Shown here: positions 1 through 64,000 of the stretch, piece after piece | Position numbering within the stretch: the stretch's first letter is position 1 | Layout: every line of letters starts with the position of its first letter | From: an uncultured Gammaproteobacteria bacterium | GTDB taxonomy: Bacteria; Patescibacteriota; Microgenomatia; UBA10105; UBA927 | Assembly (NCBI GenBank): GCA_964430295.1 | Contig: CAYSEV010000002.1 | Span: 7,024-71,023, forward strand | Length of the DNA stretch: 64,000 bases | Direction of reading: 5' to 3' | The notes under the pieces: model-generated | The model's database searches: none | Told to the model about the DNA's origin: nothing | What the model saw: the letters and a program-made list of their open reading frames with translations, nothing else | Made by a program: the position numbers and the translations under genes

Positions 1-732
1 CTTTTTCAGTCGAAATTATACGAAAAAGAACGATCGCTTTTTTCATGGATACTTATCATCGCTGCATTCTTTGTCAGTCAACTGAGCAGTATTTTTTGGG
101 GATCACGTATACTTCAGCTTCTTGTGCAATTTCCGTATAGACTCTTTTTATTTTGGATTGTTTCCGGTGCATGGATAATTGCTTATATATCGGAAAGTTG
201 GAAAAAAGTAGGAGTGATGTTGTCTGTACTATCGCTATGTTGGATGGGATATGGATCTATTGCATATTGGAATGCGGAGAGTGTTGTAAGAGATGATGGA
301 TATTTCAGTACGAATGAAGGAACGACGACGGTTGCAAATGAATACATGCCAAAATGGGTTTCTATACTCCCAAACAGACGTACAGACGAACGCATAGAAG
401 TGATAGAAGGAAATGTCCTGATTACTCCAATTCAGATCAACTCAAACAGAATATACGTAAAGCTTCATGCAAAAGAAGACAGTGAACTTCAAATCAATAC
501 GATATTTTATCCGGGTTGGGGAGCCATGATAGATGGGAGACCTATTTCTATTTCTTATAACAATAGTCAGGGCCTTATGCGTTTGCCGCTCTTGACAGGG
601 GATCATACGTTATTTATGGAATTCAGAGAAACAAGGAGCAGATTTGCAGCGGATATGCTGACACTTATATGTATCTTTACCTATATTGGTATGTATTTGA
701 TTCCTCACGTGCAAAAGAGGAGGGGTCATTAG
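1..732 (+). CDS. C-terminal part of a YfhO-like polytopic membrane glycosyltransferase (5' end lies upstream of the window)
   Basis: Frame 1 is open from nt 1 with no stop (the 124 'start' is a GTG artefact of the ORF caller). Ends with the YfhO-type C-terminal motif NTIFYPGWGAMIDGRPISI...GDHTLFMEF shared by other paralogs in the window. Confidence 0.6.
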   Translation, partial: LFQSKLYEKERSLFSWILIIAAFFVSQLSSIFWGSRILQLLVQFPYRLFLFWIVSGAWIIAYISESWKKVGVMLSVLSLCWMGYGSIAYWNAESVVRDDGYFSTNEGTTTVANEYMPKWVSILPNRRTDERIEVIEGNVLITPIQINSNRIYVKLHAKEDSELQINTIFYPGWGAMIDGRPISISYNNSQGLMRLPLLTGDHTLFMEFRETRSRFAADMLTLICIFTYIGMYLIPHVQKRRGH

Positions 733-2427
733 ATGAAATTTCCTAACATTAACAGATATTGGATAGGGCTTATCTTTTCGATGCTATTACTATGGTGGGC
801 AGTCAAACCGCTTCTTAACAATGGGTACTTCCCTATGCACGATGATACACAGGTTGCCCGTGTGATTGCGATGGGTAGTGCACTTCGTGAATATCAGTTT
901 CCTGTCCGCATGGTAGACGGATTAGGATATGGGTATGGGTATCCGATTTTTAACTTTTACTCACCACTTCCATATTATGTCGGTGGAATTCTTTACGCCG
1001 TTGGTATAGATCCATTTGTATCAACCAAGATCATGTTCCTATTACCGATACTTTTTGGATGTGTGTTTCTCTATATGTTTCTTGCCCCTGCGTACGGTAT
1101 AGCATCTGCTGTTATCGGAGCTCTTCTCTTTACATATGCACCATATCATGCGGTTCAACTATATGTTAGGGGATCCGTTGGAGAATATTGGGCTATCGCT
1201 TTTGTTCCTCTTCTTTTACTCTCTATAATGCGTATAACAACACATAAAACATATGATTGGCTCGCAGTGGGGTCATTATCTATGGCTGCGATCATTACGT
1301 CTCACACAATTCTCTCGGTTCTTGTTTTGACGTTGTACATCCTATGCACCATACTATATTTTTTCTATCAGGTTAATAGTAAAAAGTTAAAAGATATATC
1401 TTCGTATGTATCTATTATTTTGATGGTAGTAGGTGGACTTGGAGTATCTGCATTTTTTTGGTTACCAGCGTTTTTGGAAATGAAGTATACAGGAGTTTCA
1501 TCAATGATAGCAGCTGCACCGACTGGGTTTTATGACCATTTTGTTTGTCTCTATCAGTTATGGGACTCACCATGGGGTTTCGGTGGATCTGCACCAGGAT
1601 GTGTGAATGACGGAATGTCATTTAAATTAGGAAAAGTGCACATACTACTTATCTGTGTATCTCTTTGTGTATATTTATGGAAACGATTTGTACATGCGAA
1701 AAAATATACTTCGTTTCAAATAATGATTGGAATAACGGCGCTTGTACTATCACTCTTTGGCGTAGTTGAATATTCAACAGCTGTATGGAAGTTATTTCCA
1801 TTCACTTCTGTTGTTCAATATCCATGGAGACTTCTTTCTGTCGCTATGCTTGCATCTGCAGTGGTAGGAGCCTATGGTATTTCATATATTTCAAACTCGA
1901 GACCCAGAATCCTCACAGCTCTAGTAGTGGGTATTGGCATTATTGCTATAAATGCTAAATTATTTGTTCCTAAATTTATATTTACTCCGGATACGACAAT
2001 TTTTTCAGCATCAGATATACAATTTCGTGTGTCAAAAATTTCGGATGAATATCTGCCTGATAGTCTTATAAAACCAAAATTAGCCAGTGATGTCCCGGGT
2101 GAAGTTCTAACAGCGGGGCCGGATTCCAGGATAACTATACAAACAAAAAAAAGTACATACATACAAGCTCAGATAGAACAGTCAAAGACAGATGTCATCA
2201 CACTGCAAAAAGCCGCATTTCCTGGGTGGCAATTTACTATAGATGGAAAATCTGTACAATCTGATACTATACATGGATTGCCAGTGTTTACCCTGGAAAA
2301 AGGTAACCACACATTTGAGGCTGCATTTAAAGATACGCCTATTCGATCACAGAGTACTATAATAAGTGTCATGACACTGATTTTATTGGGAGGATTATTG
2401 TTCTATGGACAAAAAACCAAAACTTAA
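733..2427 (+). CDS. Polytopic membrane protein, PTPS-related/YfhO-like GT-C family (subfamily A)
   Basis: N-terminus HDDTQVARVIAMGSALREYQFPVRMVDGLGYGYGYPIFNFYSPLPYY matches the HDG..H...PRW...GYG.P.F.FYYPLP.Y signature of paralogs at 23292, 32281, 36390. C-terminal AAFPGWQFTIDGK...GNHTFEA domain. Strong AGGAGG Shine-Dalgarno upstream. Confidence 0.7.
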   Translation: MKFPNINRYWIGLIFSMLLLWWAVKPLLNNGYFPMHDDTQVARVIAMGSALREYQFPVRMVDGLGYGYGYPIFNFYSPLPYYVGGILYAVGIDPFVSTKIMFLLPILFGCVFLYMFLAPAYGIASAVIGALLFTYAPYHAVQLYVRGSVGEYWAIAFVPLLLLSIMRITTHKTYDWLAVGSLSMAAIITSHTILSVLVLTLYILCTILYFFYQVNSKKLKDISSYVSIILMVVGGLGVSAFFWLPAFLEMKYTGVSSMIAAAPTGFYDHFVCLYQLWDSPWGFGGSAPGCVNDGMSFKLGKVHILLICVSLCVYLWKRFVHAKKYTSFQIMIGITALVLSLFGVVEYSTAVWKLFPFTSVVQYPWRLLSVAMLASAVVGAYGISYISNSRPRILTALVVGIGIIAINAKLFVPKFIFTPDTTIFSASDIQFRVSKISDEYLPDSLIKPKLASDVPGEVLTAGPDSRITIQTKKSTYIQAQIEQSKTDVITLQKAAFPGWQFTIDGKSVQSDTIHGLPVFTLEKGNHTFEAAFKDTPIRSQSTIISVMTLILLGGLLFYGQKTKT

Positions 2428-3139
2428 TATTGTCTTACCTGTCTATAATGAGGAAGAAGAACTCTCTGAACATACAGAGACGTTAGTCAGGTATCTGAAA
2501 AGTGACCTTAAAGATTTTATATGGAGTGTGACAATCGCAGATAACGCGTCGACTGATAAGACGCTTGTTGTGGCAAATAAACTTGCCAAAAAATATCCTG
2601 AAGTACGCGTACTTCATTTGGATCAAAAGGGTAGAGGCAGAGCTGTAAAAGCCGCCTGGTTAGGAACGCAGGCAGATGTACACTGCTATATGGATATAGA
2701 TTTATCTACGGATCTCAAACACCTACCCGGACTCGTCCGTTCACTTATTCGGGGATATGATATAGCCATCGGCACGCGTAACGCCCAGGGGTCACGGGTA
2801 TACGGTAGAAGCTTACTTCGAACAATTACCTCAAAAGCGTATATCCTTATGATTAAATCAATATTTTTTGTTAAGTTTTCCGATGCGCAGTGCGGATTCA
2901 AGGCAATTACCGATGAAGCAGCAAAAAAAATATTGCCTCTCCTAAAGGATGATGAGTGGTTTTTTGATAGTGAACTATTAATCGTTGCAGAGAAACTAGG
3001 ATATCGGATCTATGAAGAGCATGTAACCTGGATAGATAATCCCGGTTCCACCGTGCGCGTAGTAAAAACTGCACAGGGAGATATCGAAGGCCTTATGCGT
3101 CTTTTTTTGCAACGGCCGTGGAAAAAAGCAACACTATAA
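2405..3139 (+). CDS. GT2 polyprenol-phosphate sugar synthase (DPM1/GtrB/CsbB-like)
   Basis: NIVLPVYNEEEEL...TIADNASTDKT...DIAIGTR motifs of the GT-A fold; size and architecture of dolichyl/undecaprenyl-phosphate glycosyltransferases. Confidence 0.7.
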   Translation: MDKKPKLNIVLPVYNEEEELSEHTETLVRYLKSDLKDFIWSVTIADNASTDKTLVVANKLAKKYPEVRVLHLDQKGRGRAVKAAWLGTQADVHCYMDIDLSTDLKHLPGLVRSLIRGYDIAIGTRNAQGSRVYGRSLLRTITSKAYILMIKSIFFVKFSDAQCGFKAITDEAAKKILPLLKDDEWFFDSELLIVAEKLGYRIYEEHVTWIDNPGSTVRVVKTAQGDIEGLMRLFLQRPWKKATL

Positions 3140-3143
3140 TGAT

Positions 3144-4586
3144 ATGAAAGAAACAGATATACATGCTATTAAAAAGCGTTCATTAACGGGAATTATTGCG
3201 TTGACATCCCGTACATTTTTACTGCAAATTATCGCATTTGCTTCAACATTCCTCTTGACTGTATTTTTGAGCCCTTCGATATTTGGTGTATTTTATGTAG
3301 TATCTGCTATTATTTCTTTTCTTTCTTATTTTTCTGATGTCGGGCTTGCCGCTGCACTTATTCAGAAAAAAGAAACGTTAACAGACGAAGATTTGATTAC
3401 CACATTTACCATACAGCAGCTATTAGTATTTCCTGTGAGTTTGGTTGCACTATTATGTTCATCATATGTAGGTACCTTTTATAAACTGGATGCATCAGGC
3501 ATCGCACTATTTCAGTCTTTGGTTTTTTCATTCTTTATTTCATCATTAAAGACGATTCCTTCTGTCCTTTTGGAACGAGAATTACAGTTTAACAAATTGG
3601 TTATACCGCAGATTGCAGAAACCATAGGTTTTTATGGTGTGGCAGTCATCATGGCATGGAAGGGCTTTGGGCTTACCAGTTTTACCTGGGCAGTTGTGAC
3701 TCGGGCAGTCATTGGATTTGTACTTATGTATAGTATCTCTCCATGGAAAATACGACTTGGTATTTCAAAACCTGTAGCAAAACGACTTCTTAAATTTGGT
3801 ATACCGTTTCAGATGAATTCACTCCTTGCTCTGGTAAAGGATGATTTGATGACAGTATTTTTAGGAAAAGTTCTGACATTTGAGCAAATAGGATATATAG
3901 GGTGGGCAAAAAAATGGGCGGAAGTGCCTCTACGGCTTATTATGGACAGTGTTATTCGAGTTACTTTTCCTGCATTTTCCCGTCTACAGCATTCGAAAGA
4001 ACACTTAGGCAGTGCAATCGAAAAAACGCTGTTTGGACTATCTGTTGCGATGATGCCGATCTCTGTAGGTCTCTTATATTTTATAGAACCGGCGGTACGT
4101 TTGATACCAAAATATGGTAAATGGGAACCTGCTCTTTTGTCTTTCTATATATTTGTATTGACTGCACTTTTGGCAGGATTTTCTACACCGCTTACCAACG
4201 CGCTGAATGCGGTGGGAAAGATTAAAACCACTATGTTCCTTATGATTTTCTGGACTGTCGGGACGTGGGTATTTACGCTTCTGTTTATTCCTATATTTGG
4301 ATTTAACGGATTTGCTATTACTATGTTTATACTTTCGCTTGCATTATTTGCCGTTATAAAGCTTTCCAAGTCTATTGCGGATTTTTCGTTTATATCTCAG
4401 ATAAAATGGCCATTTATAGCATCGTTGTGTCAGTTGGTATGGTATCAGGTAGCACGGGGAACACAACCGTATTCAACACCAAGACTGGCAGTCGTTGCCA
4501 TATCCGGTGTTATACTATATGGAGCGATCTTGTGGCATTTCGAACGAAAACGGATTGCAGAAATTGTCACCATAGCCAGAACCTGA
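3144..4586 (+). CDS. Wzx-like polysaccharide/oligosaccharide flippase (MOP superfamily)
   Basis: 480 aa, about 12-14 predicted TM helices, hydrophobic throughout, typical Polysacc_synt architecture, placed directly after a polyprenol-P-sugar synthase. Confidence 0.6.
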   Translation: MKETDIHAIKKRSLTGIIALTSRTFLLQIIAFASTFLLTVFLSPSIFGVFYVVSAIISFLSYFSDVGLAAALIQKKETLTDEDLITTFTIQQLLVFPVSLVALLCSSYVGTFYKLDASGIALFQSLVFSFFISSLKTIPSVLLERELQFNKLVIPQIAETIGFYGVAVIMAWKGFGLTSFTWAVVTRAVIGFVLMYSISPWKIRLGISKPVAKRLLKFGIPFQMNSLLALVKDDLMTVFLGKVLTFEQIGYIGWAKKWAEVPLRLIMDSVIRVTFPAFSRLQHSKEHLGSAIEKTLFGLSVAMMPISVGLLYFIEPAVRLIPKYGKWEPALLSFYIFVLTALLAGFSTPLTNALNAVGKIKTTMFLMIFWTVGTWVFTLLFIPIFGFNGFAITMFILSLALFAVIKLSKSIADFSFISQIKWPFIASLCQLVWYQVARGTQPYSTPRLAVVAISGVILYGAILWHFERKRIAEIVTIART

Positions 4587-4593
4587 AAAACGT

Positions 4594-5505
4594 ATGAAAC
4601 AGACTCTTTCAGTTGTTGTCTCCGCATACAATGAAGCGCATACACTAGGTCGTTGTTTAGCTTCTGTCGCCTTTGCAGATGAAATTATTGTTGTTGATAA
4701 CGAGTCACTGGATGACACAGCAAAAGTTGCCAGAACATTCACCAAAAACGTATATAGGCAGAAAAATCTGCTCATGCTCAACACAAATAAAAATGTTGGT
4801 TTCTCTAAAGCCACATCAGATTGGATATTAAATCTGGATGCAGACGAAGTTGTCCCGGAATCACTTGCGAAGGAAATTATAAGGATCATACAAGAAAATC
4901 CTAAAGAAAATGGATTTTGGATAGCCAGACGCAATTTCTCATTTGGTAAATGGATACAGCATGGGCTATGGTGGCCGGATAAACAGTTACGGTTGTTTAG
5001 AAGAAATAAAGGATCGTTTCCGTGTATCCATATTCATGAATATATTTCCGTAGAGGGTGAGGTTGGTACCCTCACAGAAGCCTACGATCATTATAATTAT
5101 GAATCTATTCATCAGTATCTGACAAAAATCGATCGTGCTTCAACGAGTGAAGCATTATCACTCAAAGAATCAAACTACGCATTATCCTGGTTTGATGCCC
5201 TCCGATTTCCCGTTTCTGATTTCCTGAAAATTTATTTTGCCCAACGTGGATATAAAGATGGACTTCATGGATTGGTTCTTGCTCTATTTCAATCGTTTTA
5301 TTCGTTTGCGGTTTTTGCAAAATACTGGGAGATGAACGGCTTTACTAAACGTGATATTACACCCGGTGAAATCACAACAGAATTACAACATAATGCAAAA
5401 GAAATGCAGTATTGGCAACTTTCCATGGGTATTGATGAAGACAAAAGTAGTGTAGGAAAGCTTCATAAAAAAATACTTCGAAAATTCATAAAAACATCAG
5501 TATGA
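4594..5505 (+). CDS. GT2 glycosyltransferase (WaaE/KdtX-like subfamily)
   Basis: LSVVVSAYNEAHTLGRCLASVAFADEIIVVDNESLDDT...LDADE and C-terminal WIARRNFSFGKWIQHGLWWPDKQLRLFRR, shared with paralogs at 6400 and 33927. Confidence 0.7.
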   Translation: MKQTLSVVVSAYNEAHTLGRCLASVAFADEIIVVDNESLDDTAKVARTFTKNVYRQKNLLMLNTNKNVGFSKATSDWILNLDADEVVPESLAKEIIRIIQENPKENGFWIARRNFSFGKWIQHGLWWPDKQLRLFRRNKGSFPCIHIHEYISVEGEVGTLTEAYDHYNYESIHQYLTKIDRASTSEALSLKESNYALSWFDALRFPVSDFLKIYFAQRGYKDGLHGLVLALFQSFYSFAVFAKYWEMNGFTKRDITPGEITTELQHNAKEMQYWQLSMGIDEDKSSVGKLHKKILRKFIKTSV

Positions 5506-6422
5506 AACAATCAGTCTACGCAATCATCGTAAATTGGAATGGTATAGAGGATACATTAAACTGTCTTCAGTCACTTTCAAAAATAAACCGTTCGTATGCA
5601 AATTTAACTGTTTTGGTTGTTGATAACGGATCTACAAATGATTCCGTTTCCCAGATACATAAAAAATATCCTGATGTAACAGTACTGGAAACAGGGAAAA
5701 ATTTGGGATTTACAGGTGGCAACAATGTAGGGATGGACTATGCTCTCTCCCATAACGCTGATTTTATATGGATGCTCAATAACGATACTCTTGTCCATAA
5801 AGATGTGCTTTCATTTGTTAATCAATTCAACGATCCAAAGGTTGGGGCATGCGGAAGTAAAATATATTTTGCAAAAGGACATGAATATCATGCTGACAGA
5901 TATACAGATAAAGAGCGCGGGCATGTATTATGGTACGCAGGTGGCAAGGTGGACTGGCAAAATATCTATGCATCGCACCGGGGTGTTGATGAAGTGGATC
6001 ATGGGCAGTATGACACAGTAGAAGAAACCCCGTTTATAACCGGATGCTCGTTTATTGTACGCTCTGATATTGTTAAATCAGTCGGTAAACTTGATGATGC
6101 ATACTATTTATACCTTGAAGATCTGGACTGGAGTGTCCGTATACAGCGTGCAGGGTATACATTACAGTATGTTCCAACGTCCATGCTGTGGCATGTGAAT
6201 GCAGGATCCTCCGGGAAGCCTGGAAATCCGACACATGAGTATTACTTTACCCGCAATAGACTCATATTTGGATTTAGATATGCATCTCTTCGTACGAAAT
6301 TTGCATTGGTTCGGGAAGCAGGCAGATTTTTTGTCGGCGCATCCTCTGTGCGACGACGTGCAGTGTCGGATTGGCTGCTTCGAAAATTCGGTAAACAATA
6401 TGAGCCAAAAAAAATCAATTGA
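5502..6422 (+). CDS. GT2 glycosyltransferase (rhamnosyltransferase/WbbL-like)
   Basis: SVYAIIVNWNGIEDTLNCLQSL...LVVDNGSTNDS...GGNNVG motifs. Confidence 0.7.
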   Translation: MKQSVYAIIVNWNGIEDTLNCLQSLSKINRSYANLTVLVVDNGSTNDSVSQIHKKYPDVTVLETGKNLGFTGGNNVGMDYALSHNADFIWMLNNDTLVHKDVLSFVNQFNDPKVGACGSKIYFAKGHEYHADRYTDKERGHVLWYAGGKVDWQNIYASHRGVDEVDHGQYDTVEETPFITGCSFIVRSDIVKSVGKLDDAYYLYLEDLDWSVRIQRAGYTLQYVPTSMLWHVNAGSSGKPGNPTHEYYFTRNRLIFGFRYASLRTKFALVREAGRFFVGASSVRRRAVSDWLLRKFGKQYEPKKIN

Positions 6423-7194
6423 TGCAATCATCATAGCCAAAAATGAATCTGCAAGGATTAGAGCGTGCATACAGCATCTGTCGTTTTGTTCTCATATCTT
6501 TGTCATCGATAACGGTTCAACGGATGACACAATCGCATCTGCAAAAAAATCAGGAGCAATAGTCTACACAACCGATTCAAAAAATTTCGCAGATGTGCGA
6601 AATTTGGGAGCAACATATTCAACAGCAGACTGGCTGTTGTATATAGATGCAGATGAATTTGTCAGCCCTTCACTGCAAACAGAGGTAGAAGATGTGATCG
6701 CAGGAAATAGCGATATAAAAGGATATAGAATACTTCGTGATAATTATTACCTAGGGTATCTGTGGCCTACTCATGATGGTATGGTTCGGCTTATTCATCG
6801 AACATCACTTACAGCGTGGCGTGGAGATATCCATGAACATGCTGAAATTCAAGGGACTGTGGGAGTGCTAACAAACCATCTTATTCATGACACACATCGA
6901 ACGCTTCATGAGATGACGGAAAAAACAAACGAGTGGTCAGAAATAGAAGCGAAACTGCGGTTTGATACAAACCATCCGCAAATTGTCCCATGGCGACTGT
7001 TTCGTGTCATGTTGACGGGATTTTTTACGTCGTATATGAAAGATGGCGGATGGAAAATGGGAACTGTCGGGCTAATTGAAAGTATTTTTCAGGCTTTCAG
7101 TATGTTTACCACATACGCCAAACTGTGGGAATTACAACAGAAGGCGAATGATAAGTCAAAAGGGAAAAGTGTAAAGTCGAAAAATGATTTATGA
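6400..7194 (+). CDS. GT2 glycosyltransferase (WaaE/KdtX-like paralog)
   Basis: The listed ORF starts at 6199 but overlaps the upstream gene by >200 nt. The internal ATG at 6400 (MSQKKSIDAIIIAKNESARI...VIDNGSTDDT...YIDADE) gives a canonical GT2 N-terminus and a 23-nt overlap. C-terminal ILRDNYYLGYLWPTHDGMVRLIHR is paralogous to 4594 and 33927. Confidence 0.65.
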   Translation: MSQKKSIDAIIIAKNESARIRACIQHLSFCSHIFVIDNGSTDDTIASAKKSGAIVYTTDSKNFADVRNLGATYSTADWLLYIDADEFVSPSLQTEVEDVIAGNSDIKGYRILRDNYYLGYLWPTHDGMVRLIHRTSLTAWRGDIHEHAEIQGTVGVLTNHLIHDTHRTLHEMTEKTNEWSEIEAKLRFDTNHPQIVPWRLFRVMLTGFFTSYMKDGGWKMGTVGLIESIFQAFSMFTTYAKLWELQQKANDKSKGKSVKSKNDL

Positions 7195-9524
7195 GAAATA
7201 TTGTTCAAAAGTATTGGCCAATTTTCGCAATAGGTATACTCTGGGTTGTGTTTAGTGCGTCGTATTTCATAAAGGGACTTGTGCCGTTTCCGTCATCATA
7301 TCTGATTTCCTCATTTCCTCCGTGGAATGCACATACAGGCGTTCCTGTAAAAAACAATGCAATGCCCGATATTATTTCTCAAATTTATCCGTGGAAAGTA
7401 TTGACGGTGGATTCCTGGAAAAAGGGTGTAATTCCGTTATGGAATCCATATAGTTTTGCCGGCACCGGTCATGCTGCAAATTATCAGACAGCTATTTTCT
7501 CTCCACTTACACTTTTATTTTTTGTTCTGCCGTTTATAGATGCATGGAGTCTCTTAATCTTGCTGCAACCGCTTGTCGCGGGACTTGGCATGTATCTGTT
7601 TCTTCGTGAAAGAAATTCTAGTGCACGGGTAGGGTCTTTTATCGGTGCAGTAGCATTTATGTTTTGCGGATTTATGGTCGGATGGATGGCGTATGGGACT
7701 CTTGGGTGGTCTGCAGCCATGTTACCATGGATATTATTTTTTATCTCCAGATACGTATCAAAACATATATGGTATGCACCAATTCTGGCGTCTCTTTCTA
7801 TAGCGGCTTCATTTGTATCAGGACATTTTCAGATCAGTGTATATGTCCTGGGACTTTCACTTCTGTATACAATATTTATATCAGTTCGCTATAAACGGAT
7901 TACTGATGGATTTATTTTGTTACTGTATATACTGTTCGGTCTTGCTATTGCTGCCCCACAACTGCTTTTGACGTATCATGCATATCAACAATCTGTTCGC
8001 AGTACGAGTTTTATAAAAGGTGAAGTGATTCCATGGAATTATATAGTCTCACTATTTGCTCCTGATTTTTATGGAAATCCCGTGACACGTAATGACTGGT
8101 TTGGTCATTATGCCGAATGGGCGTCATATATTGGAATCATTCCACTTATTCTGGCTCTATTATCTTTTGCATATAAGCGAACAAAAGAACAGTTGTTTTT
8201 TATGTGTGTCGCAATCATAACAATGATCCTGGCATATCAGTCACCTCTGAGTGACCTATTATTTTTCCTAAAAATCCCTGCGCTTTCTACGAGTGCAGCT
8301 TCCCGTATTTTGATTCTAACAAGCTTTTCATTATCGTTTTTAAGTGCTGTCGGATGGAGTCATATACAGGATATATGGGTTAGTAAAAACCGAAAATTAT
8401 TTTTTATATATAGTGCCTGCATACTATCAATTGTACTCATTATCTGGGGAATTGTTCTGGGACTTCGTCCGTTTGATATTGAAAAATTGTCTGTAGCAAA
8501 ACGTAATTTGGTTTTGCCAACTGGTCTCACTCTTCTGTCACTGATACTCATGGTTGCAGGGTTTATGAAGTCAAAGATGATGAAAAGTGTCGTCATTCTT
8601 CTGATACTTTTCGGAGTGGTATTTGATCTGTATAGATTCTCTTCTAAATGGATGCCATTTGAATCCAGATCGGATATATATCCGCCGGTTGCATCTTTAG
8701 AATATCTTCGCGCACATGCCGGACCTAACCGTGTATTCGGAAATATTGGCGGTGAAGTTGCATCCACTTTTGGTATTTCACTTATCGAAGGATATGATGC
8801 GATGTATCAGAAACGGTATGGAGAATTTATGCAGGCGGCATCAAAAAAACTTCCGCTTCCTCCTGAACGGTCTGTTGTTCAGTTCGATAAAAACGGAGTT
8901 CACAGAGATACCGTATTGCAACTTCTGGGTGTGAAATATATCTATCATCGGAAAAGTGATGGTCAGGCAGTCTGGGCATTTCCGTTTTGGGAATACGAAA
9001 AAGCGGGGAGTATGAAACAGGTGTATGCTGATGATGACTACTGGATTTACGAATATACCGATGCCTTCCCACGCGCATTTCTGGCGGGAAATTATGTGGT
9101 AAAACAATCGGACCGTGAACTTCTTTCAGAGCTTTTTTCCGACCGCGTGAACTTACGAGATACAGTCCTTTTGGAAGAAGAACCATCTGTAAAACCTCAA
9201 GAGGGAAGCGCATCGGCTGAAATCGTATCCTATACACCCAACCGTGTGGAAATAAAAACAACAGCAGATTCACCAAAATTACTTTTTCTTTCCGATACGT
9301 ATGACTCCGGTTGGAGTGCCCGGTTAGATGGTGTAAACCCTACTCGAATTTTTCGCGCAGATTATGACTTCCGGGCCGTTGAAGTGCCAGCCGGTGTTCA
9401 TACTGTCGAGTTTATATATAGACCATCATCTGTATTGTTCGGATTCTGGATTTCCATCGCATCACTCATTTCGATTATACTGAGTACTATCTCATCGTAT
9501 CTTTATGAACATCGGCATCGTTAG
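7191..9524 (+). CDS. YfhO family polytopic membrane glycosyltransferase (subfamily B)
   Basis: 777 aa. IYPWKVLTVDSWKKGVIPLWNPYSFAGTGHAANYQTAIFSPL near the N-terminus (conserved in 10559 and 24907). C-terminal SDTYDSGWSARLDGV...AGVHTVEFIY beta-sandwich motif. ATGA overlap with upstream gene. Confidence 0.75.
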   Translation: MRNIVQKYWPIFAIGILWVVFSASYFIKGLVPFPSSYLISSFPPWNAHTGVPVKNNAMPDIISQIYPWKVLTVDSWKKGVIPLWNPYSFAGTGHAANYQTAIFSPLTLLFFVLPFIDAWSLLILLQPLVAGLGMYLFLRERNSSARVGSFIGAVAFMFCGFMVGWMAYGTLGWSAAMLPWILFFISRYVSKHIWYAPILASLSIAASFVSGHFQISVYVLGLSLLYTIFISVRYKRITDGFILLLYILFGLAIAAPQLLLTYHAYQQSVRSTSFIKGEVIPWNYIVSLFAPDFYGNPVTRNDWFGHYAEWASYIGIIPLILALLSFAYKRTKEQLFFMCVAIITMILAYQSPLSDLLFFLKIPALSTSAASRILILTSFSLSFLSAVGWSHIQDIWVSKNRKLFFIYSACILSIVLIIWGIVLGLRPFDIEKLSVAKRNLVLPTGLTLLSLILMVAGFMKSKMMKSVVILLILFGVVFDLYRFSSKWMPFESRSDIYPPVASLEYLRAHAGPNRVFGNIGGEVASTFGISLIEGYDAMYQKRYGEFMQAASKKLPLPPERSVVQFDKNGVHRDTVLQLLGVKYIYHRKSDGQAVWAFPFWEYEKAGSMKQVYADDDYWIYEYTDAFPRAFLAGNYVVKQSDRELLSELFSDRVNLRDTVLLEEEPSVKPQEGSASAEIVSYTPNRVEIKTTADSPKLLFLSDTYDSGWSARLDGVNPTRIFRADYDFRAVEVPAGVHTVEFIYRPSSVLFGFWISIASLISIILSTISSYLYEHRHR

Positions 9525-10554
9525 TCCATATTTTGATTCACTTGGTGGCGGGGAACGCTATATGTTTTCCATAGCTGCACGCGTATCGGGAAGTCATACT
9601 GTACATATATTTTGGGATGATCCAAACATTCTCCAAAAAGCATCAGAGCGGTTTATGCTGGACCTTCGAACTGTATCCGTCGTGCCAAATGTATTTGCTC
9701 ATGGCTCGTTTATAGAGAAGCTGTCTGTCACAAAAAAGTATGATGCTATATTTTTTCTGACGGATGGAAGTATTCCATTTAGTCTCGCAAAACATAACAT
9801 TCTTCATATACAGGTACCCTTTGCCCATATCGATATGCCATTCTGGAAACGGCTGCGATTTAACACTGTTATATATAATTCGAAATTTACATACGAGCAT
9901 GCGGATAGGTCAATTGCAGCTATTGCACATCAGATTATCTATCCGCCGGTGAAACCAATACAGGCATCTGCCGCATCAAAAACAAAACAGATTCTCTCAG
10001 TCGGACGGTTCGGCGGTCTCTATAATGCAAAAAAGTTTGATGTTCTGATAGATGCATTTGAAACATTCATACAGGAAAAAGCATATAAAGGCTATACACT
10101 TGCACTTGCAGGTGGCGTCCTTTTAACAGATACACATGCATTTGAAGCGCTCAGAAAACGGGTAGAAAAACTTCCTGTTGTTTTGTATCCGGACTGTCCG
10201 TATAAAACGCTTATTTCTTTGTACGAAGAGTCTTCTGTGTATTGGCATGCGGCAGGGTTTGGTGAAACTAAACCTGAAAATATGGAACATTTTGGTATTG
10301 CGCCTGTGGAAGCCATGAGTGCCGGAACAGTCCCAGTTGTATATAACGGAGGTGGACTGCCGGAAATAGTAACAGATGGTACAGATGGATATCTGTGGAA
10401 TACTCCCGAGAAGCTCGTGGCAAAAACCAAAGAACTGGTATCTGACCCGATCGTATATAACAAACTATCTGCACAGGCAATGATAACAGCACAAAAATTT
10501 TCAACTGACGCATTTAATACGCAGATAGATATGGTACTCAAGTCGTTCACATAA
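9505..10554 (+). CDS. GT4 (GT-B fold) glycosyltransferase
   Basis: MNIGIVSPYFDSLGGGERY N-terminus and FGIAPVEAMSAGTVPVVYNGGGLPEIV (E-x7-E region) typical of GT4/GT1 retaining glycosyltransferases. Confidence 0.75.
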   Translation: MNIGIVSPYFDSLGGGERYMFSIAARVSGSHTVHIFWDDPNILQKASERFMLDLRTVSVVPNVFAHGSFIEKLSVTKKYDAIFFLTDGSIPFSLAKHNILHIQVPFAHIDMPFWKRLRFNTVIYNSKFTYEHADRSIAAIAHQIIYPPVKPIQASAASKTKQILSVGRFGGLYNAKKFDVLIDAFETFIQEKAYKGYTLALAGGVLLTDTHAFEALRKRVEKLPVVLYPDCPYKTLISLYEESSVYWHAAGFGETKPENMEHFGIAPVEAMSAGTVPVVYNGGGLPEIVTDGTDGYLWNTPEKLVAKTKELVSDPIVYNKLSAQAMITAQKFSTDAFNTQIDMVLKSFT

Positions 10555-10558
10555 CTAT

Positions 10559-12787
10559 ATGAAACGTTTAGACATGTCAGCCATAGGATTATTCATACTT
10601 CTTGCCGGCGTATTTTTTTATAAAACGCTGCTGTTTGGTCTTCTGCCAGTGCCGTCTGACGATTTGGTTGGCTTATATCATCCGTACAGAGACCTCAAAG
10701 CCGCAGAGTATCCAAACGGTATTCCGTATAAAAATTTTCTGATAACCGATCCTATACGTCAGCAGATCCCATGGAGAAAACAGGCGATTGATTCATTCAA
10801 AAAAGGAAAACTTCCGTTGTGGGATACCACATCATTTTCGGGCACACCGCTTTTGGCAAATATACAATCAGGTGCATTGTATCCGTTTAACATTCTGTTT
10901 TTTGTGTTGCCGTTTCAATCAGCATGGACAGTACTCGTCATATCACAAATCCTACTTTCCGGCATATGTATGTACATATTCTTACGTGTGCTTTCTTTGG
11001 ATGCGATGCCGGCACTTTTTGGATCGGTGCTCTTTTCATTTTCAGGAACCTCAATTGCATGGCTGACGTGGGGAACTATTGTGTCTACATGGATGTGGAC
11101 GCCGCTTGCCCTTGCAAGTATCCATTCACTTTTCTTACATGAAAAAAAACAAACGCGCTTATGGATACTCCTTGGCAGTATCGCAATTATCTGTTCATTT
11201 TTTGCGGGGCATTTGCAGATGTTTGTGTACAGCATGCTGACAGTCGGCGCCTATGCAATCTGGCTGTACCTGTCACACGATAAAAAACGGATCCACTCTT
11301 CATTGATCGGTATACTTTTGAGTTCTGTAACGGTTATTTCGTATCAGCTTATTGCCATATTACGATGGCTTCCGCAGACAGCCCGGGCAGTTGGGGGGAG
11401 TGCATGGCATGCTGAAGGCTTTTTTATACCAATTCAGCACTTAGTTCAGTTTGTTGCACCTGATTTTTTTGGAAATCCTGCAACACTTAATTATTGGGGT
11501 ACATGGAATTACGGAGAAATGGTCGGATATATCGGCATAGCTGGACTTCTTTTTGCCCTTATTGGTATATCAAAACGTACAGCATTTTGGGGATTTTTGA
11601 GCGCAGTAGCGCTGCTATTTGCAGTGCAGTCACCGATCAGTGCTCTTCCATACATATTGCATATTCCGTTTGTCTCAAGTCTTCAACCGACACGGCTTTT
11701 GGTAGTAGTAGATCTTGCACTCTGTATCCTTGCTGCGTGTGGTTTTTCTGATGTACTCATAAAAAGTAAAAAACATGTGCTTCCGTTTGTGTTTTTGGGT
11801 GTTGTGCTTGTTGGACTGTGGGGTGTATATGCACTTCATAGTTCACTTGGTATATCGCTTGAAAATGCGTTTGTGATAAAGCGAAATTTATATATGCCAA
11901 TGCTTTTATTTGGGCTAGCTATCGCTTTTTCGATACTGCTTAGGTTTATAAAAAAACATGAACTGCGAATGGCAGTGGGCCTTCTGATTATTGGTGTTGT
12001 TGTCGTAGATTTGTTTAGATTTGGATGGAAATTCACACCCTTTACTGATCAGGCATTATTTTTCCCACGCACAAAAGTTATATCCTATCTGGAAAGTGCG
12101 CCAAAACCATTTCGCATCATGACGTTGGATGACCGAATTCTTCCTCCGAACACAAATACATATTACGGCATCGAATCTGTAAACGGATATGATCCGATCC
12201 ATTCGCTTCGATATGATCAGTTTATAGCGGCAATGGAACGGGGAGAAGCAAATATTGCGCCTCCATATGGGTACGAGCGCATTATGGTTCCAAAAAATAC
12301 GAACTCTCCGTTATTTAACTTGTTAGGTGTACGGTATTTATTGTCATTCAACGAGCTTACAGATCCACGATTTAAAAAGGTACTGACAGAAGGGCAGACA
12401 CATGTGTATGAAAATACTGCAGTTCTCCCACGGGCGTATTTAGTGAGTCGCGTAATTCATAAACAAACGGATCAGGAAATTATAAATACGCTGTACAGTA
12501 AAGATTTTGATTACCGTTTTGATGCTGTAGTCGAACAGCCTGTGGATGTATTAAATACAGAACTTCAACCGGGAGAGTCTGCAACCATAACTCACTACGA
12601 TGCAAACAGCATGACCATCCAGGTCAAAACCACTCAACCAAGGCTCTTAGTCATCGGCAACATGTACAACCCTAACTGGAAGGCTATGATTAATTCGAAC
12701 TCTAAACCTTTAATTAGGGTGAATTATATCTTCTGCGGGTTATTAGTCGAGGAAGGTGATTCCAAAATATTGTTCACATATCATTAA
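10559..12787 (+). CDS. YfhO family polytopic membrane glycosyltransferase (subfamily B paralog)
   Basis: 742 aa. PIRQQIPWRKQAIDSFKKGKLPLWDTTSFSGTPLLANIQSGALYPF motif and C-terminal GNMYNPNWKAMINSN domain. Confidence 0.7.
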   Translation: MKRLDMSAIGLFILLAGVFFYKTLLFGLLPVPSDDLVGLYHPYRDLKAAEYPNGIPYKNFLITDPIRQQIPWRKQAIDSFKKGKLPLWDTTSFSGTPLLANIQSGALYPFNILFFVLPFQSAWTVLVISQILLSGICMYIFLRVLSLDAMPALFGSVLFSFSGTSIAWLTWGTIVSTWMWTPLALASIHSLFLHEKKQTRLWILLGSIAIICSFFAGHLQMFVYSMLTVGAYAIWLYLSHDKKRIHSSLIGILLSSVTVISYQLIAILRWLPQTARAVGGSAWHAEGFFIPIQHLVQFVAPDFFGNPATLNYWGTWNYGEMVGYIGIAGLLFALIGISKRTAFWGFLSAVALLFAVQSPISALPYILHIPFVSSLQPTRLLVVVDLALCILAACGFSDVLIKSKKHVLPFVFLGVVLVGLWGVYALHSSLGISLENAFVIKRNLYMPMLLFGLAIAFSILLRFIKKHELRMAVGLLIIGVVVVDLFRFGWKFTPFTDQALFFPRTKVISYLESAPKPFRIMTLDDRILPPNTNTYYGIESVNGYDPIHSLRYDQFIAAMERGEANIAPPYGYERIMVPKNTNSPLFNLLGVRYLLSFNELTDPRFKKVLTEGQTHVYENTAVLPRAYLVSRVIHKQTDQEIINTLYSKDFDYRFDAVVEQPVDVLNTELQPGESATITHYDANSMTIQVKTTQPRLLVIGNMYNPNWKAMINSNSKPLIRVNYIFCGLLVEEGDSKILFTYH

Positions 12788-12869
12788 TTTAATGTAATAA
12801 ACTATTTATAAGTGCGTCAGTTAATTGATATAGAAAATTTTGTTGCATTATTGATATATAATTAAATAT

Positions 12870-14474
12870 ATGGCCATAGCTCACCCCCAAACAAAAACGT
12901 TAAGTGAGTTGATTTCTAAAAAAAGATATGTCGTTCCTACATATCAGCGACCATATGCGTGGGAGTTAGATCAAGCATCGGAGCTATGGGAAGATATTAG
13001 AAATAATACTCCCTCATATTTTCTTGGCATATTAATATTGAGGCAAAAAAAAGATAGTGAATATGAAATAGTTGATGGGCAACAAAGATTAGCAACACTT
13101 ATATTATTATTACGAGCTGTTGTTGAAGTTTTTGGAGAGGGATCACAAGAAGGAATCGAGATACAAAATGGATATATCCATCAAAAAGGGCCACTTGAAA
13201 AAAATGCAGAGTTCACGCTGACATTAAGCAAAAGAGATAAGTTAAAATTCGAGGCGTTACTTACAGGCGGCGACTATATAGCTAAAAGGAAGTATGCGTC
13301 ATGGCAAAGATTGGAAAAAGTAAAAAAATTTTTTGTATCTAAACTTGAAGAATTAAAAAACACTGAGGGGGTTTCTGGCATAACTACATTTATATTAGAT
13401 CGGGTAATGAAATTAAATTTTATAGATGTTCAAGTTGAAAATGACAGCGATGTCTATTTGTTTTTTGAAACATTAAATGATCGTGGAATGGACTTATCGA
13501 TAGCAGATTTATTAAAAAATCGTATTTGCGCTTTATCATCTAATCCTATATTTCCTCCTGACGACGATGCAAAAAGAGTAGACGATATTACTGAACTATT
13601 AGGTGAAGGCTCAATTAAAAGCTTCTTGCTTCACTATTGTTGGGCATATTCAGATGAAAAAAATCCACCTCCCCGAAAAGCTCTTATGGATTGGTTTAAT
13701 AAAGTTATCAACATACAAAAGAATAGTTTTCTATCGAAATTAGAAGAAAATGCGCTAGCTTACTCATATTTAATTAAGCCAGACCAATTAAGAGGAAAAG
13801 AAAAAGAAGTGCTTGTAAATCTGAAAGTATTAGGTGCAACTAGATGCTATCCACTCTTACTGATAGGAAAACATATTCTGTCAGAATCCGATTTCATAAA
13901 ATTATGTAGAGCAGTTGAAATTCTAACCTTTAGACATAGTACAGTATGTAAAAAAGACTCAAAAATTCTAGAGTCTGTTTACTATGATCTTGCTAAGGAT
14001 CTTAAAAAAGGTGTTTCAATCGATAAAATTCTTGGAATATTAAATATACAAAGTAAGAAAATATCTGATGAAACTTTTTTAGCTTTATTTAATGAATATA
14101 TACCAGAGAATCATAAGGTAGCAAAATATGTATTATTGAAAATAGAAGATTCGTATAACGATGGTAAATCAACTCCCCCAGATAGAGAAAAAGCAACGTT
14201 GGAGCATATTTTAGCCCAAAAACTAGATTGGATAGATAAAGATGAATATGTCGAAAGATTAGGAAATCTGACTTTATTATCTGAGCCATTAAATAGAGAA
14301 GCTGGCATGAAAGAATTTATATACAAAAGGGATTACTACACAAAAGAAATTGGAATTCAAATAACATTAGAATTATTAAAATATTCTGATTTCACGGTAG
14401 AAACAATCAAAGAAAGGCAAAGTCTATTTGCAAAACATGCGATTAAAATTTGGAATCCAGATATTCTAAAATAA
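12870..14474 (+). CDS. GmrSD-family type IV (modification-dependent) restriction endonuclease, single chain DUF262 + DUF1524
   Basis: N-terminal DUF262 signatures YVVPTYQRPYAWE and VDGQQRLATL. C-terminal DUF1524 His-Me finger signatures ATLEHILAQK and LGNLTLLSEPLNREAG. The gene looks markedly more AT-rich than its neighbours by eye, with non-coding DNA on both sides. Confidence 0.75.
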   Translation: MAIAHPQTKTLSELISKKRYVVPTYQRPYAWELDQASELWEDIRNNTPSYFLGILILRQKKDSEYEIVDGQQRLATLILLLRAVVEVFGEGSQEGIEIQNGYIHQKGPLEKNAEFTLTLSKRDKLKFEALLTGGDYIAKRKYASWQRLEKVKKFFVSKLEELKNTEGVSGITTFILDRVMKLNFIDVQVENDSDVYLFFETLNDRGMDLSIADLLKNRICALSSNPIFPPDDDAKRVDDITELLGEGSIKSFLLHYCWAYSDEKNPPPRKALMDWFNKVINIQKNSFLSKLEENALAYSYLIKPDQLRGKEKEVLVNLKVLGATRCYPLLLIGKHILSESDFIKLCRAVEILTFRHSTVCKKDSKILESVYYDLAKDLKKGVSIDKILGILNIQSKKISDETFLALFNEYIPENHKVAKYVLLKIEDSYNDGKSTPPDREKATLEHILAQKLDWIDKDEYVERLGNLTLLSEPLNREAGMKEFIYKRDYYTKEIGIQITLELLKYSDFTVETIKERQSLFAKHAIKIWNPDILK

Positions 14475-14520
14475 AAATGCAAATTTAAATTCCTAAGGAA
14501 ATTTATTTGCCAGTAATAAG

Positions 14521-14612
14521 AGAATTAGAGTTTATAGGGCAATTCCTTTTTGAGTTTATACATGTGGTAGAAATACATGTATGATTTTGGATCGCCGTTG
14601 GTGTGTCTAAAA
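14521..14612. repeat. Copy 1 of a ~90 bp direct repeat; duplicated fragment of the 3' end of the minus-strand gene 15764..17089
   Basis: ctttttgagtttatacatgtggtagaaatacatgtatgattttggatcgccgttggtg matches 15783-15848 with roughly 85-90% identity by eye. Read on the minus strand it encodes ...PKSYMYFYHMYKLKK-like residues. Confidence 0.6.
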
Positions 14613-14624
14613 AGCAGTTGCCAT

Positions 14625-14656
14625 TATCAGCATCCAGTGCTGATATGTCTTTTTTT
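14625..14656 (+). terminator. Putative intrinsic terminator (8-bp stem TATCAGCA/TGCTGATA, 5-nt loop, then TGTC and a T7 run)
   Basis: Hairpin followed by tttttttg, about 150 nt downstream of the GmrSD-like gene. The stem is AT-rich, so predicted stability is modest. Confidence 0.35.
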
Positions 14657-14820
14657 GCAAATATTCTTTTTTATCTCAAGGCGCTTTATTAGAGCCTATA
14701 GTATAGACAATTAGGCATTTTTACTGTATAATTCTTGCACCAAATATTATGAAGTCCCATTAGCGGGGTTAACATTATATTTGTATAAAATAGCACGTTA
14801 AAATTGCGGAATTATTTAGT

Positions 14821-14856
14821 CAGCCTGTGAGAGCATGTTAGTGCTTTGACAGGCTG
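14821..14856. promoter_or_regulatory. 8-bp inverted repeat (CAGCCTGT n20 ACAGGCTG) overlapping a TTGACA -35-like hexamer about 50 nt upstream of the lipoprotein gene
   Basis: Seen directly in the sequence. No convincing TATAAT at the right spacing, so it could be an operator or a structural element. Confidence 0.2.
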
Positions 14857-14907
14857 GCTTAATTCACATTGGCGATTTGTTCAGAAAATTAAAAAACGGA
14901 GTAAATA

Positions 14908-15624
14908 ATGAAAATGCCCAAGATTGTTTATGTATTGATAGCACTTTCTGTTCTCATAGCAGGATGCGGTCCGGCAGCCGCCCCTGAAATGAAGCCTATC
15001 AAGATGCTCGATAATGAATTCGCGACTGGAGCTGTAACATTCCAACATACTCTCCAGACACCCGACGGCGATGTCATCATTGAAACAAGCTATTCGACGG
15101 AGTATGACACGTCACAATGGCACATCACCACCCCGAAGTCGTTGGATATCAAGGCAAAGGTCATAAGCGCGCCTGTTGGGAAAACCATCTATATTGAGAA
15201 CATGCACGCAGATGTTTCACTAATCTGTGAGTATGAAACTTTAAATGGATGGAAGACTGATACGATGGATGACCACCTCCACACTGGGACCGCTCCTGGT
15301 TTTTTGATCACCAAGGATTATCAGTATGAAGAGTCATTCGCGATTGAAGGATTTTCTCAGACTCTTTTAGATGGGTGGGCATACTATAATCATGCAATCG
15401 GTATTGGTTCAGCAACAGTTGAGGAGAAGCCTCTGACTGAATCTAATCTGATTAACGAATTGCATGCAAAGGGGCAGCGATTGACCTTCGTGTACGATAT
15501 TTTGGTTCAAAACACAGGAGATGCCGCTCCTCACAAACACGTATTCTCTGATGAGTTCGGTGTTCCCGTTACCACGGTCGGGGTTAATCCTCCAAACTCA
15601 ACACCCACTGCAGAACCGCAGTAA
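14908..15624 (+). CDS. Lipoprotein of unknown function (type II signal peptide, lipobox LIAGC)
   Basis: MKMPKIVYVLIALSVLIAGCGPAAAPE... Good GGAG Shine-Dalgarno 7 nt upstream. GC content visibly higher (roughly high 40s %) than the surrounding locus. No recognisable family motif. Confidence 0.6.
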   Translation: MKMPKIVYVLIALSVLIAGCGPAAAPEMKPIKMLDNEFATGAVTFQHTLQTPDGDVIIETSYSTEYDTSQWHITTPKSLDIKAKVISAPVGKTIYIENMHADVSLICEYETLNGWKTDTMDDHLHTGTAPGFLITKDYQYEESFAIEGFSQTLLDGWAYYNHAIGIGSATVEEKPLTESNLINELHAKGQRLTFVYDILVQNTGDAAPHKHVFSDEFGVPVTTVGVNPPNSTPTAEPQ

Positions 15625-15756
15625 AGACTACTTACATGCCAATGTGAATATTTCCCGCGGTTTTTTGTTCGTGCAAACGCACTCTCCGACCAGTAGAATG
15701 GTTATCTTTTAAAAGATGTAACGTGAGGGTGTTTTTGCTATTTGCAAGATTAAATA

Positions 15757-15848
15757 GTCTACCTTAGAGCTTATATGGTAAAGGCTTTTTGAGTTTATAC
15801 ATGTGGTAGAAGTACATGTATGATTTGGGGTCGCCATCGGCGAAGTTT
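15757..15848. repeat. Copy 2 of the ~90 bp direct repeat (the native 3' end of gene 15764..17089)
   Basis: See copy 1. This copy is in frame as the C-terminus ...GDPKSYMYFYHMYKLKKPLPYKL* of the minus-strand gene. Confidence 0.6.
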
Positions 15849-17089
15849 ATGTAGCGGCCAGCCTCTGCTTCCTGCTGTGCAAATATAAAATTCTTTTTGA
15901 ATTCCTGCTTATTATCGCTTCCCATAAACTGATAGTAATTTGCTACTGCAAAATATCCCCAAAACACGAGTAAACCGAGTCTGATAAGTGTATTTTTTCG
16001 CATCCACAGTTCGTTACTAAACCACGCAAGAATCATGATGGCTACATAGAGTGTAGATGAAAAATAATAATCAGTCAGTTCACCCTTATATGTGGAAAAT
16101 ACAAACCATGGGATTACAAACCACAGCGCGGTTACGAAGCATAGAAGCATTGTCTTTTTGCTTTTATCCTTACGAATGAGTGCTAAGAAAAATACAGGAA
16201 CATAGAAAAACATTGCCAGTTTCAGTTTCTCATATGGCACCTGCATAATTGACTGAAATTTTATAAATGCATCAGGTGCCAGTTGGAGAACTCTTCGTAT
16301 GTGAAATCCGTGATAATAGGTGGCAAAATATCCTGAGTAATTATTGACACTTTTTGCATGAGCAGCTTGTGAATAATAGACAATCTGCGGGACGAAAAAC
16401 AGGAAAAATATCACAAGTGAAATACCATAATATTTTAGGTGTTCTTTATCCCATTTTAAAAACGGAGATGTACACAGGACTATCATCGGGTAAAAAATCG
16501 CAGTGAAGTGAATATGAAAAAATAATCCCATGACAACTGCCAGATATATACTGTATTTTGGGTGATCGGTCAGAAGTTTATAGAGATAATAGAGAATCAA
16601 CACAGAAAACGCAGGTAGTAAATTAACAGGCCACTGTGAGCGCTCAGCACCTGTAATATATGCACAAAACGTATAAATCGCCGTGGCCCATACTCCGACC
16701 CATGGTGAAAAAAGTTTTTTCGTAACTGTATAAATAATCCCAAAGCTAAACAACGATGTGACGGCAGCAAGAATAGGTGCTGCTATCGGGTTCAAGTCTG
16801 TGATCTTATACACGATGGCAACCAGGTAATAATACAGAGGCCCTATATACATACCGCTATTTTGTTTGGCAACCATACCGACAAGCGGGTATTTATGTCC
16901 TATCAATATTTTTGCGGCAGCCCAGGCATTATCCACCTGGTCCCAGTTAAAAGATGCCCACTTTTCCAGGTTATAGAATCGGAAAAAGAGGTGTGCTAAA
17001 AAAATAAGCCCAAGAACTATCAGGTGCGCATATGAAGAGCGCTTCGGTATGTCGGGTTTTTCTATACTCTGTTTTCGTTTTCCTGCCAT
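15764..17089 (-). CDS. Polytopic membrane protein, GT-C (PMT_2/ArnT-like) glycosyltransferase
   Basis: 441 aa, about 11 TM helices. N-terminal cytoplasmic stub, then FRFYNLEKWASFNWDQVDNAWAAAKILIGHKYPLVGMVAKQNSGMYIGPLYYYL, reminiscent of GT39/GT83 first-loop region. Confidence 0.55.
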   Translation of the reverse strand: MAGKRKQSIEKPDIPKRSSYAHLIVLGLIFLAHLFFRFYNLEKWASFNWDQVDNAWAAAKILIGHKYPLVGMVAKQNSGMYIGPLYYYLVAIVYKITDLNPIAAPILAAVTSLFSFGIIYTVTKKLFSPWVGVWATAIYTFCAYITGAERSQWPVNLLPAFSVLILYYLYKLLTDHPKYSIYLAVVMGLFFHIHFTAIFYPMIVLCTSPFLKWDKEHLKYYGISLVIFFLFFVPQIVYYSQAAHAKSVNNYSGYFATYYHGFHIRRVLQLAPDAFIKFQSIMQVPYEKLKLAMFFYVPVFFLALIRKDKSKKTMLLCFVTALWFVIPWFVFSTYKGELTDYYFSSTLYVAIMILAWFSNELWMRKNTLIRLGLLVFWGYFAVANYYQFMGSDNKQEFKKNFIFAQQEAEAGRYINFADGDPKSYMYFYHMYKLKKPLPYKL

Positions 17090-17138
17090 ATGTGTATTTT
17101 ACTTTATTTTCATAGGTATTACATGAGATAATAGGTAC

Positions 17139-18065
17139 ATGAAGAAAACAAACTCCACTCTCACAGTCTCCATCGTCATCCCAAACTGGAACGGTGTATA
17201 CCTCATGGAAAAACATCTCCAGAAAGTTATAGATAACGCACCCGGTGCCGAGATCGTGGTCGCAGATGATATGTCTTCCGACGGGTCAGTCACCTATCTC
17301 AAAAAGAATTTTCCAAAGGTTGTTGTGGTAGAAAGAAACAAACGTGAAGGCTTTGCCGCAAATGTTAACGCGGGCGTTGCAAAAGCGACAGGGGATATCG
17401 TCATACTTCTGAACACCGATGTAGAACCGGAAAAGGGATTTTTAAAACCGCTCTTATCTCATTTTGAACATCCGGACATGTTTGCTGTCGGTTGTCTGGA
17501 AAAAAGCCCGGAGGCAAATGGGGTTGTTCTTCGTGGACGCGGGTTAGCCCGTTGGACCAAAGGATATTTTATACATAGCAAAGGTGAAGTAGATGAGGGT
17601 ACTACAACCGCATGGGTATCCGGTGGCAGCGGCGCGTTCAGAAGGTCTATGTGGGTAAAACTGGGAGGTATGGATGTCCTTTATAATCCATTTTATTGGG
17701 AAGATATTGATCTGTCATATCGTGCACGTAAAGCGGGATGGAATATCGTGTTTGAACCAAAAAGTGTAGTGAACCATTATCATGAGGAAGGTAAAATTAA
17801 ACGCGAATTTACCCCCACAGATGTTAAACGCATTGTATACCGTAACCAGTTTGTATTTATCTGGAAAAATGTGTCAAATGTATCTATTCTTCTGTCACAT
17901 ATATTTTGGACACCAATTCGGTTAGTGCAAGCCACAGTATCGGGAGACATGCTTATGGTTCAGGGATATATCCGTGCAATTGGTATGCTTCCACGTATAT
18001 GGGTAGCACGGAGTAATCAGTCGAAGTTATGGAAAAAGGACGATGCCAGCTTAGGTGTGGAGTAA
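17139..18065 (+). CDS. GT2 glycosyltransferase
   Basis: VSIVIPNWNGVYLMEKHLQKVIDNAPGAEIVVADDMSSDGS...ILLNTDVE GT-A signatures. Confidence 0.7.
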   Translation: MKKTNSTLTVSIVIPNWNGVYLMEKHLQKVIDNAPGAEIVVADDMSSDGSVTYLKKNFPKVVVVERNKREGFAANVNAGVAKATGDIVILLNTDVEPEKGFLKPLLSHFEHPDMFAVGCLEKSPEANGVVLRGRGLARWTKGYFIHSKGEVDEGTTTAWVSGGSGAFRRSMWVKLGGMDVLYNPFYWEDIDLSYRARKAGWNIVFEPKSVVNHYHEEGKIKREFTPTDVKRIVYRNQFVFIWKNVSNVSILLSHIFWTPIRLVQATVSGDMLMVQGYIRAIGMLPRIWVARSNQSKLWKKDDASLGVE

Positions 18066-18069
18066 TGCT

Positions 18070-19743
18070 ATGAATAGGCAAATCAGATATTCATTTATGC
18101 GGTTTATAAAATCGCATGCGCTTCTTTTGTGTATTCTTGCTATTGGTATTTTTTTACGGGTCTATCACTTTAATCAAAATCCTCCTTCCTTAAATTGGGA
18201 TGAAGTATCAATCGGGTATAACGCATATTCCATCCTCAAAACAGGCAAAGACGAATTTGGCACTGTTATGCCACTCTATTTTCGTTCACTCGATGATTAT
18301 AAAATGCCGGTCTATGTGTATATGACAGCCGTCTCCATAAAAATTTTTGGATATAATAATACTGCAATCCGTTTACCGTCACTTCTATTTGGTATTCTTG
18401 CTATATATCTACTCTATATACTTGCAATGGAGCTTTCCCGAAAAAAAGACATTGCACTTACCGCCAGCTTTGTCATTGCGATCACGCCATGGAATGTTAT
18501 GTTTTCCCGTATGGCATCAGAAGCAAATGTTGCGCTGTCTCTCACGCTACTCGCGATAATCGTATTCTTACGAGGTCTAAGAAAAGATATAGCGTTGTTA
18601 TCCATATCTGTCCTTGTATTTGGTATCGCATCCTATACCTATTTGAGCTTTCGTGCAGTTGCACCTCTGATCGGGGCATCCCTCTTTCTTATTCACATAA
18701 AGGAAATCTTGAAATCAAGACAAACCCTGTTGTATATCCTGCTGCCGGGCATACTTGTCGGAGGTTTTCTTGTCAGAGACCTTATGTCCTCAACCGCTGC
18801 GATCAGATTCTCCGGAACTAATTTTTTATCCCATTCCAGTGAACTTCTTGAGATAAACGAAAAAGAAATGGCATATGATGGAACTCTTGGTATAAACATA
18901 CCACGACGTATTATTCATGACTCTCCAATATTTTCCGGGTTTCAGATTATTGCACGGGCATATCTTTCTCATTTTTCTGCAGACTTTCTTTTATATGGCA
19001 CAGGACACAAACAGGAAAGTTCAATATTTAGCGGGCTTATATATCTGTGGATGCTTCCATGCATGCTTTTGGGACTGTATATCCTCTTTGTTACACAAAG
19101 GAAGACAACAATAGCCGCAATTCTCTTATGGATTCTTATACCACCACTTCCCGCATCTATCACTTGGGATGCTCCGCATGCTATCCGCACATTGGGACTT
19201 TCTGTAGGACTCATCTTTCTTACCGCATTTGGATTATCAGGAATACTCACGTATATAACGAAACAAGCCGGCATACTGCAAAAAACAGGATTGTATATAC
19301 TGGTGAGTCTTCTGATTGGTTTTGAAGGATTTGTTTTTTTCCATCAGTACATGATTCATGTTCCACATGAGAGGTCAGCTCATTGGCAGTATTCATATAA
19401 AGAAATGTCAGAATATCTGGAATCTGTCAAAGACAGCTACGATAAAATTATTGTCTCAACCAAACTTGAATGGCCATATGCATTTATGTTGTATTATTCA
19501 CAATATGATCCAGCAACATATCTTGCACAAGGTGGGACCAGGTCCGGGAGCTGGAGTTCAGAGATAAACAAGTATGACAAATTCGAATTTCGCCGCATAG
19601 ACCAACAAAAAGATTTTGCCACACCAAATATCCTCATGGTTGGGGATCCGGATGATTTTTCCAATAGAAAAGATTTTATACGTTCTTTCCACTATCTGGA
19701 TGGCAAAACGTCTATTGTTGTTTTTGAATCCTCGAGAAAATAG
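18070..19743 (+). CDS. GT39 (PMT_2, ArnT/Pmt-like) polyprenol-phosphate-sugar dependent membrane glycosyltransferase
   Basis: FLRVYHFNQNPPSLNWDEVSIGYNAYSILKTGKDEFG first-loop motif (DE catalytic pair), 562 aa polytopic. The ORF-track start at 18055 is GTG inside the upstream gene; the ATG at 18070 lies 4 nt after the upstream stop. Confidence 0.75.
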   Translation: MNRQIRYSFMRFIKSHALLLCILAIGIFLRVYHFNQNPPSLNWDEVSIGYNAYSILKTGKDEFGTVMPLYFRSLDDYKMPVYVYMTAVSIKIFGYNNTAIRLPSLLFGILAIYLLYILAMELSRKKDIALTASFVIAITPWNVMFSRMASEANVALSLTLLAIIVFLRGLRKDIALLSISVLVFGIASYTYLSFRAVAPLIGASLFLIHIKEILKSRQTLLYILLPGILVGGFLVRDLMSSTAAIRFSGTNFLSHSSELLEINEKEMAYDGTLGINIPRRIIHDSPIFSGFQIIARAYLSHFSADFLLYGTGHKQESSIFSGLIYLWMLPCMLLGLYILFVTQRKTTIAAILLWILIPPLPASITWDAPHAIRTLGLSVGLIFLTAFGLSGILTYITKQAGILQKTGLYILVSLLIGFEGFVFFHQYMIHVPHERSAHWQYSYKEMSEYLESVKDSYDKIIVSTKLEWPYAFMLYYSQYDPATYLAQGGTRSGSWSSEINKYDKFEFRRIDQQKDFATPNILMVGDPDDFSNRKDFIRSFHYLDGKTSIVVFESSRK

Positions 19744-19764
19744 ATCGTATAAATGTGATATGTC

Positions 19765-19785
19765 ATCCCCGACCTGATCGGGGAT
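19765..19785. terminator. GC-rich hairpin ATCCCCGA-cctga-TCGGGGAT between convergent genes
   Basis: Perfect 8-bp stem, 5-nt loop. No T-run follows, so it is not a canonical intrinsic terminator; possibly a bidirectional terminator or RNA-stability element. Confidence 0.4.
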
Positions 19786-19810
19786 CCAGTAATATTTCTA
19801 TAACCCCTAG

Positions 19811-19830
19811 ATTCCCGCCTTCGCGGGAAT
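19811..19830. terminator. Second GC-rich hairpin ATTCCCGC-cttc-GCGGGAAT between convergent genes
   Basis: Perfect 8-bp stem, 4-nt loop, about 25 nt from the first hairpin. The outer sequences tgtcat / atgaca could extend a compound structure. Confidence 0.4.
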
Positions 19831-19850
19831 GACAAGTATATATATTACTA

Positions 19851-21569
19851 TCACTTACTTATAAATATTCTACAGAAAGTCTCAGCTGACATAGATTCCA
19901 CTGCAAAGTCCTTTAGGGTTATACCATGAGGATATGTAGATAAAGTATCCCTATTGCAGACATCGTTATTGTATATATCAAATATTGTTCCACCATCGGA
20001 AAGTCTGGATAGTTTTGTATATGTAGTTGTCTGTTTGGCCGGAAATCCACAGAGACTACTTACAATGTGAACAGCACTTGAACTTGCCGGATCAATTGAA
20101 TTATCACAGGATGTAAACGTGATTCCATCAAATGTAATCGGGCTATCCGGTTTCATTGGAATTGAAAGTACCTGTATGGTTTCAGGGGTAATCCTGTCTG
20201 CATAGACCAGATATTTTTTGAATATGTCGCTTCCCTGTGTGGAGTATACAATTACCGGTTTTTCTTTCGTTCGGGCCAGGTTCAGATATTTCGATAGTGT
20301 TCTCATGTGAAAATCTCCGGCTCCCTGCAGCGGTAATTGGTAAAAGTACACAAGTATAAAATTACCCACACTAAGAGCATATACAACGAAGTATATAAGT
20401 AATACAACATGTCGTTGTACTTTTGCCGTATGCGTATATATAAATGAAAGACCGTATCCAAGTATAAAGATGATGAACGGGAACATAAGTGCCAGATGTC
20501 CCGAAAAATCCGATTCTGTTCTATGAATAACATGAGGAAGTGCACCCAGCATAATAAAACCCAAAAGCACAATAAACATGCTTAGGTTGGAAGCAAATAA
20601 TGCACCGAATCCCAATATAATAACAATGCCCTCGACAGGATAGAAGAAACTATGTCGTGCCTGCAGGAAAAAATTATCTCCATCGGCAAATAAATATGAT
20701 GCGGAGAATATTCTAAATAGTTTATGCAAAAGGTGTTCTCCAAACAGTGTTGCTTTATTTACCATAAGAGATAAAAGAGGAGAGGGAATGGAAATTTTCC
20801 GTATACTGTCTACTTGTTTTGCAAATTCAGGTGACGTGGGTAAGAGAATATCAGATAACCGCGATTGGCCTGACAGTTTCAGTTGACTCATAAAAAATCC
20901 TACAAACACAACCGCCAGTATACACATGATCAATACGGATCTGGACGAAAGTTTTTTGTTTACCAACTTTGATACGATGAGTGCAAGGATAATAAACGGA
21001 ATAAATAAAATTTTTGTACCAATATATGAATAAAATCCCAATATAAACAGAGGGAATGCGTATAACAGTTTCTCCGGATTTGTGATAACTATATATAGCC
21101 CGAGTAGATAAAAAAATGTTGCAGGGGTAGATTCATATCCCGTTCTTCCCATAACGATGAGCCATGGGTTTATTGCGGCCAAAAGACCGGTGAATATGGC
21201 TGCACTCGTTCCAAACAGTTTTTTTGCAATCAGATACATGATAGCGACAATACCGATACTCATAAGTGCAAATGCATACCTATAGGCAAATAGAGAGAAC
21301 GGCAAATAGGAATCGGCTATCAAGTGAATGAAATATGGGAGTTCCGCCTGCAGTTCACCGGGCGGGTAACGGAATGCGAACACAGAAAGGGGATTCCATC
21401 TGCCGGTTATATCGTGGCCTGTTAATGCCATAGATCGGGCTGTTGTGGGGTAAATAAGCTCATCACCTGTTATGGCTGTCGGAACAGAATCCAAAAGTAC
21501 AAAACGAAAGGCCGCGGCAAGTATCAGTATGGCAATAAGAATTCTATGTGTGTATAAGTATTGTTTCAT
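19851..21569 (-). CDS. GT39-like (PMT_2 family) membrane glycosyltransferase
   Basis: The likely start is MKQYLYTHRILIAIL (ATGA overlap with the upstream stop at 21566-21568), not the longer listed ORF. LLDSVPTAITGDELIYPTTARSMALTGHDITGRW first-loop region, polytopic. Confidence 0.6.
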   Translation of the reverse strand: MKQYLYTHRILIAILILAAAFRFVLLDSVPTAITGDELIYPTTARSMALTGHDITGRWNPLSVFAFRYPPGELQAELPYFIHLIADSYLPFSLFAYRYAFALMSIGIVAIMYLIAKKLFGTSAAIFTGLLAAINPWLIVMGRTGYESTPATFFYLLGLYIVITNPEKLLYAFPLFILGFYSYIGTKILFIPFIILALIVSKLVNKKLSSRSVLIMCILAVVFVGFFMSQLKLSGQSRLSDILLPTSPEFAKQVDSIRKISIPSPLLSLMVNKATLFGEHLLHKLFRIFSASYLFADGDNFFLQARHSFFYPVEGIVIILGFGALFASNLSMFIVLLGFIMLGALPHVIHRTESDFSGHLALMFPFIIFILGYGLSFIYTHTAKVQRHVVLLIYFVVYALSVGNFILVYFYQLPLQGAGDFHMRTLSKYLNLARTKEKPVIVYSTQGSDIFKKYLVYADRITPETIQVLSIPMKPDSPITFDGITFTSCDNSIDPASSSAVHIVSSLCGFPAKQTTTYTKLSRLSDGGTIFDIYNNDVCNRDTLSTYPHGITLKDFAVESMSAETFCRIFISK

Positions 21570-23305
21570 AAAGGTTTGAGTATCTGAAATACTTCCTGAC
21601 CATTCGGTTGGTAGACAGTGCGCAGAAGCTCTGCAGATTGTGTCGCTACAGGACAACCACGGTATTGTACAAAAAGCGAATGTAGATCAGTATCCGTCAA
21701 TGCCTTCGGAGTATATGGCATGCCTTTTTTAAATCCTAAACGTGTGTTAAGCGGACAATCATCGCTTTCAAATTCATACATAGAAAAATTAATGCTGTCG
21801 GATTTATTTTTATCTGTATTTATTGATTCTTTCTGATACCTGCCGGGGTCGTAGGCCGTGAAAAAGAGAAAAAATACAGAAGGAGCAGATTCAGCATTTG
21901 TGATAATAATTTTTTTATACGTATCTTTTTGCTTTGCAATTTCACTCACAAGTTCGCTATATCCTGCATTTCGAAACTGTGCGCTTTGTATAGGCTGATG
22001 AATATAATATGCATCCAGATATTGAACCATATTAAACAGGTACACGATGGTAAGAAACAGCATAGGAACCATCAAGTATTTTACAGAGCGCATTTTTTCA
22101 CACAGTGCATATATCCCAAATGCGATCAGAATTGATAATGCAGGCTGCATTAGTAGCGTCCGTTGCATATTTGGGACATCATCATACGTTAAAGCGCTTC
22201 CAATGGGGGCTATAAGTATCCACAAACCGATAAGCAAATGATATCTCGATCGTCTCGTTACGATTATATATATACCTAACAGAATAAATATAAGTTCAAC
22301 CATATAGAGATTTCCTGCTCCGAATATGGTCATACGGGTGGGTAATGCTTTATCGCGAAAGAGAAAGTCAAAAGAGAAATGTGAAACATAATTATTGATA
22401 ATCTCGTTCCCATATCCAATAGCTTTGTTATGAAGGAGTCTCGTGAATTTAGAAGGTACAAATTTACCCCCATCTTCCCGTATTGCCTCATCAACCTTGA
22501 GTTGTGCATGAGGAGATTTAAATACACTTAACGACTGGATACGTAAAGAGAGAATAGGAGATTTGATGATGAATAAAAGCGGCAAAACAATACAGAGGAC
22601 ATACAAAATTCCTGAAAATACGAGATATCTTTTCGCGATATGTTTTCTATAAAGGTACACCAGGAGAGGAAATATAAACGGAACAAATGCACGGGGCGCT
22701 TGATACACTGTATACGTCAGTGCAAACATTACCACAGAAAAAATAAGATACACTAGGCTTTTTGATCGAATAGAGTAGAGAAATAGAAGAGTCGCACAGA
22801 TAAGCAGTAATACAACAAGAGTAATTTCTATACCAATGCGTGATGCATTTATATGCCATGGAGATATGGCAAGAACACCGGCAGAGAGAAGTGATATGGC
22901 ATCAGTATTCCGTAATTCCCCGGCTAACTTTTGTGCAGTATCTTTGATATTAAGTTCTATCAACAGAAGCAATCGAACAAGGAAAAATGTCAGCACTATA
23001 CTGAGTGTTCCAAACAGCGCGGATGCAAATCTGGCGGAAAATTCACTCAGCCCAAAGATGCTGATAAATGGAATACTTGCATAGGAATATCCCGCCGGGC
23101 TCCAGAAAAAAGATTGCAAATGAACTGGCAACACATTCCCGCTCATATCCTTACCGGTCTTTAGAATTGAATATGCGTTGTATGCCAAAAACGCTTCATC
23201 ACGATGAAAGCCAACAGGGTTAATTCCGAGGTGCCAAAAACGAAGTATACCCCCCAACAATACAATACAGAAAAGCGATATATAAATTTGCTTATGAATG
23301 CGCAT
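21566..23305 (-). CDS. GT39 (PMT_2) membrane glycosyltransferase
   Basis: LRFWHLGINPVGFHRDEAFLAYNAYSILKTGKDMSGN motif, 579 aa polytopic. Confidence 0.7.
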   Translation of the reverse strand: MRIHKQIYISLFCIVLLGGILRFWHLGINPVGFHRDEAFLAYNAYSILKTGKDMSGNVLPVHLQSFFWSPAGYSYASIPFISIFGLSEFSARFASALFGTLSIVLTFFLVRLLLLIELNIKDTAQKLAGELRNTDAISLLSAGVLAISPWHINASRIGIEITLVVLLLICATLLFLYSIRSKSLVYLIFSVVMFALTYTVYQAPRAFVPFIFPLLVYLYRKHIAKRYLVFSGILYVLCIVLPLLFIIKSPILSLRIQSLSVFKSPHAQLKVDEAIREDGGKFVPSKFTRLLHNKAIGYGNEIINNYVSHFSFDFLFRDKALPTRMTIFGAGNLYMVELIFILLGIYIIVTRRSRYHLLIGLWILIAPIGSALTYDDVPNMQRTLLMQPALSILIAFGIYALCEKMRSVKYLMVPMLFLTIVYLFNMVQYLDAYYIHQPIQSAQFRNAGYSELVSEIAKQKDTYKKIIITNAESAPSVFFLFFTAYDPGRYQKESINTDKNKSDSINFSMYEFESDDCPLNTRLGFKKGMPYTPKALTDTDLHSLFVQYRGCPVATQSAELLRTVYQPNGQEVFQILKPL

Positions 23306-24923
23306 CCTTAAATAATTTCCACGTCATATATGCTATGACCGCTGTACCCATTATACCGCTTATTATATCTGACGCCAGACGCAGTGGCGTTTCATGAAAC
23401 GATACGTCTATGGCATGTACACCTTTTGAAAGCGTATAGGTTATAAGACCCCGATGATTGGCATTTTGAAATTCTATTGGAAGTTTAGTTCCATTCTCTT
23501 TGACCTGCCAGCCGGGATAATACAATGTGTTATCGACAATATTCGTCTCTGTATCTGACGTAACGGTGTACATATGTCTGGTATTTGATTTTGTGAATCC
23601 CGATATAGTTGCAGTTCCTGAAACCACTTCAACAGGAGCTTTCGGATATGTGGAAAAATCACCGGTTGACCATACTGTGGTTGCTTCACCGTGAAAGTAT
23701 GTTGTGTTGGGAAAATTTTTGTAAAACCCGACCGGTCTGTATTCATATCCGGCAACACGAAGAGCAGGGAGAGTGCTGACAAGTGTAAGTCCTATAAACA
23801 ACATAGGGATACCAAAAACCTTGAGTTTCAGATTCTTTCCATAAAAAGATAGTGATGCAAATAATGCAAAATTTGCAATTGCCATAAACCGCCATGGAAA
23901 CTGTATGATTTTTAAAAATGGGATACGATTCCATACGATCGAAGATATTGGCATAGTCATCAGTGTGCTGAGTAACAAAACGACAGTCCAGAATAATGCT
24001 TCACGATCAAGCTTTTTTATAGAGAGAAGGCGGATTATGCATATAACGCATATAACAACTGGAACTATACCAAGTTGAGGTGCGAATCCTCCCGGCGCAT
24101 TTACATCCGGTCCAAATCCCCAGGGAGCAAACACAGGTGCAAATCCGTGCAGGAAATTGCCGGAATAGAAATCTCCCGTAAACAGGGTAATATTTGTATA
24201 CTTTTTCTCAAGGAGTGCCGGTACCCAAAAAAATGCAGATAACGATAATCCGAAGGATATCATAGCTATATAAGAAATCGCTGATTTTATCTGTTTTGTT
24301 CCCGCAAATTTTATAAGCATATATATGAATATAATAGGAGAAAACAGAAGGCTTATGCCGTTATGTGAAAGAATTGTGAACGCATACATGATGCCTCCTA
24401 AGACTACAGTATGTATGGTCTGCTTTTTTGCATCGATATATAAAAATAGAAGGGGGATAAAGGTAATGCTTACAAGTTCAGCAACGTCTCCGCGCACAAG
24501 AAGATTAGCCACATGATACAACGAAAATCCATACATCATACTTATTGCCATGGCATACTGTTTTTGCACAAATTCTCGTATCCACAAATAGAAGGTGATA
24601 GGGGATGCTACAAATGCCAGAACTGAAATAACTTTAAAAATGCTTTCGGGATTTTTTATAAACAGTGACAAAAAAGATGCAATATAACCTGGGAGCGGGT
24701 AAAAGAAAATAAACACGGGAGAACCGTATGAATAGTTCAGATACCCGGCCCAACGGGGAAGGATATGAAGCTCTGCGAATGCTCGGGTATACGCGACAAA
24801 ACGCGCCACATGATTGACACCGTCATGTGTTATGTACAAGCCGCTATGAAATACCAACGATGCAATAATGGCGAGTGATATACAAACACTTATGCCGAAA
24901 AATACATTATATCGTTTTTCCAT
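23292..24923 (-). CDS. PTPS-related/YfhO-like GT-C membrane protein (subfamily A paralog)
   Basis: ITHDGVNHVARFVAYTRAFAELHILPRWAGYLNYSYGSPVFIFFYPLPGY plus C-terminal LYYPGWQVKENGTKLP...GVHAIDVSF. Start tentatively at MEKRYN (24923), overlapping the upstream gene end by 17 nt. Alternative starts are up to 24992. Confidence 0.65.
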   Translation of the reverse strand: MEKRYNVFFGISVCISLAIIASLVFHSGLYITHDGVNHVARFVAYTRAFAELHILPRWAGYLNYSYGSPVFIFFYPLPGYIASFLSLFIKNPESIFKVISVLAFVASPITFYLWIREFVQKQYAMAISMMYGFSLYHVANLLVRGDVAELVSITFIPLLFLYIDAKKQTIHTVVLGGIMYAFTILSHNGISLLFSPIIFIYMLIKFAGTKQIKSAISYIAMISFGLSLSAFFWVPALLEKKYTNITLFTGDFYSGNFLHGFAPVFAPWGFGPDVNAPGGFAPQLGIVPVVICVICIIRLLSIKKLDREALFWTVVLLLSTLMTMPISSIVWNRIPFLKIIQFPWRFMAIANFALFASLSFYGKNLKLKVFGIPMLFIGLTLVSTLPALRVAGYEYRPVGFYKNFPNTTYFHGEATTVWSTGDFSTYPKAPVEVVSGTATISGFTKSNTRHMYTVTSDTETNIVDNTLYYPGWQVKENGTKLPIEFQNANHRGLITYTLSKGVHAIDVSFHETPLRLASDIISGIMGTAVIAYMTWKLFKDAHS

Positions 24924-27336
24924 GACGGGATTTTTTAGAAAAAAACGTGTGAGACCCATATACCATAAAGAGTAAAACCCCTGTAAGTACACTTATAATC
25001 GTGCCTTTCATAAATGAGTTTGAACGATATGTAAATATGACTGTATGATCGCCTTTCGGGATAATCACACCTCTGAATGCATAGGTCATTTTATATACAT
25101 GAGTTTCGTGTGTATCTATTGTTGCTGTCCAATTCGGATCATATGCATCACTTAAAAATAATACCTGTTCTGTATTGGTATGCGTATGGATTGTTACGGT
25201 ATTTGGTGAATAAGATAGTAGTTCGGCCGAGCCTGTGCCGGATACTACATCACGAAAATCATTTTTATATATAGATTCTATAAGAACAGAAGAACCGGTT
25301 ATGAATGAAGGTGAAAAAAATATCTGTTCAAAATCTTTTTCAGTATCATAAAAGTGTAAATCTCCTGTTACAAATGTTCGGGGTGCTGCATGCAAATTTT
25401 CATAGACAGTCCATGCATCTTTTTGCCAAACGGGTTTGAAACGAGTTGTGTCAAATGTCGTATCATCCTTCGGGTTATCTACTCTGTCTATGACATACTT
25501 TACGCCAAGTTGATCCATGAGTTTGAGCCTATATGGATTGCCCGGCAAATCTTTTTCTCCGTATCCGGTGGCAAGTTTTGCATCAGATCTCGTGCTTCGT
25601 GTGAACGTAGTTGGTATATGGCCGTCTTTTGAGGCCTGGATAAACTGGTTATACCATTTTAGGTTTAATGGATCAGTTCCGTCTGTAGAGTATAGTCCGA
25701 CCTGTGTAGCAAAATTTGCCTCCATTTCCGCAGATCCATATCCCCACACCCTGCTAACGCCTTTCTGATTTTGGAGAAATTGTACCAGTGAATTTTCCGG
25801 GAATACAAACGTTGCCGGCACAAACGGATTGAATTTTAAAAAGCCATATGCCAGTTCAATTGTACAAAGGGGGATAATAAGAAGTAGAGCAATGCGTATT
25901 TTTTTGGAGGATAGTATCAATACAATTGTTCCGAATAAAAAAGCAGTTGCAAACAACATTGACCGTTTTATGATGCTCACAACTTCCGGAGTCATGGCAG
26001 TATGAGGATGGGTGAGTACAACGAACCACAATATGCAGAATATTCCCCACAAGAGTGCTATCGGTGCAATCAACTTTTTGCCTGGTTGTTTTTTAAGATA
26101 ATCGTATCCAAATCCTGCAAAAAGAGATAATGAAAACGCTAAAAGAAACAGAATTCTGGTTGGGGTTCCTGTTGATAATACAGGCAATGGGAATCGGTAA
26201 AATAATTCACTCAGAGGTGTTCGTATGGTTAATAACAATATAACCACCGCTGTTCCTAAGAAAAATTTCTGTTGCCATGATTTTTTTGTATTGAACAATG
26301 AAAAAACCGACAGGACAAAACCCACGACTCCTATAGATAGCGTTTTGCCGACGTAGTCACCAGTGATACTTGATCCTGTAGCAGGGTTTCCAAAGAAATC
26401 TGAAACTGCAAGAAGAGGGAGTTGCCACCACTGAACCAACATGTTTTGAATAATATTTACATAATCATGCGTGACACGTGCGGAGGTTTTAAATAGTTCT
26501 ATAGTGGGTAACAGTTGCGGTAGAGTCAGAAAAAAAGGAATTGGAAATAATGTGCAAATTTTCGTAAAGAAAAAAGATTTTTTTTGCGCGACTGTCATAT
26601 CTCTATCACCGAATATGCGTGCCACTGTATAGATGCAAACAAATAGAAATGTGTTTATAAAATCCTGCGGATGACCGCCCGTAACCGAAGATACTCCTGC
26701 TAATATAAATACAATCTTTTCTGAAAGCGAAAATGATGATTTTTTAACTCCTCGTTCGACAATATATAAAAGAAGTGGTAACCAGAGAATCGTATGCCAT
26801 ACAGTTGTGAATTCCATCCAAACGCTTGCAAACCCGGAAAAATTAAACAGTAACGCAGCAAGCATAGCGGCAATAGTTGAAAACCCTAACTCGACAGCAA
26901 ACAGATACATGAATATGACACCCAATATAGGTTGAAGGATAACCATCAGAGACCATGCTGTAAGCTGCGGAAATAACAGATACAAAATCGAAAATGGGTA
27001 AAATACCTGCGCCTGATAATTTGCCAGTAATGGACTTCCCGAAAAATTGTACGGATTCCAAAAAGGTATGTTTCCTTTCTTTATTTGATCAATGACAATC
27101 GTTTTCCATGGATACAGTTCACGTATCACATCAAAATACTGGTTCTTTGTCGGTATGGCGCCGGCCACATATCCGTCATATGACTGATGCCTCCACGGTC
27201 CATATTGGGTAAGCAAAAGATCACCCGGGAACGGATATTTTCCTAAAAAAAGTGTTTTATAAAAAAATCCAAGGACGATAACAATAAGGACAATAATTGG
27301 GAAAACAGCGCGTAATTTCGAAGGATTAGTACTCAT
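24907..27336 (-). CDS. YfhO family polytopic membrane glycosyltransferase (subfamily B paralog)
   Basis: 809 aa. ELYPWKTIVIDQIKKGNIPFWNPYNFSGSPLLANYQAQVFYPF and C-terminal SDAYDPNWTATIDTHE...GDHTVIFTY. Confidence 0.75.
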   Translation of the reverse strand: MSTNPSKLRAVFPIIVLIVIVLGFFYKTLFLGKYPFPGDLLLTQYGPWRHQSYDGYVAGAIPTKNQYFDVIRELYPWKTIVIDQIKKGNIPFWNPYNFSGSPLLANYQAQVFYPFSILYLLFPQLTAWSLMVILQPILGVIFMYLFAVELGFSTIAAMLAALLFNFSGFASVWMEFTTVWHTILWLPLLLYIVERGVKKSSFSLSEKIVFILAGVSSVTGGHPQDFINTFLFVCIYTVARIFGDRDMTVAQKKSFFFTKICTLFPIPFFLTLPQLLPTIELFKTSARVTHDYVNIIQNMLVQWWQLPLLAVSDFFGNPATGSSITGDYVGKTLSIGVVGFVLSVFSLFNTKKSWQQKFFLGTAVVILLLTIRTPLSELFYRFPLPVLSTGTPTRILFLLAFSLSLFAGFGYDYLKKQPGKKLIAPIALLWGIFCILWFVVLTHPHTAMTPEVVSIIKRSMLFATAFLFGTIVLILSSKKIRIALLLIIPLCTIELAYGFLKFNPFVPATFVFPENSLVQFLQNQKGVSRVWGYGSAEMEANFATQVGLYSTDGTDPLNLKWYNQFIQASKDGHIPTTFTRSTRSDAKLATGYGEKDLPGNPYRLKLMDQLGVKYVIDRVDNPKDDTTFDTTRFKPVWQKDAWTVYENLHAAPRTFVTGDLHFYDTEKDFEQIFFSPSFITGSSVLIESIYKNDFRDVVSGTGSAELLSYSPNTVTIHTHTNTEQVLFLSDAYDPNWTATIDTHETHVYKMTYAFRGVIIPKGDHTVIFTYRSNSFMKGTIISVLTGVLLFMVYGSHTFFSKKSRHGKTI

Positions 27337-27371
27337 GTATAGTGCTTCTATGATACTATTTATAGGGATTT
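27337..27371. promoter_or_regulatory. Short AT-rich divergent intergenic region, presumed divergent promoters for the minus-strand block and the plus-strand GT39 genes
   Basis: 35-bp gap tatagtgcttctatgatactatttatagggattt between divergently transcribed genes, with TATGAT/TATTTA-like -10 elements. Inference only. Confidence 0.25.
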
Positions 27372-29006
27372 ATGAAAAGATTTCTTCTTCTGGCAGGTAT
27401 TGTTATATTCGGATTGTTTATCCGCACGTATCACGTCGCAGAAAATCCTCCTTCTTTGTCTTGGGATGAAGTATCTATTGGGTATAACGCGTATAGTATC
27501 CTCAAAACAGGAAAAGATGAGCATGGCAGATTCCTTCCGCTTGATTCATTTATAGCGTATGGCGATTACAAACCCCCGCTTGCTATATATAGTGCCGTTC
27601 CATTTGTATTTCTATTCGGACTCACTGATTTGGCAGTGAGACTTCCTGCCGCTGTATTTGGGACACTCAGTATTCTTCTTACGTATTTTGTTGTTTTGGA
27701 ATTATTTTCTACATACTCACAAAAAAATAATATAGCGCTTCTATCATCAGCACTGCTCTCTATTTCACCCTGGCATGTGAACCTTTCACGCGGTGGGTTT
27801 GAAGCAAATGTCGCGTTATTTTTTGTGCTGCTTGGTGTTTGGTTCATTCTATCGTCACGCCATGTGAGGAGTAGATATATCTATATGTGGCTGCCATTTG
27901 TGGCTGCTATTTATACATTTAACAGTGCAAGGTATTTTGTACCTTTGCTGTCCATAGCATTATTACTTTATATCGCTCGGAATATTCAAAAACAATATAA
28001 ATTGTTTATTACCGGTGTAGCGATTGCAATTGTGTGTATGTTACCGATACTTCCACACCTCGTCTCAAAGGAAGCGCGGTTGCGGTTTGCGGAGGTAAAT
28101 ATATTTACGGATACATCTGTTATTACACAGGCGAATGAGCGCACATCACGTACGGGAAATTCGCTTCTATCTCTTCTGGTTAATAACAGAAGAGTGGGAT
28201 TTATCCGTAGTTATTTTATGCATTTCACAGATAACCTGCAGCCTGAATTTCTATTTATCAAGGGTGATGGTAATCCGAAATTTTCCGTACAGGATACGGG
28301 TGAACTCTATATAATAGAAGCGCCGCTTCTTCTCATAGGATTTTTCACTATGCTCTTAGCGTTTCCGACACAGGCAGCACTCCTTCTGTTCTGGCTCCTT
28401 GCCGCAATCGTCCCGGCGGCAACAGCACGGGAAACACCTCATGCACTTCGAATCCTTAATTCGTTGCCTACATGGCATATCTTCATAGCATTTGGAATTT
28501 TTACACTTGTTACCTCTATACATCGTAGACGTACGAAATTGGCACATGCAGCAGTGCTTCTTCTTTCATTGATATATATTTTTCAGGTTGGGTATTATCT
28601 GCATGAGTATTATGCACATTACCGGGTGGAGTATTCCGGTGAATGGCAATATGGATATAAACAAGCTATCCAAAAAATACTACCTATTCAACGAAACTAT
28701 TCCCATGTGGTCATAACCGATTCCATCGGAAGGCCATATATGTATACAGCCTTTTATACAAAAACTGACCCAATAGAATTTTTGCAGTCGAAGAAATCCT
28801 ATACTGACTCGGCCGGTTTTTATCATGTTGATGGGTTTGGGAAATATATATTTAAAGATGTACTGCCTACTGATCTTTCCGATCGTACATTGTATGTCTG
28901 GGATGCGACTGAAGTGCCTAAAGGGGTCAGAGTACTTGATACAGTAACATTGCTTAATGGCGTTGCTAAATTAGTCATATTTGATTCAGGAGATGTGGCA
29001 TTATGA
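27372..29006 (+). CDS. GT39 (PMT_2) membrane glycosyltransferase
   Basis: FIRTYHVAENPPSLSWDEVSIGYNAYSILKTGKDEHGRFLPL...YGDYKPPLAIY motifs. Confidence 0.75.
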   Translation: MKRFLLLAGIVIFGLFIRTYHVAENPPSLSWDEVSIGYNAYSILKTGKDEHGRFLPLDSFIAYGDYKPPLAIYSAVPFVFLFGLTDLAVRLPAAVFGTLSILLTYFVVLELFSTYSQKNNIALLSSALLSISPWHVNLSRGGFEANVALFFVLLGVWFILSSRHVRSRYIYMWLPFVAAIYTFNSARYFVPLLSIALLLYIARNIQKQYKLFITGVAIAIVCMLPILPHLVSKEARLRFAEVNIFTDTSVITQANERTSRTGNSLLSLLVNNRRVGFIRSYFMHFTDNLQPEFLFIKGDGNPKFSVQDTGELYIIEAPLLLIGFFTMLLAFPTQAALLLFWLLAAIVPAATARETPHALRILNSLPTWHIFIAFGIFTLVTSIHRRRTKLAHAAVLLLSLIYIFQVGYYLHEYYAHYRVEYSGEWQYGYKQAIQKILPIQRNYSHVVITDSIGRPYMYTAFYTKTDPIEFLQSKKSYTDSAGFYHVDGFGKYIFKDVLPTDLSDRTLYVWDATEVPKGVRVLDTVTLLNGVAKLVIFDSGDVAL

Positions 29007-30676
29007 AAAAACGTTCAATGATGTTTTGGATTATCCTCATAGTGTCTGCTGTGCTTCGTTTATATCAATTGGGTGCTGTCCCTATAAGCCCCGATTGGGA
29101 CGAAGCTGCTCTTGGATATAATGCGTATACACTTCTACATACAGGCAGGGATGAATATGGGACGAGGCTGCCAACATCTATACGGTCATTCGGGGATTAT
29201 AAGCCGCCGGTGTATGCATACATGGCGGTTCCATCTGTTGCGCTATTTGGACTCAATGTGTTTGCAGTTCGGCTTCCATCGGCAATCATGGGAATACTTG
29301 CTGTCGTTGGTGTGTTTTATTTGACTTTTGAGTTACTTGTTCTTGCAAAGAAACATACAGGGAGTAAAGAAATCATAGCGGTTCTTACGCAGTATCAGCG
29401 TCACATACCGCTATTTTCAATGGCTCTTCTTTCTATTTCACCATGGCATCTTCAATTCTCCCGTGTTGCATTTGAAGCAAATATTGGTCTGACGATTCAA
29501 ATATGGGCTATCACTATCTTTTTAATGAGTTTGAACAAACGTGTACTATTGCCTGTTTCCGCATTCTTATTTTCGTTAGGCATGTATGCGTATCATAGTG
29601 AACGTGTATTTTTACCACTTATGGGACTGCTTTTAGCAGCTCTATTTCGAAAAGAATTATTTGAAAAAAACCACATAAAATATACAGTATTCTCAATAGC
29701 TATTATTGCTGTCTGCCTTGTCCCACTCGTTCGCAGTATGACAGATGATGCAACCGTCGCGAGGCTCAAAGGAACAAGTTCATTTACAAATCAGGTAACC
29801 ATGCTGAATCGTTCCATTCATAAGCTCGAAGAGGATCAGAAAAATGGTAATAAACTGGGTGTATTGTTTGATAACAGACGATTTGTTTGGGTTCGTACAG
29901 TCGTGTCAGGATATTTGTCTCACTTTTCAGTACAGTGGCTGTTTTTAGCGGGAGATAATCCGAGGCATCATGCACCGAGTATGGGGATGATGTATCTATG
30001 GGAATTGCCATTCCTGCTTATTGGTATAGTCTTTTTACTCAATTATATTCATTGGCGCACGGCGGCTATCATCATCGGATGGATACTTATCGCACCAGTT
30101 GCAGCATCTGTAACTACCGGGTTGCCGCATGGGGTGAGAACTCTTACATTTCTGCCGACGTTTCAACTACTTGTTTCAATGGGACTTGTGTATACCTTGT
30201 ATCTCCTTAAAACATATTCATCTGCCATCCAAAAAATTGCCGGTGCGCTTGTGATTGTTTCAGTTGTCTATGGATGTATCTATTATTTCACCATGTACTA
30301 TGTCCACATGGATGCGGAGGTCTCTGAAGATTGGCAATATGGATACGCCCATGTTGTTGCGTATACCGAGGGGCATAAGAGTGCATACAAAAAAGTAGTT
30401 GTTTCAACTTCATTGGATCAGTCGTATATATTTTTCCTCTTTTATACGGCGTATAATCCATCATCATATCTCTCCCGCGGTGGAACAGGTGGTATATATG
30501 GGGGAGACGTTCGCGTTGCATTTGATAGATATGAATTCAGACCTATTCGTTGGGATAATGAAGTGAAGGATGGGAGTATATTATATGTAGGAGCACCAAA
30601 CGAGATCCCACATCCGAACATCAAAGAGTTTACATATCTAAACGGCAAAAAATCGTTTAGTATCGCGGATAGATAA
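29003..30676 (+). CDS. GT39 (PMT_2) membrane glycosyltransferase
   Basis: LYQLGAVPISPDWDEAALGYNAYTLLHTGRDEYGTRLP...FGDYKPPVYAY. ATGA overlap with the upstream gene. Confidence 0.75.
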   Translation: MKKRSMMFWIILIVSAVLRLYQLGAVPISPDWDEAALGYNAYTLLHTGRDEYGTRLPTSIRSFGDYKPPVYAYMAVPSVALFGLNVFAVRLPSAIMGILAVVGVFYLTFELLVLAKKHTGSKEIIAVLTQYQRHIPLFSMALLSISPWHLQFSRVAFEANIGLTIQIWAITIFLMSLNKRVLLPVSAFLFSLGMYAYHSERVFLPLMGLLLAALFRKELFEKNHIKYTVFSIAIIAVCLVPLVRSMTDDATVARLKGTSSFTNQVTMLNRSIHKLEEDQKNGNKLGVLFDNRRFVWVRTVVSGYLSHFSVQWLFLAGDNPRHHAPSMGMMYLWELPFLLIGIVFLLNYIHWRTAAIIIGWILIAPVAASVTTGLPHGVRTLTFLPTFQLLVSMGLVYTLYLLKTYSSAIQKIAGALVIVSVVYGCIYYFTMYYVHMDAEVSEDWQYGYAHVVAYTEGHKSAYKKVVVSTSLDQSYIFFLFYTAYNPSSYLSRGGTGGIYGGDVRVAFDRYEFRPIRWDNEVKDGSILYVGAPNEIPHPNIKEFTYLNGKKSFSIADR

Positions 30677-30682
30677 TATCAA

Positions 30683-32284
30683 ATGTATTCTATGAAACAA
30701 CATAAAAAAATAAAAAAAGAGCTGCAACCCACTGTTCCTTTTCAACAGACTGGAACAAACAGACTGTATATAGGGCTGATTATTTGTATAGTTGTTTGGG
30801 GTATATTTCTTCGGAGTGTAGAATTGTTTAATGGAAATTTTCTGTTTGGGCTTGACCATGGGAGAGATTTTCTGGCTGCATATAATATAGTAGAGAATCA
30901 CAAACTGACGTTAATCGGAGCAGAGGCAGGCTCCGGAGTGGCTGGTATTAATGGCATTTTTCATGGACCGGGATACTTTTATCTTATCGCACTCTCATAT
31001 ATTCTTTTTGGCGGAAACCCTATTGGAGCAGAAGTGTTTATGGTGTTGTTTGGCGTGCTTGCGATTCTTTTTTCTATTAAATTTGGCTATGAATTGTGTG
31101 GAAAAGTTGGCGCAGTTCTTGCAACATTTTTTGTAACTGTCTCTCCACTTATTGTGTCGCAATCGCGATTTATCTGGAGCAGTCATCCTATTACTATTTT
31201 TGTATTGCTTTCCATATACTGTGTCTATCAGATACCAAAAAAACCGATTCTGTTTGCACCACTAGCTGTGTTTCTTGCAGGATTTACATATCATTCACAA
31301 CTGGGAGTTGCTGTCCCACTTACAGTTTCTGTACTTCTTGCCATACCTCTTGTATATAGAATTTCGGATTGGAAGGTGTATGCGTGGTCTTTTTTTGCAT
31401 TAATCATTGCGTATAGTCCTATGGCGTTTTTTGAACTGCGGCATAATTTTATGGCGGTACGAAGTGCCATTTCCTATGTGACGATCGGTGACTCTACCGG
31501 TGTTCATACACCGATTCTTGATCCTTTACGCCTGGCTAACCATACATTTGATTATTGGAATAATTTTTATAATACATTCACCTATGAATTTGGGTGGATA
31601 CCATGGGCAAAACAAATGGTGGTGCTTAAGATTATTCTACCGATTGTGGGTCTAGGTGCACTGCTCGTGAAAGAGAAGAAACAAAGACAATTTCTTTGGT
31701 TTATACTTCTCATGACCGTAACCACATGGGCAGGATTTTTACTGCTCAATAATACAGTATGGGATTATTATCTGACTCATACGCGCATCGGCTATATTCT
31801 ATTTTTTGTTATCTGCATGACAGCGCTGTGGAGGCAGAGAAAGCAATCTATTATCAAAAACGTCGGCGTTCTGCTTTGTGCAGTATTCATCGCGACAGTG
31901 GCATTTGGTTCCGTATTTCGACAATATGTTTCGTACACAATAGATATAAAAGACACAAATGTCATAGATAAAGTGAGGGCAAAGAAAGCAGTTATAGATA
32001 TGATGTATACCGACGCGGCCGGTCAGCCGTTTTCTGAATTTATTTTTGTTCCTCCTATTTATACATACGCATATGATTATTTATTTATGACCTATGGAAA
32101 AAAGCGGTATGGTTACGTTCCGGGAAAAGAAAAACATGGAATTGCATATCTGTTGATAGAACCGGATAATGGTCAACCATGGAGACAAAAAGGATGGCTT
32201 GAAACGGTGGTGCAGGGAGGGGAAACTGTTTGGAAAAAAACTATATATAATGGCATCATACTTGAAAAGAGGGTATATCCATGA
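30683..32284 (+). CDS. GT-C (ArnT/PMT-like) membrane glycosyltransferase
   Basis: 533 aa polytopic. FLFGLDHGRDFLAAYNIVENHKLTLIGAEAGSGVAGINGIFHGPGYFYL first extracytoplasmic loop with acidic residues, analogous to the GT39/GT83 DE loop. Confidence 0.55.
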   Translation: MYSMKQHKKIKKELQPTVPFQQTGTNRLYIGLIICIVVWGIFLRSVELFNGNFLFGLDHGRDFLAAYNIVENHKLTLIGAEAGSGVAGINGIFHGPGYFYLIALSYILFGGNPIGAEVFMVLFGVLAILFSIKFGYELCGKVGAVLATFFVTVSPLIVSQSRFIWSSHPITIFVLLSIYCVYQIPKKPILFAPLAVFLAGFTYHSQLGVAVPLTVSVLLAIPLVYRISDWKVYAWSFFALIIAYSPMAFFELRHNFMAVRSAISYVTIGDSTGVHTPILDPLRLANHTFDYWNNFYNTFTYEFGWIPWAKQMVVLKIILPIVGLGALLVKEKKQRQFLWFILLMTVTTWAGFLLLNNTVWDYYLTHTRIGYILFFVICMTALWRQRKQSIIKNVGVLLCAVFIATVAFGSVFRQYVSYTIDIKDTNVIDKVRAKKAVIDMMYTDAAGQPFSEFIFVPPIYTYAYDYLFMTYGKKRYGYVPGKEKHGIAYLLIEPDNGQPWRQKGWLETVVQGGETVWKKTIYNGIILEKRVYP

Positions 32285-33945
32285 CGTTGTTACGGAAAAT
32301 TCCGATATGGATTTGGCTCCTTATTGCAGGTATTTTACCGATACTATCTTTAATTACTCCGGGACTTCCTATCACGCATGATGGGTCGGATCATGTGGCA
32401 CGAATTGCAAATTTTTATTTGGCTCTAAAGGAAGGAATAATCGTTCCGCGATGGGCTTCAAGTTTAAATTGGGGGTACGGACATCCTATTTTGATGTTTC
32501 TCTATCCACTATCTTCTTATACAGCGTCGCTGTTTCATGCGATAGGATTCTCATTTATAGATAGTACAAAATTGGTGTTTGCAGTTGGATATGTAGCAAG
32601 TATATGGGCAATGTATCTGTGGGTAAAAAAAATGTTTGGAGAAAAACCGGCGATTATCGGCTCATTATTATATGGTTTTGCTCCATACCGTTTTGTGGAT
32701 CTGTATGTTCGCGGAGCTATCGGTGAACATATGGCATTCATATTTCCACCACTCTTCTGTTATTTCCTTTTGCTTCTTTCTAAGGAAAAATCTGTGCGAA
32801 AAAATATAGGTTCAGGGATTGGCTTAGCGGTATCTTTCGCCGGCCTCATGCTGGCGCACAACGCTATTGCACTTATGATGATCCCGCTTTTTGTTCTGTA
32901 TGGAATATATTTGCTGAAGTTTGAGGCAGTGAAAAAACTTCAGTTTATTATTCTCTCAAAAATATCGGTTATTCTAGGCTTTGGATTATCTGCATTTTTT
33001 TGGATTCCGGCTTTTTTTGAAGGAAAATATACACTACGCGATATTGTTACTGCTGGAGAGGTTTTAGAACGGTTTGTCCCTTGGACAAACTTTTTTTATT
33101 CACCATGGAATTTCGGCGGGACAGATATGCTCTCAAAATCCCTGGGAGTAGCAGGAATTTTCTTAGTTGGTGCATCAATCTATACCATTACAAAATGGGG
33201 GAATCAAAAGCTAAAATTATTTACAGTCGTAAATCTGTTGATATTACTTATAACACTTGTGTTGATGACCTCCATTTCAAAACCCATATGGATGGCACTG
33301 ACAATTCTACAAAAATTTCAATTTCCCTGGCGGTTTCTTTCTGTAACAACAGTACTTGTTTCACTTATTGGTTCAACTGTCGTATATCTAATTGAGCAAA
33401 AAATATCTAAACATATATTTTCTTTATTGTTTATTAGCTACTGTTTATTGATCATTTTTTCAACTGTCCATATGTGGCACCCTAAAGCATATCAGAAAAA
33501 AAATGAATCCTATTTTACCGGTATATATATGAGTACTACAGATACCGGTGAAAGTAGTCCTATATGGTCCATCAGATTTATGGAACATACACCTAATGCC
33601 GTTTCTGAGGTTATAGATGGGGAAGCCACTATACAGCAGACCTATCGTTCAACCACGAGACATACATATACGATAACTGCATCTAAACCATCCAGGATTT
33701 TGGAAAATACGTTATATTTTCCAGGATGGAACACATACGTAGACAATACTCCCGTCACTATGCAGTTTCAGGATCCGAATTACAGAGGACTGATCACATA
33801 TGATATTTCGCAGGGGTCTCATGTTGTCTCTGTCCGGTTTGAAGATACAAAAGTTAGAAAGCTTGCGAATATCATATCTATAGTCAGTGGTTTTCTACTT
33901 GTATTCCTATTTATACTATGTACTGTATGGAAAAGAAAAAAATAA
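32281..33945 (+). CDS. PTPS-related/YfhO-like GT-C membrane protein (subfamily A paralog)
   Basis: ITHDGSDHVARIANFYLALKEGIIVPRWASSLNWGYGHPILMFLYPLSSY plus C-terminal LYFPGWNTYVDNTPV...GSHVVSVRF. Confidence 0.7.
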   Translation: MTLLRKIPIWIWLLIAGILPILSLITPGLPITHDGSDHVARIANFYLALKEGIIVPRWASSLNWGYGHPILMFLYPLSSYTASLFHAIGFSFIDSTKLVFAVGYVASIWAMYLWVKKMFGEKPAIIGSLLYGFAPYRFVDLYVRGAIGEHMAFIFPPLFCYFLLLLSKEKSVRKNIGSGIGLAVSFAGLMLAHNAIALMMIPLFVLYGIYLLKFEAVKKLQFIILSKISVILGFGLSAFFWIPAFFEGKYTLRDIVTAGEVLERFVPWTNFFYSPWNFGGTDMLSKSLGVAGIFLVGASIYTITKWGNQKLKLFTVVNLLILLITLVLMTSISKPIWMALTILQKFQFPWRFLSVTTVLVSLIGSTVVYLIEQKISKHIFSLLFISYCLLIIFSTVHMWHPKAYQKKNESYFTGIYMSTTDTGESSPIWSIRFMEHTPNAVSEVIDGEATIQQTYRSTTRHTYTITASKPSRILENTLYFPGWNTYVDNTPVTMQFQDPNYRGLITYDISQGSHVVSVRFEDTKVRKLANIISIVSGFLLVFLFILCTVWKRKK

Positions 33946-34709
33946 CTCTTTCAGTTGCTCTTGCGGTTTTTAATGAATCAAAAAATCTTCGGATGTGTCT
34001 GGATTCTATTAAAGATATTGCCGATGAACTCATTATCGTGGATGGGGGATCATCCGATAATACCGTAGCTATTGCAAAAGAATATCATGCAACGGTCATT
34101 CAGACCGATAATCCGAAAATATTTCATATAAATAAACAAAAAGCACTCGATGAGTGTACATGTATGTGGATATTGCAACTGGATGCTGATGAGGTTATTC
34201 CCGAAGATCTTAAAAAAGAAATCGTTTCAACAATTAACAATGAACAATCAACCATCAACGGTTACTATATCCCAAGAAGTAATTATTTTTGGGGACATTT
34301 TATGAAAAAGGGAGGACAATACCCGGATAGTGTTATCCGTCTGGTTAAGAACGGGTACGCGACATTTCCTTGCAAAAGCGTACATGAACAAATTTTAATT
34401 CAGGGTAATGTTGGTACATTACTACACCCGATGAAACATTACACGTATCGTACACGCGCAGATTACTGGAAAAAAGCACATATCTATACATCACTGACTG
34501 CGTCGGAATTGAAAAACACGTATGGAAATACAATCGGTGCAAAAATAAGACTACTGTTTATATACGGATTATTGAAGCCAATAATCACATTCTTGACAAT
34601 ATATATCCGCCACAAAGGATTTGTAGATGGACTGACCGGATTTGAGTTTTCTCTCTATAGTGCTCTTCATTATACGTGGGCATATATAAAGTATCTTCGA
34701 AACATATGA
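33927..34709 (+). CDS. GT2 glycosyltransferase (WaaE/KdtX-like paralog)
   Basis: ITLSVALAVFNESKNLRMCLDSIKDIADELIIVDGGSSDNT...LDADE and YYIPRSNYFWGHFMKKGGQYPDSVIRLVKNG. The start could also be 33918. Confidence 0.7.
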   Translation: MEKKKITLSVALAVFNESKNLRMCLDSIKDIADELIIVDGGSSDNTVAIAKEYHATVIQTDNPKIFHINKQKALDECTCMWILQLDADEVIPEDLKKEIVSTINNEQSTINGYYIPRSNYFWGHFMKKGGQYPDSVIRLVKNGYATFPCKSVHEQILIQGNVGTLLHPMKHYTYRTRADYWKKAHIYTSLTASELKNTYGNTIGAKIRLLFIYGLLKPIITFLTIYIRHKGFVDGLTGFEFSLYSALHYTWAYIKYLRNI

Positions 34710-35245
34710 AAAAATATTTCTTAAATAGTGTATTAATTATTGCTTATTTTTTACTTACACATCCTTTGCAGGTTTATGCGGAATATATGCTTCCATATCC
34801 ATCAACAATGCCGGGAAATAAGATATATAAAATTTCGCGAGTTTTGGATTCGCTAAAAGCATATTGGTATGTTGGTGACATCGCGCAGGTAAAATACCAT
34901 CTTATGCTAAGTGATAAATATCTGGTCGAATCAAAAACACTTTTTGAATATAAACAGTATCTTTTGGCACGAGATGCTCTAAAAAGATCAGATGTGCATT
35001 TTACTGCACTCAAAGAGGCACTGGTTCATATAAAACAAAGCGGGAAAAATGTTACTGAGAGTAGCCGTACTGTTTCTGAAGCGGCAGATGCACATATTCA
35101 GGTTCTTAATACGTTACAAAATGTAATGCCTGAAGTGTTTGATTGGATACCCGAGAAAGGCGAAAAAACTCATATATCAATAACAGAATTACTTTCAAAT
35201 GCAAAACAAATACGTATGTCTGTTCGCCAAACTATTGAGAAATAA
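34706..35245 (+). CDS. Secreted alpha-helical protein of unknown function
   Basis: Signal peptide MKKYFLNSVLIIAYFLLTHPLQVYA, then a charged, helix-prone sequence. No recognisable catalytic motif. Confidence 0.45.
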   Translation: MKKYFLNSVLIIAYFLLTHPLQVYAEYMLPYPSTMPGNKIYKISRVLDSLKAYWYVGDIAQVKYHLMLSDKYLVESKTLFEYKQYLLARDALKRSDVHFTALKEALVHIKQSGKNVTESSRTVSEAADAHIQVLNTLQNVMPEVFDWIPEKGEKTHISITELLSNAKQIRMSVRQTIEK

Positions 35246-35247
35246 CT

Positions 35248-36393
35248 ATGAAGCGTATTGTGTATGTTATCTCCATATTCATTGCTTTTTATATACTTTT
35301 TCTTTCGTATGCATTTCTGGATGTACATATATCACTTGCTCCATCATTTCCTGTAGAGTCATATCTAGTACAGATTAATGCATATGCGAGAAATCATCGG
35401 CCGGAAATGACAACACTATGGCTATTGGCATGCTGTGCGTTAAGTGCTTGTTACGTATATATTCTAAAAACAGCACATACTATAGGAAAAAAATCTTATA
35501 AATTCGTTTGGATTTGCATTGCGACTACTGCCATCATACTAGCGTTCGCATATCCCGCCACCTCCTATGATCTTTTCAACTATATAACAACGGCAAAAGT
35601 TACATATTACTATAAAGAAAATCCATATATCGTTATGCCTGTGGAATTCACGGGTGAGCCATATCTTGCATTTACCAGAGCTGCAAATAAAACTGCGCTC
35701 TATGGTCCTGTATGGATACTTATTACTGCAGTTCCATATATGTTGGGTGGTGAAAATATCTGGGCAACTATAATAACCTTTAAACTGTTAAATACAGCAG
35801 TTTATTTATTGTTCTTATATTGCATTTTCCGCATAACCAGATCAATGAAAAATGTTCTTTTTTTTGCATTTAATCCGTTGGTATTACTCGAAGTCCTTGT
35901 ATCAGGACATAACGATATATATATGATGATTTTTTCGTTAAGCGGCATATACCTCTGGTGGCACAATAGAAAAATATCCGGGTTTTTCTTATTCTTCCTT
36001 TCCTGGTTTATAAAAGGCATGACGATAACATTTTTGCCGCTTCTTTTCTTTCGAAATAAATCCTGGGAGCACATACTTCGATTCGCGTATTGGGTCGCAT
36101 TGTTTGTGTTTTTTGTTTTCGCCCCGCTTCGCGAAGAGTTATATCCTTGGTATGCAATATGGTTTATATCAATTGCCTCTCTTATGAATTTTGAAACTAA
36201 CCGGTTTATATATTCTCTTACAGTAGTCTTGTCTCTCACTCTGGAACTGCGACATTTACCGTATATGTGGATGGGTTACTATGAAGGTCCGGGGCCGATG
36301 CTGCGGATGCTTATCACCGGTATTCCTGTCTGTATATTTCTTCTAATATACCCTCTAATGAAATATAAACAATCACTATCTGTAAGAATATGA
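35248..36393 (+). CDS. Polytopic membrane protein, possible GT87/DUF2029-like GT-C glycosyltransferase
   Basis: 381 aa, about 9-10 TM helices. ATSYDLFNYITTAKVTYYYKENPY loop after early TMs resembles the DUF2029 mannosyltransferase family. Weak call. Confidence 0.4.
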   Translation: MKRIVYVISIFIAFYILFLSYAFLDVHISLAPSFPVESYLVQINAYARNHRPEMTTLWLLACCALSACYVYILKTAHTIGKKSYKFVWICIATTAIILAFAYPATSYDLFNYITTAKVTYYYKENPYIVMPVEFTGEPYLAFTRAANKTALYGPVWILITAVPYMLGGENIWATIITFKLLNTAVYLLFLYCIFRITRSMKNVLFFAFNPLVLLEVLVSGHNDIYMMIFSLSGIYLWWHNRKISGFFLFFLSWFIKGMTITFLPLLFFRNKSWEHILRFAYWVALFVFFVFAPLREELYPWYAIWFISIASLMNFETNRFIYSLTVVLSLTLELRHLPYMWMGYYEGPGPMLRMLITGIPVCIFLLIYPLMKYKQSLSVRI

Positions 36394-37973
36394 GTATACG
36401 TAGCATTGTTTTGTGGATTTGTTGTTTGTTTCTCATAGTGAATGCAGTTTTTTCATTAACCGGGTCATCATATATACCGACACATGACGGTGAGTACCAT
36501 ATTATTCGCATTGTCGAATTTTCAAAAATGCTTAGGGCAGGATATCTCTTTCCCCGATGGGCACCCGACTTAAACAGCGGATATGGTATTCCTATATTCC
36601 AATATCATTATCCGCTCCCAAATTATATAGGCTCTATACTACGATTTGTTGCGCATGATGCAGTCTATGCATTTCAATGGTCATTGGTTTTTGCATACAT
36701 TGCTGTTGTAATAGGATTTTTTTATTGGTTATCCTGTTTTTATTCAATTCCCATAGCATTTTTTGGGTCAGTGATTGGGTCTTACACACCGTATCTTTTC
36801 CTTGATATCTATGTACGGGGTGTTATTGGAGAGGTATGGGCAATCGCATTATTTGGATTTATATTAGGAAATATAGAGCGCAAGCGTTACTTATTTGCAT
36901 CTTTGTGTTTTGCTCTTCTAATACTTTCTCATAATATTTCTGCAATGATATTTGGCATATATGTATGTTGCTACGCACTCTATAGGCATCGAAACGTATA
37001 TTTTTTGGCAATCGGTGCACTTTTGGCATCTTATTTTTGGATACCTGCTGTATTTGAACAAACGTATGTAGTAGGTTTAAACACAGTTAATTTTCGTGAC
37101 CATTTTGTACAACTATATGAATTTCTGATCCCTTCATGGGGCACACAGTTTTCAGCAACGGGTGCAATAGGAAATAAAATGTCATTTCAGTTCGGAATTA
37201 TACCTCTCAGTATCAGCATCCTTGTAGTCATTGGCAGTGTGCGTGAAAAAAATATGAGAGTTGCATCACCACTGCGTTTTTTAGTGTTAACGATGTTTGC
37301 CTTTATGTTGTTATTTCCGATTTCAACGCCAATCTGGAATGTGTTGTTTCCTCTGCAGTTTGTACAATATCCATGGAGATTTTTATCGTTTGCTATTCCT
37401 ATTACAGCATTTGGAGTGTCATACATTATATATAAACGTAAATCTTTTATGCTCTCTCTGTTGATATTAGTTAGTGTCTTAGGTCTTACATGGAAGTATG
37501 TTCGACCAGTTTTGTATCAACCAAGGAATGAATCGTATTATCTGTCTAGGTCAAATTTTACAGATGGCACATCATCTATGGGAAACAGTTTTTCTACAGT
37601 GTGGTCTTCGTGGAAAGAAACAAGACCAATATCAGATATTACAGTGAATCATGGGATCATTACGACGAGGATAGTATCCCGCTACCTTAAAAAAACGTTC
37701 CAGGTCAACATGTCTCAACACGGAGAAGTGCAGGTAAATACCGTATATTTCCCTGGTTGGATTGCATATGTAGATGGTAAGCAAACAGAAATAGAGTATA
37801 AAAAAGATGGAATAATACACATATCTGTACCTGAAGGAGTTCATGAGATAACAATTTATTTTACTGAAACGCCACTGCGATTGTTCGCAGATGTTTTATC
37901 AATTGCCAGTTTAATAGGTGTACTAGGATGGGGTATACTTTCACTACGAAACGCAAAAGATCGCGTTACATAA
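36390..37973 (+). CDS. PTPS-related/YfhO-like GT-C membrane protein (subfamily A paralog)
   Basis: IPTHDGEYHIIRIVEFSKMLRAGYLFPRWAPDLNSGYGIPIFQYHYPLPNY plus C-terminal VYFPGWIAYVDGKQTEIEYKK...GVHEITIYF. Confidence 0.7.
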   Translation: MSIRSIVLWICCLFLIVNAVFSLTGSSYIPTHDGEYHIIRIVEFSKMLRAGYLFPRWAPDLNSGYGIPIFQYHYPLPNYIGSILRFVAHDAVYAFQWSLVFAYIAVVIGFFYWLSCFYSIPIAFFGSVIGSYTPYLFLDIYVRGVIGEVWAIALFGFILGNIERKRYLFASLCFALLILSHNISAMIFGIYVCCYALYRHRNVYFLAIGALLASYFWIPAVFEQTYVVGLNTVNFRDHFVQLYEFLIPSWGTQFSATGAIGNKMSFQFGIIPLSISILVVIGSVREKNMRVASPLRFLVLTMFAFMLLFPISTPIWNVLFPLQFVQYPWRFLSFAIPITAFGVSYIIYKRKSFMLSLLILVSVLGLTWKYVRPVLYQPRNESYYLSRSNFTDGTSSMGNSFSTVWSSWKETRPISDITVNHGIITTRIVSRYLKKTFQVNMSQHGEVQVNTVYFPGWIAYVDGKQTEIEYKKDGIIHISVPEGVHEITIYFTETPLRLFADVLSIASLIGVLGWGILSLRNAKDRVT

Positions 37974-37975
37974 AT

Positions 37976-39013
37976 ATGCATATTGCAATAGATATTTCAC
38001 CACTTGAATCTGGCCATAATGGAAGAGGCGTTGGTGTGTATACAAAGTTACTTATTGAAGCGATACAGACATATCAGAAAGAGCATGTTGTATCCCTCGT
38101 TACTCATCAACATGATATTCCCGATACATGTAATATCGTGCACTACCCGTACTTTGATCCGTTTTTTTTAACATTACCGCTTATTCGGAAATATCCTACT
38201 GTAGTAACAGTTCACGATGTTATACCTCTATTATATCCGGACAAATTTCCTGCAGGGATAAAGGGGTCTATTAAATTCCAAATTCAGAAATTTTCACTAT
38301 CGTCTGTAAAACGGATTATTACTGATTCAAATACTTCTAAAGAAGATATTAAAAAAGTATTTAATCGGGACCCGAAATCCATAGATGTTGTGTATCTGGC
38401 TTCATCAATACGTGAACATGGAAGCACAACGATAGGTTCATCTCAGAAAGAATTAAAATCATCACCGTATATCATGTATGTAGGTGATGTGAATTGGAAT
38501 AAAAATATTCTAGGACTGCTGACTGCCTTTGCCAACATAATAAAGACCCATCCGACTCTTCAACTATTACTTGTTGGTAAATCGTTTTGCGACGAATCCC
38601 TAGTAGAAGTTCAAGAGATAAAACAGCAAATAAATTCACTTAATCTCGAATCACATATACAAATGCCCGGGTTTGTTGACACAAAAACACTTGTAGAATT
38701 ATATAAAAATGCTATTTGCCTTATTCAGCCTTCTTTTTATGAAGGGTTTGGTTTTTCCGTGGTTGATGCTCTATCTTTAGGATGTCCGGTTGTCTGTTCC
38801 CGAGTTTCATCTCTTTCAGAAATTAGCGGACCTTCTATGCAAATTGATCCAAATGTTCCTGAAACAATGACAGAACGAGTATTGGAGTTGCTTCAAATGT
38901 CCGATATGAAACGCAAAAAAATGATACAGGATGGATATGATTGGGTTTTGCAATTCACATGGGAAAAAGTTGCCAAAGAAACCATAGAATCATATAAAAA
39001 AGCTATCGTATGA
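37976..39013 (+). CDS. GT4 (GT-B) glycosyltransferase
   Basis: MHIAIDISPLESGHNGRGVGVYT start just after the upstream stop. EGFGFSVVDALSLGCPVVCSRVSSLSEI C-terminal motif. Confidence 0.7.
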   Translation: MHIAIDISPLESGHNGRGVGVYTKLLIEAIQTYQKEHVVSLVTHQHDIPDTCNIVHYPYFDPFFLTLPLIRKYPTVVTVHDVIPLLYPDKFPAGIKGSIKFQIQKFSLSSVKRIITDSNTSKEDIKKVFNRDPKSIDVVYLASSIREHGSTTIGSSQKELKSSPYIMYVGDVNWNKNILGLLTAFANIIKTHPTLQLLLVGKSFCDESLVEVQEIKQQINSLNLESHIQMPGFVDTKTLVELYKNAICLIQPSFYEGFGFSVVDALSLGCPVVCSRVSSLSEISGPSMQIDPNVPETMTERVLELLQMSDMKRKKMIQDGYDWVLQFTWEKVAKETIESYKKAIV

Positions 39014-39696
39014 AAAAAATTTCCATTATTATTCCGGTCTATAATGAAGAGCATACTATTGCAAAAGCAGTTGATAGTGTATGTGACACTGAACTCCCAG
39101 GTTGGCAGAAGGAAATAATTGTAGTTAATGATGGATCAACAGATAGCACAAAACAGATTCTTGATTCCCTGAAAAGAAATATACGCATCATTTCAAAGGA
39201 GAAAAATGAAGGGAAGGGAAGCGCTCTACAAGAAGGATTTAAAGCTGCGAAAGGGGATATAATCTTAATTCAGGATGCAGATTTGGAATACAGTCCCAAA
39301 GATTATCCTATACTTTTGGCACCGTTTGAAAATGAACAGGTGGATATTGTATATGGCTCCAGATTTTTAGGTGCACATTTATCGACAATGTTTGTTTATG
39401 AACTTGGAAATAAATTTGTGACTCTTATAACAAATATATTATTTAATACAAATATTACCGATATGGAAACAGGGTTTAAAGTGTTTCGAAAATCCGTTCT
39501 GAAGGATATAACTATACGGGCAAAACGATTTGATGTTGAACCGGAAATTACGGCAAAAGTGCTTAAAAAAGGATATCAGATTTATGAAGTCCCGATTTCT
39601 TATTTCGGTAGAACTTTCTCAGACGGGAAAAAACTTACGTGGAGAGATGGTATAGTCGCATTTTGGACCTTAATAAAATATAAGCTATACACATAG
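39010..39696 (+). CDS. GT2 polyprenol-phosphate sugar synthase (DPM1/GtrB-like)
   Basis: ISIIIPVYNEEHTIAKAV...IIVVNDGSTDST...DADLEY...FDVEPEI, 228 aa soluble-type DPM synthase architecture. Confidence 0.7.
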   Translation: MKKISIIIPVYNEEHTIAKAVDSVCDTELPGWQKEIIVVNDGSTDSTKQILDSLKRNIRIISKEKNEGKGSALQEGFKAAKGDIILIQDADLEYSPKDYPILLAPFENEQVDIVYGSRFLGAHLSTMFVYELGNKFVTLITNILFNTNITDMETGFKVFRKSVLKDITIRAKRFDVEPEITAKVLKKGYQIYEVPISYFGRTFSDGKKLTWRDGIVAFWTLIKYKLYT

Positions 39697-39749
39697 GCAA
39701 AATCAAAAGAGAAAATAGTTTTGCTATATAATGATTGAATTGAATTTTT

Positions 39750-41003
39750 ATGAAAAGAATATTTTCTAAATTTGAGAAAAACCCGCTCGCAAAAAGCGGA
39801 ATGATAGTATTTTTAGGAACATTAGTTACGAACGCATTGGCGTATTTATATCATTTGCTGATGGGTAGGCTCTTAGGTCCTGTGGGGTATGGGGAATTAT
39901 CTTCGCTATTTTCGCTTCTTTATATAATAAACGTTCCTATATTGGTTGGTCAGACAGTACTTATAAAATTTGTTTCATCGTATAAAGCGAATGATGAAAT
40001 AGGAAAGACAAAAGCACTGCTTATCATGGTAACCAAATATTTTATTATGGGTAGCTTGCTACTCCTTCCTCTTGTTTTATATTCGTCACCTTACATAACA
40101 GAATTTCTTCACCTTAAATCGAATGATTTATTTGTATTGGTTTACGGTATGGTTGTGTTTTCTCTTTTGGGAATCGCAATGGCGAGCGTTCTGCAGGGAT
40201 ATCAAATGTTTGTATGGTCCAGTATCCTAAGTGTCTTTTCAATGGTTTTTAGAGTTTCCATCAGTATCCCTATGGCAGGATTGGGAGTATCAGGAGTTAT
40301 GTGGGCAGCTCTGATCTCTGCGTTATTAGTATACATATTATATTTTTATCCGCTGAAATTTCTTCTTCCGGTTCAGTCAAAATCTATAGAAATGAAATTT
40401 TCTGAGGCGCTAACATATACTATTCCGACGTTTATTACATTATTGGGTATAACTTCAATATATTCCACTGATATCATGCTTGTGCGTCATTATTTTAACG
40501 CGTCTGATGCCGGGCTCTACGCAGCTCTCGCAGTATTGGGAAAAATTATTTTTTATGCATCCAGTGCTATCACGACAGTTCTATTTCCAATAATAGCTGA
40601 AAAAACAGCAAGCGGTAAAAAAATGCTGTCAGAAATACGTATGGCCATTGGCATAGTGAGTATGATCTCACTTGCGCTGTGCGTGTTATTTTTTATGTTT
40701 CCCGGGTTTATTGTACGGGCATTATTTGGCAATGCGTATAGTCACGCATCTGGCCTGTTAGGTTTCTTTGGAATTTTTTTGGCAATTTTTTCTGTAGGAA
40801 ACAGCTTGGCAATGTCGTGTTTGGCTGCAGGGAAAACAAAAGTATGGATATTTGCCGCAACAGCATCGATTGTACAAATTATCGGTATAGTATATTCTCA
40901 TGAACATATTATCGAAGTTATTTGGCTAAATATTGCTGTGAGCATACTATTTGCCGTAGGGTCAGGAATATATCTCTACCGTTCAATGTATGAAAAAATT
41001 TAG
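39750..41003 (+). CDS. Wzx-like flippase (MOP superfamily) membrane protein
   Basis: 417 aa, about 12 TM helices, sandwiched between two DPM1/GtrB-like GT2 genes. Confidence 0.55.
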   Translation: MKRIFSKFEKNPLAKSGMIVFLGTLVTNALAYLYHLLMGRLLGPVGYGELSSLFSLLYIINVPILVGQTVLIKFVSSYKANDEIGKTKALLIMVTKYFIMGSLLLLPLVLYSSPYITEFLHLKSNDLFVLVYGMVVFSLLGIAMASVLQGYQMFVWSSILSVFSMVFRVSISIPMAGLGVSGVMWAALISALLVYILYFYPLKFLLPVQSKSIEMKFSEALTYTIPTFITLLGITSIYSTDIMLVRHYFNASDAGLYAALAVLGKIIFYASSAITTVLFPIIAEKTASGKKMLSEIRMAIGIVSMISLALCVLFFMFPGFIVRALFGNAYSHASGLLGFFGIFLAIFSVGNSLAMSCLAAGKTKVWIFAATASIVQIIGIVYSHEHIIEVIWLNIAVSILFAVGSGIYLYRSMYEKI

Positions 41004-41781
41004 TTTAATCATTCCGGTCTATAAACAGGGCAGCACTATAAAAAAGAATATTGAGGATATTCTGGGTACATTGTCTGTGTTGAATATTCCATTTGAAATT
41101 ATCCCTGTGGTTGATGGTGAATTTGATAATAGCATGATTGAGTTGCGCAAAATAAAAGATGAAAGGGTAAAACCTGTAGGATATAAAACAAATCATGGCA
41201 AAGGATATGCCGTTCGATATGGTTTTTCGCATGCCGATGGTGATGTTATAGGGTTTATGGACGCGGGTGGAGAATTACGATCAAGTGCCCTGCCATATAT
41301 GTTGACTCAATTCGAATTTGAGAAGTGTGATGCTATCATTGGCAGTAAACGCCATCCTAATTCTAGAATTTACTATCCCGTATACCGAAAAATATTTTCA
41401 TGGGTGTATCAAAGATTGGTTCGTGTATTGTTTGGATTAAACATCAGTGATTCTCAGGTGGGAATGAAAATTTACAGCAGAAAGCTTCTTGAGCAGGTGT
41501 TGCCCAGACTGCTCGTAAAACAATTTGCTTTTGATATAGAAATATTAGCCGTATCCTATTATTTGGGGTTCAAAAATATTAAAGAAGCTCCGGTTGAAAT
41601 AGATTTCATATTTGCCACTTCCACGATTGTGTGGAAAAAGATGTTTTACGTAGTATTTAATATGGTCAAAGATACTCTGGCGGTTTTTTATAGACTGCGT
41701 ATTCTTCATTACTATGATGATAGTAGTAAGCGTAAGTGGAGATTTGATCCTGAATTAAATTTCAGGATTAATATTGGATAA
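40990..41781 (+). CDS. GT2 polyprenol-phosphate sugar synthase-like (GtrB/DPM1-like)
   Basis: FSLIIPVYKQGSTIKKNIEDI...VDGEFDNS...FMDAGGEL...FAFDIEIL GT-A motifs. Confidence 0.65.
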   Translation: MKKFSLIIPVYKQGSTIKKNIEDILGTLSVLNIPFEIIPVVDGEFDNSMIELRKIKDERVKPVGYKTNHGKGYAVRYGFSHADGDVIGFMDAGGELRSSALPYMLTQFEFEKCDAIIGSKRHPNSRIYYPVYRKIFSWVYQRLVRVLFGLNISDSQVGMKIYSRKLLEQVLPRLLVKQFAFDIEILAVSYYLGFKNIKEAPVEIDFIFATSTIVWKKMFYVVFNMVKDTLAVFYRLRILHYYDDSSKRKWRFDPELNFRINIG

Positions 41782-41783
41782 TC

Positions 41784-42908
41784 ATGAATATACTTCTTTT
41801 AAATTGGCGTGATGTATCGCACCCAAAATCCGGAGGAGCAGAGCTGGTAACAATGGAACATGCGAAAGGGTGGGTAAAAAAAGGCCATTCAGTAACCTGG
41901 GTTACGGCAGGCTATAATAATGCCAAAAAAAATGAAACCGTAGATGGAATCCGATTTGTACGAAGGATGGGCTCATTTTCTATTTATCTATATGTTCCGT
42001 TTTATGTATTATGGAACAGCTTCCAATTCGATGTGATTGTTGATGAAGTACATGGATTTCCTTTTTTTACTCCGCTTGTAACTAGAAAACCGATTGTCGT
42101 ATTTATACATGAAATAGCAGGAGAGATTTGGGATTTTATGTTCCCATTCCCGAAAAATAAAATAGGAAAGCTTCTTGAATATGCGTACTTCCATCTGTAT
42201 ACATCATGCATTTTTTGGACTGATGCCCCTTCCACCGTAAATGAGTTGATCAGTCGCGGCATTCCAAAAAACCGGTGTGTAGCAATACCTTGCCCAATTC
42301 CCAGAATGAATGCTTCCATTCTTGGTTTATTCAAAAAAAAGCCAGTCAAAGAAACGAACCCTACATATCTTTTTGTATCTAGAGTAGTTCGTATGAAAGG
42401 TGTGGAAGAAGTTATAAAGGCGTTTGCCTTCATATATTTGACCGATCCGACTTCTGTATTGTGGATTATCGGCAGTGGAGAAGCAACATATATCACCGAA
42501 CTTAAACAAATGATCTCAGAATACGGATTGACAAATAATGTTGTATTTTGGGGGAGTATTTCTGATACGGATAAATATTCACTCATGAGTAAATCACATA
42601 TTTTGCTTCACGCATCTGTAAAAGAAGGGTGGGGTTTAGTAGTCCTTGAAGCAGCGTATGCAGGTACCCCCTCTGTTGTATACAATGTTGGTGGTCTTCG
42701 GGATGTTGTTAAGCATGGCGAAACCGGAATTGTTGTTGATTCAAATTCTCCGAAAGAGATGGCGGAAAAGGCTATACAGCTATATAAAAATAAAAAACTA
42801 TATGCGAAAATGCAGATTTCAGGAAAAAAATGGGTACAATCTATAACGTGGACAAATGTGATTCAACGAAGTTTAAATATACTCAGGAATAGTATACAAT
42901 TTAGGTAA
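41784..42908 (+). CDS. GT4 (GT-B) glycosyltransferase
   Basis: MNILLLNWRDVSHPKSGGAELVTME and EGWGLVVLEAAYAGTPSVVYNVGGLRDVV motifs. Confidence 0.7.
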   Translation: MNILLLNWRDVSHPKSGGAELVTMEHAKGWVKKGHSVTWVTAGYNNAKKNETVDGIRFVRRMGSFSIYLYVPFYVLWNSFQFDVIVDEVHGFPFFTPLVTRKPIVVFIHEIAGEIWDFMFPFPKNKIGKLLEYAYFHLYTSCIFWTDAPSTVNELISRGIPKNRCVAIPCPIPRMNASILGLFKKKPVKETNPTYLFVSRVVRMKGVEEVIKAFAFIYLTDPTSVLWIIGSGEATYITELKQMISEYGLTNNVVFWGSISDTDKYSLMSKSHILLHASVKEGWGLVVLEAAYAGTPSVVYNVGGLRDVVKHGETGIVVDSNSPKEMAEKAIQLYKNKKLYAKMQISGKKWVQSITWTNVIQRSLNILRNSIQFR

Positions 42909-42912
42909 ATAT

Positions 42913-44037
42913 ATGAAACAAACCATAATCCCTTTTGTAGACCTCAAGACTCAATATATCGCACTGAAAAATGATATGGATTCTGCGATGCTTTCTGTGG
43001 TTGAAAACACCAGATTTATACAGGGAAGTGATGTACGCGATTTTGAGAATAATTTTTCCCAGTACCTTGGTGCGAAACACTGTATTGGAGTGAATTCAGG
43101 AACTGATGCACTTATACTTGGAATTCATGCCTTGGGTTTACAACAAGGGGATGAGGTTATAGTTCCTGTAAACACATTTATTGCAACAGCTTTAGGTGTT
43201 ACTGAAAACAACTTGAAACCTGTATTTGTTGATTCTGAAGAGAATGGGTACGGTATCTCTCTACAGGACCTGAAAAAAAAGATAACAAAGAAAACAAAAG
43301 CAATCATTGTGGTTCATTTATATGGAAGACCGGATAAATTGGATGAAATTGCACAAATCATAAAAGAATCAGGTCAACATATACACCTCATTGAGGATGC
43401 ATGCCAGGCTCATGGAGCAATCTATAAAGATAAAAGAGTTGGCACGTTTGGGATTTTTAGTGCCTTCTCTTTTTATCCGGGGAAAAACCTGGGAGCATAC
43501 GGTGATGGAGGTGCAATAGTCACGAATGATGACATTTTGGCACAAAAGTACCGTATGGCAAGGGAATATGGACAGAAAATCAAATATGTACATGAATCTC
43601 TTGGAGTAAATTCCAGACTTGATACAATTCAGGCAGCAGTGCTGAATGTTAAACTGCCACATCTAGACGAATGGAATACAAAGCGAAGAACTCTTGCATC
43701 ATATTATACTAAAGCCTTACAAAAGAACATTTCCGCAGTGAAAACTCCTTCAGATTCTCCTGATAGATCATCTGTATTTCATTTATATGTCATAGAAGTG
43801 GAGGATCGTGATAGCGTTCTGGAATATTTAAATTCAAATGGAATTCAGGCACTTATACACTATCCGGTCCCGTTGCATGTTCAAAAAGCCTTCTCATATC
43901 TGAATTATAAAACAGGTGATTTCCCGAATGCTGAAAAAAGCTCGGAACGTATACTTTCACTGCCATTATTCCCCGAGCTTCGCACGGATCAGATAGATAC
44001 AATCGTTTCTACACTATCAAAATTTTATGCAAGCTGA
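42913..44037 (+). CDS. DegT/DnrJ/EryC1/StrS-family PLP-dependent sugar aminotransferase (WbpE/WecE/PglE-like)
   Basis: FVDLKTQY...GVNSGTDALILG...LIEDACQAHGAIYKDKRVGTFG...SFYPGKNLGAYGDGGAIVTND, the canonical Lys-containing family core. Confidence 0.8.
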   Translation: MKQTIIPFVDLKTQYIALKNDMDSAMLSVVENTRFIQGSDVRDFENNFSQYLGAKHCIGVNSGTDALILGIHALGLQQGDEVIVPVNTFIATALGVTENNLKPVFVDSEENGYGISLQDLKKKITKKTKAIIVVHLYGRPDKLDEIAQIIKESGQHIHLIEDACQAHGAIYKDKRVGTFGIFSAFSFYPGKNLGAYGDGGAIVTNDDILAQKYRMAREYGQKIKYVHESLGVNSRLDTIQAAVLNVKLPHLDEWNTKRRTLASYYTKALQKNISAVKTPSDSPDRSSVFHLYVIEVEDRDSVLEYLNSNGIQALIHYPVPLHVQKAFSYLNYKTGDFPNAEKSSERILSLPLFPELRTDQIDTIVSTLSKFYAS

Positions 44038-44503
44038 TTTATTCCAAATCATTCGTGAATGCAAAATAGGTAAACGCACCAAAATGTGGGGATTTATTAA
44101 TCTGTATGGGTGTGAGATAGGTGATGATTGCCTGATTGGCACATTCGTTGAGATTCAAAATAACGTAAAAATAGGCAACAAAGTACGGGTGCAATCTCAT
44201 TCTTTTATATGCAGCGGTGTCAGTATTGAAGACGATGTTTTCATAGGACACCATGTGGTATTTATAAATGACAATTATCCGCATGCCGTAAATGCAAAAG
44301 GGGATCCCATTACACAGGATGATTGGGAATTACGGCCTGTTCAAATTAAAAAAGGAGCTACAATAGGATCAAATGCAACAATTTTGGGTGGTATAACTAT
44401 TGGTGAATATGCAATGGTTGGTGCCGGAAGTGTTGTAACAAAAGACGTTCCTGCGCATGCAGTTGTGTATGGAAATCCTGCAAAGATTAAGGAAAAAAAC
44501 TAA
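44027..44503 (+). CDS. Left-handed beta-helix (hexapeptide repeat) sugar N-acetyltransferase (WbpD/PglD-like)
   Basis: Imperfect hexapeptide repeats IGDDCLIGTFVEIQNNVKIGNKVRVQSHSFICSGVSIEDDVFIG...IGSNATILGGITIGEYAMVGAGSVV. Confidence 0.7.
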   Translation: MQADLFQIIRECKIGKRTKMWGFINLYGCEIGDDCLIGTFVEIQNNVKIGNKVRVQSHSFICSGVSIEDDVFIGHHVVFINDNYPHAVNAKGDPITQDDWELRPVQIKKGATIGSNATILGGITIGEYAMVGAGSVVTKDVPAHAVVYGNPAKIKEKN

Positions 44504-44504
44504 T

Positions 44505-45524
44505 ATGAAACACATTGGTATAGTCGGTTGGGGTTACTGGGGGAGGAATTACGCAAAATATTTTGATGCATACCTTGGTGCTGTATTGTCGCATGTATGT
44601 GATCTTCGACAGGATATGTTGGATGATGCAAAAAAACTATATCCTCATTTCATAACAACAACAAAGCTTCAGGATCTGATTGATGCCAAATTAGATGGGG
44701 TGATTATTGCCTCTCCTGCCAGTGCTCATTTCCCGATTGCGAAAGTCTTCCTGGAGGCGGGTATCCCCTTGCTGATAGAAAAACCACTGACAAATTCCAC
44801 GGAAACCTCTAAAGAACTTATGAAAATAGCTAAAAAAAATAAAACAAAAATATTGGTTGGTCATACGTTTATATATAATCAATCAGTGCGTTTTCTAAAA
44901 AACGAAATAGATGCAAACCGATTCGGAAAAATATATTATCTGGAGTTCCGTCGCCAAAGTTATGGTCCTGTCAGGGACGATGTGAATGTTATTTGGGATT
45001 TTGCTCCGCATGATGTTGCCATAGCACAGTATCTACTCGGAGGTATCTCTCCGATTTCTGTATCTGTCCAGAGTGGTATCTTTTCCCGACATAACAAAGA
45101 GGATATGGCGGTCATCGTATTGAAATATCCGGGTAATATTATGGTAAATATAAATGTCGGTTGGTTATATCCTATTAAAATACGTTCAGTCACACTATTG
45201 GGAGATAAACAAATGGCCGTTTTTGAAGATACAAATACAGCAGCTCCCATAAGTATTTACGATACAAGTCTTACTTATCCTAAAGAAGAAGATCCTTCAG
45301 GTGCATCTTTTCGGTTGGGGGAAATACGAATCCCCAGAATTCAGTCTGTAGATCCGCTTAAAACACAACTTCAGCATTTTATGGCGTACTTAGACGGAAA
45401 TGAAAATCCTCTGACACCAGTTGAAGATGGACTCACTATTGTGTCTATTCTTGAAGCGATGCAGGAATCTGTTAAAACAGGTAAGACGATAGATATGAAC
45501 GAATGGTTTGCTCATCATTCATAA
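44505..45524 (+). CDS. Gfo/Idh/MocA-family NAD(P)-dependent sugar oxidoreductase (WbpB-like)
   Basis: MKHIGIVGWGYWGRNYAKYF Rossmann N-terminus and EKPLTNS motif. Start at 44505, just after the upstream stop; the listed 44457 start is inside the upstream gene. Confidence 0.7.
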   Translation: MKHIGIVGWGYWGRNYAKYFDAYLGAVLSHVCDLRQDMLDDAKKLYPHFITTTKLQDLIDAKLDGVIIASPASAHFPIAKVFLEAGIPLLIEKPLTNSTETSKELMKIAKKNKTKILVGHTFIYNQSVRFLKNEIDANRFGKIYYLEFRRQSYGPVRDDVNVIWDFAPHDVAIAQYLLGGISPISVSVQSGIFSRHNKEDMAVIVLKYPGNIMVNINVGWLYPIKIRSVTLLGDKQMAVFEDTNTAAPISIYDTSLTYPKEEDPSGASFRLGEIRIPRIQSVDPLKTQLQHFMAYLDGNENPLTPVEDGLTIVSILEAMQESVKTGKTIDMNEWFAHHS

Positions 45525-46516
45525 TGAAACCTCCGATTCTGACTATAGTTACTCCGGTATATAATGCCGCCAAAGATCTTCCGAGATTTTTTTCTTCATT
45601 GAAAGAACAAACCTTGAAACGGTCAGATTATGAAATACTAATCATTGATGGAGGATCAACTGATTCAACAATTGAGATTTCACGGAACGCCAGAGCTCGA
45701 ATAATTCACAATCCTAAAAAATTAGCAGAACCGGGTGTTTCATTGGGTATACAGAATGCAAAATCAGATCTGATTATGGTTTTGGCGGTGGATAATATTT
45801 TTAAGCAATCAAATGCCTTAGAAACAATGTTAACAATTCTTCAAAATCCAAATATATCTGCTGTTTTTCCGAAACATGAATCTGCACCTGATGATTCCAT
45901 CTTTTCCAAGTACTTCAACACGTTTACAGACCCGTATACACATTTTGTGTATGGTTCAGCTTCAAACGGCAGAACATTTTCAAAGATCTATGCAACAAAA
46001 ATACACAATGAAACATATGATATTTTTGATTTTTCATCGTCAGATGTTTACCCACTCATTGCACTGGCACAGGGATTTTGCATCAAAAAAAAGGATTTAC
46101 CAAAACGGACAGATAGTGGAAATGATGATGTGCTGACAGTATATTCACTGTTGGATAAGGGGAAAAATATTGCGTTTGCACATAGTGTTTCACTGTTCCA
46201 TTTTACTATCCGGGATCTGGGAGATTTTATGAGAAAACAGAAACGGGCAGTAGAAAATGCGTTAGTTCGAAGAAACTCAGGTATCTACCAGCGGAAAAAA
46301 TATTTGACACGATATCAAAAACTGAAACAGTTGCTTTTTGTTCCATACGCAATCACAATTGTTGCTCCGACGATTAACTCAATTTATAATGCGGTAGTAA
46401 GCGGTAATGTAATATGGTTATTTCATGTTCCTATATCGTTTTTATCCGCTTGTGCGATCGTTTTTACAGTAGTGGAACTAAACATACATAAATTTTTTTA
46501 TGATAAAACTCATTAA
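45524..46516 (+). CDS. GT2 glycosyltransferase with C-terminal membrane anchor
   Basis: MKPPILTIVTPVYNAAKDLPRFFSSLKEQTLKRSDYEILIIDGGSTDST. TAATG overlap with the upstream gene. C-terminal hydrophobic helices paralogous to 54362. Confidence 0.7.
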   Translation: MKPPILTIVTPVYNAAKDLPRFFSSLKEQTLKRSDYEILIIDGGSTDSTIEISRNARARIIHNPKKLAEPGVSLGIQNAKSDLIMVLAVDNIFKQSNALETMLTILQNPNISAVFPKHESAPDDSIFSKYFNTFTDPYTHFVYGSASNGRTFSKIYATKIHNETYDIFDFSSSDVYPLIALAQGFCIKKKDLPKRTDSGNDDVLTVYSLLDKGKNIAFAHSVSLFHFTIRDLGDFMRKQKRAVENALVRRNSGIYQRKKYLTRYQKLKQLLFVPYAITIVAPTINSIYNAVVSGNVIWLFHVPISFLSACAIVFTVVELNIHKFFYDKTH

Positions 46517-47675
46517 ATCAACGTTCTTAGATGAAAAAAAGACTAAAAAAGCATTATGTGCTTTTATTACGAAGGCGGATACCCTTAGTATTGGAAAGGA
46601 ATGCAGGCTTTTTGAACATAATTTTGCTTCATGGCAAGAATCGAAGCACTGTATTTTTTTAAACAGTGGAAGTAGTGCAAATCTTGCCGTTATACAGGCA
46701 TTGTTGAACTTAGGGAGAATTCAAAAAGGCGACAATATAGGGTTTTCGGCACTTACATGGTCCACAAACGTAATGCCATTAATCCAATTAGGGTTAAACC
46801 CGATTCCCATAGATTGTGAACTCGATACGCTAAATGTGTCTTCCAGAACACTTACCACTGTGCTTAAGAAAACAAATATAAAAATGCTTTTTTTGACCAA
46901 TTTGCTTGGGTTTTGTGATGATATAGATGAGATAGCACGTATTTGCGATGAGGAGAAAATTCTTTTAGTTGAAGATAACTGTGAATCTTTAGGTACAGTC
47001 TATAAAGGTAAAAAACTGGGAAATTACGGATTAGCAAGTACGTTTTCGTTTTATGTGGGACATCATATGTCTACAATTGAAGGCGGAGCAATCTGCACAA
47101 ATGACACAGAATTGGAAACAATGATCCAATTGGTTCGTGCTCATGGTTGGGATCGTAACCTTACCGAAGATAAACAGCTTTCCATACGCACAAAACACCA
47201 TGTTAATGAAACATTCTATTCCAGATATACATTTTATGATTTGGGATACAATCTTCGAACAATGGAAATACAGGGATTTATCGGTAACACTCAGATTAAA
47301 TATCTGCCCATTATTATAGAAAAGAGGCAGGATAATTTCATGACGTTAGCCCGGCAGATTTATAAGAAAACCGATCTGTATTATCCGCTGCGATATACCC
47401 ACATTGACACAGTTTCCAATTTTGCAGTTCCGATTATTTGCAGATCACAAAAAATTCGAGATGAACTGGTCAAGAAATGTGATGGTTTAGTTGAAATCCG
47501 GCCTATTGTAGGTGGAGATATGACCAAGCAGCCATTCTATAGTAAATATATACAATCAAAAAAAGCTCCCTCAACCGTGAATGCCCATATAGCACATGAG
47601 CAGGGACTCTATTTTGGAAATAATCCTGAATTAACCAAAAAAGATTTGCGCACACTCCTTTCTATCTTTTCATGA
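46500..47675 (+). CDS. RfbH(DdhC)/ColD-like PMP-dependent nucleotide-sugar 3-dehydratase (DegT superfamily, His replaces the Schiff-base Lys)
   Basis: NSGSSANLAVIQALL matches the RfbH NSGSSANL block. FSFYVGHHMSTIEGGAI has His at the position where DegT aminotransferases have Lys, the hallmark of E1/ColD dehydratases. Confidence 0.6.
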   Translation: MIKLIKSTFLDEKKTKKALCAFITKADTLSIGKECRLFEHNFASWQESKHCIFLNSGSSANLAVIQALLNLGRIQKGDNIGFSALTWSTNVMPLIQLGLNPIPIDCELDTLNVSSRTLTTVLKKTNIKMLFLTNLLGFCDDIDEIARICDEEKILLVEDNCESLGTVYKGKKLGNYGLASTFSFYVGHHMSTIEGGAICTNDTELETMIQLVRAHGWDRNLTEDKQLSIRTKHHVNETFYSRYTFYDLGYNLRTMEIQGFIGNTQIKYLPIIIEKRQDNFMTLARQIYKKTDLYYPLRYTHIDTVSNFAVPIICRSQKIRDELVKKCDGLVEIRPIVGGDMTKQPFYSKYIQSKKAPSTVNAHIAHEQGLYFGNNPELTKKDLRTLLSIFS

Positions 47676-47688
47676 TAGAAACGTATTT

Positions 47689-48735
47689 ATGAAAGATTCT
47701 TTGGTTTCAATTATCATAGTAAATTGGAACGGTCTGCGCTGGCTTCCTGAGTGTTTTTCATCTTTATACGCACAAGAGTATAAGAATTTTGAAATTATAT
47801 TCGTTGATAACGCTTCCCACGACGAATCTGTAGTGTGGGTAAAAAAACATTTTCCTAAAACAAGAATAATTATAAACAGTCAAAATCTTGGGTTTGCAGA
47901 GGCCAATAATGTAGGATACAGAGAATCCAGGGGTGAATATGTGCTTTTTCTCAATAATGACACTCGGGTGACAAAAACGTTTCTTAAAGAATTATTAGCC
48001 AAATTCAAAGATCTCACAATTGGCGGTGCTCAAAGTAAAATTTTGCTTATGGATCATCCTGATACGCATGACAGTGTCGGCGCCTATATGACACCTACCG
48101 GATTTTTATATCATTTGGGTTTTGGGAAAAAAGATTCCCCTGTATATGACAAAGATATTGAGCTCTATACCGCAAAGGGTGCGTGTATGATCTTTAGAAG
48201 CAGTGTCCTAAAAAAGATCGAATATAATGGTTGGGTGCTGGATCCTGCTTATTTTGCATATTTTGAAGAATCTGATATGTGCCATAGAGTTTGGTTATCA
48301 GGATCGAGGATAGTGTATGCGCATAAATCCGTGATTTACCATAAAATGGGTGCTACAAGTAGTAGCATGAATAATGCCTTTATTCAGTATCATTCATTTA
48401 AAAATAGAATAAATTCATATCTTAAAAATATGGAAATGAAATGGTTAATACTGTATATCCCTATTCACATTCTTTTGGTGTTATGTTTTGCGGTATTTTC
48501 ACTTTTTCAAAAAAAATGGCAGTTGGGTATGGCAATTTTTAAGGCAATATGGTGGAATATTCGCACACTTCCAAGAACAGTTTGTCTGAGAACATATATA
48601 CAAAATAACATCCGTATTATTTCAGATGATACACTGCGACCAAAAATATTTAGGTCACCGGGGTTTGACTATTATAGACATCTGATTTCAGGAACTCTGG
48701 TTGAATATAAAGAAAATCCTGATATGATAGTCTGA
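47689..48735 (+). CDS. GT2 glycosyltransferase
   Basis: VSIIIVNWNGLRWLPECFSSLYAQEYKNFEIIFVDNASHDES...LNNDT motifs; C-terminal TM helix. Confidence 0.7.
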   Translation: MKDSLVSIIIVNWNGLRWLPECFSSLYAQEYKNFEIIFVDNASHDESVVWVKKHFPKTRIIINSQNLGFAEANNVGYRESRGEYVLFLNNDTRVTKTFLKELLAKFKDLTIGGAQSKILLMDHPDTHDSVGAYMTPTGFLYHLGFGKKDSPVYDKDIELYTAKGACMIFRSSVLKKIEYNGWVLDPAYFAYFEESDMCHRVWLSGSRIVYAHKSVIYHKMGATSSSMNNAFIQYHSFKNRINSYLKNMEMKWLILYIPIHILLVLCFAVFSLFQKKWQLGMAIFKAIWWNIRTLPRTVCLRTYIQNNIRIISDDTLRPKIFRSPGFDYYRHLISGTLVEYKENPDMIV

Positions 48736-48736
48736 T

Positions 48737-49519
48737 ATGAAATCCTCGGATCTGTCTATATTATTTATTTCATGCGATAAATATAGTGATTTATGGAAGC
48801 CATTATTTCAATGTGTGGATGAACAGTGGCCAGATTGTCCGTACCCCATGTATCTAGGAAGTAACACTAAGAAATTTATTCACAAAAAACTCAAAACAGT
48901 ATTAAGTGGTCCAGATAGTGATTGGTCTTCGAGTCTTAAACGACAGTTATCTCAATTATCATCGACGTATGTATTTCTGTGGCTCGACGATATGTTTCCG
49001 ATAGAAAAAATAGATACACAACAATTTACTGAGATAGTCGAGTTCATGAAAAAAACATCAGCCAGGCATATACACATGGTTCCAAACCCTTCACCGGATA
49101 GGACCGTTGAGCAGGGAACATATGGTATGTACGAAAAAGGTGCGCCATATAGGGCTACAGCGCTTGGTTTTTGGAATGTAGAATATTTGAAGTCAATCCT
49201 GATAGATGGTGAAAACCCCTGGAATTTTGAAATATTAGGGTCGTATAGGACGAGATATAGTGACGGTTTTTATTGTCTAATGAAACCATTATTTAACAGG
49301 TTGCATGTGGTGGAAAAAGGGAAAATTTTTTCTGAGGCTGCTGATTATTGTCGTACTCATTCAATACCGCTTGACATACAGAGCCGTAAAATTCTTCAAA
49401 GTGGTAATTTTGTTAAAAGCGAATTGCAGAAATTATATTTTAATACCATTATAAAAATACCATGGAAATACAGAGTAAGAGCCATGAATACGCTTAGAAA
49501 ACTGTTTATCAGCTACTAA
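48737..49519 (+). CDS. Hypothetical protein (possible GT-A-like nucleotide-sugar transferase)
   Basis: 260 aa soluble protein. FLWLDDMFP could be a DxD-like motif. No confident family assignment. Confidence 0.35.
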   Translation: MKSSDLSILFISCDKYSDLWKPLFQCVDEQWPDCPYPMYLGSNTKKFIHKKLKTVLSGPDSDWSSSLKRQLSQLSSTYVFLWLDDMFPIEKIDTQQFTEIVEFMKKTSARHIHMVPNPSPDRTVEQGTYGMYEKGAPYRATALGFWNVEYLKSILIDGENPWNFEILGSYRTRYSDGFYCLMKPLFNRLHVVEKGKIFSEAADYCRTHSIPLDIQSRKILQSGNFVKSELQKLYFNTIIKIPWKYRVRAMNTLRKLFISY

Positions 49520-49520
49520 A

Positions 49521-50504
49521 ATGGATACAGATATATTTTGGAAACATAAAAAAGTACTGGTGACTGGAGGAACCGGTTTTATCGGTAGTCATCTGGTGGA
49601 AAAACTACTGGATGCAGGAGCTCAAGTTCGCGTGCTTGACAGGATGTCATCCGGAAAAATTCGTCACATTGGATATTTAGAAAATTCAGTAGAGTTTATA
49701 AAGGGGGATTGTTCGAACTCCGATGATGCAGTGCGAGCATGTAAAGGTATTGATGTTGTTATGAATCTTGCCGCTAAAGTAGGCGGTATTGAATATAACA
49801 TGTCTCACCAGGCAGATATGTTGGCGGAAAATATGGCAATCTCATCAACCATGATCGCATCTGCGCAGAAAGCGGGAGTGGATCGATATTTAGTAGTATC
49901 GTCCGCTTGTGTGTACCCGCATGACGCAAAGATTCCAACACCTGAATCCGAAGGAATGCGCAGTGAGCCTGAACCTACAAATAGCGGGTACGGCTGGGCA
50001 AAAAGATTTAGTGAAATCGAGGGTCAGCTGTATTCAAAGCAATATGGCATGAAGGTTGCGATAGCCAGACCTTATAACGCCTATGGGCCGAGAGATGATT
50101 TTAATCCTGCCACATCACATGTGATTCCTGCATTAATACGAAGGGTTATGAGTAACGAAGACCCGGTCATAGTGTGGGGAAGCGGAAAACAATCACGGGC
50201 ATTTCTTTATGTGGAAGACTTTGCAAAAGGTCTTATGCTGATGATAGAAAAATATACAAATGCGGACCCGGTAAATATTGGATCAGATGAAGAGGTGACA
50301 ATAAAAGATTTGATTGAGATGATAGTAAGCTTATCCGGTAAGAAAAAAACAATTATGTATGACACATCGAAACCTGATGGAAGTCCCAGAAGAAATAGTG
50401 ATAATACAAAAGCACAGGTATGTACAGGATTTTCAGCTTCGACACCTCTGAGGGTGGGGTTACAAAAAACCATTGAATGGTATAACGCTTCGTTTCATAT
50501 ATAA
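49521..50504 (+). CDS. Fcl/ColC-like NAD(P)-dependent nucleotide-sugar epimerase/reductase (GDP-L-fucose synthase family, SDR)
   Basis: VLVTGGTGFIGSH Rossmann. NLAAKVGGIEYN, SSACVYP, YGWAK (YxxxK) and ARPYNAYGPRDDF blocks match GDP-fucose synthase / GDP-colitose synthase. Confidence 0.65.
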   Translation: MDTDIFWKHKKVLVTGGTGFIGSHLVEKLLDAGAQVRVLDRMSSGKIRHIGYLENSVEFIKGDCSNSDDAVRACKGIDVVMNLAAKVGGIEYNMSHQADMLAENMAISSTMIASAQKAGVDRYLVVSSACVYPHDAKIPTPESEGMRSEPEPTNSGYGWAKRFSEIEGQLYSKQYGMKVAIARPYNAYGPRDDFNPATSHVIPALIRRVMSNEDPVIVWGSGKQSRAFLYVEDFAKGLMLMIEKYTNADPVNIGSDEEVTIKDLIEMIVSLSGKKKTIMYDTSKPDGSPRRNSDNTKAQVCTGFSASTPLRVGLQKTIEWYNASFHI

Positions 50505-50513
50505 ATATATACT

Positions 50514-51593
50514 GTGGTAAAAAAAATAACGCATCACTCTGTAGATTTTTCTGTAGTAATTCCCACATATAATCGAAGTGAGTTTTTGAAATCAGCAATC
50601 TTATCTGTATTGCGGCAACGGGGAGTAAAGTTGGAAATTGTCATATGTGATGACGCCTCTACTGACGAAACCGGAACAATAGTTCGATCATTTAAAGATG
50701 GAAGAATTAAGTATTATAGAAATTCTACGCGCCGCGGGACGTCGATGAATTTTCTAAACTGTTTTAAATATGCAAGAGGAAACTATATTTTTAATTTGGG
50801 AGACGATGATCTGATATTGGATGATACTACACTTCTGCGAGTGCTGAGGACAATGAAACAAACCGGATCGGGTATGGGTAAAATTGGGACGATTACATAT
50901 GAACGTTCTGTTTTTTATCCGTATCAGGTATCCGCTTTAAGCGAAAAACCGTTTCAAGTATCTCCTAAATCCAAACAAAATATTTTGATAGATACTATTC
51001 CTTTCGGATTGGGCTTTTATTCAGGGCTAATATTCAACAACAAATTGGTAAACAAATCATATCTTATTATGGATCATGTTTGTTTCCCTGATCATATGTG
51101 TCATTCTTACCATAAGATTGCATATGATCTCATTCTTAAAAGGGGGATTATTTATATTCCAAATGAATTTATACTTTCTCATTTGAGTGTGGATTTAATC
51201 CCGCGATATTTTAATATAGAAAAGCATGGACGTATATATTGGGAAGATCCTATAAATGAAGCAAAATCATTTTTGTCAGATAAAGATTTTGCCTCATATG
51301 CTCGTGCATATACCAGATCTCAACTTGTGATGCTTCCAAATATAAAATATTTTACATCGTATGCTGTTTATGTTCGCACACTTAAAAAAATAATTCAGAA
51401 TGATCTGACTCTTATATACTATCCGTATTTTATTATTTGGGCGATCGCAGGCCTTTTGCCAAAAACGATGATAGGATTTATGAGAAAAATAAAAAACCGG
51501 ATGTCGATGTATTCAACCAAGAGGCAATTAGAGAATATTCACTATGGTGAGAAAATCAGAAAACTACTCACTGCTATTTCTAAAGATAGCTGA
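50514..51593 (+). CDS. GT2 glycosyltransferase
   Basis: FSVVIPTYNRSEFLKSAILSVLRQRGVKLEIVICDDASTDET...GDDD motifs. Confidence 0.7.
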   Translation: MVKKITHHSVDFSVVIPTYNRSEFLKSAILSVLRQRGVKLEIVICDDASTDETGTIVRSFKDGRIKYYRNSTRRGTSMNFLNCFKYARGNYIFNLGDDDLILDDTTLLRVLRTMKQTGSGMGKIGTITYERSVFYPYQVSALSEKPFQVSPKSKQNILIDTIPFGLGFYSGLIFNNKLVNKSYLIMDHVCFPDHMCHSYHKIAYDLILKRGIIYIPNEFILSHLSVDLIPRYFNIEKHGRIYWEDPINEAKSFLSDKDFASYARAYTRSQLVMLPNIKYFTSYAVYVRTLKKIIQNDLTLIYYPYFIIWAIAGLLPKTMIGFMRKIKNRMSMYSTKRQLENIHYGEKIRKLLTAISKDS

Positions 51594-51594
51594 A

Positions 51595-52320
51595 TTAATG
51601 TTTCAGCATTTTATCTATTCCTGAAAAGTCAATCAGATTTAGTATCTGTTCTCTATTCTTAACAAAATAATTCCAATCTAAGCTATTGTAATGAACTTTT
51701 TTTAGTATTTTCTTCTGTTTTCTTTTTTGAAGTACCGAGCAACAAAATCCTTTTACTGTAAAAACTCTTATATCCTGCCTATTCATTCGTATATTTGCCA
51801 CAGATTTCCAGACGTCACCGTTGTATGCTTTTCCTACCAGTGATGTTGTATGTGAAGCGTTATGAGGGTAGGAAATACTTTTAAGATATGATAGTGTCTG
51901 CTCGATATCAATCTCACAGGCTTCCTTGGTTGGTGGATCTGTGTCATGAAGGACTATATATCCACCTTTCTTTAATATCTTGAAAGCCTCATCAATTTCG
52001 TTATCAACGATTAGTGATAGATGTGCCGCATCTATGAATATGACATCATAAGATTTATGAAAAAAAAGTTTATTTAGGGCAAAAAACATTTGAGATGTCA
52101 TCCTGTATGTAACATCATATGTTCCATATGGATCAACACCATCTTTCATGGGACTGTTGATTTTTTTATATGTTCTTCCCTGATCAACCCCGATTTCCAA
52201 GTAAGAGGTTGGTTTATGGAAGGTAGAAAGAAGATGATTACAAAGTATTGCCTGTTCTGTTACATATTGATCTGTCAAAAAATAGTATTTTTCTTTTATT
52301 AATTTAAAAATATTGTTCAT
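51595..52320 (-). CDS. Class I SAM-dependent methyltransferase (CmcI/Methyltransf_24-like, probable sugar O-methyltransferase)
   Basis: YLEIGVDQG, VIFIDAAH and GGYIVLHDT blocks. It is the only minus-strand gene in the distal locus and ends 1 nt from the convergent upstream stop. Confidence 0.55.
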   Translation of the reverse strand: MNNIFKLIKEKYYFLTDQYVTEQAILCNHLLSTFHKPTSYLEIGVDQGRTYKKINSPMKDGVDPYGTYDVTYRMTSQMFFALNKLFFHKSYDVIFIDAAHLSLIVDNEIDEAFKILKKGGYIVLHDTDPPTKEACEIDIEQTLSYLKSISYPHNASHTTSLVGKAYNGDVWKSVANIRMNRQDIRVFTVKGFCCSVLQKRKQKKILKKVHYNSLDWNYFVKNREQILNLIDFSGIDKMLKH

Positions 52321-52423
52321 AATTTATACAGGATAGTTGATATGTTATGTCATTTCAATATCTTTCGTGTTGGTCGCATCTTGTGAACAGCATAAAAGAT
52401 GAGTATTATTAACCGGCTATTAT

Positions 52424-53551
52424 ATGAAACAAAGAATAATATATTTATTTATCGGAACGACCGCTGAACTTATTAAACTTGTTCCTGTTATCCGCGAATT
52501 CAAAAAACGTAAGATAACATTTACTATTATAGCCACCGGCCAAAATGATATAAGGTTCGAAGAATATGCCCGGATAATCAAGGGAGTAAGGATTTTGAAA
52601 GCCGTTACTCCAAAAAGTAAGGATTCATCTGTGTGGTCGTTCTTTATATGGGCTGTTCGCACATTTTTTTCTCTTCTTCTGGGAATGAGGTCTAACTTCA
52701 AAGGCCTAAATAAATCTAATTCCTACTTTATCATTCACGGTGATACAGTGTCCTCACTGATGGGATCACTTGTGGCATCATTGTATGGATTAAAACTTGT
52801 ACATATAGAATCAGGATTACGCTCATTTCATTTTTTTGAACCGTTTCCTGAAGAGATATCTCGGTATATTGTCTCACGACTGGCAGATATACATTTTTGC
52901 CCAAATGAATGGAGTGTCAAAAATCTTTCCTCGTATAAGGGAGATAAAGTAAATACCCACCAAAATACGCTGATTGAGGCTTTTTACAATGCAATGGAAC
53001 AAAAAATTAAAAATAATCAGATACATAAACTCATTCGAAAAAAACGAAAATATTTTGTCATGGTTATACACCGTCAGGAACATGTTTCTTTCGGATCGAA
53101 ATCAATGTATCCGATCCTCAGTCACATTTTTGCGCAAATTCCGGAAAATTTAGATTGTATTTTTTTGCTGCATGATCAGTCCAGAAATTTTATTAATATG
53201 TTTCAAATGATAATTCCTAAAGAAAAGATTAAGCGAATTATACGGATTGGAAGGCTTCCGTATACAGATTTTATGCATCTGTTACACAAATCGGAGTTTA
53301 TGATTACTGATGGGGGAAGTAATCAAGAGGAAATGTATTACATGGGCAAACCGTGTCTGCTGATCCGGAAATATACAGAGAGAATCGAAGGTCTAAAAGA
53401 AAACGTTATTTTAAGCAAGAACTCCAAAGAAATTACTTCGTCATTTATATCAAATTATAAATTTTTTGTGCGAAAACCTATTAGGATTAAAAAAGCTCCA
53501 TCAAAAATTATAGTGGATTACCTATTATCATATGACGAAATATCAGGGTAA
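52424..53551 (+). CDS. UDP-N-acetylglucosamine 2-epimerase family (Epimerase_2/WecB-like) protein, divergent
   Basis: IIYLFIGTTAELIKLVPVIREF resembles the WecB N-terminus (GTRPEAIKMAPL). FMITDGGSNQEEMYYMGKPCLLIRKYTER matches the TDSGG.QEE...GKP.L..R..TER block. Confidence 0.55.
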   Translation: MKQRIIYLFIGTTAELIKLVPVIREFKKRKITFTIIATGQNDIRFEEYARIIKGVRILKAVTPKSKDSSVWSFFIWAVRTFFSLLLGMRSNFKGLNKSNSYFIIHGDTVSSLMGSLVASLYGLKLVHIESGLRSFHFFEPFPEEISRYIVSRLADIHFCPNEWSVKNLSSYKGDKVNTHQNTLIEAFYNAMEQKIKNNQIHKLIRKKRKYFVMVIHRQEHVSFGSKSMYPILSHIFAQIPENLDCIFLLHDQSRNFINMFQMIIPKEKIKRIIRIGRLPYTDFMHLLHKSEFMITDGGSNQEEMYYMGKPCLLIRKYTERIEGLKENVILSKNSKEITSSFISNYKFFVRKPIRIKKAPSKIIVDYLLSYDEISG

Positions 53552-54263
53552 ATATTCTCTTTTAGACTGGGACAGTAAACTGTTCGGATATTCTGTAGCT
53601 AAAATACCGGAGACCATATCTGGCGCAGATGTATATGAAGTCATAGAATATCTAAGGAAAAAGCGGGTAAAACTAATCTATATCATAGGAAATCCATCAG
53701 ATAAAGGGCGTAATGCTGTAATTGCAAAGCTTGGAGGAAAACTGGTTGATATAAAACGGGTTTATTCCAGAAATATAGATATGTTTGAAGGTGAGAAATC
53801 GGATTTTCCTCAGATTTCTCCATATACGGATACGAAGGTGAATATCACGTTGCGCAAACTAGCATATCAAAGTGGAATCCACTCGAGATTTTTTATAGAC
53901 ACCAAATTTACGCATAACGAATACCGTAAATTGTACACAAAATGGATCGAAAAAGCAGTGCTCGGAATTAATGCATTTGAGGTGCTTGTATACAGAGATG
54001 AAGAGGGTGTAATAGGCGGATTTATAACTTTGGAGAAGGAAGGGACATCAGGAAAAGTCGGATTATTGGCTGTAGATCATACACTACGTCGTAAAAAAAT
54101 TGGATCAAAACTCCTTATGCGTTCATTTGATTCCTTTAGATCACACGGACTTAAACGTATGAGTATTACGACCCAAAAATCGAACGACCCTGCATGCCGA
54201 CTCTATGAAAAACACGGTTTTCATATCGTGTCTGAACAATATATATATCATCTCTGGCTATAA
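53532..54263 (+). CDS. GNAT-family N-acetyltransferase (WecD/TDP-fucosamine acetyltransferase-like two-domain layout)
   Basis: C-terminal VGLLAVDHTLRRKKIGSKLLMRSF...RLYEKHGF, a GNAT motif A/B arrangement. Confidence 0.55.
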   Translation: MTKYQGKYSLLDWDSKLFGYSVAKIPETISGADVYEVIEYLRKKRVKLIYIIGNPSDKGRNAVIAKLGGKLVDIKRVYSRNIDMFEGEKSDFPQISPYTDTKVNITLRKLAYQSGIHSRFFIDTKFTHNEYRKLYTKWIEKAVLGINAFEVLVYRDEEGVIGGFITLEKEGTSGKVGLLAVDHTLRRKKIGSKLLMRSFDSFRSHGLKRMSITTQKSNDPACRLYEKHGFHIVSEQYIYHLWL

Positions 54264-54361
54264 TGTACGTAAAATCATCGGATAACATCTGCAATTAGTG
54301 TAAATAATTTCATCTATAATTGAGTCTGTTTATGCGTTATAGAAGCATATATAATTATGCA

Positions 54362-55429
54362 ATGATCCCTCAACATATAAGCATCGTAATCGCAACATAT
54401 AATTCAGAGAAAACACTACCATTGGTTCTTGCCTCTATTAGAAATCAAACATATCCCAGAAAACATATAGAAATTGTAATAGTTGATGGAGGGTCTGTTG
54501 ATGCCACACTTCAAATTGCCCGACAATATAAATGCAAAATAATCCATAATCCAAATGTAGAACCGCTATACGCAAAATATCTTGGGTTTATTCATTCGAA
54601 AGGCAAATATATTGAGTATATTGATCATGATGAGGTTATTGTAAATGAAAATAGTATTCGTACCCGTATTCATATCTTTGAAAAATTTTCTGATGTAAAA
54701 GCCCTTACAGGTTGCGGCTATTATAGTCCAAGTGGATACCATATTATTAACAGTTATATAAGTGAATTTGGAGATCCCTTTTCCTTTTTTATGTATTCAT
54801 TAACAAAACATGCAGATTTTTTTATGTCGGTTATGAAATCCAGATATACAACGAGTCTGGATAATGATGAGTTTACGATATTTGATTTGAAGGGAAGTTC
54901 AGAAATGCCGCTTGTTGAGTTGGTAGCGGGTGGCGGGATGGTTGATCGTGCATATATGTTAAAAAATTTCCCGGAATTGAAAACAAAACAGTATCTTTTG
55001 CCGCATCTGTTATATCTGTTACTCCAAAAATCTACGATGTTGGCTATTACAAAACATGACCCGATAATACACTATTCTTCGGATACAATAAAAAGTTATA
55101 TGCATAAGCTTATATGGCGAATAAAAAATAATATATTTTTTAAAAAAACTACTGGAATTTCAGGATTTTCAGGTCGGATTGGCAGTAATACATTGAGAGT
55201 CAAATTACGTAAATTTTTATTTATTCCATACGCACTCAGTATTATTATTCCTTGTATAGATGCTATAAGGCTTATATTTTCCAGGAAAAATATCGGGTAT
55301 ATAATACACGTTCCGTTAACCTTTATAACTGCAGTGCTTATCATTTATTTTTCATTTTTAAAGCTATTTGGAATTCAGATGCAGCTTCAAAATTATGATG
55401 GAACCGTCAGAGCATATGAACATGCGTAA
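54362..55429 (+). CDS. GT2 glycosyltransferase with C-terminal membrane anchor (paralog of 45524)
   Basis: MIPQHISIVIATYNSEKTLPLVLASIRNQTYPRKHIEIVIVDGGSVDAT. C-terminal FIPYALSIIIPCIDAIRLIF helices parallel LFVPYAITIVAPTINSIYNAV in 45524. The listed TTG start at 54320 is less likely. Confidence 0.65.
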   Translation: MIPQHISIVIATYNSEKTLPLVLASIRNQTYPRKHIEIVIVDGGSVDATLQIARQYKCKIIHNPNVEPLYAKYLGFIHSKGKYIEYIDHDEVIVNENSIRTRIHIFEKFSDVKALTGCGYYSPSGYHIINSYISEFGDPFSFFMYSLTKHADFFMSVMKSRYTTSLDNDEFTIFDLKGSSEMPLVELVAGGGMVDRAYMLKNFPELKTKQYLLPHLLYLLLQKSTMLAITKHDPIIHYSSDTIKSYMHKLIWRIKNNIFFKKTTGISGFSGRIGSNTLRVKLRKFLFIPYALSIIIPCIDAIRLIFSRKNIGYIIHVPLTFITAVLIIYFSFLKLFGIQMQLQNYDGTVRAYEHA

Positions 55430-57671
55430 TTCCAACAAAATTTCATATAGTCAAATTATCGTATATCTTTGTGCTCTCGTGTTGTTCTTAATTCCTTTTT
55501 TTTGGTTTGAACCAGGGTATATAAATCTTGGTGGAGATGGCGGAAGACTTTATTTCTTGGATCCGTTGGCTGTTGCGAAAAGCGCTTTAAACTACACTAA
55601 TTCCGCCTATGGATATTCTTTTTCGTTCATCCCGTATCTTTATTTTTTGTATAGTATGCTTCAGGTTCTGCGGACACCAACAAATCTGATTGCCTTTGAA
55701 CACGGATTAAATTTATCTCTAAGCTTTTTATACATTGTCTTAATTCTCAGAGTATTTCTTTCAAACCATAAATATAAAAATCGTGTAATTATAAATGACT
55801 CTATAGGAATAACTGCGGGTGTTGCATATATTTCACTCATTACAAAAACCGGATGGCCTGTGGCGCTTCCGACACTAAATCAGATATTTTTAAACGTGAT
55901 GATTTTTTACCATATGCTTCAATATATACGCACATCGAAATTCAGACATCTAATTTCTATATGTCTTGTCACACTGGTGTTTTCAATTAATTTCGGATTG
56001 GGAAATGCGCCGCAATTGCTGTCTTTTTATCCGCTATCTCTGATATTTATTTATATCTATACGAGATATATAGAAAACATTCCGTTTCAATGGAAGAATA
56101 TATTTATACTGATACTAACGTTGGTGGGTATTCACAGTTTTCACATATTTCCAATTCTTATGTCTCTGTTTAATTCATCAAGCATAGTTCATTCTCAGGT
56201 CTTTAGCGAATCTGTGATAAAAAATGCGGGATTATTCTATTTTACTGAAAATCATGCGGCATCAGGAAAAATAAGCCGGGAATTATTTCAGTGGTGGCTT
56301 AGCAAAGATATATTGATTTATATCTTGCCTATCACAATCGTCGGCGGATTCTTATCCGGAAAATCAAAATTACTACTGTTACTTGGAAGCATGTTTTTGG
56401 GCACATTATTTCTAGTCTCTGCGAATATTACTGAAATAGGGGTGAAATTATATACATTATTTTTCTATATCCCGGGCTTTTCCATGTTTCGATCATTTAA
56501 TGAAAAGTGGTTTTATGTATTTGCATTTTATTATGTACTGTTATTTGGAATGTCACTGTATTATATGCTCAGAAGAAGACATATATGTTCTGTCATTTCC
56601 GTTTCGTTCATACTAACGTCATTGTTTATTTATCGATTGCTCCCATTTTTCAAAGGTGATGTTGTCCATTCCACGTTGTATATGTCCAATGGCGTATCAA
56701 GCGTTTTTACGGTTGATCCTGATTTAGTGGATAGTTTGTTATATGTTAAAAAACTTCCGAAAGACGGAAAAGTATTGACACTTCCGTTAACATTTCCATA
56801 CTTCCAAATATCGTATGGACAAAAGGGTGGTGCGTATGAAGGGATTTCGATGGTATCGAATATTGCCAACAGACAGGACTTTGCAGGGTTATGGTCATTC
56901 GGACCGTACGAGAAGCCAATGATAGAAGCCATACTATCAAAGGATTTTAATCAGATTAGACAGATACTTTCAATGCTCAATGTTCGATATATTTATAGGA
57001 ACTCTGATGACAGGGTTATGGACCGTTTTCCGAAATACCCATATGTGCCTATAAAAACATTTGAATCTAAAGATGATATACCCGCGATTAAAAATCAACG
57101 TGCATATGACGATTTTTTATCAGGTCTGCATGCAAAATTAATCTATCAAAAGGGGTTTTATAGCATATATGAACTCGATCAGCACATTGTTAGGCCACTT
57201 ATATATATTCCGGATTATATAAAAAGCACGGCAGATTACTCCGATACCAACTCGTTTTCATGGGCTTTTTTAGATACCCGTGATTGCAGAAAAATTTCAT
57301 GCGATGCGACAATATCCGGGATACCGAATATTTCATACACAAAAAAAAGTGAAACATTGTATGAAATTACCCTTGATATATCAAAACAAAAAAAACCGTT
57401 TCTTTTGGTGTTTACGCAGCCATATGTGTCTGATGTGCAGCTTTCACTGGATGAAAAAACGATTCAAAATACTTCAGATCATATTCTGGTGAATAATTAC
57501 GCTAACGGGTGGGTCATATATCCGGAAAAATATTCGTCAAATAAACGGTTGAAGGGTTTCATATACTTGCGTTCAATACGTAATGCATATATAGGAAGTA
57601 TTGTGTCCTTGATTTTTGTTTTTCTTGTACTGGCAGCATTTGTATTTTCGTACAAATATAAAAAATTATGA
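55416..57671 (+). CDS. Large polytopic membrane protein, unrecognised family (putative GT-C-like transferase or polymerase), paralog 1 of 3
   Basis: About 750 aa. N-terminal TM then FEPGYINLGGDGGRLYFLDP motif, many TM helices, then a large C-terminal soluble domain and a final TM anchor. The start is ambiguous (55395-55422). Confidence 0.5.
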   Translation: MNMRNSNKISYSQIIVYLCALVLFLIPFFWFEPGYINLGGDGGRLYFLDPLAVAKSALNYTNSAYGYSFSFIPYLYFLYSMLQVLRTPTNLIAFEHGLNLSLSFLYIVLILRVFLSNHKYKNRVIINDSIGITAGVAYISLITKTGWPVALPTLNQIFLNVMIFYHMLQYIRTSKFRHLISICLVTLVFSINFGLGNAPQLLSFYPLSLIFIYIYTRYIENIPFQWKNIFILILTLVGIHSFHIFPILMSLFNSSSIVHSQVFSESVIKNAGLFYFTENHAASGKISRELFQWWLSKDILIYILPITIVGGFLSGKSKLLLLLGSMFLGTLFLVSANITEIGVKLYTLFFYIPGFSMFRSFNEKWFYVFAFYYVLLFGMSLYYMLRRRHICSVISVSFILTSLFIYRLLPFFKGDVVHSTLYMSNGVSSVFTVDPDLVDSLLYVKKLPKDGKVLTLPLTFPYFQISYGQKGGAYEGISMVSNIANRQDFAGLWSFGPYEKPMIEAILSKDFNQIRQILSMLNVRYIYRNSDDRVMDRFPKYPYVPIKTFESKDDIPAIKNQRAYDDFLSGLHAKLIYQKGFYSIYELDQHIVRPLIYIPDYIKSTADYSDTNSFSWAFLDTRDCRKISCDATISGIPNISYTKKSETLYEITLDISKQKKPFLLVFTQPYVSDVQLSLDEKTIQNTSDHILVNNYANGWVIYPEKYSSNKRLKGFIYLRSIRNAYIGSIVSLIFVFLVLAAFVFSYKYKKL

Positions 57672-57997
57672 AATATCCCATGCATCGTTTCATGATATCG
57701 CTCTTATCTGTCTCGTTTTTTTTTCTGATATTTTTCCTCGATGTAAAACATTTTTTCTCTTTTTCTGATGTCGCATTTATTGTGGCGATTTGTACCTATG
57801 TATTCTTTATAAATTTAGAGCGATATTCTTCGAAATTCACCTTTATTCTTACTATATATTTTGTTCTAATTATGGGAGTTTCATATCTGCAAAACGGATT
57901 TGATACAATAACAGAACGAATCGGTGAGTGGTTTTACATTTTTTTTGCCATAGGACTGATACAATACTCCCGTGAATTAAAAGATACGGATATATGA
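57668..57997 (+). CDS. Small 3-4 TM membrane protein (possibly GtrA-like polyprenol-P-sugar flippase subunit)
   Basis: 109 aa. FFINLERYSSKFTF loosely resembles the GtrA [FY]..N[RK]..TF motif. ATGA overlap with the upstream gene. Weak call. Confidence 0.35.
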   Translation: MKYPMHRFMISLLSVSFFFLIFFLDVKHFFSFSDVAFIVAICTYVFFINLERYSSKFTFILTIYFVLIMGVSYLQNGFDTITERIGEWFYIFFAIGLIQYSRELKDTDI

Positions 57998-58920
57998 AAT
58001 GCATAATTTGTACTTCTACTGATTGGAAATATTTATTTGATTCAAGAGATCGGATGTTTGATATGGGGGGAAAATTTTCCATGTTTAAATGTCTCTCATG
58101 CGGGTTTGCCCGATTATCTCCAAAACCTACAAACAAGCAACTTAAAAAATATTACCCTTCTTCAAATTATTACTCATATGGTGAAAATGAGAATTTAAGC
58201 TTCTTCGGAAAACTTCGCAGATATTTGGTGCTTCATTATTATCATCCGGATTTAGTATCCCGGATTATAAGTTTATTTCTTCATGTTCCTGCAATGCCTT
58301 CATTTATTGCACATGGAAAGATTATGGACATAGGGTGCGGCAGTGGGGAAACGCTGCTGCTTCTTAAGGAATCAGGATGGGATGTATTTGGTATGGATAT
58401 AGATACAAACGCCATCAAGGTTGCAAAAAAAAGAGGGTTGAAGAATGTTCATATAGGGACATATGAAAGTCTCAATGAATACAAAGATAATTATTTTGAT
58501 GCCATACGTATGTATCACGTAATAGAGCATATAGATGATCCGATTAATTGCATGCGCCTTGCATACAAAAAACTTAAAAAAGGCGGAGAGATTATTATAG
58601 GTACTCCCAATATATCAAGTTTTATAGCATCGCTTATGAAACAATATTGGTATAATCTGGATAGTCCCAGACACTTGTACCTATTTTCTCCATATACGTT
58701 GACAAGAATAGCTCAAGTGAGTGAGTTTAAGGATTGTAGAATCCGTTTTTCTTCCGCCGGGGGAATTATAGGCAGCATCCAATATCTTATACGCGAATAT
58801 ACTTCATCTCATATTGATTTGGTCAATAGGCCACTGTTAATACTTATGCTGTATCCTTTTGAAAAATTATTGGATTTTTTCAAAAAAGGCGATGTGATAA
58901 TCTTATCCGCAAAAAAATAA
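57994..58920 (+). CDS. Class I SAM-dependent methyltransferase with N-terminal Cys4 zinc-ribbon
   Basis: CIICTSTDW...FKCLSCGF (C-x2-C...C-x2-C), then the MDIGCGSGETLLLL motif I and DAIRMYHVIEHIDDP. Confidence 0.65.
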   Translation: MKCIICTSTDWKYLFDSRDRMFDMGGKFSMFKCLSCGFARLSPKPTNKQLKKYYPSSNYYSYGENENLSFFGKLRRYLVLHYYHPDLVSRIISLFLHVPAMPSFIAHGKIMDIGCGSGETLLLLKESGWDVFGMDIDTNAIKVAKKRGLKNVHIGTYESLNEYKDNYFDAIRMYHVIEHIDDPINCMRLAYKKLKKGGEIIIGTPNISSFIASLMKQYWYNLDSPRHLYLFSPYTLTRIAQVSEFKDCRIRFSSAGGIIGSIQYLIREYTSSHIDLVNRPLLILMLYPFEKLLDFFKKGDVIILSAKK

Positions 58921-58923
58921 ATA

Positions 58924-61149
58924 ATGAAACGTGCAGATACATTCAGGCAATATATTTTGAGATATTGGCAAATTGTACTTCTTATAAGTATAACCATATC
59001 AATTTTTCTGATCCCTAATTTATTTTGGGGTAACCTGTATCAGGTGGGCGGGGACGATGGGAGATTTTACTATATATTCCCCTGGGAGTATCTGAAAAAT
59101 TTTTCATTTAATATTATTTCAAATAATACACTTGGCGGAAATATGGGATACTTGCCTGTAAGTTATTCCGCCCCGACTATATTTGTTTTATATATATTAA
59201 AAACCTTGTTTCCTGCTTTTAATACACAACTTCTTGCGTATGGTCTAATACTATCAATAAGTTTTTTATTCATGTATCTGTTCTTGCATGAAGTTATTGC
59301 TTCCAAATCTGTTTATTTATATTGGGGAAGATTATTAACCTCTATATATTATATTTTTTCTGTTTACCTCACAAAAACATTTTATCAGCATCAGCTTATA
59401 TCTATGTACTCAATTATGGTGTTACCGGTCTGTCTGTATCTATTTACAGTCGGAGTTAAAAAAATGTCATATAAATATATCATTGCCTCATCATTATTTT
59501 ATTCAATATTTAGTTCCACATTGTACGGTCTACCTTGGCTATTGCCTTCAGTCATCACACTTATTCCTTTCCTTATATATCTGCAGAATCATAATCGATC
59601 GATGTTTATAAAAGCGTTATTTATCTTTGTGATTTTTACTGTTCTTTGTAACATGTATTGGATAATTCATTATGTAGTTCCGTTTATAACAAAATCAGGT
59701 GGAGATGTTTTTACAGATCACTTACTTTCCGATACGTATCGGGAACAAAATAATGATGCTATCGCCGCGATAACCCGTCTAAATGCCCCTGTAAATCAAC
59801 TTATAAACCACCTGCGTACGTCATGGATGGATAGGGAGAGTGTTACTCTACATGAAACAATTGGTGTTGTATATTTTTTGGTTGCTTTATATGCCGGATC
59901 TTTACTTCGACTTGTGAGAAGGTCATCACAAATACTGTTTTTAACAGTATTTACAGGATTTTGTCTAACACTATTTTTTGTAACTCCTAACTTCGGCGAG
60001 ATGAATTTGAAGATTTTTCAATTTTTAAACAATACTATTCCTTTCTTCGTCATGTTTAGAAATATGTATGATAAATTTGCGCTGGCAACAGCATTTCAAT
60101 ATGCATTTATGGTGTATATCACGTTATATATATTCGGCGAGGCAAGAATGAATAATATCTGCAAGTATTTTATTCTACTAACACTCTGTATTGTTACCGG
60201 TATAAAGATGTATCCTTATGTATTTGTTCAGTATTCAGATGATATATATTCAACAAGAATAAGTGGACGATTAAATACCGATTTTTTTTCTTTAATGAGT
60301 TACGTTGGACAAATGGATACAACCTCCAGATTTCTTTGGTATCCGATGACGTATCCCGGATACATATTTATACGGGATGCGGTTGGGACACATAATTTTT
60401 ATACCGGATTATCACCAATGCAAATTTTAGCAAAAAAAAGCGATATAGCAGGATACTATGGTATTCAAACACAGTCTAAGCCTGATTTAAACGCAGTAAT
60501 ATATGACTCGTTAAAACGTCATGAATATGAAATTATTGGGAAACGCCTTCAGGAGCAAAATATAGGTTTTATTATAGAAAATAAGGATATTCCTGATACA
60601 TTGGCTCTGAAATTTTTGGATGAAAACGGATTTATGTCCAGTCAGTCATCAGAGTATTTTCATGAAATAAAAGGGGATAAAATAAAGGACTTTGGAACAT
60701 CATATTCGTTATATGCTATTCAGAAAAAATACCTGTCACAGACAGTTTCCATGGCTGATTCTGTCCAACTTGATAGTGTAAATACACAACAGGTCAAGTT
60801 TAAGAAATTACAAAACGGATCATACGATATGTACATTGACCGATTAAAAGATTCGAAATATCTGATTTTTTTGGAGCCGTACAATCCTTTATGGAACATC
60901 CGTCTCGTAGATGGTAATAGGAAAAAAACGATATCCATACGACCAGCCAGAGCTTTTGACTATGGGAATGTATGGAAACTGGATTCGAAAGAGCTTCTTT
61001 CCCGCTATCCTGATATGTTGAAGAAGAATTCTGACGGAACTATTTCTATGCACGCTGAAATTATATTTTCACCTGCGAAATATTCATTGCCATTTCTTTC
61101 AATGAGCATACTTACAGGCCTGATCGGCTTACTTATTATATTTTTATAA
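58924..61149 (+). CDS. Large polytopic membrane protein, unrecognised family, paralog 2 of 3
   Basis: 741 aa. LIPNLFWGNLYQVGGDDGRFYYIFP parallels FEPGYINLGGDGGRLYFLDP of 55416. Same overall architecture, including a C-terminal TM anchor. Confidence 0.55.
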   Translation: MKRADTFRQYILRYWQIVLLISITISIFLIPNLFWGNLYQVGGDDGRFYYIFPWEYLKNFSFNIISNNTLGGNMGYLPVSYSAPTIFVLYILKTLFPAFNTQLLAYGLILSISFLFMYLFLHEVIASKSVYLYWGRLLTSIYYIFSVYLTKTFYQHQLISMYSIMVLPVCLYLFTVGVKKMSYKYIIASSLFYSIFSSTLYGLPWLLPSVITLIPFLIYLQNHNRSMFIKALFIFVIFTVLCNMYWIIHYVVPFITKSGGDVFTDHLLSDTYREQNNDAIAAITRLNAPVNQLINHLRTSWMDRESVTLHETIGVVYFLVALYAGSLLRLVRRSSQILFLTVFTGFCLTLFFVTPNFGEMNLKIFQFLNNTIPFFVMFRNMYDKFALATAFQYAFMVYITLYIFGEARMNNICKYFILLTLCIVTGIKMYPYVFVQYSDDIYSTRISGRLNTDFFSLMSYVGQMDTTSRFLWYPMTYPGYIFIRDAVGTHNFYTGLSPMQILAKKSDIAGYYGIQTQSKPDLNAVIYDSLKRHEYEIIGKRLQEQNIGFIIENKDIPDTLALKFLDENGFMSSQSSEYFHEIKGDKIKDFGTSYSLYAIQKKYLSQTVSMADSVQLDSVNTQQVKFKKLQNGSYDMYIDRLKDSKYLIFLEPYNPLWNIRLVDGNRKKTISIRPARAFDYGNVWKLDSKELLSRYPDMLKKNSDGTISMHAEIIFSPAKYSLPFLSMSILTGLIGLLIIFL

Positions 61150-61152
61150 CAT

Positions 61153-62124
61153 ATGAAGCGTATTGGAATGCATTTAGCGATTGTCATTATACTTTTACTA
61201 ATTGGTTCATGTATGTCTCTTATTTTCTACCGTGAAGTGCATTACACTGCTATACAGGTGTATGAACATAGAAATATTGAGAATGAAGGACCTCTTTTAA
61301 AAAATAGTACAATTCGTGGAGAAGTCACTTCTGTATATGACAATTTTGGTACAGTAAAAATTCGTGTTAACACATTTGGCAGATTCAATTATGACACGAT
61401 TCATTTCCGATTACGGGAAAAGGGGACACAGGAGTGGATTGTGAAGAATTCGTATGCAGTAGATACATTTAGAAATAAACTTCTATATGGTTTTGGCTTT
61501 CCTATATTCCGGAATTCGGCTGGTAAGACGTACGAATTTGAACTCACGTCCGATACTGGAACACCCGATAATTCGATAGGGTTTTATACAGGAAAGTATT
61601 CCTTGGCTACTCAGTATGTTTTTTCAAAAAATACATTAATGAATAACCCTGAAAAAATGCCCGTATTTTTGAAGACAAAGATAGTAAGCCTGATTTCGGA
61701 CCCGTTTGTCCTGTTATATTATGCGATTTTTCTGTTGCCTGCAGTACTATATTCGTGTTTATTCTTATGTAAAAACGCGATACACCTTTATGCTATAGAG
61801 TTTTTTTCATTTTTATATATGCTTATTGCGTACATGTTTATACCAATTGCCATATCTTGGGATACTATATTGTTTATTGTCTTTTCCGCAGTTTTTATAT
61901 TCGAAGCTCAGTCATATTTTGTAATAACAAATAAAAATCACGTTTCCCGTGGTTCTTTCATAGCCTCTCATATGTACCATTTACCAATGCTGCTTATAGG
62001 TATTATGCTTTGGAATGTTGCTATAAAGAATGATCTTGTAGCAAATCGGGCGGCAATAGGCGTTTTTTACCTTACTGTTTTATCGTTGATATTATCGTAT
62101 AAGGAAGTACTATATAACAAATAA
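61153..62124 (+). CDS. Membrane protein of unknown function (N-terminal TM, extracytoplasmic domain, C-terminal 5-6 TM bundle)
   Basis: 323 aa, translationally coupled to its neighbours. No recognisable motif. Confidence 0.45.
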   Translation: MKRIGMHLAIVIILLLIGSCMSLIFYREVHYTAIQVYEHRNIENEGPLLKNSTIRGEVTSVYDNFGTVKIRVNTFGRFNYDTIHFRLREKGTQEWIVKNSYAVDTFRNKLLYGFGFPIFRNSAGKTYEFELTSDTGTPDNSIGFYTGKYSLATQYVFSKNTLMNNPEKMPVFLKTKIVSLISDPFVLLYYAIFLLPAVLYSCLFLCKNAIHLYAIEFFSFLYMLIAYMFIPIAISWDTILFIVFSAVFIFEAQSYFVITNKNHVSRGSFIASHMYHLPMLLIGIMLWNVAIKNDLVANRAAIGVFYLTVLSLILSYKEVLYNK

Positions 62125-62125
62125 T

Positions 62126-63886
62126 ATGCAGAAGTATTTCGCCTTTGGTGATGCACCGTTTTTTTTTCCGGAACAAATATCAGATATTTCCTGGATTCCC
62201 CGTATTTGGGATCAATCTTACGCGTTTGGAAGGAGTATGATAGCTCAGCTTTGGATTGATTATCCTATCAGATTGTTCATTAAGCTTGCCTACATATTCG
62301 GACTTAATTGGTGGAGCATCGATAAGCTTTTATGGGTTGGAGCAGTGGTATTATCTATATTTTCTGTTTGGAAAATTTCAAAATATATCTTTCAATCTAG
62401 ATTTATAAGTTTGATATCTATATGTATTTATACATTCAATACATATGTGCTCATGTTATTTGATGGAGGGCAACGCGGTGTTATGTTAGCATATTCGTTT
62501 GTTCCCTTTATCCTATATAGATTTATATCTTCTATAGACCATGTATTTGACACAGGTCGTTTACCGCATCGAAAAAATATTCAAAATGGATTGTTATTGT
62601 CTATACTTATCGCATTTGACCTACGATTAACATATGTAGTCGTATTAATATTGATTGCGTATTGTGTAGGAGTCATGTATTTCAATGAGTATAAAAAGAA
62701 GCATTTCATGTCAAATCTTTTGCTGTTTTTTAAAACTATTTTTCCATCGTTCATAATCCCGCCGTTCATACATGCATATTGGATACTACCGATGGTTTTT
62801 GTGAAGGATGGGGTTTCGTTAGGGGAAGAGTATACAGGAGTCGGTATGTTAAAGTTTCTTAGCGTTGCTGACTTTTCTCATGCGTTTTCTCTATTACATC
62901 CGAATTGGCCTGAAAATTTATTCGGAAAAGTCTATTTCCTGCAACCTGAATTTTTAATCATTCCGCTTGTTGCCTTTGGATCTCTACTTACTATTAACAG
63001 TATAAGAACCCAATCGAGGCGAATTCGTAAACATATTATCTTTTTTTCGCTAGTATCTCTAGTTGGTGTCTTTTTGGCGAAAGGTGTTAGAGAACCATTT
63101 GGAAGTCTATATGTTTGGGCTTTTAGTACTATACCAGGATTTGTAATGTTTCGTGATCCTACAAAATTCTATCTTTTAATAGCATTGGGATATTCATTGC
63201 TTATTCCATATGCATTATATAGTTTCGCTACATGGGTGCAGCGGCACATACATCGTCCAACGGGAAAATATGCCATTATTCTGCAATTTTTTCTGATATG
63301 GGTGGGGTTGCTGCGATCAATTTTTCTGGGGGGGGTGAGCGGTAATGTTTCACCTAAAATGCTTCCGACTGAGTATATACATTTAAAAAATACTCTCGTA
63401 GCTGATAAAGAAGCATCACGTGTATTATGGCTGCCGGTAGCGGAAAAATTCAGCTATGCTTCAGACATACACCCAATTATCACATCTGAGTCTTTATTTA
63501 ATACTGCATCTGTTTCCGGCATACTTGAAGCAATCAGTTCTCCAGATTTTGAGACAGTCTTGAAGAAATCAGGAATTAAATACGTTGTTATTCCAAGCGA
63601 CGAATGGCAGAGAATATTTCTAAAGGAATATACGTATGACGAGAATCTTAGAAACCAGATAATTCATGCGTTAGAGTCAAAAAAAATAGTTCGGGATACT
63701 TCATATGCACGCTTGGCTGTATTTAGGAATACTGAGTATACATTCGAGCCACATAAACCTGCATTCGTTGACTTACAGGAAGTATGGATGTATAGAGGGT
63801 TAGGTATTAGCGGTATAGCACTCGTTATAAGTTTGATACTCATTATGATACCAAAAAAAGATAATCATGATAGAATAAATGAATGA
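62126..63886 (+). CDS. Large polytopic membrane protein, unrecognised family, paralog 3 of 3 (shorter)
   Basis: 586 aa. N-terminal [29 protein letters not shown] and a similar TM core to 55416 and 58924. Confidence 0.5.
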
Positions 63887-63909
63887 GCAATCAACATAGA
63901 GGAGTTTGT

Positions 63910-64000
63910 GTGGTGACTGGGGGATCAGGTTTTATTGGTTCGCATTTATGTGCTGCACTCCTCAAAGATTCTTATAGTGTTATATGTCTGGATAATCTCG
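63910..64000 (+). CDS. NAD-dependent nucleotide-sugar epimerase/dehydratase (SDR), 5' fragment that continues beyond the window
   Basis: GTG start 6 nt after a GAGGAG Shine-Dalgarno. [30 protein letters not shown] is a classic GxxGxxG Rossmann N-terminus of UDP-sugar 4-epimerase/decarboxylase enzymes. Confidence 0.55.

Follow-up and report, generated by a model that had tools for sequence, protein, structure and literature searches.

What does an uncultured, tiny-genome bacterium do with a long run of membrane-bound glycosyltransferase genes? The stretch analysed here (the window, 64 kb) comes from a Microgenomates (CPR) MAG. In positions 1-37973, 16 of the 27 ORFs encode GT-C-like multi-TM membrane proteins, which total 26.9 kb or 71% of the bases; over the whole window, 19 GT-C genes cover 52%. 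We give a probability of about 60% to the reading, drawn from sequence comparison and structural models, that the window represents most of a cell-envelope glycosylation supercluster kept across Microgenomates, in which lipid donors would feed GT-Cs outside the membrane.

The GT-C proteins (genes are named after their lowest coordinate) were divided into 3 YfhO, 5 PTPS-related-like, 7 PMT_2-like, 1 GT87-like and 3 Pfam-less AftD-like members. The dense cluster described in the initial annotation was recovered, whereas its split (four YfhO, four PTPS-related and 7-8 GT39-like genes) had to be revised to three, five and seven plus one GT87-like gene. Neither does the cluster end at position 37973: GT-C genes 55368, 58924 and 62126 lie further downstream, and ahead of the window start relatives carry at least two others. 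Ten of the 19 proteins scored above Pfam cut-offs, and nine were under the cut-off or had no Pfam match; six assignments combine sub-threshold Pfam scores with BLAST or hhalign links, the weakest being that of 35248. According to BLASTP, the paralogs are 21-34% identical to one another and not 40-50%, as first claimed. The Asp right after TM1 was invariant in every GT-C subfamily. A defence nuclease (GmrSD / PADLOC HEC-06) is inserted within the cluster.

The YfhO-family and PTPS-related-like genes are the following:

7191-9524, + strand: YfhO-family GT-C, core (PF09586 85.9 bits, above the gathering cut-off)
10559-12787, + strand: YfhO-family GT-C, core, without the terminal TM helix (PF09586 69.8 bits, above the gathering cut-off)
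24907-27336, - strand: YfhO-family GT-C, variable part of the cluster (PF09586 72.5 bits, above the gathering cut-off)
1-732, + strand: PTPS-related-like GT-C, 3' part, running off the window start (BLASTP to the PTPS-like group; FYPGWGAMIDG motif)
733-2427, + strand: PTPS-related-like GT-C, conserved core cassette (PF10131 40 bits, above cut-off; mHDD..qvaR loop)
23292-24992, - strand: PTPS-related-like GT-C, modelled (PF10131 64 bits, above cut-off)
32281-33945, + strand: PTPS-related-like GT-C (33% identity to 23292 over 525 aa; tHDGsdHvaR loop; YFPGWNTYVDN motif)
36390-37973, + strand: PTPS-related-like GT-C heading the second GT-C + Dpm1-like GT2 + Wzx module (PF10131 42.5 bits, above cut-off)

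In BLASTP, 10559 was 31% identical to 7191, and 24907 was 28-29% identical to both. Residue D60 in the first loop of 7191 is invariant, and the orthologues of this protein (more than 120 clusters, 49-69% identity) all belong to Microgenomates. For the YfhO genes of the window, neither a GtrA-type flippase nor a CsbB-type pairing was found. ORF 1-732 was rejected as a YfhO gene: it gave no BLASTP match to any of the YfhO trio and was 22-26% identical to the C-terminal halves of 32281, 23292, 36390 and 733, so that the split is three YfhO and five PTPS-like genes. Its full-length orthologue in locus L001 has 518 aa. The 733 protein has about 10 TM segments plus one C-terminal TM, and orthologues were present in 46/46 full-length loci. 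Since 32281-33945 was under every Pfam cut-off (sole match PMT_2, 24.6 bits), it was placed by its identity to 23292. Protein 36390 additionally matched the YfhO C-terminus (26.7 bits), and hhalign linked the PTPS-like and YfhO groups at 98.7%. The motifs noted from the sequence before were confirmed: HDG..H..R occurs in the PTPS group, and all five PTPS-like proteins carry a C-terminal Y.PGW..VDG, which 7191 shares and of which 10559 and 24907 have Y[ND]PNW variants.

The remaining GT-C genes of the first 38 kb are PMT_2-like, with one exception:

15764-17089, - strand: PMT_2-like GT-C, divergent (PF13231 40.5 bits, above cut-off)
18055-19743, + strand: PMT_2-like GT-C with WDE loop (PF13231 44.1 bits, above cut-off; PF02366 26.5 bits; WDEVSIGYNA motif)
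19851-21656, - strand: PMT_2-like GT-C, divergent (PF13231 32.4 bits, above cut-off; 21-24% identity to the PMT_2 core group)
21566-23305, - strand: PMT_2-like GT-C (PF13231 20.8 bits, under cut-off; 29-31% identity to 18055, 27372 and 29003)
27372-29006, + strand: PMT_2-like GT-C with WDE loop (PF13231 32 bits, above cut-off; WDEVSIGYNA motif)
29003-30676, + strand: PMT_2-like GT-C (PF13231 23.1 bits, under cut-off; 33% identity to 18055)
30683-32284, + strand: PMT_2-like GT-C, divergent (PF13231 24.3 bits, under cut-off; weak BLAST links to 18055, 15764 and 19851)
35248-36393, + strand: probable GT87/MptA-type GT-C, weak evidence (PF09594 23.9 bits against a cut-off of 25; TIGR03459 37 bits)

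The orthologue of 15764 in L001 is 81% identical. The quoted WDE loop, with the motif WDEVSIGYNAYSILKTGKDE, was present in 18055 and 27372. Pfam reported a MIR or PMT_4TMC domain in none of the PMT_2-like genes, and only 18055 gave a short PMT match, indicating that they are not bona fide GT39 Pmt enzymes. With eight TM segments and weak GT87/MptA-type matches only (TIGR03459 is an alpha-1,6-mannosyltransferase model), 35248-36393 was not retained as PMT_2-like.

Further downstream, three GT-C genes and one other conserved gene were found:

55368-57671, + strand: Pfam-less AftD-like GT-C (758 aa in the database, where the start is placed 9 codons downstream)
58924-61149, + strand: second Pfam-less AftD-like GT-C (23% identity to 55368 over 584 aa; GGDDGRFYY loop)
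61153-62124, + strand: conserved 320-aa membrane protein between two GT-C genes, 6 TM segments
62126-63886, + strand: third Pfam-less GT-C, of a large family related to 55368 and YfhO (hhalign; invariant D9)

Neither 58924-61149 nor 61153-62124 had a Pfam match, and 55368 did not match PF11847/DUF3367; a counterpart of 61153-62124 lies at the same position in locus L085. The family of 62126 (2053 cluster representatives at E<=1e-3) was linked by hhalign to the 55368 family (probability 99.8%, E 5e-28) and to YfhO (96.3%), and the C-terminal domain of 55368 to that of YfhO (96.6%). Structurally, the Pfam-less family comes closest to AftD, a polysaccharide arabinosyltransferase.

The GT-C genes are accompanied by candidate donor, flippase and tailoring genes:

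2405-3139, + strand: soluble Dpm1/PgfS/ArnC-like GT2, candidate polyprenyl-phosphate-sugar synthase, core (PF00535)
3144-4586, + strand: MOP/Wzx-type flippase, core, 12 TM segments (Polysacc_synt_3 175 bits; NCBIfam MOP flippase and O-glycosylation Wzx)
4594-7194, + strand: three soluble GT2s (4594-5505, 5502-6422, about 6427-7194), core (PF00535 and related families)
9505-10554, + strand: GT4 (Glycos_transf_1), core (PF00534 74.8 bits)
17139-18065, + strand: GT2, core (PF00535 79 bits; found in 46/46 full-length loci)
33918-34709, + strand: GT2 with one C-terminal TM helix at residue 210 (PF00535 74 bits)
37928-39013, + strand: GT4 (Pfam)
39010-39696, + strand: Dpm1/AglJ/PpgS-like GT2 (NCBIfam AglJ 118 bits, full length)
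39750-41003, + strand: second MOP/Wzx flippase (Pfam)
40990-41781, + strand: PgfS/ArnC-like GT2 (NCBIfam PgfS, ArnC and PpgS matches)
41784-54263, + strand: nucleotide-sugar tailoring and cytoplasmic GT block (Pfam)
51595-52320, - strand: methyltransferase in the tailoring block (Pfam)
54320-55429, + strand: GT2 with a two-TM C-terminal anchor, GtrB/CsbB-like topology (PF00535; TM segments at 298 and 324)

The Dpm1-like assignments have NCBIfam scores far under the equivalog cut-offs (for 2405: PgfS 52, ArnC 36 and dolichyl-P hexose transferase 36 bits). Block 41784-54263 carries a GT4, two DegT aminotransferases, a hexapeptide acyltransferase, a GFO/IDH/MocA oxidoreductase, an SDR epimerase, a UDP-GlcNAc 2-epimerase, a GNAT and the GT2s 45503, 47689 and 50514. 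Two complete modules of GT-C, Dpm1-like GT2 and Wzx (733/2405/3144 and 36390/39010/39750) consist of overlapping or abutting genes, 733 and 2405 sharing 23 bp, and the two-TM-anchored GT2 54320 overlaps its GT-C partner 55368, a pair also present in L085. Over the 64 kb, Pfam detected no WecA/WbaP-type initiating phosphoglycosyl transferase, LCP ligase, GtrA flippase or Wzy_C. The reported proximity of GT-C genes to Dpm1/PgfS/ArnC-like GT2s (2405, 39010, 40990) and MOP/Wzx flippases (3144, 39750) was confirmed, and it makes an elaborate extracytoplasmic glycosylation machinery the natural reading of these sequences.

Nine core genes were collinear in 40 of the 46 full-length loci (Gottesman-, Woese-, Levy- and Roizmanbacteria), which argues that the locus is ancient and lineage-wide, with no recent expansion. 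These full-length loci contain 4-10 GT-C ORFs per 22 kb (median 7). The GT2 trio 4594-7194 has collinear orthologues in relatives, a relative of about 66% identity matches the gene order of the window over 1-35 kb, and L085 has kept the downstream module. Orthologues outscore paralogs both for 7191 (700 vs 318 bits) and for 10559 (median 607 vs 324 bits for the next paralog). Of the "ancient expansion" proposed initially, the ancient duplications stand, but not an expansion peculiar to one genome.

Could the cluster nevertheless be a recent tandem amplification confined to this genome, or an island that was mis-binned or acquired horizontally, its copies being largely redundant? High gene density and the inserted nuclease fit this, but low paralog identity, much closer orthologues in other Microgenomates phyla, the conserved gene order and an even GC content (0.34-0.41) make it very improbable. 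Harder still to credit is the idea that these proteins are transporters or have some other membrane function than glycosyl transfer, for which the only support is that they are polytopic and that nearly half of them (9/19) lack a Pfam match above cut-off. Ten proteins belong to Pfam GT-C families above cut-offs, the first-loop Asp is conserved in all subfamilies, and AlphaFold models of one PTPS-like and one Pfam-less member matched GT-C enzymes and nothing else. For the PTPS-like model (23292; AF2, pLDDT 92.2, pTM 0.92), the top 27 Foldseek PDB matches were all GT-C, led by PglB, STT3, AglB, AftD, AftA/B, ArnT and Pmt4, with transporters at a probability <0.2; placement in transporter families, named initially as a possible refutation, thus fails.

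The nature of the acceptor leaves more room. Protein O-glycosylation as the main job (with targets such as pilins, S-layer proteins or disordered, Ser/Thr-rich parts of membrane proteins) would have PMT_2-like and YfhO-like GT-Cs pass polyprenyl-phosphate sugars straight to proteins. Its models are actinobacterial Ppm1/Pmt and streptococcal PgfS/PgfM1/PgfM2 and GtrB/PgtC2, in which PMT-type or YfhO-domain GT-Cs use GT2-made Und-P/polyprenyl-P sugars, and streptococcal YfhO-type enzymes do O-glycosylate proteins extracellularly (PMC12041528). The window likewise has PgfS-like GT2s (PgfS is among the top NCBIfam matches of 2405 and 40990) and a loop-1 DE pair aligned in 18055, 27372, 29003 and 21566, with one nearby in 19851; 18055 also matches PF02366 PMT. 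We nonetheless consider this unlikely: the window has far more GT-Cs than those systems, no reported MIR/PMT_4TMC and no adhesin, Ser/Thr-rich or other obvious substrate protein; Wzx flippases, many cytoplasmic GT2/GT4 enzymes and a large nucleotide-sugar block are typical of polysaccharide loci, and AftD, to which the Pfam-less family is structurally closest, is a polysaccharide enzyme. Less probable again is that some YfhO, PTPS-like or AftD-like proteins act as an en-bloc oligosaccharyltransferase, polymerase or ligase (like PglB/AglB, Wzy or WaaL) on flipped polyprenyl-diphosphate-linked oligosaccharides built by cytoplasmic GT2/GT4, instead of transferring single sugars. The core cassette does combine four soluble GT2s, a GT4 and Wzx with no Wzy or ligase by Pfam, and oligosaccharyltransferases top the Foldseek list; yet their TM-scores are modest (0.37-0.48), AftD, AftA/B, ArnT and Pmt4 share that list, and the initiating transferase is missing from the window.

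Among known systems, the mycobacterial and corynebacterial GT-C set (EmbA/B/C, AftA-D, MptA/B, PimE, Pmt) is fed by decaprenyl-P-arabinose and polyprenyl-P-mannose. In comparison, the window proteins show no sequence-level membership in Emb, Aft or Mpt (GT87 being under cut-off), are about half the size of AftD, and are encoded in a cluster, whereas the mycobacterial genes are dispersed. Also close are the Gram-positive multi-component systems CsbB/GtcA/YfhO, GtlA/GtlB, CsdAB/CD/EF+CflA and GacI/J/K/L. They follow the same logic, in which a GT-A-fold GT2 makes a polyprenyl-P-sugar, a GtrA- or Wzx-type flippase follows, and a YfhO- or PMT_2-type GT-C transfers the sugar outside, glycosylating LTA, WTA or rhamnan (PMC8035078, PMC5836110). 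GacI/J/K/L, with its cytoplasmic GT-A and Wzx-type flippase, matches the two window modules 733/2405/3144 and 36390/39010/39750. The Firmicutes compared there have about 1-3 GT-A/GT-C pairs each, scattered and one-to-one, whereas the window clusters 19 GT-Cs with far fewer candidate donor synthases, lacks a GtrA-family flippase, adds PTPS-related-like and Pfam-less AftD-like GT-Cs, and belongs to a CPR bacterium with a genome of ~1 Mb or less.

For the envelope glycosylation supercluster, the gene content suggests the following mechanism. Nucleotide sugars would be tailored by the cytoplasmic enzymes of 41-54 kb; the soluble GT2s 2405, 39010 and 40990 and the two-TM-anchored GT2s 45503 and 54320 would load single sugars onto polyprenyl phosphate, and other GT2/GT4 enzymes may extend lipid-linked oligosaccharides. 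Flippases 3144 and 39750 would flip the lipid-linked sugars, and outside the membrane each GT-C, specific for a linkage or acceptor of its own, would transfer sugar via its first-loop Asp. A glycopolymer anchored to the wall or membrane is the likeliest acceptor, presumably held by the C-terminal beta-sandwich domain common to the YfhO, PTPS-like and AftD-like groups. In AftD, and potentially in S. aureus YfhO, binding of the acceptor polymer is attributed to extracellular carbohydrate-binding domains (PMC8035078). Many GT-Cs may be fed by few lipid donors, like in mycobacterial arabinogalactan and LAM assembly, the invariant core cassette making a lineage-wide structure that the variable flanking GT-Cs would diversify. 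With 19 GT-Cs in 64 kb and a cluster common to the whole lineage, Microgenomates cells probably build a very elaborate, so far undescribed sugar coat outside the membrane.

Glycan synthesis is the theme of the entire 64 kb, as judged by Pfam scans of all 50 ORFs of at least 150 aa. The genes abut or overlap and lie predominantly on the forward strand, with numerous junctions formed by overlaps of 4-60 bp or gaps of less than 10 bp. Between positions 1 and 37973, 16 of the 27 ORFs (named here by start coordinate) encode polytopic membrane proteins that match GT-C-type Pfam families. Together they occupy 26.9 kb, or 71% of the interval, and with individual E-values of 1e-5 to 1e-24 the chance of a random origin of these matches is nil. 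The initial annotation had divided this set into four YfhO, four PTPS-related and seven or eight GT39-like genes. We found three YfhO, five PTPS-like, seven PMT_2-like and one GT87-like gene, because the BLASTP alignments of ORF 1-732 are to the C-terminal halves of PTPS-like proteins and to no member of the YfhO trio. The cluster is larger than the 38 kb first proposed, with three more candidates (55368, 58924, 62126) beyond it. The whole window therefore contains 19 GT-C-like genes, summing to 33.2 kb (52% of the window). In relatives, two additional GT-Cs (one MptA_B-type and one PMT_2-type) are located upstream of the point that matches the window start.

GT-C-like genes of the window (gathering cut-offs: PF09586, 28.5 bits; PF10131, 26.4 bits; PF13231, 26.1 bits)
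7191-9524, 10559-12787 and 24907-27336: YfhO GT-C, PF09586 at or above cut-off (85.9, 69.8 and 72.5 bits)
733-2427, 23292-24992 and 36390-37973: PTPS_related GT-C, PF10131 above cut-off (40, 64.4 and 42.5 bits)
1-732 (partial) and 32281: PTPS-like, no PF10131 match, grouped by BLAST (22-34% identity)
15764, 18055, 19851 and 27372: PMT_2 GT-C, PF13231 above cut-off (40.5, 44.1, 32.4 and 32.0 bits)
21566, 29003 and 30683: PMT_2-like GT-C, PF13231 slightly below cut-off (20.8, 23.1 and 24.3 bits)
35248: GT87-like, weak match (GT87/MptA-B comparison: PF09594, 23.9 bits against a cut-off of 25; TIGR03459, 37 bits against 439)
55368-57671, 58924-61149 and 62126-63886: large membrane proteins without Pfam match

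The members of the YfhO trio are 28-31% identical to each other (BLASTP). In 7191 and 24907, about 270-290 aa separate the TM bundle from a terminal TM helix, forming the large extracytoplasmic domain typical of YfhO. This domain is also present in 10559, which ends right after the C-terminal beta-sandwich and has no terminal TM helix. Since its orthologues are of equal length (742 aa), the lack of this helix is conserved rather than the result of a truncation. CsbB/GtrB-type pairing of the YfhO genes is absent, their upstream neighbours being soluble GT2 or GT4 genes. GtrA (PF04138) had no match among the 50 ORFs of at least 150 aa or among the smaller ORFs of one intergenic gap, and the flippases that are encoded are of the Wzx type.

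The PTPS-like proteins share 27-34% identity (BLASTP) as well as the motifs HDG..H..R and YVRG..GE. ORF 1-732 had been taken for a YfhO, an assignment we rejected as BLAST groups it with the PTPS-like proteins; it scored only 16.9 bits with PF09586, below the cut-off, and its orthologue in a relative comprises 518 aa. 36390 also remained below this cut-off (26.7 bits, confined to the C-terminal part). The PTPS-like and YfhO families have homologous TM cores (98.7%). The five PTPS-like proteins share the C-terminal Y.PGW..VDG with 7191, and the other two YfhO proteins, 10559 and 24907, show Y[ND]PNW variants of it. A motif check of the window proteins recovered the motifs originally quoted, namely WDEVSIGYNAYSILKTGKDE, HDG..H..R and Y.PGW..VDG.

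The seven PMT_2-like genes had been described as GT39/PMT_2-like. Pfam scans reported neither a MIR nor a PMT_4TMC domain in any of these paralogs, and we therefore discarded the assignment to bona fide GT39 Pmt; judged by domain content, the proteins are PMT_2/ArnT-like. A PF02366 match was limited to 18055 (26.5 bits, residues 26-176). The core of the group (18055, 27372, 29003, 21566) is 29-33% identical, the range in which 21566 and 29003 also resemble the members above the cut-off, and 19851, 15764 and 30683 are farther off. WDEVSIGYNAYSILKTGKDE is present in 18055 and 27372, with degenerate forms elsewhere, and only the Asp is invariant across all seven proteins. A DE pair occurs in 18055, 27372, 29003 and 21566, and one lies close by in 19851.

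By a hydropathy scan, the 18 full-length candidates each have 6-13 TM segments, GT-C proteins being expected to have 8-13 TM helices. PDB sequence searches with PMT_2-like, YfhO-profile and PTPS-like queries returned nothing meaningful, and fold comparison was used in their place. The AF2 models display a helical bundle followed by an outside domain. For the PTPS-like protein 23292 (pLDDT 92.2, pTM 0.92), the top 27 Foldseek PDB matches were all solved GT-C enzymes, comprising PglB, STT3, AglB, AftD, AftB, AftA, ArnT and Pmt4, and transporters appeared only at a probability of <0.2. Moreover, each subfamily has kept an invariant Asp in the short loop following TM1.

Invariant Asp of the first extracytoplasmic loop
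YfhO: D60
PTPS-like: HD at 45-46
PMT_2 group: the sole invariant D, inside the WDE loop
55368 family: D48
62126 family: D9

The catalytic acidic residue or modified DxD of GT-C enzymes occupies the matching position after TM1 (PMC5836110). In 35248, a DLFNY stretch is the candidate for this loop. Because the Foldseek matches are GT-C enzymes and the first-loop Asp sits at the catalytic position, an identity as unrelated multi-TM transporters was ruled out, and the GT-C assignment of the initial annotation stands. From family membership and the adjacent Dpm1-like GT2s and flippases, we infer that these enzymes would use polyprenyl-phosphate-linked sugar donors, flipped to and transferred on the outer face of the membrane.

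The three large proteins beyond 38 kb had no Pfam match at E<=10. Among the 120 of 221 homologues of 55368 that were listed, none has a Pfam domain, and the few named ones belong to CPR bacteria. An AlphaFold model of 55368, built on a 35-sequence alignment, reached a pLDDT of 85.4 and a pTM of 0.86, and AftD is the closest structure to the predicted fold. 58924 is 23% identical to 55368. The 62126 family (2053 cluster representatives) is homologous to the 55368 family over the full length (hhalign 99.8%, E 5e-28) and matches YfhO as well (hhalign 96.3%); the 55368 family and YfhO also have homologous C-terminal domains (96.6%). A conserved, roughly 320-aa membrane protein (61153-62124 in the window, 17136-18098 in L085, the locus of a relative) always separates the AftD-like GT-C from the 62126-type GT-C. 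It has one TM helix at the N-terminus, then a domain of about 140 aa on the outside and a further five TM helices, and its single Pfam match at E<=10 was at chance level (E 0.16). Owing to its constant position between two GT-C genes, it may be an accessory subunit. Two of the ORFs, as called mechanically, probably begin too far upstream. For 55368-57671, the database copy of 758 aa places the true start 9 codons downstream, and for 6199-7194, which overlaps the preceding gene by 224 bp, orthologues of 255 aa place it near 6427.

Three soluble GT2s (2405, 39010, 40990) have their nearest NCBIfam likeness among polyprenyl-phosphate sugar synthases, far below the equivalog cut-offs. 39010 resembles AglJ (118 bits, full length), dolichyl-P hexose transferase, PpgS, PgfS and ArnC, and both 2405 and 40990 resemble PgfS, ArnC and PpgS. 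No GT2, GT4 or GT-C reached any NCBIfam equivalog cut-off, so these candidate donor synthases are assigned at the level of "most similar to". Together with two MOP/Wzx flippases (3144, 39750), there are two full modules of GT-C, GT2 and flippase (733/2405/3144 and 36390/39010/39750). By gene content, GT-A, flippase and GT-C are thus encoded together (733/2405/3144, 36390/39010/39750/40990 and 54320/55368). Two further GT2 paralogs (45503-46516 and 54320-55429) have a common two-TM C-terminal anchor, the motif F[IV]PYA...HVP and a GtrB/CsbB-like topology; 54320 overlaps the AftD-like GT-C 55368 in csbB-yfhO style, and the pair is kept in L085. The region of 41-54 kb encodes additional GT2/GT4 proteins and nucleotide-sugar tailoring enzymes: two DegT aminotransferases, an LbH acyltransferase, a GFO/IDH/MocA oxidoreductase, an SDR epimerase, a UDP-GlcNAc 2-epimerase and a GNAT. 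A DegT aminotransferase, a hexapeptide acyltransferase and a GFO/IDH/MocA oxidoreductase are consecutive in 42913-45524, which we take to resemble the WbpE/WbpD/WbpB-type set for 2,3-diacetamido sugars. If this is true, the transferred residues would include unusual amino sugars. Neither an initiating phosphoglycosyl transferase nor an LCP ligase, Wzy_C or GtrA was detected within the window.

A GmrSD-type nuclease (12870-14474; Pfam GmrSD_N and GmrSD_C, PADLOC HEC-06/Orf5 312 bits) and a lipoprotein with a LIAGC lipobox (14908-15624; no Pfam match at E<=10) lie between YfhO 10559 and PMT_2 15764, where the GC content dips to 0.36. The syntenic relatives L001 and L084 have only a 159-aa ORF at this site, and defence genes appear to have been inserted into the glycan cluster at 12870-15624. 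A 189-aa DUF5667 protein (34676-35245) and a 260-aa protein (48737-49519), the latter likewise without Pfam match at E<=10, lie within the cluster as well.

Clusters at 49-69% identity to 7191 number more than 120, and all named ones are Microgenomates of the CPR/Patescibacteria (Gottesmanbacteria, Woesebacteria, "Microgenomates group"). From these named homologues, the source organism probably belongs to the Microgenomates too. A scan with one genome per GTDB species yielded 262 relatives. The loci of 80 of these were retrieved and belong to Gottesman-, Woese-, Levy-, Roizmanbacteria or unnamed Patescibacteria; among them, the nearest named genomes are Gottesmanbacteria (e.g., 77% identity for GT2 2405). 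Dozens of GTDB-representative MAGs (L004, L007, L010 and others) with a clearly Microgenomates locus bear the title "uncultured Gammaproteobacteria bacterium", which is either a placeholder of the submitter or a wrong label and could lead taxonomy-based searches astray.

The core cassette runs PMT_2-like, PTPS-like, PTPS-like 733, Dpm1-like GT2 2405 (in Levybacteria a 39010-type GT2), Wzx 3144, GT2 4594, GT2 5502, GT2 ~6427, YfhO 7191, GT4 9505, YfhO 10559 and GT2 17139, after which come PMT_2, YfhO and PTPS-like genes in variable sets. Of the 46 full-length loci, 40 have nine core genes in collinear order, and hence the expansion is not peculiar to the source genome. A 22-kb locus contains 4-10 GT-C-like ORFs (median 7). 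In a relative of about 66% identity (contigs of 809-840 kb), the gene order from 1 to about 35 kb is kept, and L085 has preserved the downstream module (GT2, 745-aa GT-C, methyltransferases, 734-aa GT-C, and proteins of 320, 492 and 591 aa). All-against-all BLASTP gave paralog identities of 21-34%, lower than the 40-50% first reported. Orthologues scored far higher than paralogs (median 700 against 318 bits for 7191, 607 against 324 bits for 10559). Both observations rule out a recent tandem amplification and agree with the ancient origin initially proposed. Since orthologues from other phyla outscore paralogs within the window, the duplications are older than the split of these Microgenomates lineages. 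On these comparisons, the locus is an ancient, lineage-wide supercluster.

The polysaccharide-type context of the locus, AftD as the closest structure and the common C-terminal beta-sandwich domain make a glycopolymer the favoured, predicted acceptor. In AftD, and potentially in S. aureus YfhO, the acceptor polymer is thought to be held by extracellular carbohydrate-binding domains (PMC8035078). A serious rival role for the cluster is protein O-glycosylation, given that YfhO-type enzymes O-glycosylate proteins in streptococci (PMC12041528) and that several PMT_2-like paralogs carry the DE loop. For some members, a role in en-bloc transfer, as a polymerase or as a ligase is a third possibility.

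The nearest known counterparts are the Gram-positive "multi-component transmembrane glycosylation systems", which are alike in gene content and include a variant with cytoplasmic GT-A and Wzx-type flippase (PMC8035078). The scale and stoichiometry differ, however, as about 19 GT-Cs are found here against perhaps 3-7 candidate donor synthases. In the mycobacterial envelope, few lipid donors (decaprenyl-P-arabinose, polyprenyl-P-mannose) feed many GT-Cs. The window is similar in that its GT-Cs far outnumber the candidate donor synthases.

We consider, with a probability of roughly 0.4, that the locus might encode an extracytoplasmic GT-C "assembly line" distributed throughout the Microgenomates, in genomes of about 1 Mb or less. 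Its share of the DNA would be about 3-4%, provided that the genome is about as large as the relative's contigs of 809-840 kb. In complexity it would approach mycobacterial arabinogalactan/LAM synthesis, and at least two of its GT-C families would be new to Pfam ("mini-AftD"). Its product would be an undescribed envelope glycopolymer, possibly central to the episymbiotic surface, with the core cassette making a common structure and the variable flanks providing strain-level diversity (host recognition, phage evasion).

The component families and the general mechanism are already known. What appears to be new is that about 19-21 GT-C genes cluster in a genome no larger than about 1 Mb, that they are retained as a collinear locus across Microgenomates, and that two or three of the GT-C families, including a compact AftD-like one, have no Pfam entry. 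The literature found on CPR, Microgenomates or Patescibacteria combined with GT-C, YfhO or mannosyl-/glycosyltransferase holds no account of this locus, although its coverage is incomplete and an earlier mention is possible. The compact AftD-like architecture should be useful for structural work, and the locus offers both a concrete lineage-wide genetic marker and a defined enzyme set for heterologous testing. CPR/Patescibacteria represent a large part of bacterial diversity, are mostly uncultured and have a minimal metabolism. Attachment to other cells is their presumed lifestyle, which makes the surface the main site of their biology. Half of 64 kb spent on predicted extracytoplasmic glycosyltransferases implies a major uncharacterised envelope glycan or glycoproteome in these organisms.

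Follow-up and report, generated by a model that had tools for sequence, protein, structure and literature searches.

How did a gene for a putative restriction enzyme come to stand within a glycan-assembly cluster, did it arrive together with the lipoprotein gene beside it, and what would its product do there? The genomes of CPR bacteria (Patescibacteria) are tiny, and since few defence systems can be recognised in them, each well-documented case helps to describe the immune repertoire of the group. The DNA analysed here, a 64-kb stretch that we call the window, was scanned with Pfam and PADLOC and proved to be a very large glycan-assembly cluster. No other defence-type domain was found among the window genes with a Pfam or PADLOC match, about 11 genes having no match. 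Our main reading, which we hold at a probability of roughly two-thirds, is that the locus contains acquired DNA in at least two pieces, and that the intact HEC-06-subtype enzyme encoded there would work alone as a modification-dependent type IV restriction enzyme.

An insertion between two convergent glycosyltransferase genes

The segment under study covers 2,976 bp (12788-15763) between the convergent glycosyltransferase genes YfhO_b and PMT2. The left flank, YfhO_b (10559-12787, + strand), encodes a YfhO-family membrane glycosyltransferase (Pfam YfhO, 2.1e-19), and the right flank, PMT2 (15764-17089, − strand), a PMT_2-family, GT39/ArnT-like glycosyltransferase (Pfam PMT_2, 4.3e-10). Orthologues of YfhO_b, with 43-69% identity, adjoin PMT2 in six relatives (L003, L005, L006, L020, L021 and L022), and PMT2 orthologues with 80-81% identity were found in L003, L004 and L020. 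In all six syntenic relatives, PMT2 and YfhO_b are convergent with neither the GmrSD-like gene nor the lipoprotein gene between them; 28 bp separate the pair in L020, and in L005 its members abut. Because both genes are missing from six of six syntenic relatives, one of which has a gap of 28 bp, the segment is a real insertion at a junction of variable cargo, and unrelated cargo was observed at the same junction in L003, L006 and L021/L022.

The atypical composition that the initial annotation had noticed by eye was confirmed by counting. The GmrSD-like gene has a GC content of 0.317 and a GC3 of 0.219, the lowest of the 50 window genes, and the lowest-GC interval of 1605 bp in the whole 64 kb lies inside it (z = −3.65 versus the first 32 kb). 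The lipoprotein gene, with a GC content of 0.457 and a GC3 of 0.464, is at the other extreme, the highest of the 50 genes, and the highest-GC interval of 717 bp falls inside it. The GmrSD homologue gene was also AT-rich relative to its own host locus in four of the five other genomes. Thus, on the three points on which the initial annotation had staked its reading, the domain matches (below) were significant, the composition was distinct and the genes were missing from the syntenic relatives.

The spacers had been described as the longest of the locus, and this is correct for the one of 433 bp, unmatched by any other intergenic gap of the window, while by gap measurement the 139-bp spacer ranks third and the 82-bp spacer sixth; elsewhere in the window, gaps above 82 bp measure 322, 107 and 103 bp. 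The 82-bp spacer (12788-12869, + strand; GC 0.171) is the presumed promoter region of the GmrSD-like gene, and no convincing promoter consensus was found in it. DNA homology to L001, the closest GmrSD relative, begins at 12851, 19 bp 5' of the ATG. In the 139-bp spacer, which runs from the lipoprotein gene to the PMT2 stop codon (15625-15763), only the 26 bp beside that stop codon are common to the relative L004. The 64-kb window contained no tRNA, integrase or transposase gene. Att-type repeats were not found around the whole segment, where the sole long direct repeat (77 nt, 86% identity) encloses only the lipoprotein gene and represents a diverged gene end with no identical att core.

A predicted single-chain nuclease of the GmrSD family

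Both open reading frames were recovered as annotated: the GmrSD-like gene at 12870-14474 (+ strand, 534 aa) and the lipoprotein gene at 14908-15624 (+ strand, 238 aa). The former was analysed with Pfam, PADLOC, Foldseek, an AF2 model and GC3. In its product, a ParB-like NTPase domain (DUF262) at the N-terminus is joined by a helical linker to a His-Me finger nuclease domain (DUF1524) at the C-terminus. The DUF262/GmrSD_N domain (residues 11-219; 12900-13526, + strand) matched PF03235 with an E-value of 1.9e-36 and 126.5 bits, versus a gathering cut-off of 33.2, and contains Q26-R27, D69GQQR73 and F199ETLNxRG206. The DUF1524/GmrSD_C domain (residues 408-522; 14091-14435, + strand) matched PF07510 with an E-value of 1.1e-19 and 71.2 bits, versus a cut-off of 23, and contains E445-H446, N466 and N475. 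With both Pfam domains on one polypeptide, the identification as a single-chain DUF262/DUF1524 nuclease stands, as do the motifs quoted in its support (Y25QRPYAWE, D69GQQRL, E445HILAQ and G465NLTLL...N475). In an alignment of 115 homologues, Y25-Q26-R27, D69-R73, E445-H446, N466 and N475 were 95-100% conserved, and for the key residues, Q26, R27, DGQQR, E445, H446, N466 and N475 together with FETLNxRG, conservation reached 97-100%. The reading frame is full length, with all catalytic motifs intact, and the more than 1,300 homologues were all of similar length and had the same two domains.

Next, the subtype was considered. The initial annotation had spoken of a GmrSD/BrxU-type enzyme; the family holds and the BrxU type does not, since the best PADLOC match was HEC-06 (PDLC04154; 2.2e-93, 312 bits), with residues 5-529 of 534 aligned on profile positions 8-565 of 569, and the structural match to BrxU was far lower than that to DndI (TM 0.35 versus 0.77). 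The profile match thus assigns the enzyme to the HEC-06 subtype. The PADLOC models mREase_IV, for classical type IV enzymes, and SspE gave about 46 and 46-47 bits, respectively. The AF2 model had a pLDDT of 89.2, and when it was compared with the PDB by Foldseek, DndI, BrxU and SspE were the only matches at E < 1e-3.

The likeness to HEC-06 and HEC-06Bact extends to the single gene, the DUF262, helical linker and DUF1524 arrangement, the full-length HMM match and the lack of a partner gene, and HEC-06 shares DGQQR and an EH-type nuclease motif (EHICP, EHILA here). HEC-06 differs in being found inside Hma or type I R-M systems of Proteobacteria, whereas the present copy, known here from sequence, stands alone in a glycan-biosynthesis cluster of a Microgenomates-like CPR genome. 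GmrSD (Eco94/EcoCT) and BrxU (PDB 7P9K) have PF03235 and PF07510 and the predicted NTP-dependent His-Me nuclease chemistry in common with our protein, but they are remote kin, with 14% identity in the Foldseek alignment to BrxU, and the RLFDS nucleotide-binding motif of BrxU is absent from HEC-06 (10.1101/2024.01.29.577857). SspE (PDB 7DRI/7DRS) also combines DUF262 and DUF1524, and Foldseek matched it to the C-terminal domain (TMq 0.43); with about 770-790 aa, however, it is larger, it is coupled to phosphorothioation by SspABCD, and in our protein the PADLOC models for SspE found no more than short N-terminal matches.

Proposed activity of the enzyme

Modification-dependent restriction is the likeliest mechanism in our analysis. 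Going by the family, the ParB-like N-domain would use its QR and DGQQR motifs to bind and hydrolyse NTP and would control the conformation of the enzyme, and the C-terminal His-Me finger (E445-H446...N466...N475) would cut DNA. The enzyme alone, as a type IV system, would attack phage DNA on entry if its bases bear a modification missing from host DNA; with the targeted modification absent from the host, no cognate methyltransferase would be needed. No DNA methyltransferase or modification gene adjoins the GmrSD-like gene, and the methyltransferase-domain genes at 51595-52320 and 57994-58920 are 37-43 kb off and match generic small-molecule SAM-MTase families.

This proposal leans on work with HEC-06, which defends Escherichia coli against phages, a defence abolished by the substitutions Q79A, R80A, E471A and H472A (preprint 10.1101/2024.01.29.577857). 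The QR of DGQQR and E471/H472 are, accordingly, essential in HEC-06 (10.1101/2024.01.29.577857), and E445-H446 of our protein is the equivalent of the latter pair. HEC-06 blocks T4, and cells with its distant homologue HEC-06Bact are protected from the T-even phages T2, T4 and T6, while T4-GT7, a mutant whose cytosine is unmodified, escapes this protection (PMC12366544). Modification dependence in vivo is documented for the Bacteroides homologue only, itself 22% identical to HEC-06 (PMC12366544), and a specificity of the present enzyme for glucosyl-hmC or hmC DNA would be an extrapolation. The view in the initial annotation that the phages of such hosts often carry sugar-modified DNA found no support in this analysis.

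The neighbourhoods of five homologues were also inspected. One homologue has an integrase as its neighbour, together with Rep and excisionase-like genes (L008); one is in an island of R-M, HEPN, toxin-antitoxin, integrase and RT genes in a closed Nealsonbacteria genome (L009); one adjoins a type II R-M system with Vsr (L011), one a Y1 transposase and a C5 methylase (L001), and one is alone among housekeeping genes (L012). No gene was common to the window and these five neighbourhoods, indicating that the enzyme has no conserved partner. The GmrSD-like protein also had a full-length PHROG match, which, with these settings and the AT-richness of the gene in other genomes, speaks for a mobile gene.

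The alternative that survives best, though we consider it unlikely, is that the protein is a DndI- or SspE-like effector, i.e., a self-modification-sensing nickase damaging DNA that lacks a host mark, phosphorothioate or other, with the modification system encoded elsewhere in the genome. DndI (PDB 9JFL) was the only PDB sequence match (5e-13) and by far the best structural one, with a TMq of 0.77 over the full length at 20% identity, and it agrees with our protein in domain order and in the PxYQR, DGQQR and His-Me motifs; the low global TM to BrxU, however, comes partly from the domain-swapped dimer conformation of BrxU (10.1101/2024.01.29.577857). Residues P23, Y25 and Q26, identical to those of the PT-sensing patch of DndI, are not diagnostic, because they belong to the PxYQR motif, invariant in all 66-115 family members aligned. 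DndI is 60 residues longer, and its gene is encoded beside dndBCDE/dndFGH, adjoining the former and co-transcribed with the latter (PMC11662687), whereas no dnd or ssp genes were found in the 64-kb window and no Dnd or Ssp proteins in the five homologue neighbourhoods. The PADLOC score for SspE likewise compares poorly with the 312 bits for HEC-06. Without PT modification, DndI damages host DNA (PMC11662687), a poor fit with a gene moving alone between genomes. It speaks against our main reading, on the other hand, that DndI, the nearest solved structure, works in the opposite sense, restricting DNA without phosphorothioate and sparing PT-modified self DNA (PMC11662687).

It is quite improbable that we are dealing with a mobile nuclease gene of the selfish or passenger kind, of no defensive use to its host and either unexpressed or kept by its own mobility. 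Its foreign composition, the lack of a recognisable promoter in the 82-bp upstream spacer and its position within an operon-like glycan cluster instead of a defence island would agree with this, as would an insertion that appears recent, since the orphaned gene end left behind it (see below) has not decayed. Nevertheless, the frame is full length with all catalytic residues conserved, the family is experimentally a defence system, and the terminator-like site 3' of the gene suggests a functional transcription unit; most window genes are likewise without recognisable expression signals. Restriction of modified phage DNA by the enzyme alone thus remains our preferred reading.

The segment is a composite of independent pieces

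A remnant of PMT2 was found between the two inserted genes. It is one copy of the 77-nt direct repeat D1 (14525-14601, − strand; 86% identity) and holds the last 24 codons and the stop of a PMT2 gene, NGDPKSYMYFYHMYKLKKELPYKL*, with stop codons immediately 5' of it in translation. The resident copy, identified by repeat search and translation, is the true 3' end of PMT2 (15764-15840, − strand) and carries the 'P' allele, ending in KKPLPYKL and the stop codon. All six single-base differences between the copies are synonymous (P = 2.5e-5), which indicates that the orphan was derived from a working PMT2 gene of another lineage. In agreement, the orphan carries an 'E' codon common to L003, L020 and L022, although this E/P codon does not follow overall PMT2 relatedness and the lead of the orphan over the resident copy is small (68 versus 66 of 77). 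Judged from these sequences, the orphaned end is best taken as a recombination breakpoint, marking the boundary between two acquisitions.

Further signals lie between the genes. A terminator-like hairpin with a 9-bp stem followed by a T-run is found 3' of the GmrSD-like gene (14625-14656, + strand), by consensus match only. Of the sigma-70-like promoter matches in the region, the best (TAGACA-17-TATAAT, 11/12; 14704-14732, + strand) is about 175 nt 5' of the lipoprotein start, and is again a consensus match, in a group whose promoters are uncharacterised.

The initial annotation had proposed a single islet of about 3 kb in which the lipoprotein was a co-acquired partner of the nuclease. Neither idea held: the islet is a composite of at least two independent pieces, and because homologues of the two genes never occurred together in the five and two contexts examined (lipoprotein in 0/5 GmrSD contexts, GmrSD in 0/2 lipoprotein contexts), a partnership is unsupported. 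A functionally linked two-gene islet is therefore largely refuted and very improbable. Neighbouring genes on one strand, jointly missing from all syntenic relatives, would suit it, but the two have opposite GC3 extremes, are separated by the PMT2 remnant, the terminator-like hairpin and the promoter-like site, and have disjoint homologue contexts and families of very different size (more than 1,300 homologues versus five close matches); the lipoprotein, in addition, had no PADLOC, PHROG or viral-fold match.

Origin of the segment and its meaning

In the two-piece reading, the first piece (about 12788-14601) would be the AT-rich GmrSD-family gene, ending in the 77-nt scar, the PMT2 3' end of a different but related lineage, and the second (about 14602-15763) the GC-rich lipoprotein gene with apparently its own promoter. 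DNA of related lineages was probably taken up and joined, by recombination that was either homology-assisted or illegitimate, at a junction tolerant of insertions. Since the lipoprotein gene came separately and is not a partner of the nuclease, the GmrSD-like gene is an ordinary, albeit clean, case of the horizontal gain of one defence gene. The empty site can be seen in a close relative, and the recombination scar shows that a related lineage supplied the defence gene with no integrase involved. The HEC-06 subtype has already been described and experimentally validated, homologues are annotated in other CPR genomes, e.g., the closed Nealsonbacteria genome, and nothing in our analysis suggests new biochemistry. 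In practical terms, the enzyme is a candidate for testing the DNA modifications of CPR phages, and the analysis corrects the two-gene 'islet' reading.

A broader view, which we regard as doubtful, is that the convergent PMT2/YfhO_b junction is a lineage-wide 'cargo slot' of Microgenomates-like CPR, refilled by uptake from related lineages through homology-assisted illegitimate recombination that leaves scars like the orphaned 77-nt gene end, and that the GmrSD gene moved slot-to-slot between species, from the same slot of the donor lineage, for which the scar would then be the evidence. If true, the slot would be a concrete, traceable route of defence-gene exchange among integrase-poor ultra-small genomes.

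Finally, the lipoprotein gene is separate cargo. A strong 18-bp hairpin was predicted by folding in its presumed 5' leader (14818-14859, + strand); the stretch 14738-14910 folded with −49.3 kcal/mol (z = −4.59), and 0 of 200 shuffled sequences were as stable. No Rfam family was found for this hairpin, for which the search gave a spurious, sub-threshold miRNA match, and it is not conserved 5' of the lipoprotein homologue in L002. The protein itself has a LIAGC lipobox and a beta-sandwich, and belongs to a small, uncharacterised family in which the lipobox cysteine (C20) is invariant in the six members aligned; the family also has an invariant His/Asp/Glu cluster. A weaker addition to the cargo-slot view is that the family may be a new one of surface proteins, enzymatic or binding, with a bearing on the glycan envelope.

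Identity of the GmrSD-like Enzyme

Both open reading frames described in the initial annotation were found exactly at 12870-14474 (+) and 14908-15624 (+), and the quoted DUF262 and DUF1524 motifs were present in the 534-aa product of the former. The main identification, a GmrSD-family enzyme, was right: Pfam assigned GmrSD_N to residues 11-219 (1.9e-36) and GmrSD_C to residues 408-522 (1.1e-19). When 115 homologues were aligned, Q26, R27, D69-G-Q-Q-R73, F199-E-T-L-N-x-R-G206, E445, H446, N466, and N475 showed 97-100% conservation. An exact-sequence look-up with this protein returned no identical record. The SD core was present in 6 of the 50 window genes and missing before the GmrSD gene, an absence that is uninformative given how few genes carry this element.

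PADLOC recognized the protein over its full length as HEC-06 (2.2e-93), with 'Orf5' as the second-best family (3.6e-74), and the classical type IV and SspE models reached only about 46-47 bits. Experiments in E. coli have validated HEC-06 as a GmrSD-like defence protein that acts alone; its protection is lost upon mutation of the QR of DGQQR or the EH of the nuclease motif (preprint 10.1101/2024.01.29.577857), and it is reported in a subsequent study to block T4 (PMC12366544). The kind of enzyme was already known, and the earlier observation is confirmed; added here are the proof that the segment is an insertion, given by the empty site of a relative, the division of the 'islet' into two unrelated acquisitions parted by a recombination scar, the rejection of the lipoprotein as a partner, and a caveat from the nearest solved structure, DndI, a phosphorothioate sensor working oppositely. 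The protein also matched phrog_21165, a PHROG entry of unknown function, over its full length (1.7e-73), and the search of a phage collection gave only distant, prophage-borne homologues (28% identity or less), so this subfamily is carried by phages too. Listeria and Streptococcus prophage records carried such distant homologues.

Insertion at the Junction of Two Convergent Genes

The GmrSD and lipoprotein genes lie between two convergent genes, YfhO_b of the YfhO family (10559-12787, +) and PMT2 of the PMT_2 family (15764-17089, -). We took PMT2 relatives from species-representative genomes and public assemblies, and the gene order GT2 - PMT2 -> <- YfhO_b - GT1 - YfhO_a was kept in six loci (L003, L005, L006, L020, L021, and L022), across which PMT2 identity ranged from 44% to 81%. 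A GmrSD or lipoprotein homologue was absent from all six. The junction was empty in L020, where the gap was 28 bp, and in L005, where PMT2 and YfhO_b abut. In L021, the gap of 273 bp held a 62-aa ORF (9283-9471 of that locus) common to L022, whose 447-bp gap (9402-9848) contained a relic of it; the 619-bp gap of L003 held an unrelated 159-aa ORF (11332-11811), and that of L006, about 1 kb, a SAM-methyltransferase gene (11215-12081). Except for the small ORF of L021 and L022, these contents were unrelated to each other and to those of the window, indicating that the slot between the two convergent 3' ends is variable and that the 2,976 bp found here are lineage-specific cargo. The suspected insertion is therefore real, with the empty site in a relative as proof, and the junction is a recurrent insertion slot. 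Collectively, the enzyme is a HEC-06-type member of the GmrSD family that reached this variable junction by horizontal transfer.

The contig of L004, the closest relative by the neighbour gene g18055 (79%), ends at the junction, 139 bp past the PMT2 stop, and has only 26 bp past this stop codon in common with the window; a contig break at this place is consistent with strain-level variability. The loci recovered by a metagenome scan with PMT2 were all distant (40-50%) and did not conserve synteny, so they were uninformative on the junction. Since the named PMT2 relatives belong to Candidatus Gottesmanbacteria and Levybacteria, the host most likely belongs to the Microgenomates group of CPR bacteria. 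The genomes of L003, L004, L005, and L006 are labelled 'uncultured Gammaproteobacteria bacterium'; their gene content and protein relatives (Gottesmanbacteria, Levybacteria, and Parcubacteria) indicate CPR/Microgenomates, and the labels on these closest MAGs are probably mistaken.

An Orphaned PMT2 End Divides the Segment

A 77-nt direct repeat with 86% identity was detected at 14525-14601 and 15764-15840, and it brackets the lipoprotein gene alone, leaving the GmrSD gene outside. The second copy is the 3' end of the resident PMT2, i.e., its last 24 codons and stop. The first one, on the minus strand, lies 50 bp beyond the GmrSD stop codon and translates as NGDPKSYMYFYHMYKLKKELPYKL*, with stop codons immediately upstream, indicating that it is an orphaned gene end. 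The six single-base differences between orphan and resident within the 24 shared codons were all synonymous, where 17% would be expected for random changes (P = 2.5e-5). The sole multi-base difference was an E/P codon, a position at which the PMT2 orthologues of L003, L020, and L022 have E and those of L004 and L021 have P. The orphan matched the L020 and L022 orthologues at 68/77 positions, and 60/66 locally, and the copy of its own genome at 66/77. Judging from these comparisons, both copies diverged while they were parts of working genes. Because the differences are synonymous, the E/P codon is polymorphic, and L020 and L022 are at least as close, the orphan is taken to derive from the PMT2 of another, related lineage, and its orphaning seems recent, with no obvious decay accumulated. 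The E/P codon was also considered as a means to decide which copy is ancestral, and it was rejected as a decisive marker, since its distribution does not follow how closely the PMT2 genes are related overall.

On the orphan's own strand, the GmrSD gene is downstream, and the missing remainder of PMT2 would fall where the lipoprotein cassette now lies. This geometry implies that the GmrSD gene formerly adjoined an intact PMT2, with a putative recombination breakpoint at about 14601/14602. The single islet of about 3 kb proposed initially was therefore not borne out, and the segment is made of two unrelated acquisitions with a recombination scar, the orphaned PMT2 end, between them. Repeats sought around the GmrSD gene were limited to weak 21-nt inverted matches (81%), which are not credible.

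The stretch from the orphan to the lipoprotein gene contains a hairpin that resembles a terminator and is followed by a T-run (14625-14656), the site most like a promoter in the region (14704-14732; 11/12 consensus matches), and, within what is presumably the 5' leader of the lipoprotein gene, a very stable 18-bp hairpin (14818-14859, +; region fold z = -4.6). This last hairpin had no Rfam family, was not conserved upstream of the closest lipoprotein homologue (L002), and could either be regulatory or represent the relic of a terminator. No credible small ORF was found in the 433-bp spacer, and Rfam matches in 12000-17500 were limited to a snoRNA and a plant miRNA, both sub-threshold and biologically implausible.

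The Lipoprotein Is Not a Partner of the Enzyme

The gene at 14908-15624 (+) encodes a 238-aa protein with a signal peptide and an LIAGC lipobox, whose Cys is invariant in six aligned family members. No Pfam family was assigned to it. Only 5 close homologues were found in 5.8 billion proteins, and a profile search of 1.84 billion gave 228 cluster representatives; thus, this is a small, unnamed family, with a beta-sandwich fold and invariant His, Asp, and Glu residues (alignment A2, proteins P0121-P0274). Some members, such as P0127 (441 aa) and P0129 (475 aa), are tandem duplications.

The initial annotation suggested this protein as a co-acquired partner of the nuclease, an idea rejected by the surroundings of both families. 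The closest GmrSD relative (72%, L001) has genes for a Y1 transposase and a C5 DNA methylase as neighbours, besides unknown ones. Rep, excisionase-like, and integrase genes adjoin others, 47-50% identical (L008). Further relatives lie in an island of a closed Nealsonbacteria genome with Eco57I/Tsp45I-like R-M, HEPN, SocA/Panacea, integrase, and reverse transcriptase genes (L009); next to a methylase/HinP1I/Vsr module (L011); or alone amid housekeeping genes (L012/L013). A lipoprotein homologue was absent near the GmrSD relative at each of these loci, and GmrSD was absent near the lipoprotein relatives in L002 and a JGI contig. DNA similarity to L001 begins 19 bp before the GmrSD ATG and ends at the stop codon, indicating that the mobile unit is essentially the GmrSD gene itself. 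The latter was AT-rich relative to its own host locus in four of five other genomes, and the closest lipoprotein homologue is GC-rich (0.52). The two proteins are not partners.

Predicted Mode of Action

The AF2 model of the GmrSD-like protein (pLDDT 89.2, pTM 0.83) had significant PDB matches in three families only: DndI (9JFL; TMq 0.77, full length), the SspE C-terminal domain (7DRI; TMq 0.43), and BrxU (7P9K; TMq 0.35). Although DndI is the nearest solved structure, it is a phosphorothioate-sensing enzyme that acts in the opposite sense, detecting this modification on self DNA and attacking DNA without it (PMC11662687). Architecture alone thus leaves the direction of modification dependence unfixed. 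With a probability of about 0.6-0.7, we infer that a single polypeptide acts as an NTP-dependent His-Me finger nuclease, which would recognize a base modification on invading phage DNA, absent from host DNA, and then cut that DNA, the ParB-like N-domain gating the C-terminal nuclease through NTP binding and hydrolysis. Glucosyl-hmC is the textbook substrate example for the wider GmrSD family only.

The likeness to DndI would favour an enzyme that attacks DNA without phosphorothioate and spares modified self; however, neither the window nor the surroundings of five homologues contained a dnd or ssp gene, and the SspE HMM scored low. Moreover, the sensing residues of DndI correspond to the PxYQR motif found throughout the family and are not diagnostic, and DndI harms cells without phosphorothioate, a poor fit to a gene travelling alone. 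These data argue against this mode and leave the cutting of modified phage DNA as the preferred reading.

Composition and Gene Content of the Window

The contrast in composition reported between both genes held: the GmrSD gene (GC 0.317) has the minimum GC3 among the 50 genes, 0.219, and the lipoprotein gene (GC 0.457) the maximum, 0.464. In agreement, the lowest-GC 1.6-kb window of the entire 64 kb falls in the former and the highest-GC 717-bp window in the latter. Window GC falls from about 0.39 (1-32000) to about 0.36 (32001-64000), with a step near 32-33 kb, inside the continuous glycan cluster, and each half of this supercluster may have its own history; the GmrSD gene remains a GC outlier against either half. 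The spacers of the islet had been described as the longest gaps, and this was roughly true: the 433-bp one ranked first, and those of 139 bp and 82 bp ranked third and sixth. Upstream of 57994-58920, a gene for a SAM-methyltransferase, is the second-longest gap, 322 bp (57672-57993); this gene has a partial PADLOC 'mad2' match (4e-12), most likely due to the common methyltransferase domain only.

No tRNA or tmRNA was found in the window, and no other defence-type domain was seen among its Pfam-matched genes (about 11 genes had no Pfam match). The term 'glycosyltransferase supercluster' proved accurate, as nearly all genes with a Pfam match are for glycan assembly: GT2, GT4, and PMT_2/GT39-like proteins, YfhO and PTPS_related membrane proteins, Wzx-like flippases, DegT aminotransferases, epimerases/dehydratases, and an acetyltransferase. 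There were at least three YfhO-family paralogues (7191-9524, 10559-12787, and 24907-27336) and six or more membrane glycosyltransferase genes of the PMT_2/PTPS_related type (733-2427, 18055-19743, 19851-21656, 21566-23305, 23292-24992, and 27372-29006), with 25-33% mutual identity and all within 30 kb.

Follow-up and report, generated by a model that had tools for sequence, protein, structure and literature searches.

An orphan glycosyltransferase gene end beside a rare lipoprotein gene: a recombination scar that may record the displacement of a C-terminal tip

Known routes to a displaced or duplicated gene end

Displacement of C-terminal ends, with dissociated tips left behind, has been described for rhs and cdiA (Jackson et al. 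2009, PMC2935791; Poole et al. 2011, PMC3150448). In the published model for rhs, homologous recombination with circular intermediates displaces the incumbent tip, at a conserved segment just upstream of it (PMC2935791). A similar layout is found in a 64-kb stretch of DNA from an uncultured bacterium (the window), where, as in rhs and cdiA, a full-length gene, here encoding a GT-C fold (PMT_2) glycosyltransferase, is followed 1.1 kb downstream of 15764 by a promoterless fragment with an alternative C-terminal end. As in rhs, this orphan is frameshifted, silent and degenerating, with no start codon and with stops upstream, the histories of tip and body differ, and the incumbent tip appears to have been displaced by a laterally acquired tip with a linked gene. 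The differences from rhs are equally plain. The product is a glycosyltransferase and not a toxin, and the combination of toxin domain and immunity gene that marks rhs and cdiA is missing; the linked gene encodes a lipoprotein on the opposite strand, in the place of a cognate immunity gene. The tips are short (~45 codons) and mutually homologous (85% in the terminal block), whereas rhs tips are unrelated toxin domains. At most ~20 nt of the conserved part is retained here, in contrast to the long, near-identical rhs core repeat, and there is one orphan and no array.

A functional gene that ends in element-borne sequence is also known from the icd / e14 (phage 21) / icdC arrangement of E. coli K-12, in which, as here, most differences between the two ends are synonymous or conservative (PMC13626634). 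Whereas the prophage e14 is 15 kb long, has a site-specific recombination system of its own and is excised upon SOS induction, the segment described here measures 1.24 kb and carries one cargo gene. Integrase islands at gene 3' ends likewise produce a gene end duplicated in the style of attL/attR and a gene kept intact by element-borne sequence, both of which are seen here. Yet a Pfam search of all window ORFs of at least 120 aa over the 64 kb found no integrase, transposase or recombinase domain, as the initial annotation had already noted from the letters for an integrase, and hence no tyrosine or serine recombinase gene in the segment or among those ORFs. A 42-nt core is present in both copies of the gene end at 41/42 identity, yet the arms do not switch origin across it. 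Attachment of the tRNA/tmRNA type is ruled out, the window having no tRNA.

Transposon insertion, too, places direct repeats around an inserted segment. The duplications known so far from transposition are short and exact, whereas the copies described here extend over 79-143 nt at 85% identity and belong to different alleles, with neither terminal inverted repeats at the ends of the insert nor a transposase. In homology-facilitated illegitimate recombination and transformation mosaics, a conserved segment serves as an anchor by which foreign DNA is carried in, and recipient DNA is normally replaced or deleted. Mosaic alleles of this kind are present in the GT-C genes of the window and of two related loci (L005 and L009). 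The present case is nevertheless better explained by a single crossover with a circle, or by a donor in which the duplication already existed, because the recipient tip has been kept in full and in register.

The duplicated gene end and its surroundings

The host bacteria have small genomes and probably belong to the Microgenomates group of the CPR. The repeat was originally described as ~90 bp long, at 14521-14612 and 15757-15848; pairwise alignment demonstrates that it is real and not of low complexity, although slightly narrower, with an ungapped extent of 79 nt (14525-14603 against 15764-15842) and 67/79 positions identical (84.8%). Automated repeat detection on the same pair returns 77 nt at 86%. 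The period from start to start is 1239 nt, and a weak likeness persists for ~25 nt beyond the stop codon in both copies. The 42-nt core (14546-14587 and 15785-15826), with a single base different, occurs twice in the whole window at up to 3 mismatches and was matched in 0/100 dinucleotide-preserving shuffles. In the fetched loci, matches are confined to genuine GT-C gene ends, which together with the two copies in the window rules out a generic dispersed repeat. Within the core lies an inverted repeat of 8 bp (ATACATGT-N9-ACATGTAT), which is probably the automatic outcome of a repeated peptide motif, [YH]-M-Y, encoded as ACATGT.

The initial annotation took the second copy to be the genuine 3' end of the minus-strand PMT_2/GT-C gene and the first to be an orphan fragment encoding the same peptide. 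The translation of the resident gene indeed ends in ...ADGDPKSYMYFYHMYKLKKPLPYKL*, and the orphan, with its stop in register, stops upstream and no start codon, corresponds to no listed ORF. Its minus-strand translation ends in ...TNGDPKSYMYFYHMYKLKKELPYKL*, nearly the same peptide, apart from P versus E and D versus N differences. Its extent had been underestimated: a nhmmer profile of six orthologous gene ends aligns over 14519-14661 (E = 2.8e-29) with a 1-nt deletion, equivalent to ~143 nt, or ~45 codons plus the stop, with one frameshift. Upstream of a GGAATTC point, orphan identity falls to 0.34-0.37, which is random, and upstream of 14661 there are two weak alignments, one with the SDNKQEF island and the other with the resident 'KKNFIFA' codons, neither of them significant. 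The features of the region are collected in Table 1.

Table 1. Features of the window around the duplicated gene end, with positions counted from the first nucleotide of the window.
Feature	Position	Strand	Basis or remark
YfhO-family membrane glycosyltransferase-like gene; conserved left flank	10559..12787	+	Pfam PF09586
GmrSD / HEC-06 single-gene defence cassette, predicted (ORF 12870-14474 plus ~19 nt upstream)	12851..14474	+	Pfam, PADLOC
Orphan pseudogene of the GT-C C-terminal tip	14519..14661	-	nhmmer profile, translation, allele typing
Orphan stop codon	14525-14527	-	in register with the resident stop
Orphan terminal block, well preserved (copy 1)	14525-14603	-	
Orphan variable block, diverged, 1-nt deletion	14604-14661	-	
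Terminator-like hairpin of 9 pairs with a T-run after it, inside the orphan variable block	14625..14656	+	terminator scan
Possible decayed relic of the SDNKQEF island	14662-14681	-	nhmmer envelope reaches 14681
Sigma-70-like promoter match, the best in the region, TAGACA-17-TATAAT	14704..14732	+	11/12 matches, consensus match only
Long near-perfect hairpin in the lipoprotein leader	14818..14858	+	RNA fold
Lipoprotein gene, cargo between the copies	14908..15624	+	lipobox
Short palindromic stretch just past the resident stop	15738..15763		homologous to sequence after the L005 GT-C stop
GT-C fold (PMT_2) glycosyltransferase gene, intact, 441 aa; conserved right flank	15764..17089	-	Pfam PF13231
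Resident C-terminal tip, 44 codons plus stop, 'B type'; contains copy 2 (15764-15842)	15764..15898	-	residues common with L005
Conserved island AGCGATAATAAGCAGGAATTC (SDNKQEF), body/tip junction, recurrent recombination breakpoint	15899..15919	-	nucleotide alignment

The YfhO-family gene has an orthologue of 742 aa in four relatives (L003, L004, L009 and L010), where it lies convergent with the GT-C gene; the two genes are 28 nt apart in L003. Since these genes are convergent neighbours in the relatives, the window has ~3 kb of extra DNA, comprising the GmrSD/HEC-06 gene, the orphan and the lipoprotein gene. Full-length GT-C orthologues are 63-81% identical, and relatives at this distance that are without the lipoprotein gene have a single copy of the gene end and no insert, which is consistent both with the scar of an insertion or recombination that had been suspected and with the anticipated collapse of the junction to one copy. 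No relative above 81% protein identity was found in 5.8 billion proteins or in GTDB species genomes. The coordinates confirm that the pair brackets the lipoprotein gene plus its leader. Two points extend beyond the initial annotation: the ~3-kb islet includes a GmrSD gene outside the repeats, and the inner edge of the orphan falls on a recurrent breakpoint. A comparison of left-flank with right-flank genes gave no clear discontinuity at the spot, and a large-scale recombination boundary was dropped as a candidate.

The spot has been hit repeatedly among the relatives, holding a 62-aa ORF in L004 and L009 and a 159-aa ORF in L010. In L010 this ORF lies between the functional GT-C end and a decayed gene-end relic at ~7865-7927, which directly adjoins the ancestral spacer and the YfhO stop. 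The relic was recovered in a gaps-only nhmmer search (E = 0.0025), and its alignment score of 40 compares with 23.5 +/- 4 for shuffles, 1/500 of which reach 40. It sits on an 840-kb contig and, at moderate significance, appears to be a second, weaker and more decayed example of an orphan tip. A scan of 80 more distant metagenome loci with an HMM of the tip found no orphan tips.

The GmrSD gene lies outside the repeat pair, between the YfhO gene and the orphan, 50 nt from the orphan stop codon, and is missing at this spot in all relatives. One protein contains GmrSD_N (DUF262, PF03235, 1.9e-36) and GmrSD_C (DUF1524, PF07510, 1.1e-19) and is assigned by PADLOC to HEC-06 (E = 2.2e-93), the domain content of type IV restriction / HEC-06, and it is accordingly predicted to be a defence gene. 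The cassette has a GC content of 31.7%, against 37.5% for the window. Its closest homologue, at 72%, is in another neighbourhood (L016), and nucleotide homology to that locus covers exactly the cassette, ending at the stop codon. RNA folding of 14475-14670 gives -50.7 kcal/mol (z = -3.8), and the hairpin with T-run inside the orphan is probably the terminator of the GmrSD transcript, its function being inferred.

The lipoprotein leader also folds strongly (14738-14910, -49.3 kcal/mol, z = -4.6). A known RNA family or riboswitch is ruled out for the repeat and leader, where Rfam returned nothing at threshold and only chance matches below it. The cargo gene encodes a predicted bacterial lipoprotein with a lipobox, LIAGC, at residues 16-20, the Cys20 of which is invariant in all 6 homologues. 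Pfam and PADLOC have no match for this gene, whose GC content is ~45% and whose family has 6 members among 5.8 billion proteins. An AlphaFold2 model (pLDDT 75.8) depicts a beta-sandwich, and a fold search against the PDB gave no meaningful match, only weak arrestin-like beta-sandwich matches with a TM of about 0.3. No donor with the lipoprotein gene beside a GT-C gene was found; the only useful homologue context (L015) differs, its flanks having no homology.

Alleles and breakpoints

The two copies of the gene end are of different allelic types. The orphan allele reads FAKKDISALDADNGN..ELPYKL, and its variable block is of the 'ISAL..A..G' type found in L003, L009, L010 and L004. Its residues S, L, A, G and E are those of L003, L009 and L010, none is of the L005 type, and it carries the derived 'KKELPYKL' of the L003/L009/L010 clade, where L005, L004 and most distant homologues have 'KKPLPYKL'. 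The resident variable block is of the 'IFAQQEAEAG' type common to L005, with which it has 8 exclusive states jointly; 7/7 informative residues of the resident tip from column 423 onward agree with L005, and a BLASTN alignment (15738-15900 against L005 4849-5008) reaches 23 nt beyond the L005 stop codon. Variable-block identity is 0.47 between orphan and resident and 0.80 between resident and L005. The orphan is 88% identical to L003, 87% to L010 and 85% to the neighbouring resident copy. To judge by these sequences, the orphan is a dead, truncated tip from an allele other than that of the gene's present end. The allele itself was matched neither in 5.8 billion proteins nor in the fetched loci.

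The differences between the copies in the terminal block are synonymous-biased, 8/12 being at third positions (p = 0.019), and the same bias is found when the orphan block is compared with orthologues and copy 2 (P = 3.6e-5 to 5.6e-3). Because of this bias, both copies must have evolved as working gene ends. Decay of the orphan is uneven, with 13/21 residues changed in the variable block and 2/24 in the terminal block (Fisher p = 2.9e-4), a pattern that a simple history of native end followed by neutral decay does not explain. The variable block is only 0.50-0.55 identical to any sampled allele. The GT-C body just upstream of the tip is 0.87 identical to L003 and L010, and a native end would be expected to reach ~0.8, which would count against the orphan as the native end. 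A further difficulty lies in the terminal block, where orphan and resident have 3 exclusive states and other pairs at most 1; these states need later gene conversion or chance and count against displacement.

The resident gene is itself a mosaic. Of its informative sites, 31 are A and 7 are B as far as column 421, and all 7 from column 423 onward are B. Its nucleotides match L003 and L010 through GGAATTC and L005 thereafter, the switch point corresponding exactly to the start of the orphan. L009 independently changes from an L004-like body to an L003-like tip within the SDNKQEF island, between columns 414 and 421. The tip tree joins the window with L005 (bootstrap 99.7%), the mid-block tree joins it with L003 and L010 (100%), and the flanking-gene trees, with which the GT-C gene-block trees conflict, make the L005 lineage the sister of the window (PMT bootstrap 100%, GT2 70%). 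These conflicting block bootstraps suggest that GT-C tip and body are evolutionarily decoupled. Since flanking genes and resident tip both group the window with L005, the resident tip could be native, and the switch at column 422 may partly reflect L005's own L004-like block (columns 297-350).

Explanations of the scar and its meaning

The whole is a recombination scar of a known kind and not a new element. With about even confidence, we read the orphan as a dissociated GT-C C-terminal tip that arose when laterally acquired DNA recombined into a variable spot separating two conserved, convergent genes. A cassette of ~1.24 kb (roughly 14662-15898), holding the lipoprotein gene, its promoter and leader, the short palindrome and a ready-made alternative to the last ~44 GT-C codons, would have entered the chromosome by recombination, most likely of the RecA type, at the conserved SDNKQEF island. 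The incoming tip would have been joined in frame to the resident body, leaving the gene intact, and the previous tip would have moved to the far side of the cassette, where it lost start and promoter and began to decay. This may have occurred by a single crossover with a circular intermediate, or by a double crossover with a donor of duplicated layout in which the island and the highly conserved terminal block served as homology arms; we infer the route, as well as the direction, that is, which tip is the older. The GmrSD cassette would have entered separately, into the spacer between the YfhO gene and the old tip, and part of the dead tip would now provide the hairpin and T-run that probably end GmrSD transcription.

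The direction can also be reversed, which we consider possible but rather unlikely: the L005-type tip and the lipoprotein gene would then be native, and the orphan a foreign GT-C end that most simply arrived with GmrSD, from a donor with GmrSD just downstream of its GT-C gene, and was illegitimately joined to the left of the lipoprotein leader. No import would be needed for the resident tip, the species-level signals (PMT, GT2) and the tip signal all pairing the window with L005, and the derived motif of the orphan, a variable block as remote from sampled alleles as expected of an unsampled foreign lineage, a terminal block that looks recently functional and a compositionally foreign GmrSD gene close to its stop would all be accommodated. 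Yet the coincidence of the orphan edge with both the island and the start of the allele block would be left to chance, at roughly 2% by our own estimate if breakpoints are uniform along the gene. In addition, the GmrSD unit common with L016 has no GT-C fragment there, the L010 relic lies clearly on the side of the ancestral spacer, as displacement predicts, and one event more is required than under displacement. A local duplication, with the resident end copied in place as the lipoprotein DNA went in and the spare copy drifting thereafter, is very unlikely, whether by slippage, by tandem duplication or by a long target-site duplication, to which the initial annotation had likened the event. 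It would account for direct copies in register, stop codon included, that bracket one gene, for the 98% identity of the 42-nt core and for the 3 states common to both copies and absent from other sampled orthologues. But the variable block of the orphan is not of the resident type, the differences are synonymous-biased and not random, the orphan is at least as close to L003 and L010 as to the resident copy, and the length and imperfection of the repeat, with no inverted repeats or transposase, are unlike a target-site duplication.

Highly improbable in our estimation is site-specific integration, in which the segment would be a remnant or mobilised satellite of an integrase element whose attachment site mimics the gene 3' end. 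The architecture of an intact gene with a surrogate end, cargo and a C-terminal pseudogene recalls icd, e14 and icdC (PMC13626634), the core contains an inverted repeat, and the spot has been hit repeatedly. Against it, the palindrome is explained by its codons, the segment has a single non-mobility gene in a window with no recombinase domain, and the crossover was not in the core, because in either copy the sequence on both sides of the core belongs to a single allele type. An assembly artefact, with the orphan and left junction made from mis-joined reads of two co-existing strains, is extremely unlikely. Independent Logan contigs are 100% identical over 14841-17603, and only this right part is reproduced; contig L002 begins at 14841, inside the leader hairpin, the left junction (14475-14841) lies outside the reproduced part, and those assemblies have no record of the exact GmrSD protein or of a small ORF across the orphan. 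But a chimeric join at the core would run into the GT-C body, whereas the actual sequence passes into a frameshifted variable block and from there into unique AT-rich DNA, the orphan allele is unmatched elsewhere, and the comparable L010 relic lies within a long contig.

Displacement of the tip remains the preferred reading, and a bolder extension of it, which we regard as unlikely, is that the last ~45 GT-C codons act as a portable homology arm, with integrase-free cassettes of tip plus cargo (the lipoprotein gene, or the 159-aa ORF of L010) looping out as circles when the duplicated gene ends recombine, and re-inserting, in other genomes, at the SDNKQEF island. If true, this cassette system would shuffle the tip of an enzyme and seed accessory and defence genes into a surface-glycan supercluster. 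In a variant of this idea, the orphan, which is 85% complementary to the end of the GT-C mRNA, could serve as terminator and 3' UTR of the GmrSD mRNA, and antisense pairing with the GT-C mRNA end could couple the genes.

Such fragments should be annotated as pseudogene tips and not as repeats, and they offer a way to locate recombination hot spots and mosaic alleles of glycan loci. In an uncultured lineage with few recognisable mobile elements, the orphan provides a footprint of horizontal gene flow that can be dated. At one junction of convergent genes, a 64-kb glycosylation supercluster acquired accessory genes, one type IV restriction-like and one for a rare lipoprotein, and the neighbouring glycosyltransferase gene would have stayed intact by means of a ready-made, swapped-in end. 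C-terminal displacement, known for toxin genes and from prophage attachment at icd, would thereby be extended to a housekeeping-type membrane glycosyltransferase with no recombinase.

The duplicated gene end and its setting

An ungapped direct repeat of 79 nt (14525-14603 and 15764-15842; 12 mismatches, 84.8% identity) joins the 3' end of the minus-strand GT-C gene (copy 2) to a second copy (copy 1) lying between the GmrSD-type and lipoprotein genes, 50 nt past the GmrSD stop codon. The 42-nt core of this repeat (14546-14587 and 15785-15826) differs by one base between the copies. With up to three mismatches allowed, the 64-kb window contains it at these two places and nowhere else, and 100 dinucleotide-preserving shuffles gave no match. 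The minus-strand translation of copy 1, TNGDPKSYMYFYHMYKLKKELPYKL*, has its stop codon in register, lacks a start codon and meets stop codons a few codons upstream. The initial annotation was thus right that copy 2 is the real gene end and copy 1 an orphan, but its length of ~90 nt was too short: the match to an nhmmer profile of the ends of six orthologous genes extends the orphan to about 143 nt (~45 codons and the stop). Upstream of 14661, identity to all orthologues is 0.34-0.37, i.e., random. The core also carries an inverted repeat, ATACATGT-N9-ACATGTAT, which stems from the double use of ACATGT in encoding the conserved peptide Y-M-Y-x-Y-H-M-Y; when the GmrSD 3' region is folded in silico, this inverted repeat makes a hairpin of 11 pairs.

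Features of the variable spot in the window and of the corresponding junction in related loci
Feature	Locus	Coordinates	Strand	Remarks
YfhO-family gene	window	10559-12787	+	left flank of variable spot
GmrSD-type gene	window	12870-14474		GmrSD_N and GmrSD_C domains; PADLOC HEC-06, E = 2e-93
Orphan gene end (copy 1)	window	14519-14661	-	nhmmer E = 2.8e-29; 1-nt deletion
Hairpin with T-run	window	14625-14656		9 pairs; within the dead tip
Leader hairpin	window	14818-14858		very stable, near-perfect; region fold z = -4.6
Lipoprotein gene	window	14908-15624		lipobox with invariant Cys
GT-C glycosyltransferase gene	window	15764-17089	-	441 aa; Pfam PMT_2
Junction insert	L004	10606-10794		62-aa ORF
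Junction insert	L009	~10801-10971		62-aa ORF
Junction insert	L010	7332-7954 (insert region)		159-aa ORF
Junction insert	L005			different membrane-protein gene

The whole window is a single very large glycan-biosynthesis cluster, with at least 14 large polytopic membrane glycosyltransferase genes of PMT_2, YfhO, PTPS_related or GT87 type (the PMT_2 domain being the reason for assigning the GT-C fold to the gene carrying copy 2), GT2 and GT4 enzymes, two flippases, sugar-modifying enzymes, aminotransferases and epimerases. Its large ORFs without a Pfam match include 55368-57671, 58924-61149, 61153-62124 and 62126-63886, and no tRNA was found in it. Just two genes, GmrSD and the lipoprotein gene, have no glycan function, and both lie between the YfhO-family and GT-C genes. 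Judging by the names of homologues (Candidatus Gottesmanbacteria, Levybacteria), the source is probably a CPR bacterium of the Microgenomates group. For the related loci L010-L013, gene content and homologue names point to CPR/Microgenomates, and the label "uncultured Gammaproteobacteria bacterium" looks like a placeholder or wrong.

The GmrSD gene has a GC content of 31.7%, and its closest homologue (72% at the amino acid level) lies in an unrelated neighbourhood (locus L016, 114-1739), where it is low in GC for its own host (31% vs. 41%). Nucleotide homology between the two spans exactly 12851-14474 of the window, starting ~19 nt ahead of the start codon and finishing with the stop codon. 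Because this homology ends cleanly at the stop codon and the gene is low in GC in L016, GmrSD behaves as a separate single-gene cassette that excludes the orphan. The homologous stretch looks like a mobile defence cassette with its own promoter. The GmrSD transcript probably terminates at the hairpin and T-run within the dead tip. A DNA methylase and a Y1 (IS200/IS605-type) transposase are found near the gene in L016.

The lipoprotein gene (GC ~45%) has neither a Pfam nor a PADLOC match and belongs to a very rare family, with six members or relatives among 5.8 billion proteins. AlphaFold2 predicts a beta-sandwich, for which the PDB offers no meaningful match; on this fold, the invariant residues E97, H100, D102, D118, D121, H125, E147, H209, D215 and E216, with the motifs ENMHAD and MDDHLH, suggest some kind of catalytic or metal-binding site. 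The leader hairpin, ~50 nt 5' of the start codon, matches no Rfam family, and an independent Logan assembly contig breaks off halfway through it, at 14841; the hairpin may have a regulatory role or mark a branch point of the assembly graph.

A variable junction beside a mosaic gene

The closest GT-C orthologues are 63-81% identical, and their contexts were compared in L003, L004, L005-L008/L011, L009 and L010. In L003, 28 nt separate the convergent YfhO and GT-C genes; there is a single gene end and neither a GmrSD nor a lipoprotein gene. The small ORFs of L004 and L009 are 46% identical over 57 aa and have no Pfam match. Since the junction is empty or differently filled in these relatives, the ~3 kb at 12788-15763 is extra DNA at a lineage-variable spot. 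The expectation that genomes lacking the lipoprotein gene have one copy at the junction held at this phylogenetic distance.

At the nucleotide level, the window gene follows L003/L010 up to and including GGAATTC (15899-15904), which encodes EF of SDNKQEF, the conserved island at the junction of gene body and tip, and follows L005 right after. In the protein, sites separating L003/L010 from L005 favour the former by 31 to 7 up to column 421 and the latter by 7 to 0 from column 423 on. The homology of the orphan starts where the window gene switches, at the end of the island. In L009, the GT-C gene (9375-10775), which has an N-terminal extension, is L004-like at first and turns L003-like between columns 414 and 421; its body groups with L004 (99% bootstrap), and its flanking genes are 81-93% identical to L003/L010. 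The L005 gene (3660-4985) carries an L004-like block at alignment columns 297-350, and block-wise bootstrapped GT-C trees conflict with each other and with flanking-gene trees. Given these independent switches, the L005 block and the conflicting trees, the GT-C gene is a mosaic in several lineages, with the island as a favoured crossover point.

Two gene ends of different descent

The tip of the gene consists of a variable block of ~20 codons after SDNKQEF and a terminal block of ~25 codons that is conserved across the whole family. The resident variable block, KKNFIFAQQEAEAGRYINF, is of a type shared only with L005 (nucleotide identity 0.80). That of the orphan, (F)AKKDISALDADNGNCFLD, has S, L, A and G as in the L003, L010, L009 and L004 type (ISALEAADGD), to which it is 0.50-0.55 identical, compared with 0.47 to the resident copy; its E in KKELPYKL is common to L003, L010 and L009, with P in L004. 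In the terminal block, the orphan is 0.88 identical to L003, 0.87 to L010, and 0.85 both to L009 and to the neighbouring resident copy. Of the 21 residues in the orphan's variable block, 13 are changed, versus 2 of the 24 in its terminal block (Fisher p = 2.9e-4).

Third codon positions hold 8 of the 12 differences between the copies (p = 0.019), and differences of the orphan from every orthologue are strongly biased towards synonymous changes (P = 3.6e-5 to 5.6e-3; ~17% of random changes would be synonymous). Most of their divergence therefore arose at a time when both copies served as functional gene ends. The initial annotation had suggested a scar of insertion or recombination, without an integrase, that duplicated the target gene end. 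The scar itself stands, and a Pfam search found no integrase, transposase or other recombinase domain in any window ORF of at least 120 aa; the de novo duplication of the resident end, for example as a long target-site duplication, is unsupported, as the copies are different alleles that both evolved as functional ends.

Locus L010 (840-kb contig) appears from its sequence to be a second and older instance of this layout. Its functional GT-C gene ends at 7335 and is followed on the other strand by the 159-aa ORF, which has no Pfam match. A decayed gene-end copy at ~7865-7927, TCAAACAAGCATTGCCTT--AAGCTATAA, directly adjoins the ancestral spacer, recognised by comparison with L003, and then the YfhO stop codon. 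Statistical support for this relic is moderate (nhmmer E = 0.0025 in intergenic gaps only and 0.1 in all loci; local alignment score 40 vs. 23.5 +/- 4 for shuffles, with 1 of 500 as high). The relic occupies the place of the original end, and the working end was therefore either supplied or rebuilt by the inserted DNA. Since 80 more distant metagenome loci, scanned with a tip HMM, yielded no additional orphan tips, the phenomenon looks confined to this close group.

The direction of the exchange could also be the reverse in the window. Flanking-gene trees place it as sister to the L005 lineage (PMT 100%, GT2 70% bootstrap), a grouping that the resident tip repeats (99.7% bootstrap); since both pair the window with L005, the resident tip may be native. 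The orphan, which carries a derived E residue and is distant from all sampled alleles, may accordingly be the foreign end, having arrived with other DNA, most simply the adjacent GmrSD gene. Such an arrival is opposed by the coincidence of the orphan's edge with the SDNKQEF island, by the sharp end of the GmrSD unit in L016 and by the orientation in L010. Three terminal-block states are exclusive to the two window copies (at most one in other pairs), which suggests later gene conversion whether the resident end was displaced or the orphan arrived as foreign DNA. An artefact of assembly is unlikely to have created the left junction (14475-14841), the sequence content of which speaks against it, although this junction is present in the source assembly only; independent Logan contigs reproduce 14841-17603 at 100% identity, and the orphan is absent from these contigs.

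Proposed displacement without a recombinase

Four elements make up the anatomy of the spot: an intact gene ending in a surrogate tip, a cargo gene, a presumably older tip that is dissociated, start-less and frameshifted, and a crossover in a conserved segment that immediately precedes the tip. Together they match the "C-terminal displacement" of rhs genes (PMC2935791) and the layout of icd, e14 and icdC in E. coli (PMC13626634). The scar belongs to this known class of displaced gene ends at insertion hot spots, of which it is a new variant. RecA-type recombination is favoured, because a recombinase is absent and the 42-nt core has no allele-type switch across it. A ~1.24-kb circle of island, tip, palindrome and lipoprotein gene could have entered by a single crossover at the SDNKQEF island. 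Alternatively, a double crossover with a donor already duplicated in layout could have taken place, with one arm in the island and the other in the conserved terminal block; this route would account for the orphan's uneven decay as well. GmrSD would have inserted into the spacer as a separate event. The chief value of the scar is as a trace of gene flow without an integrase, and of allele shuffling, in a glycan locus of a CPR bacterium.
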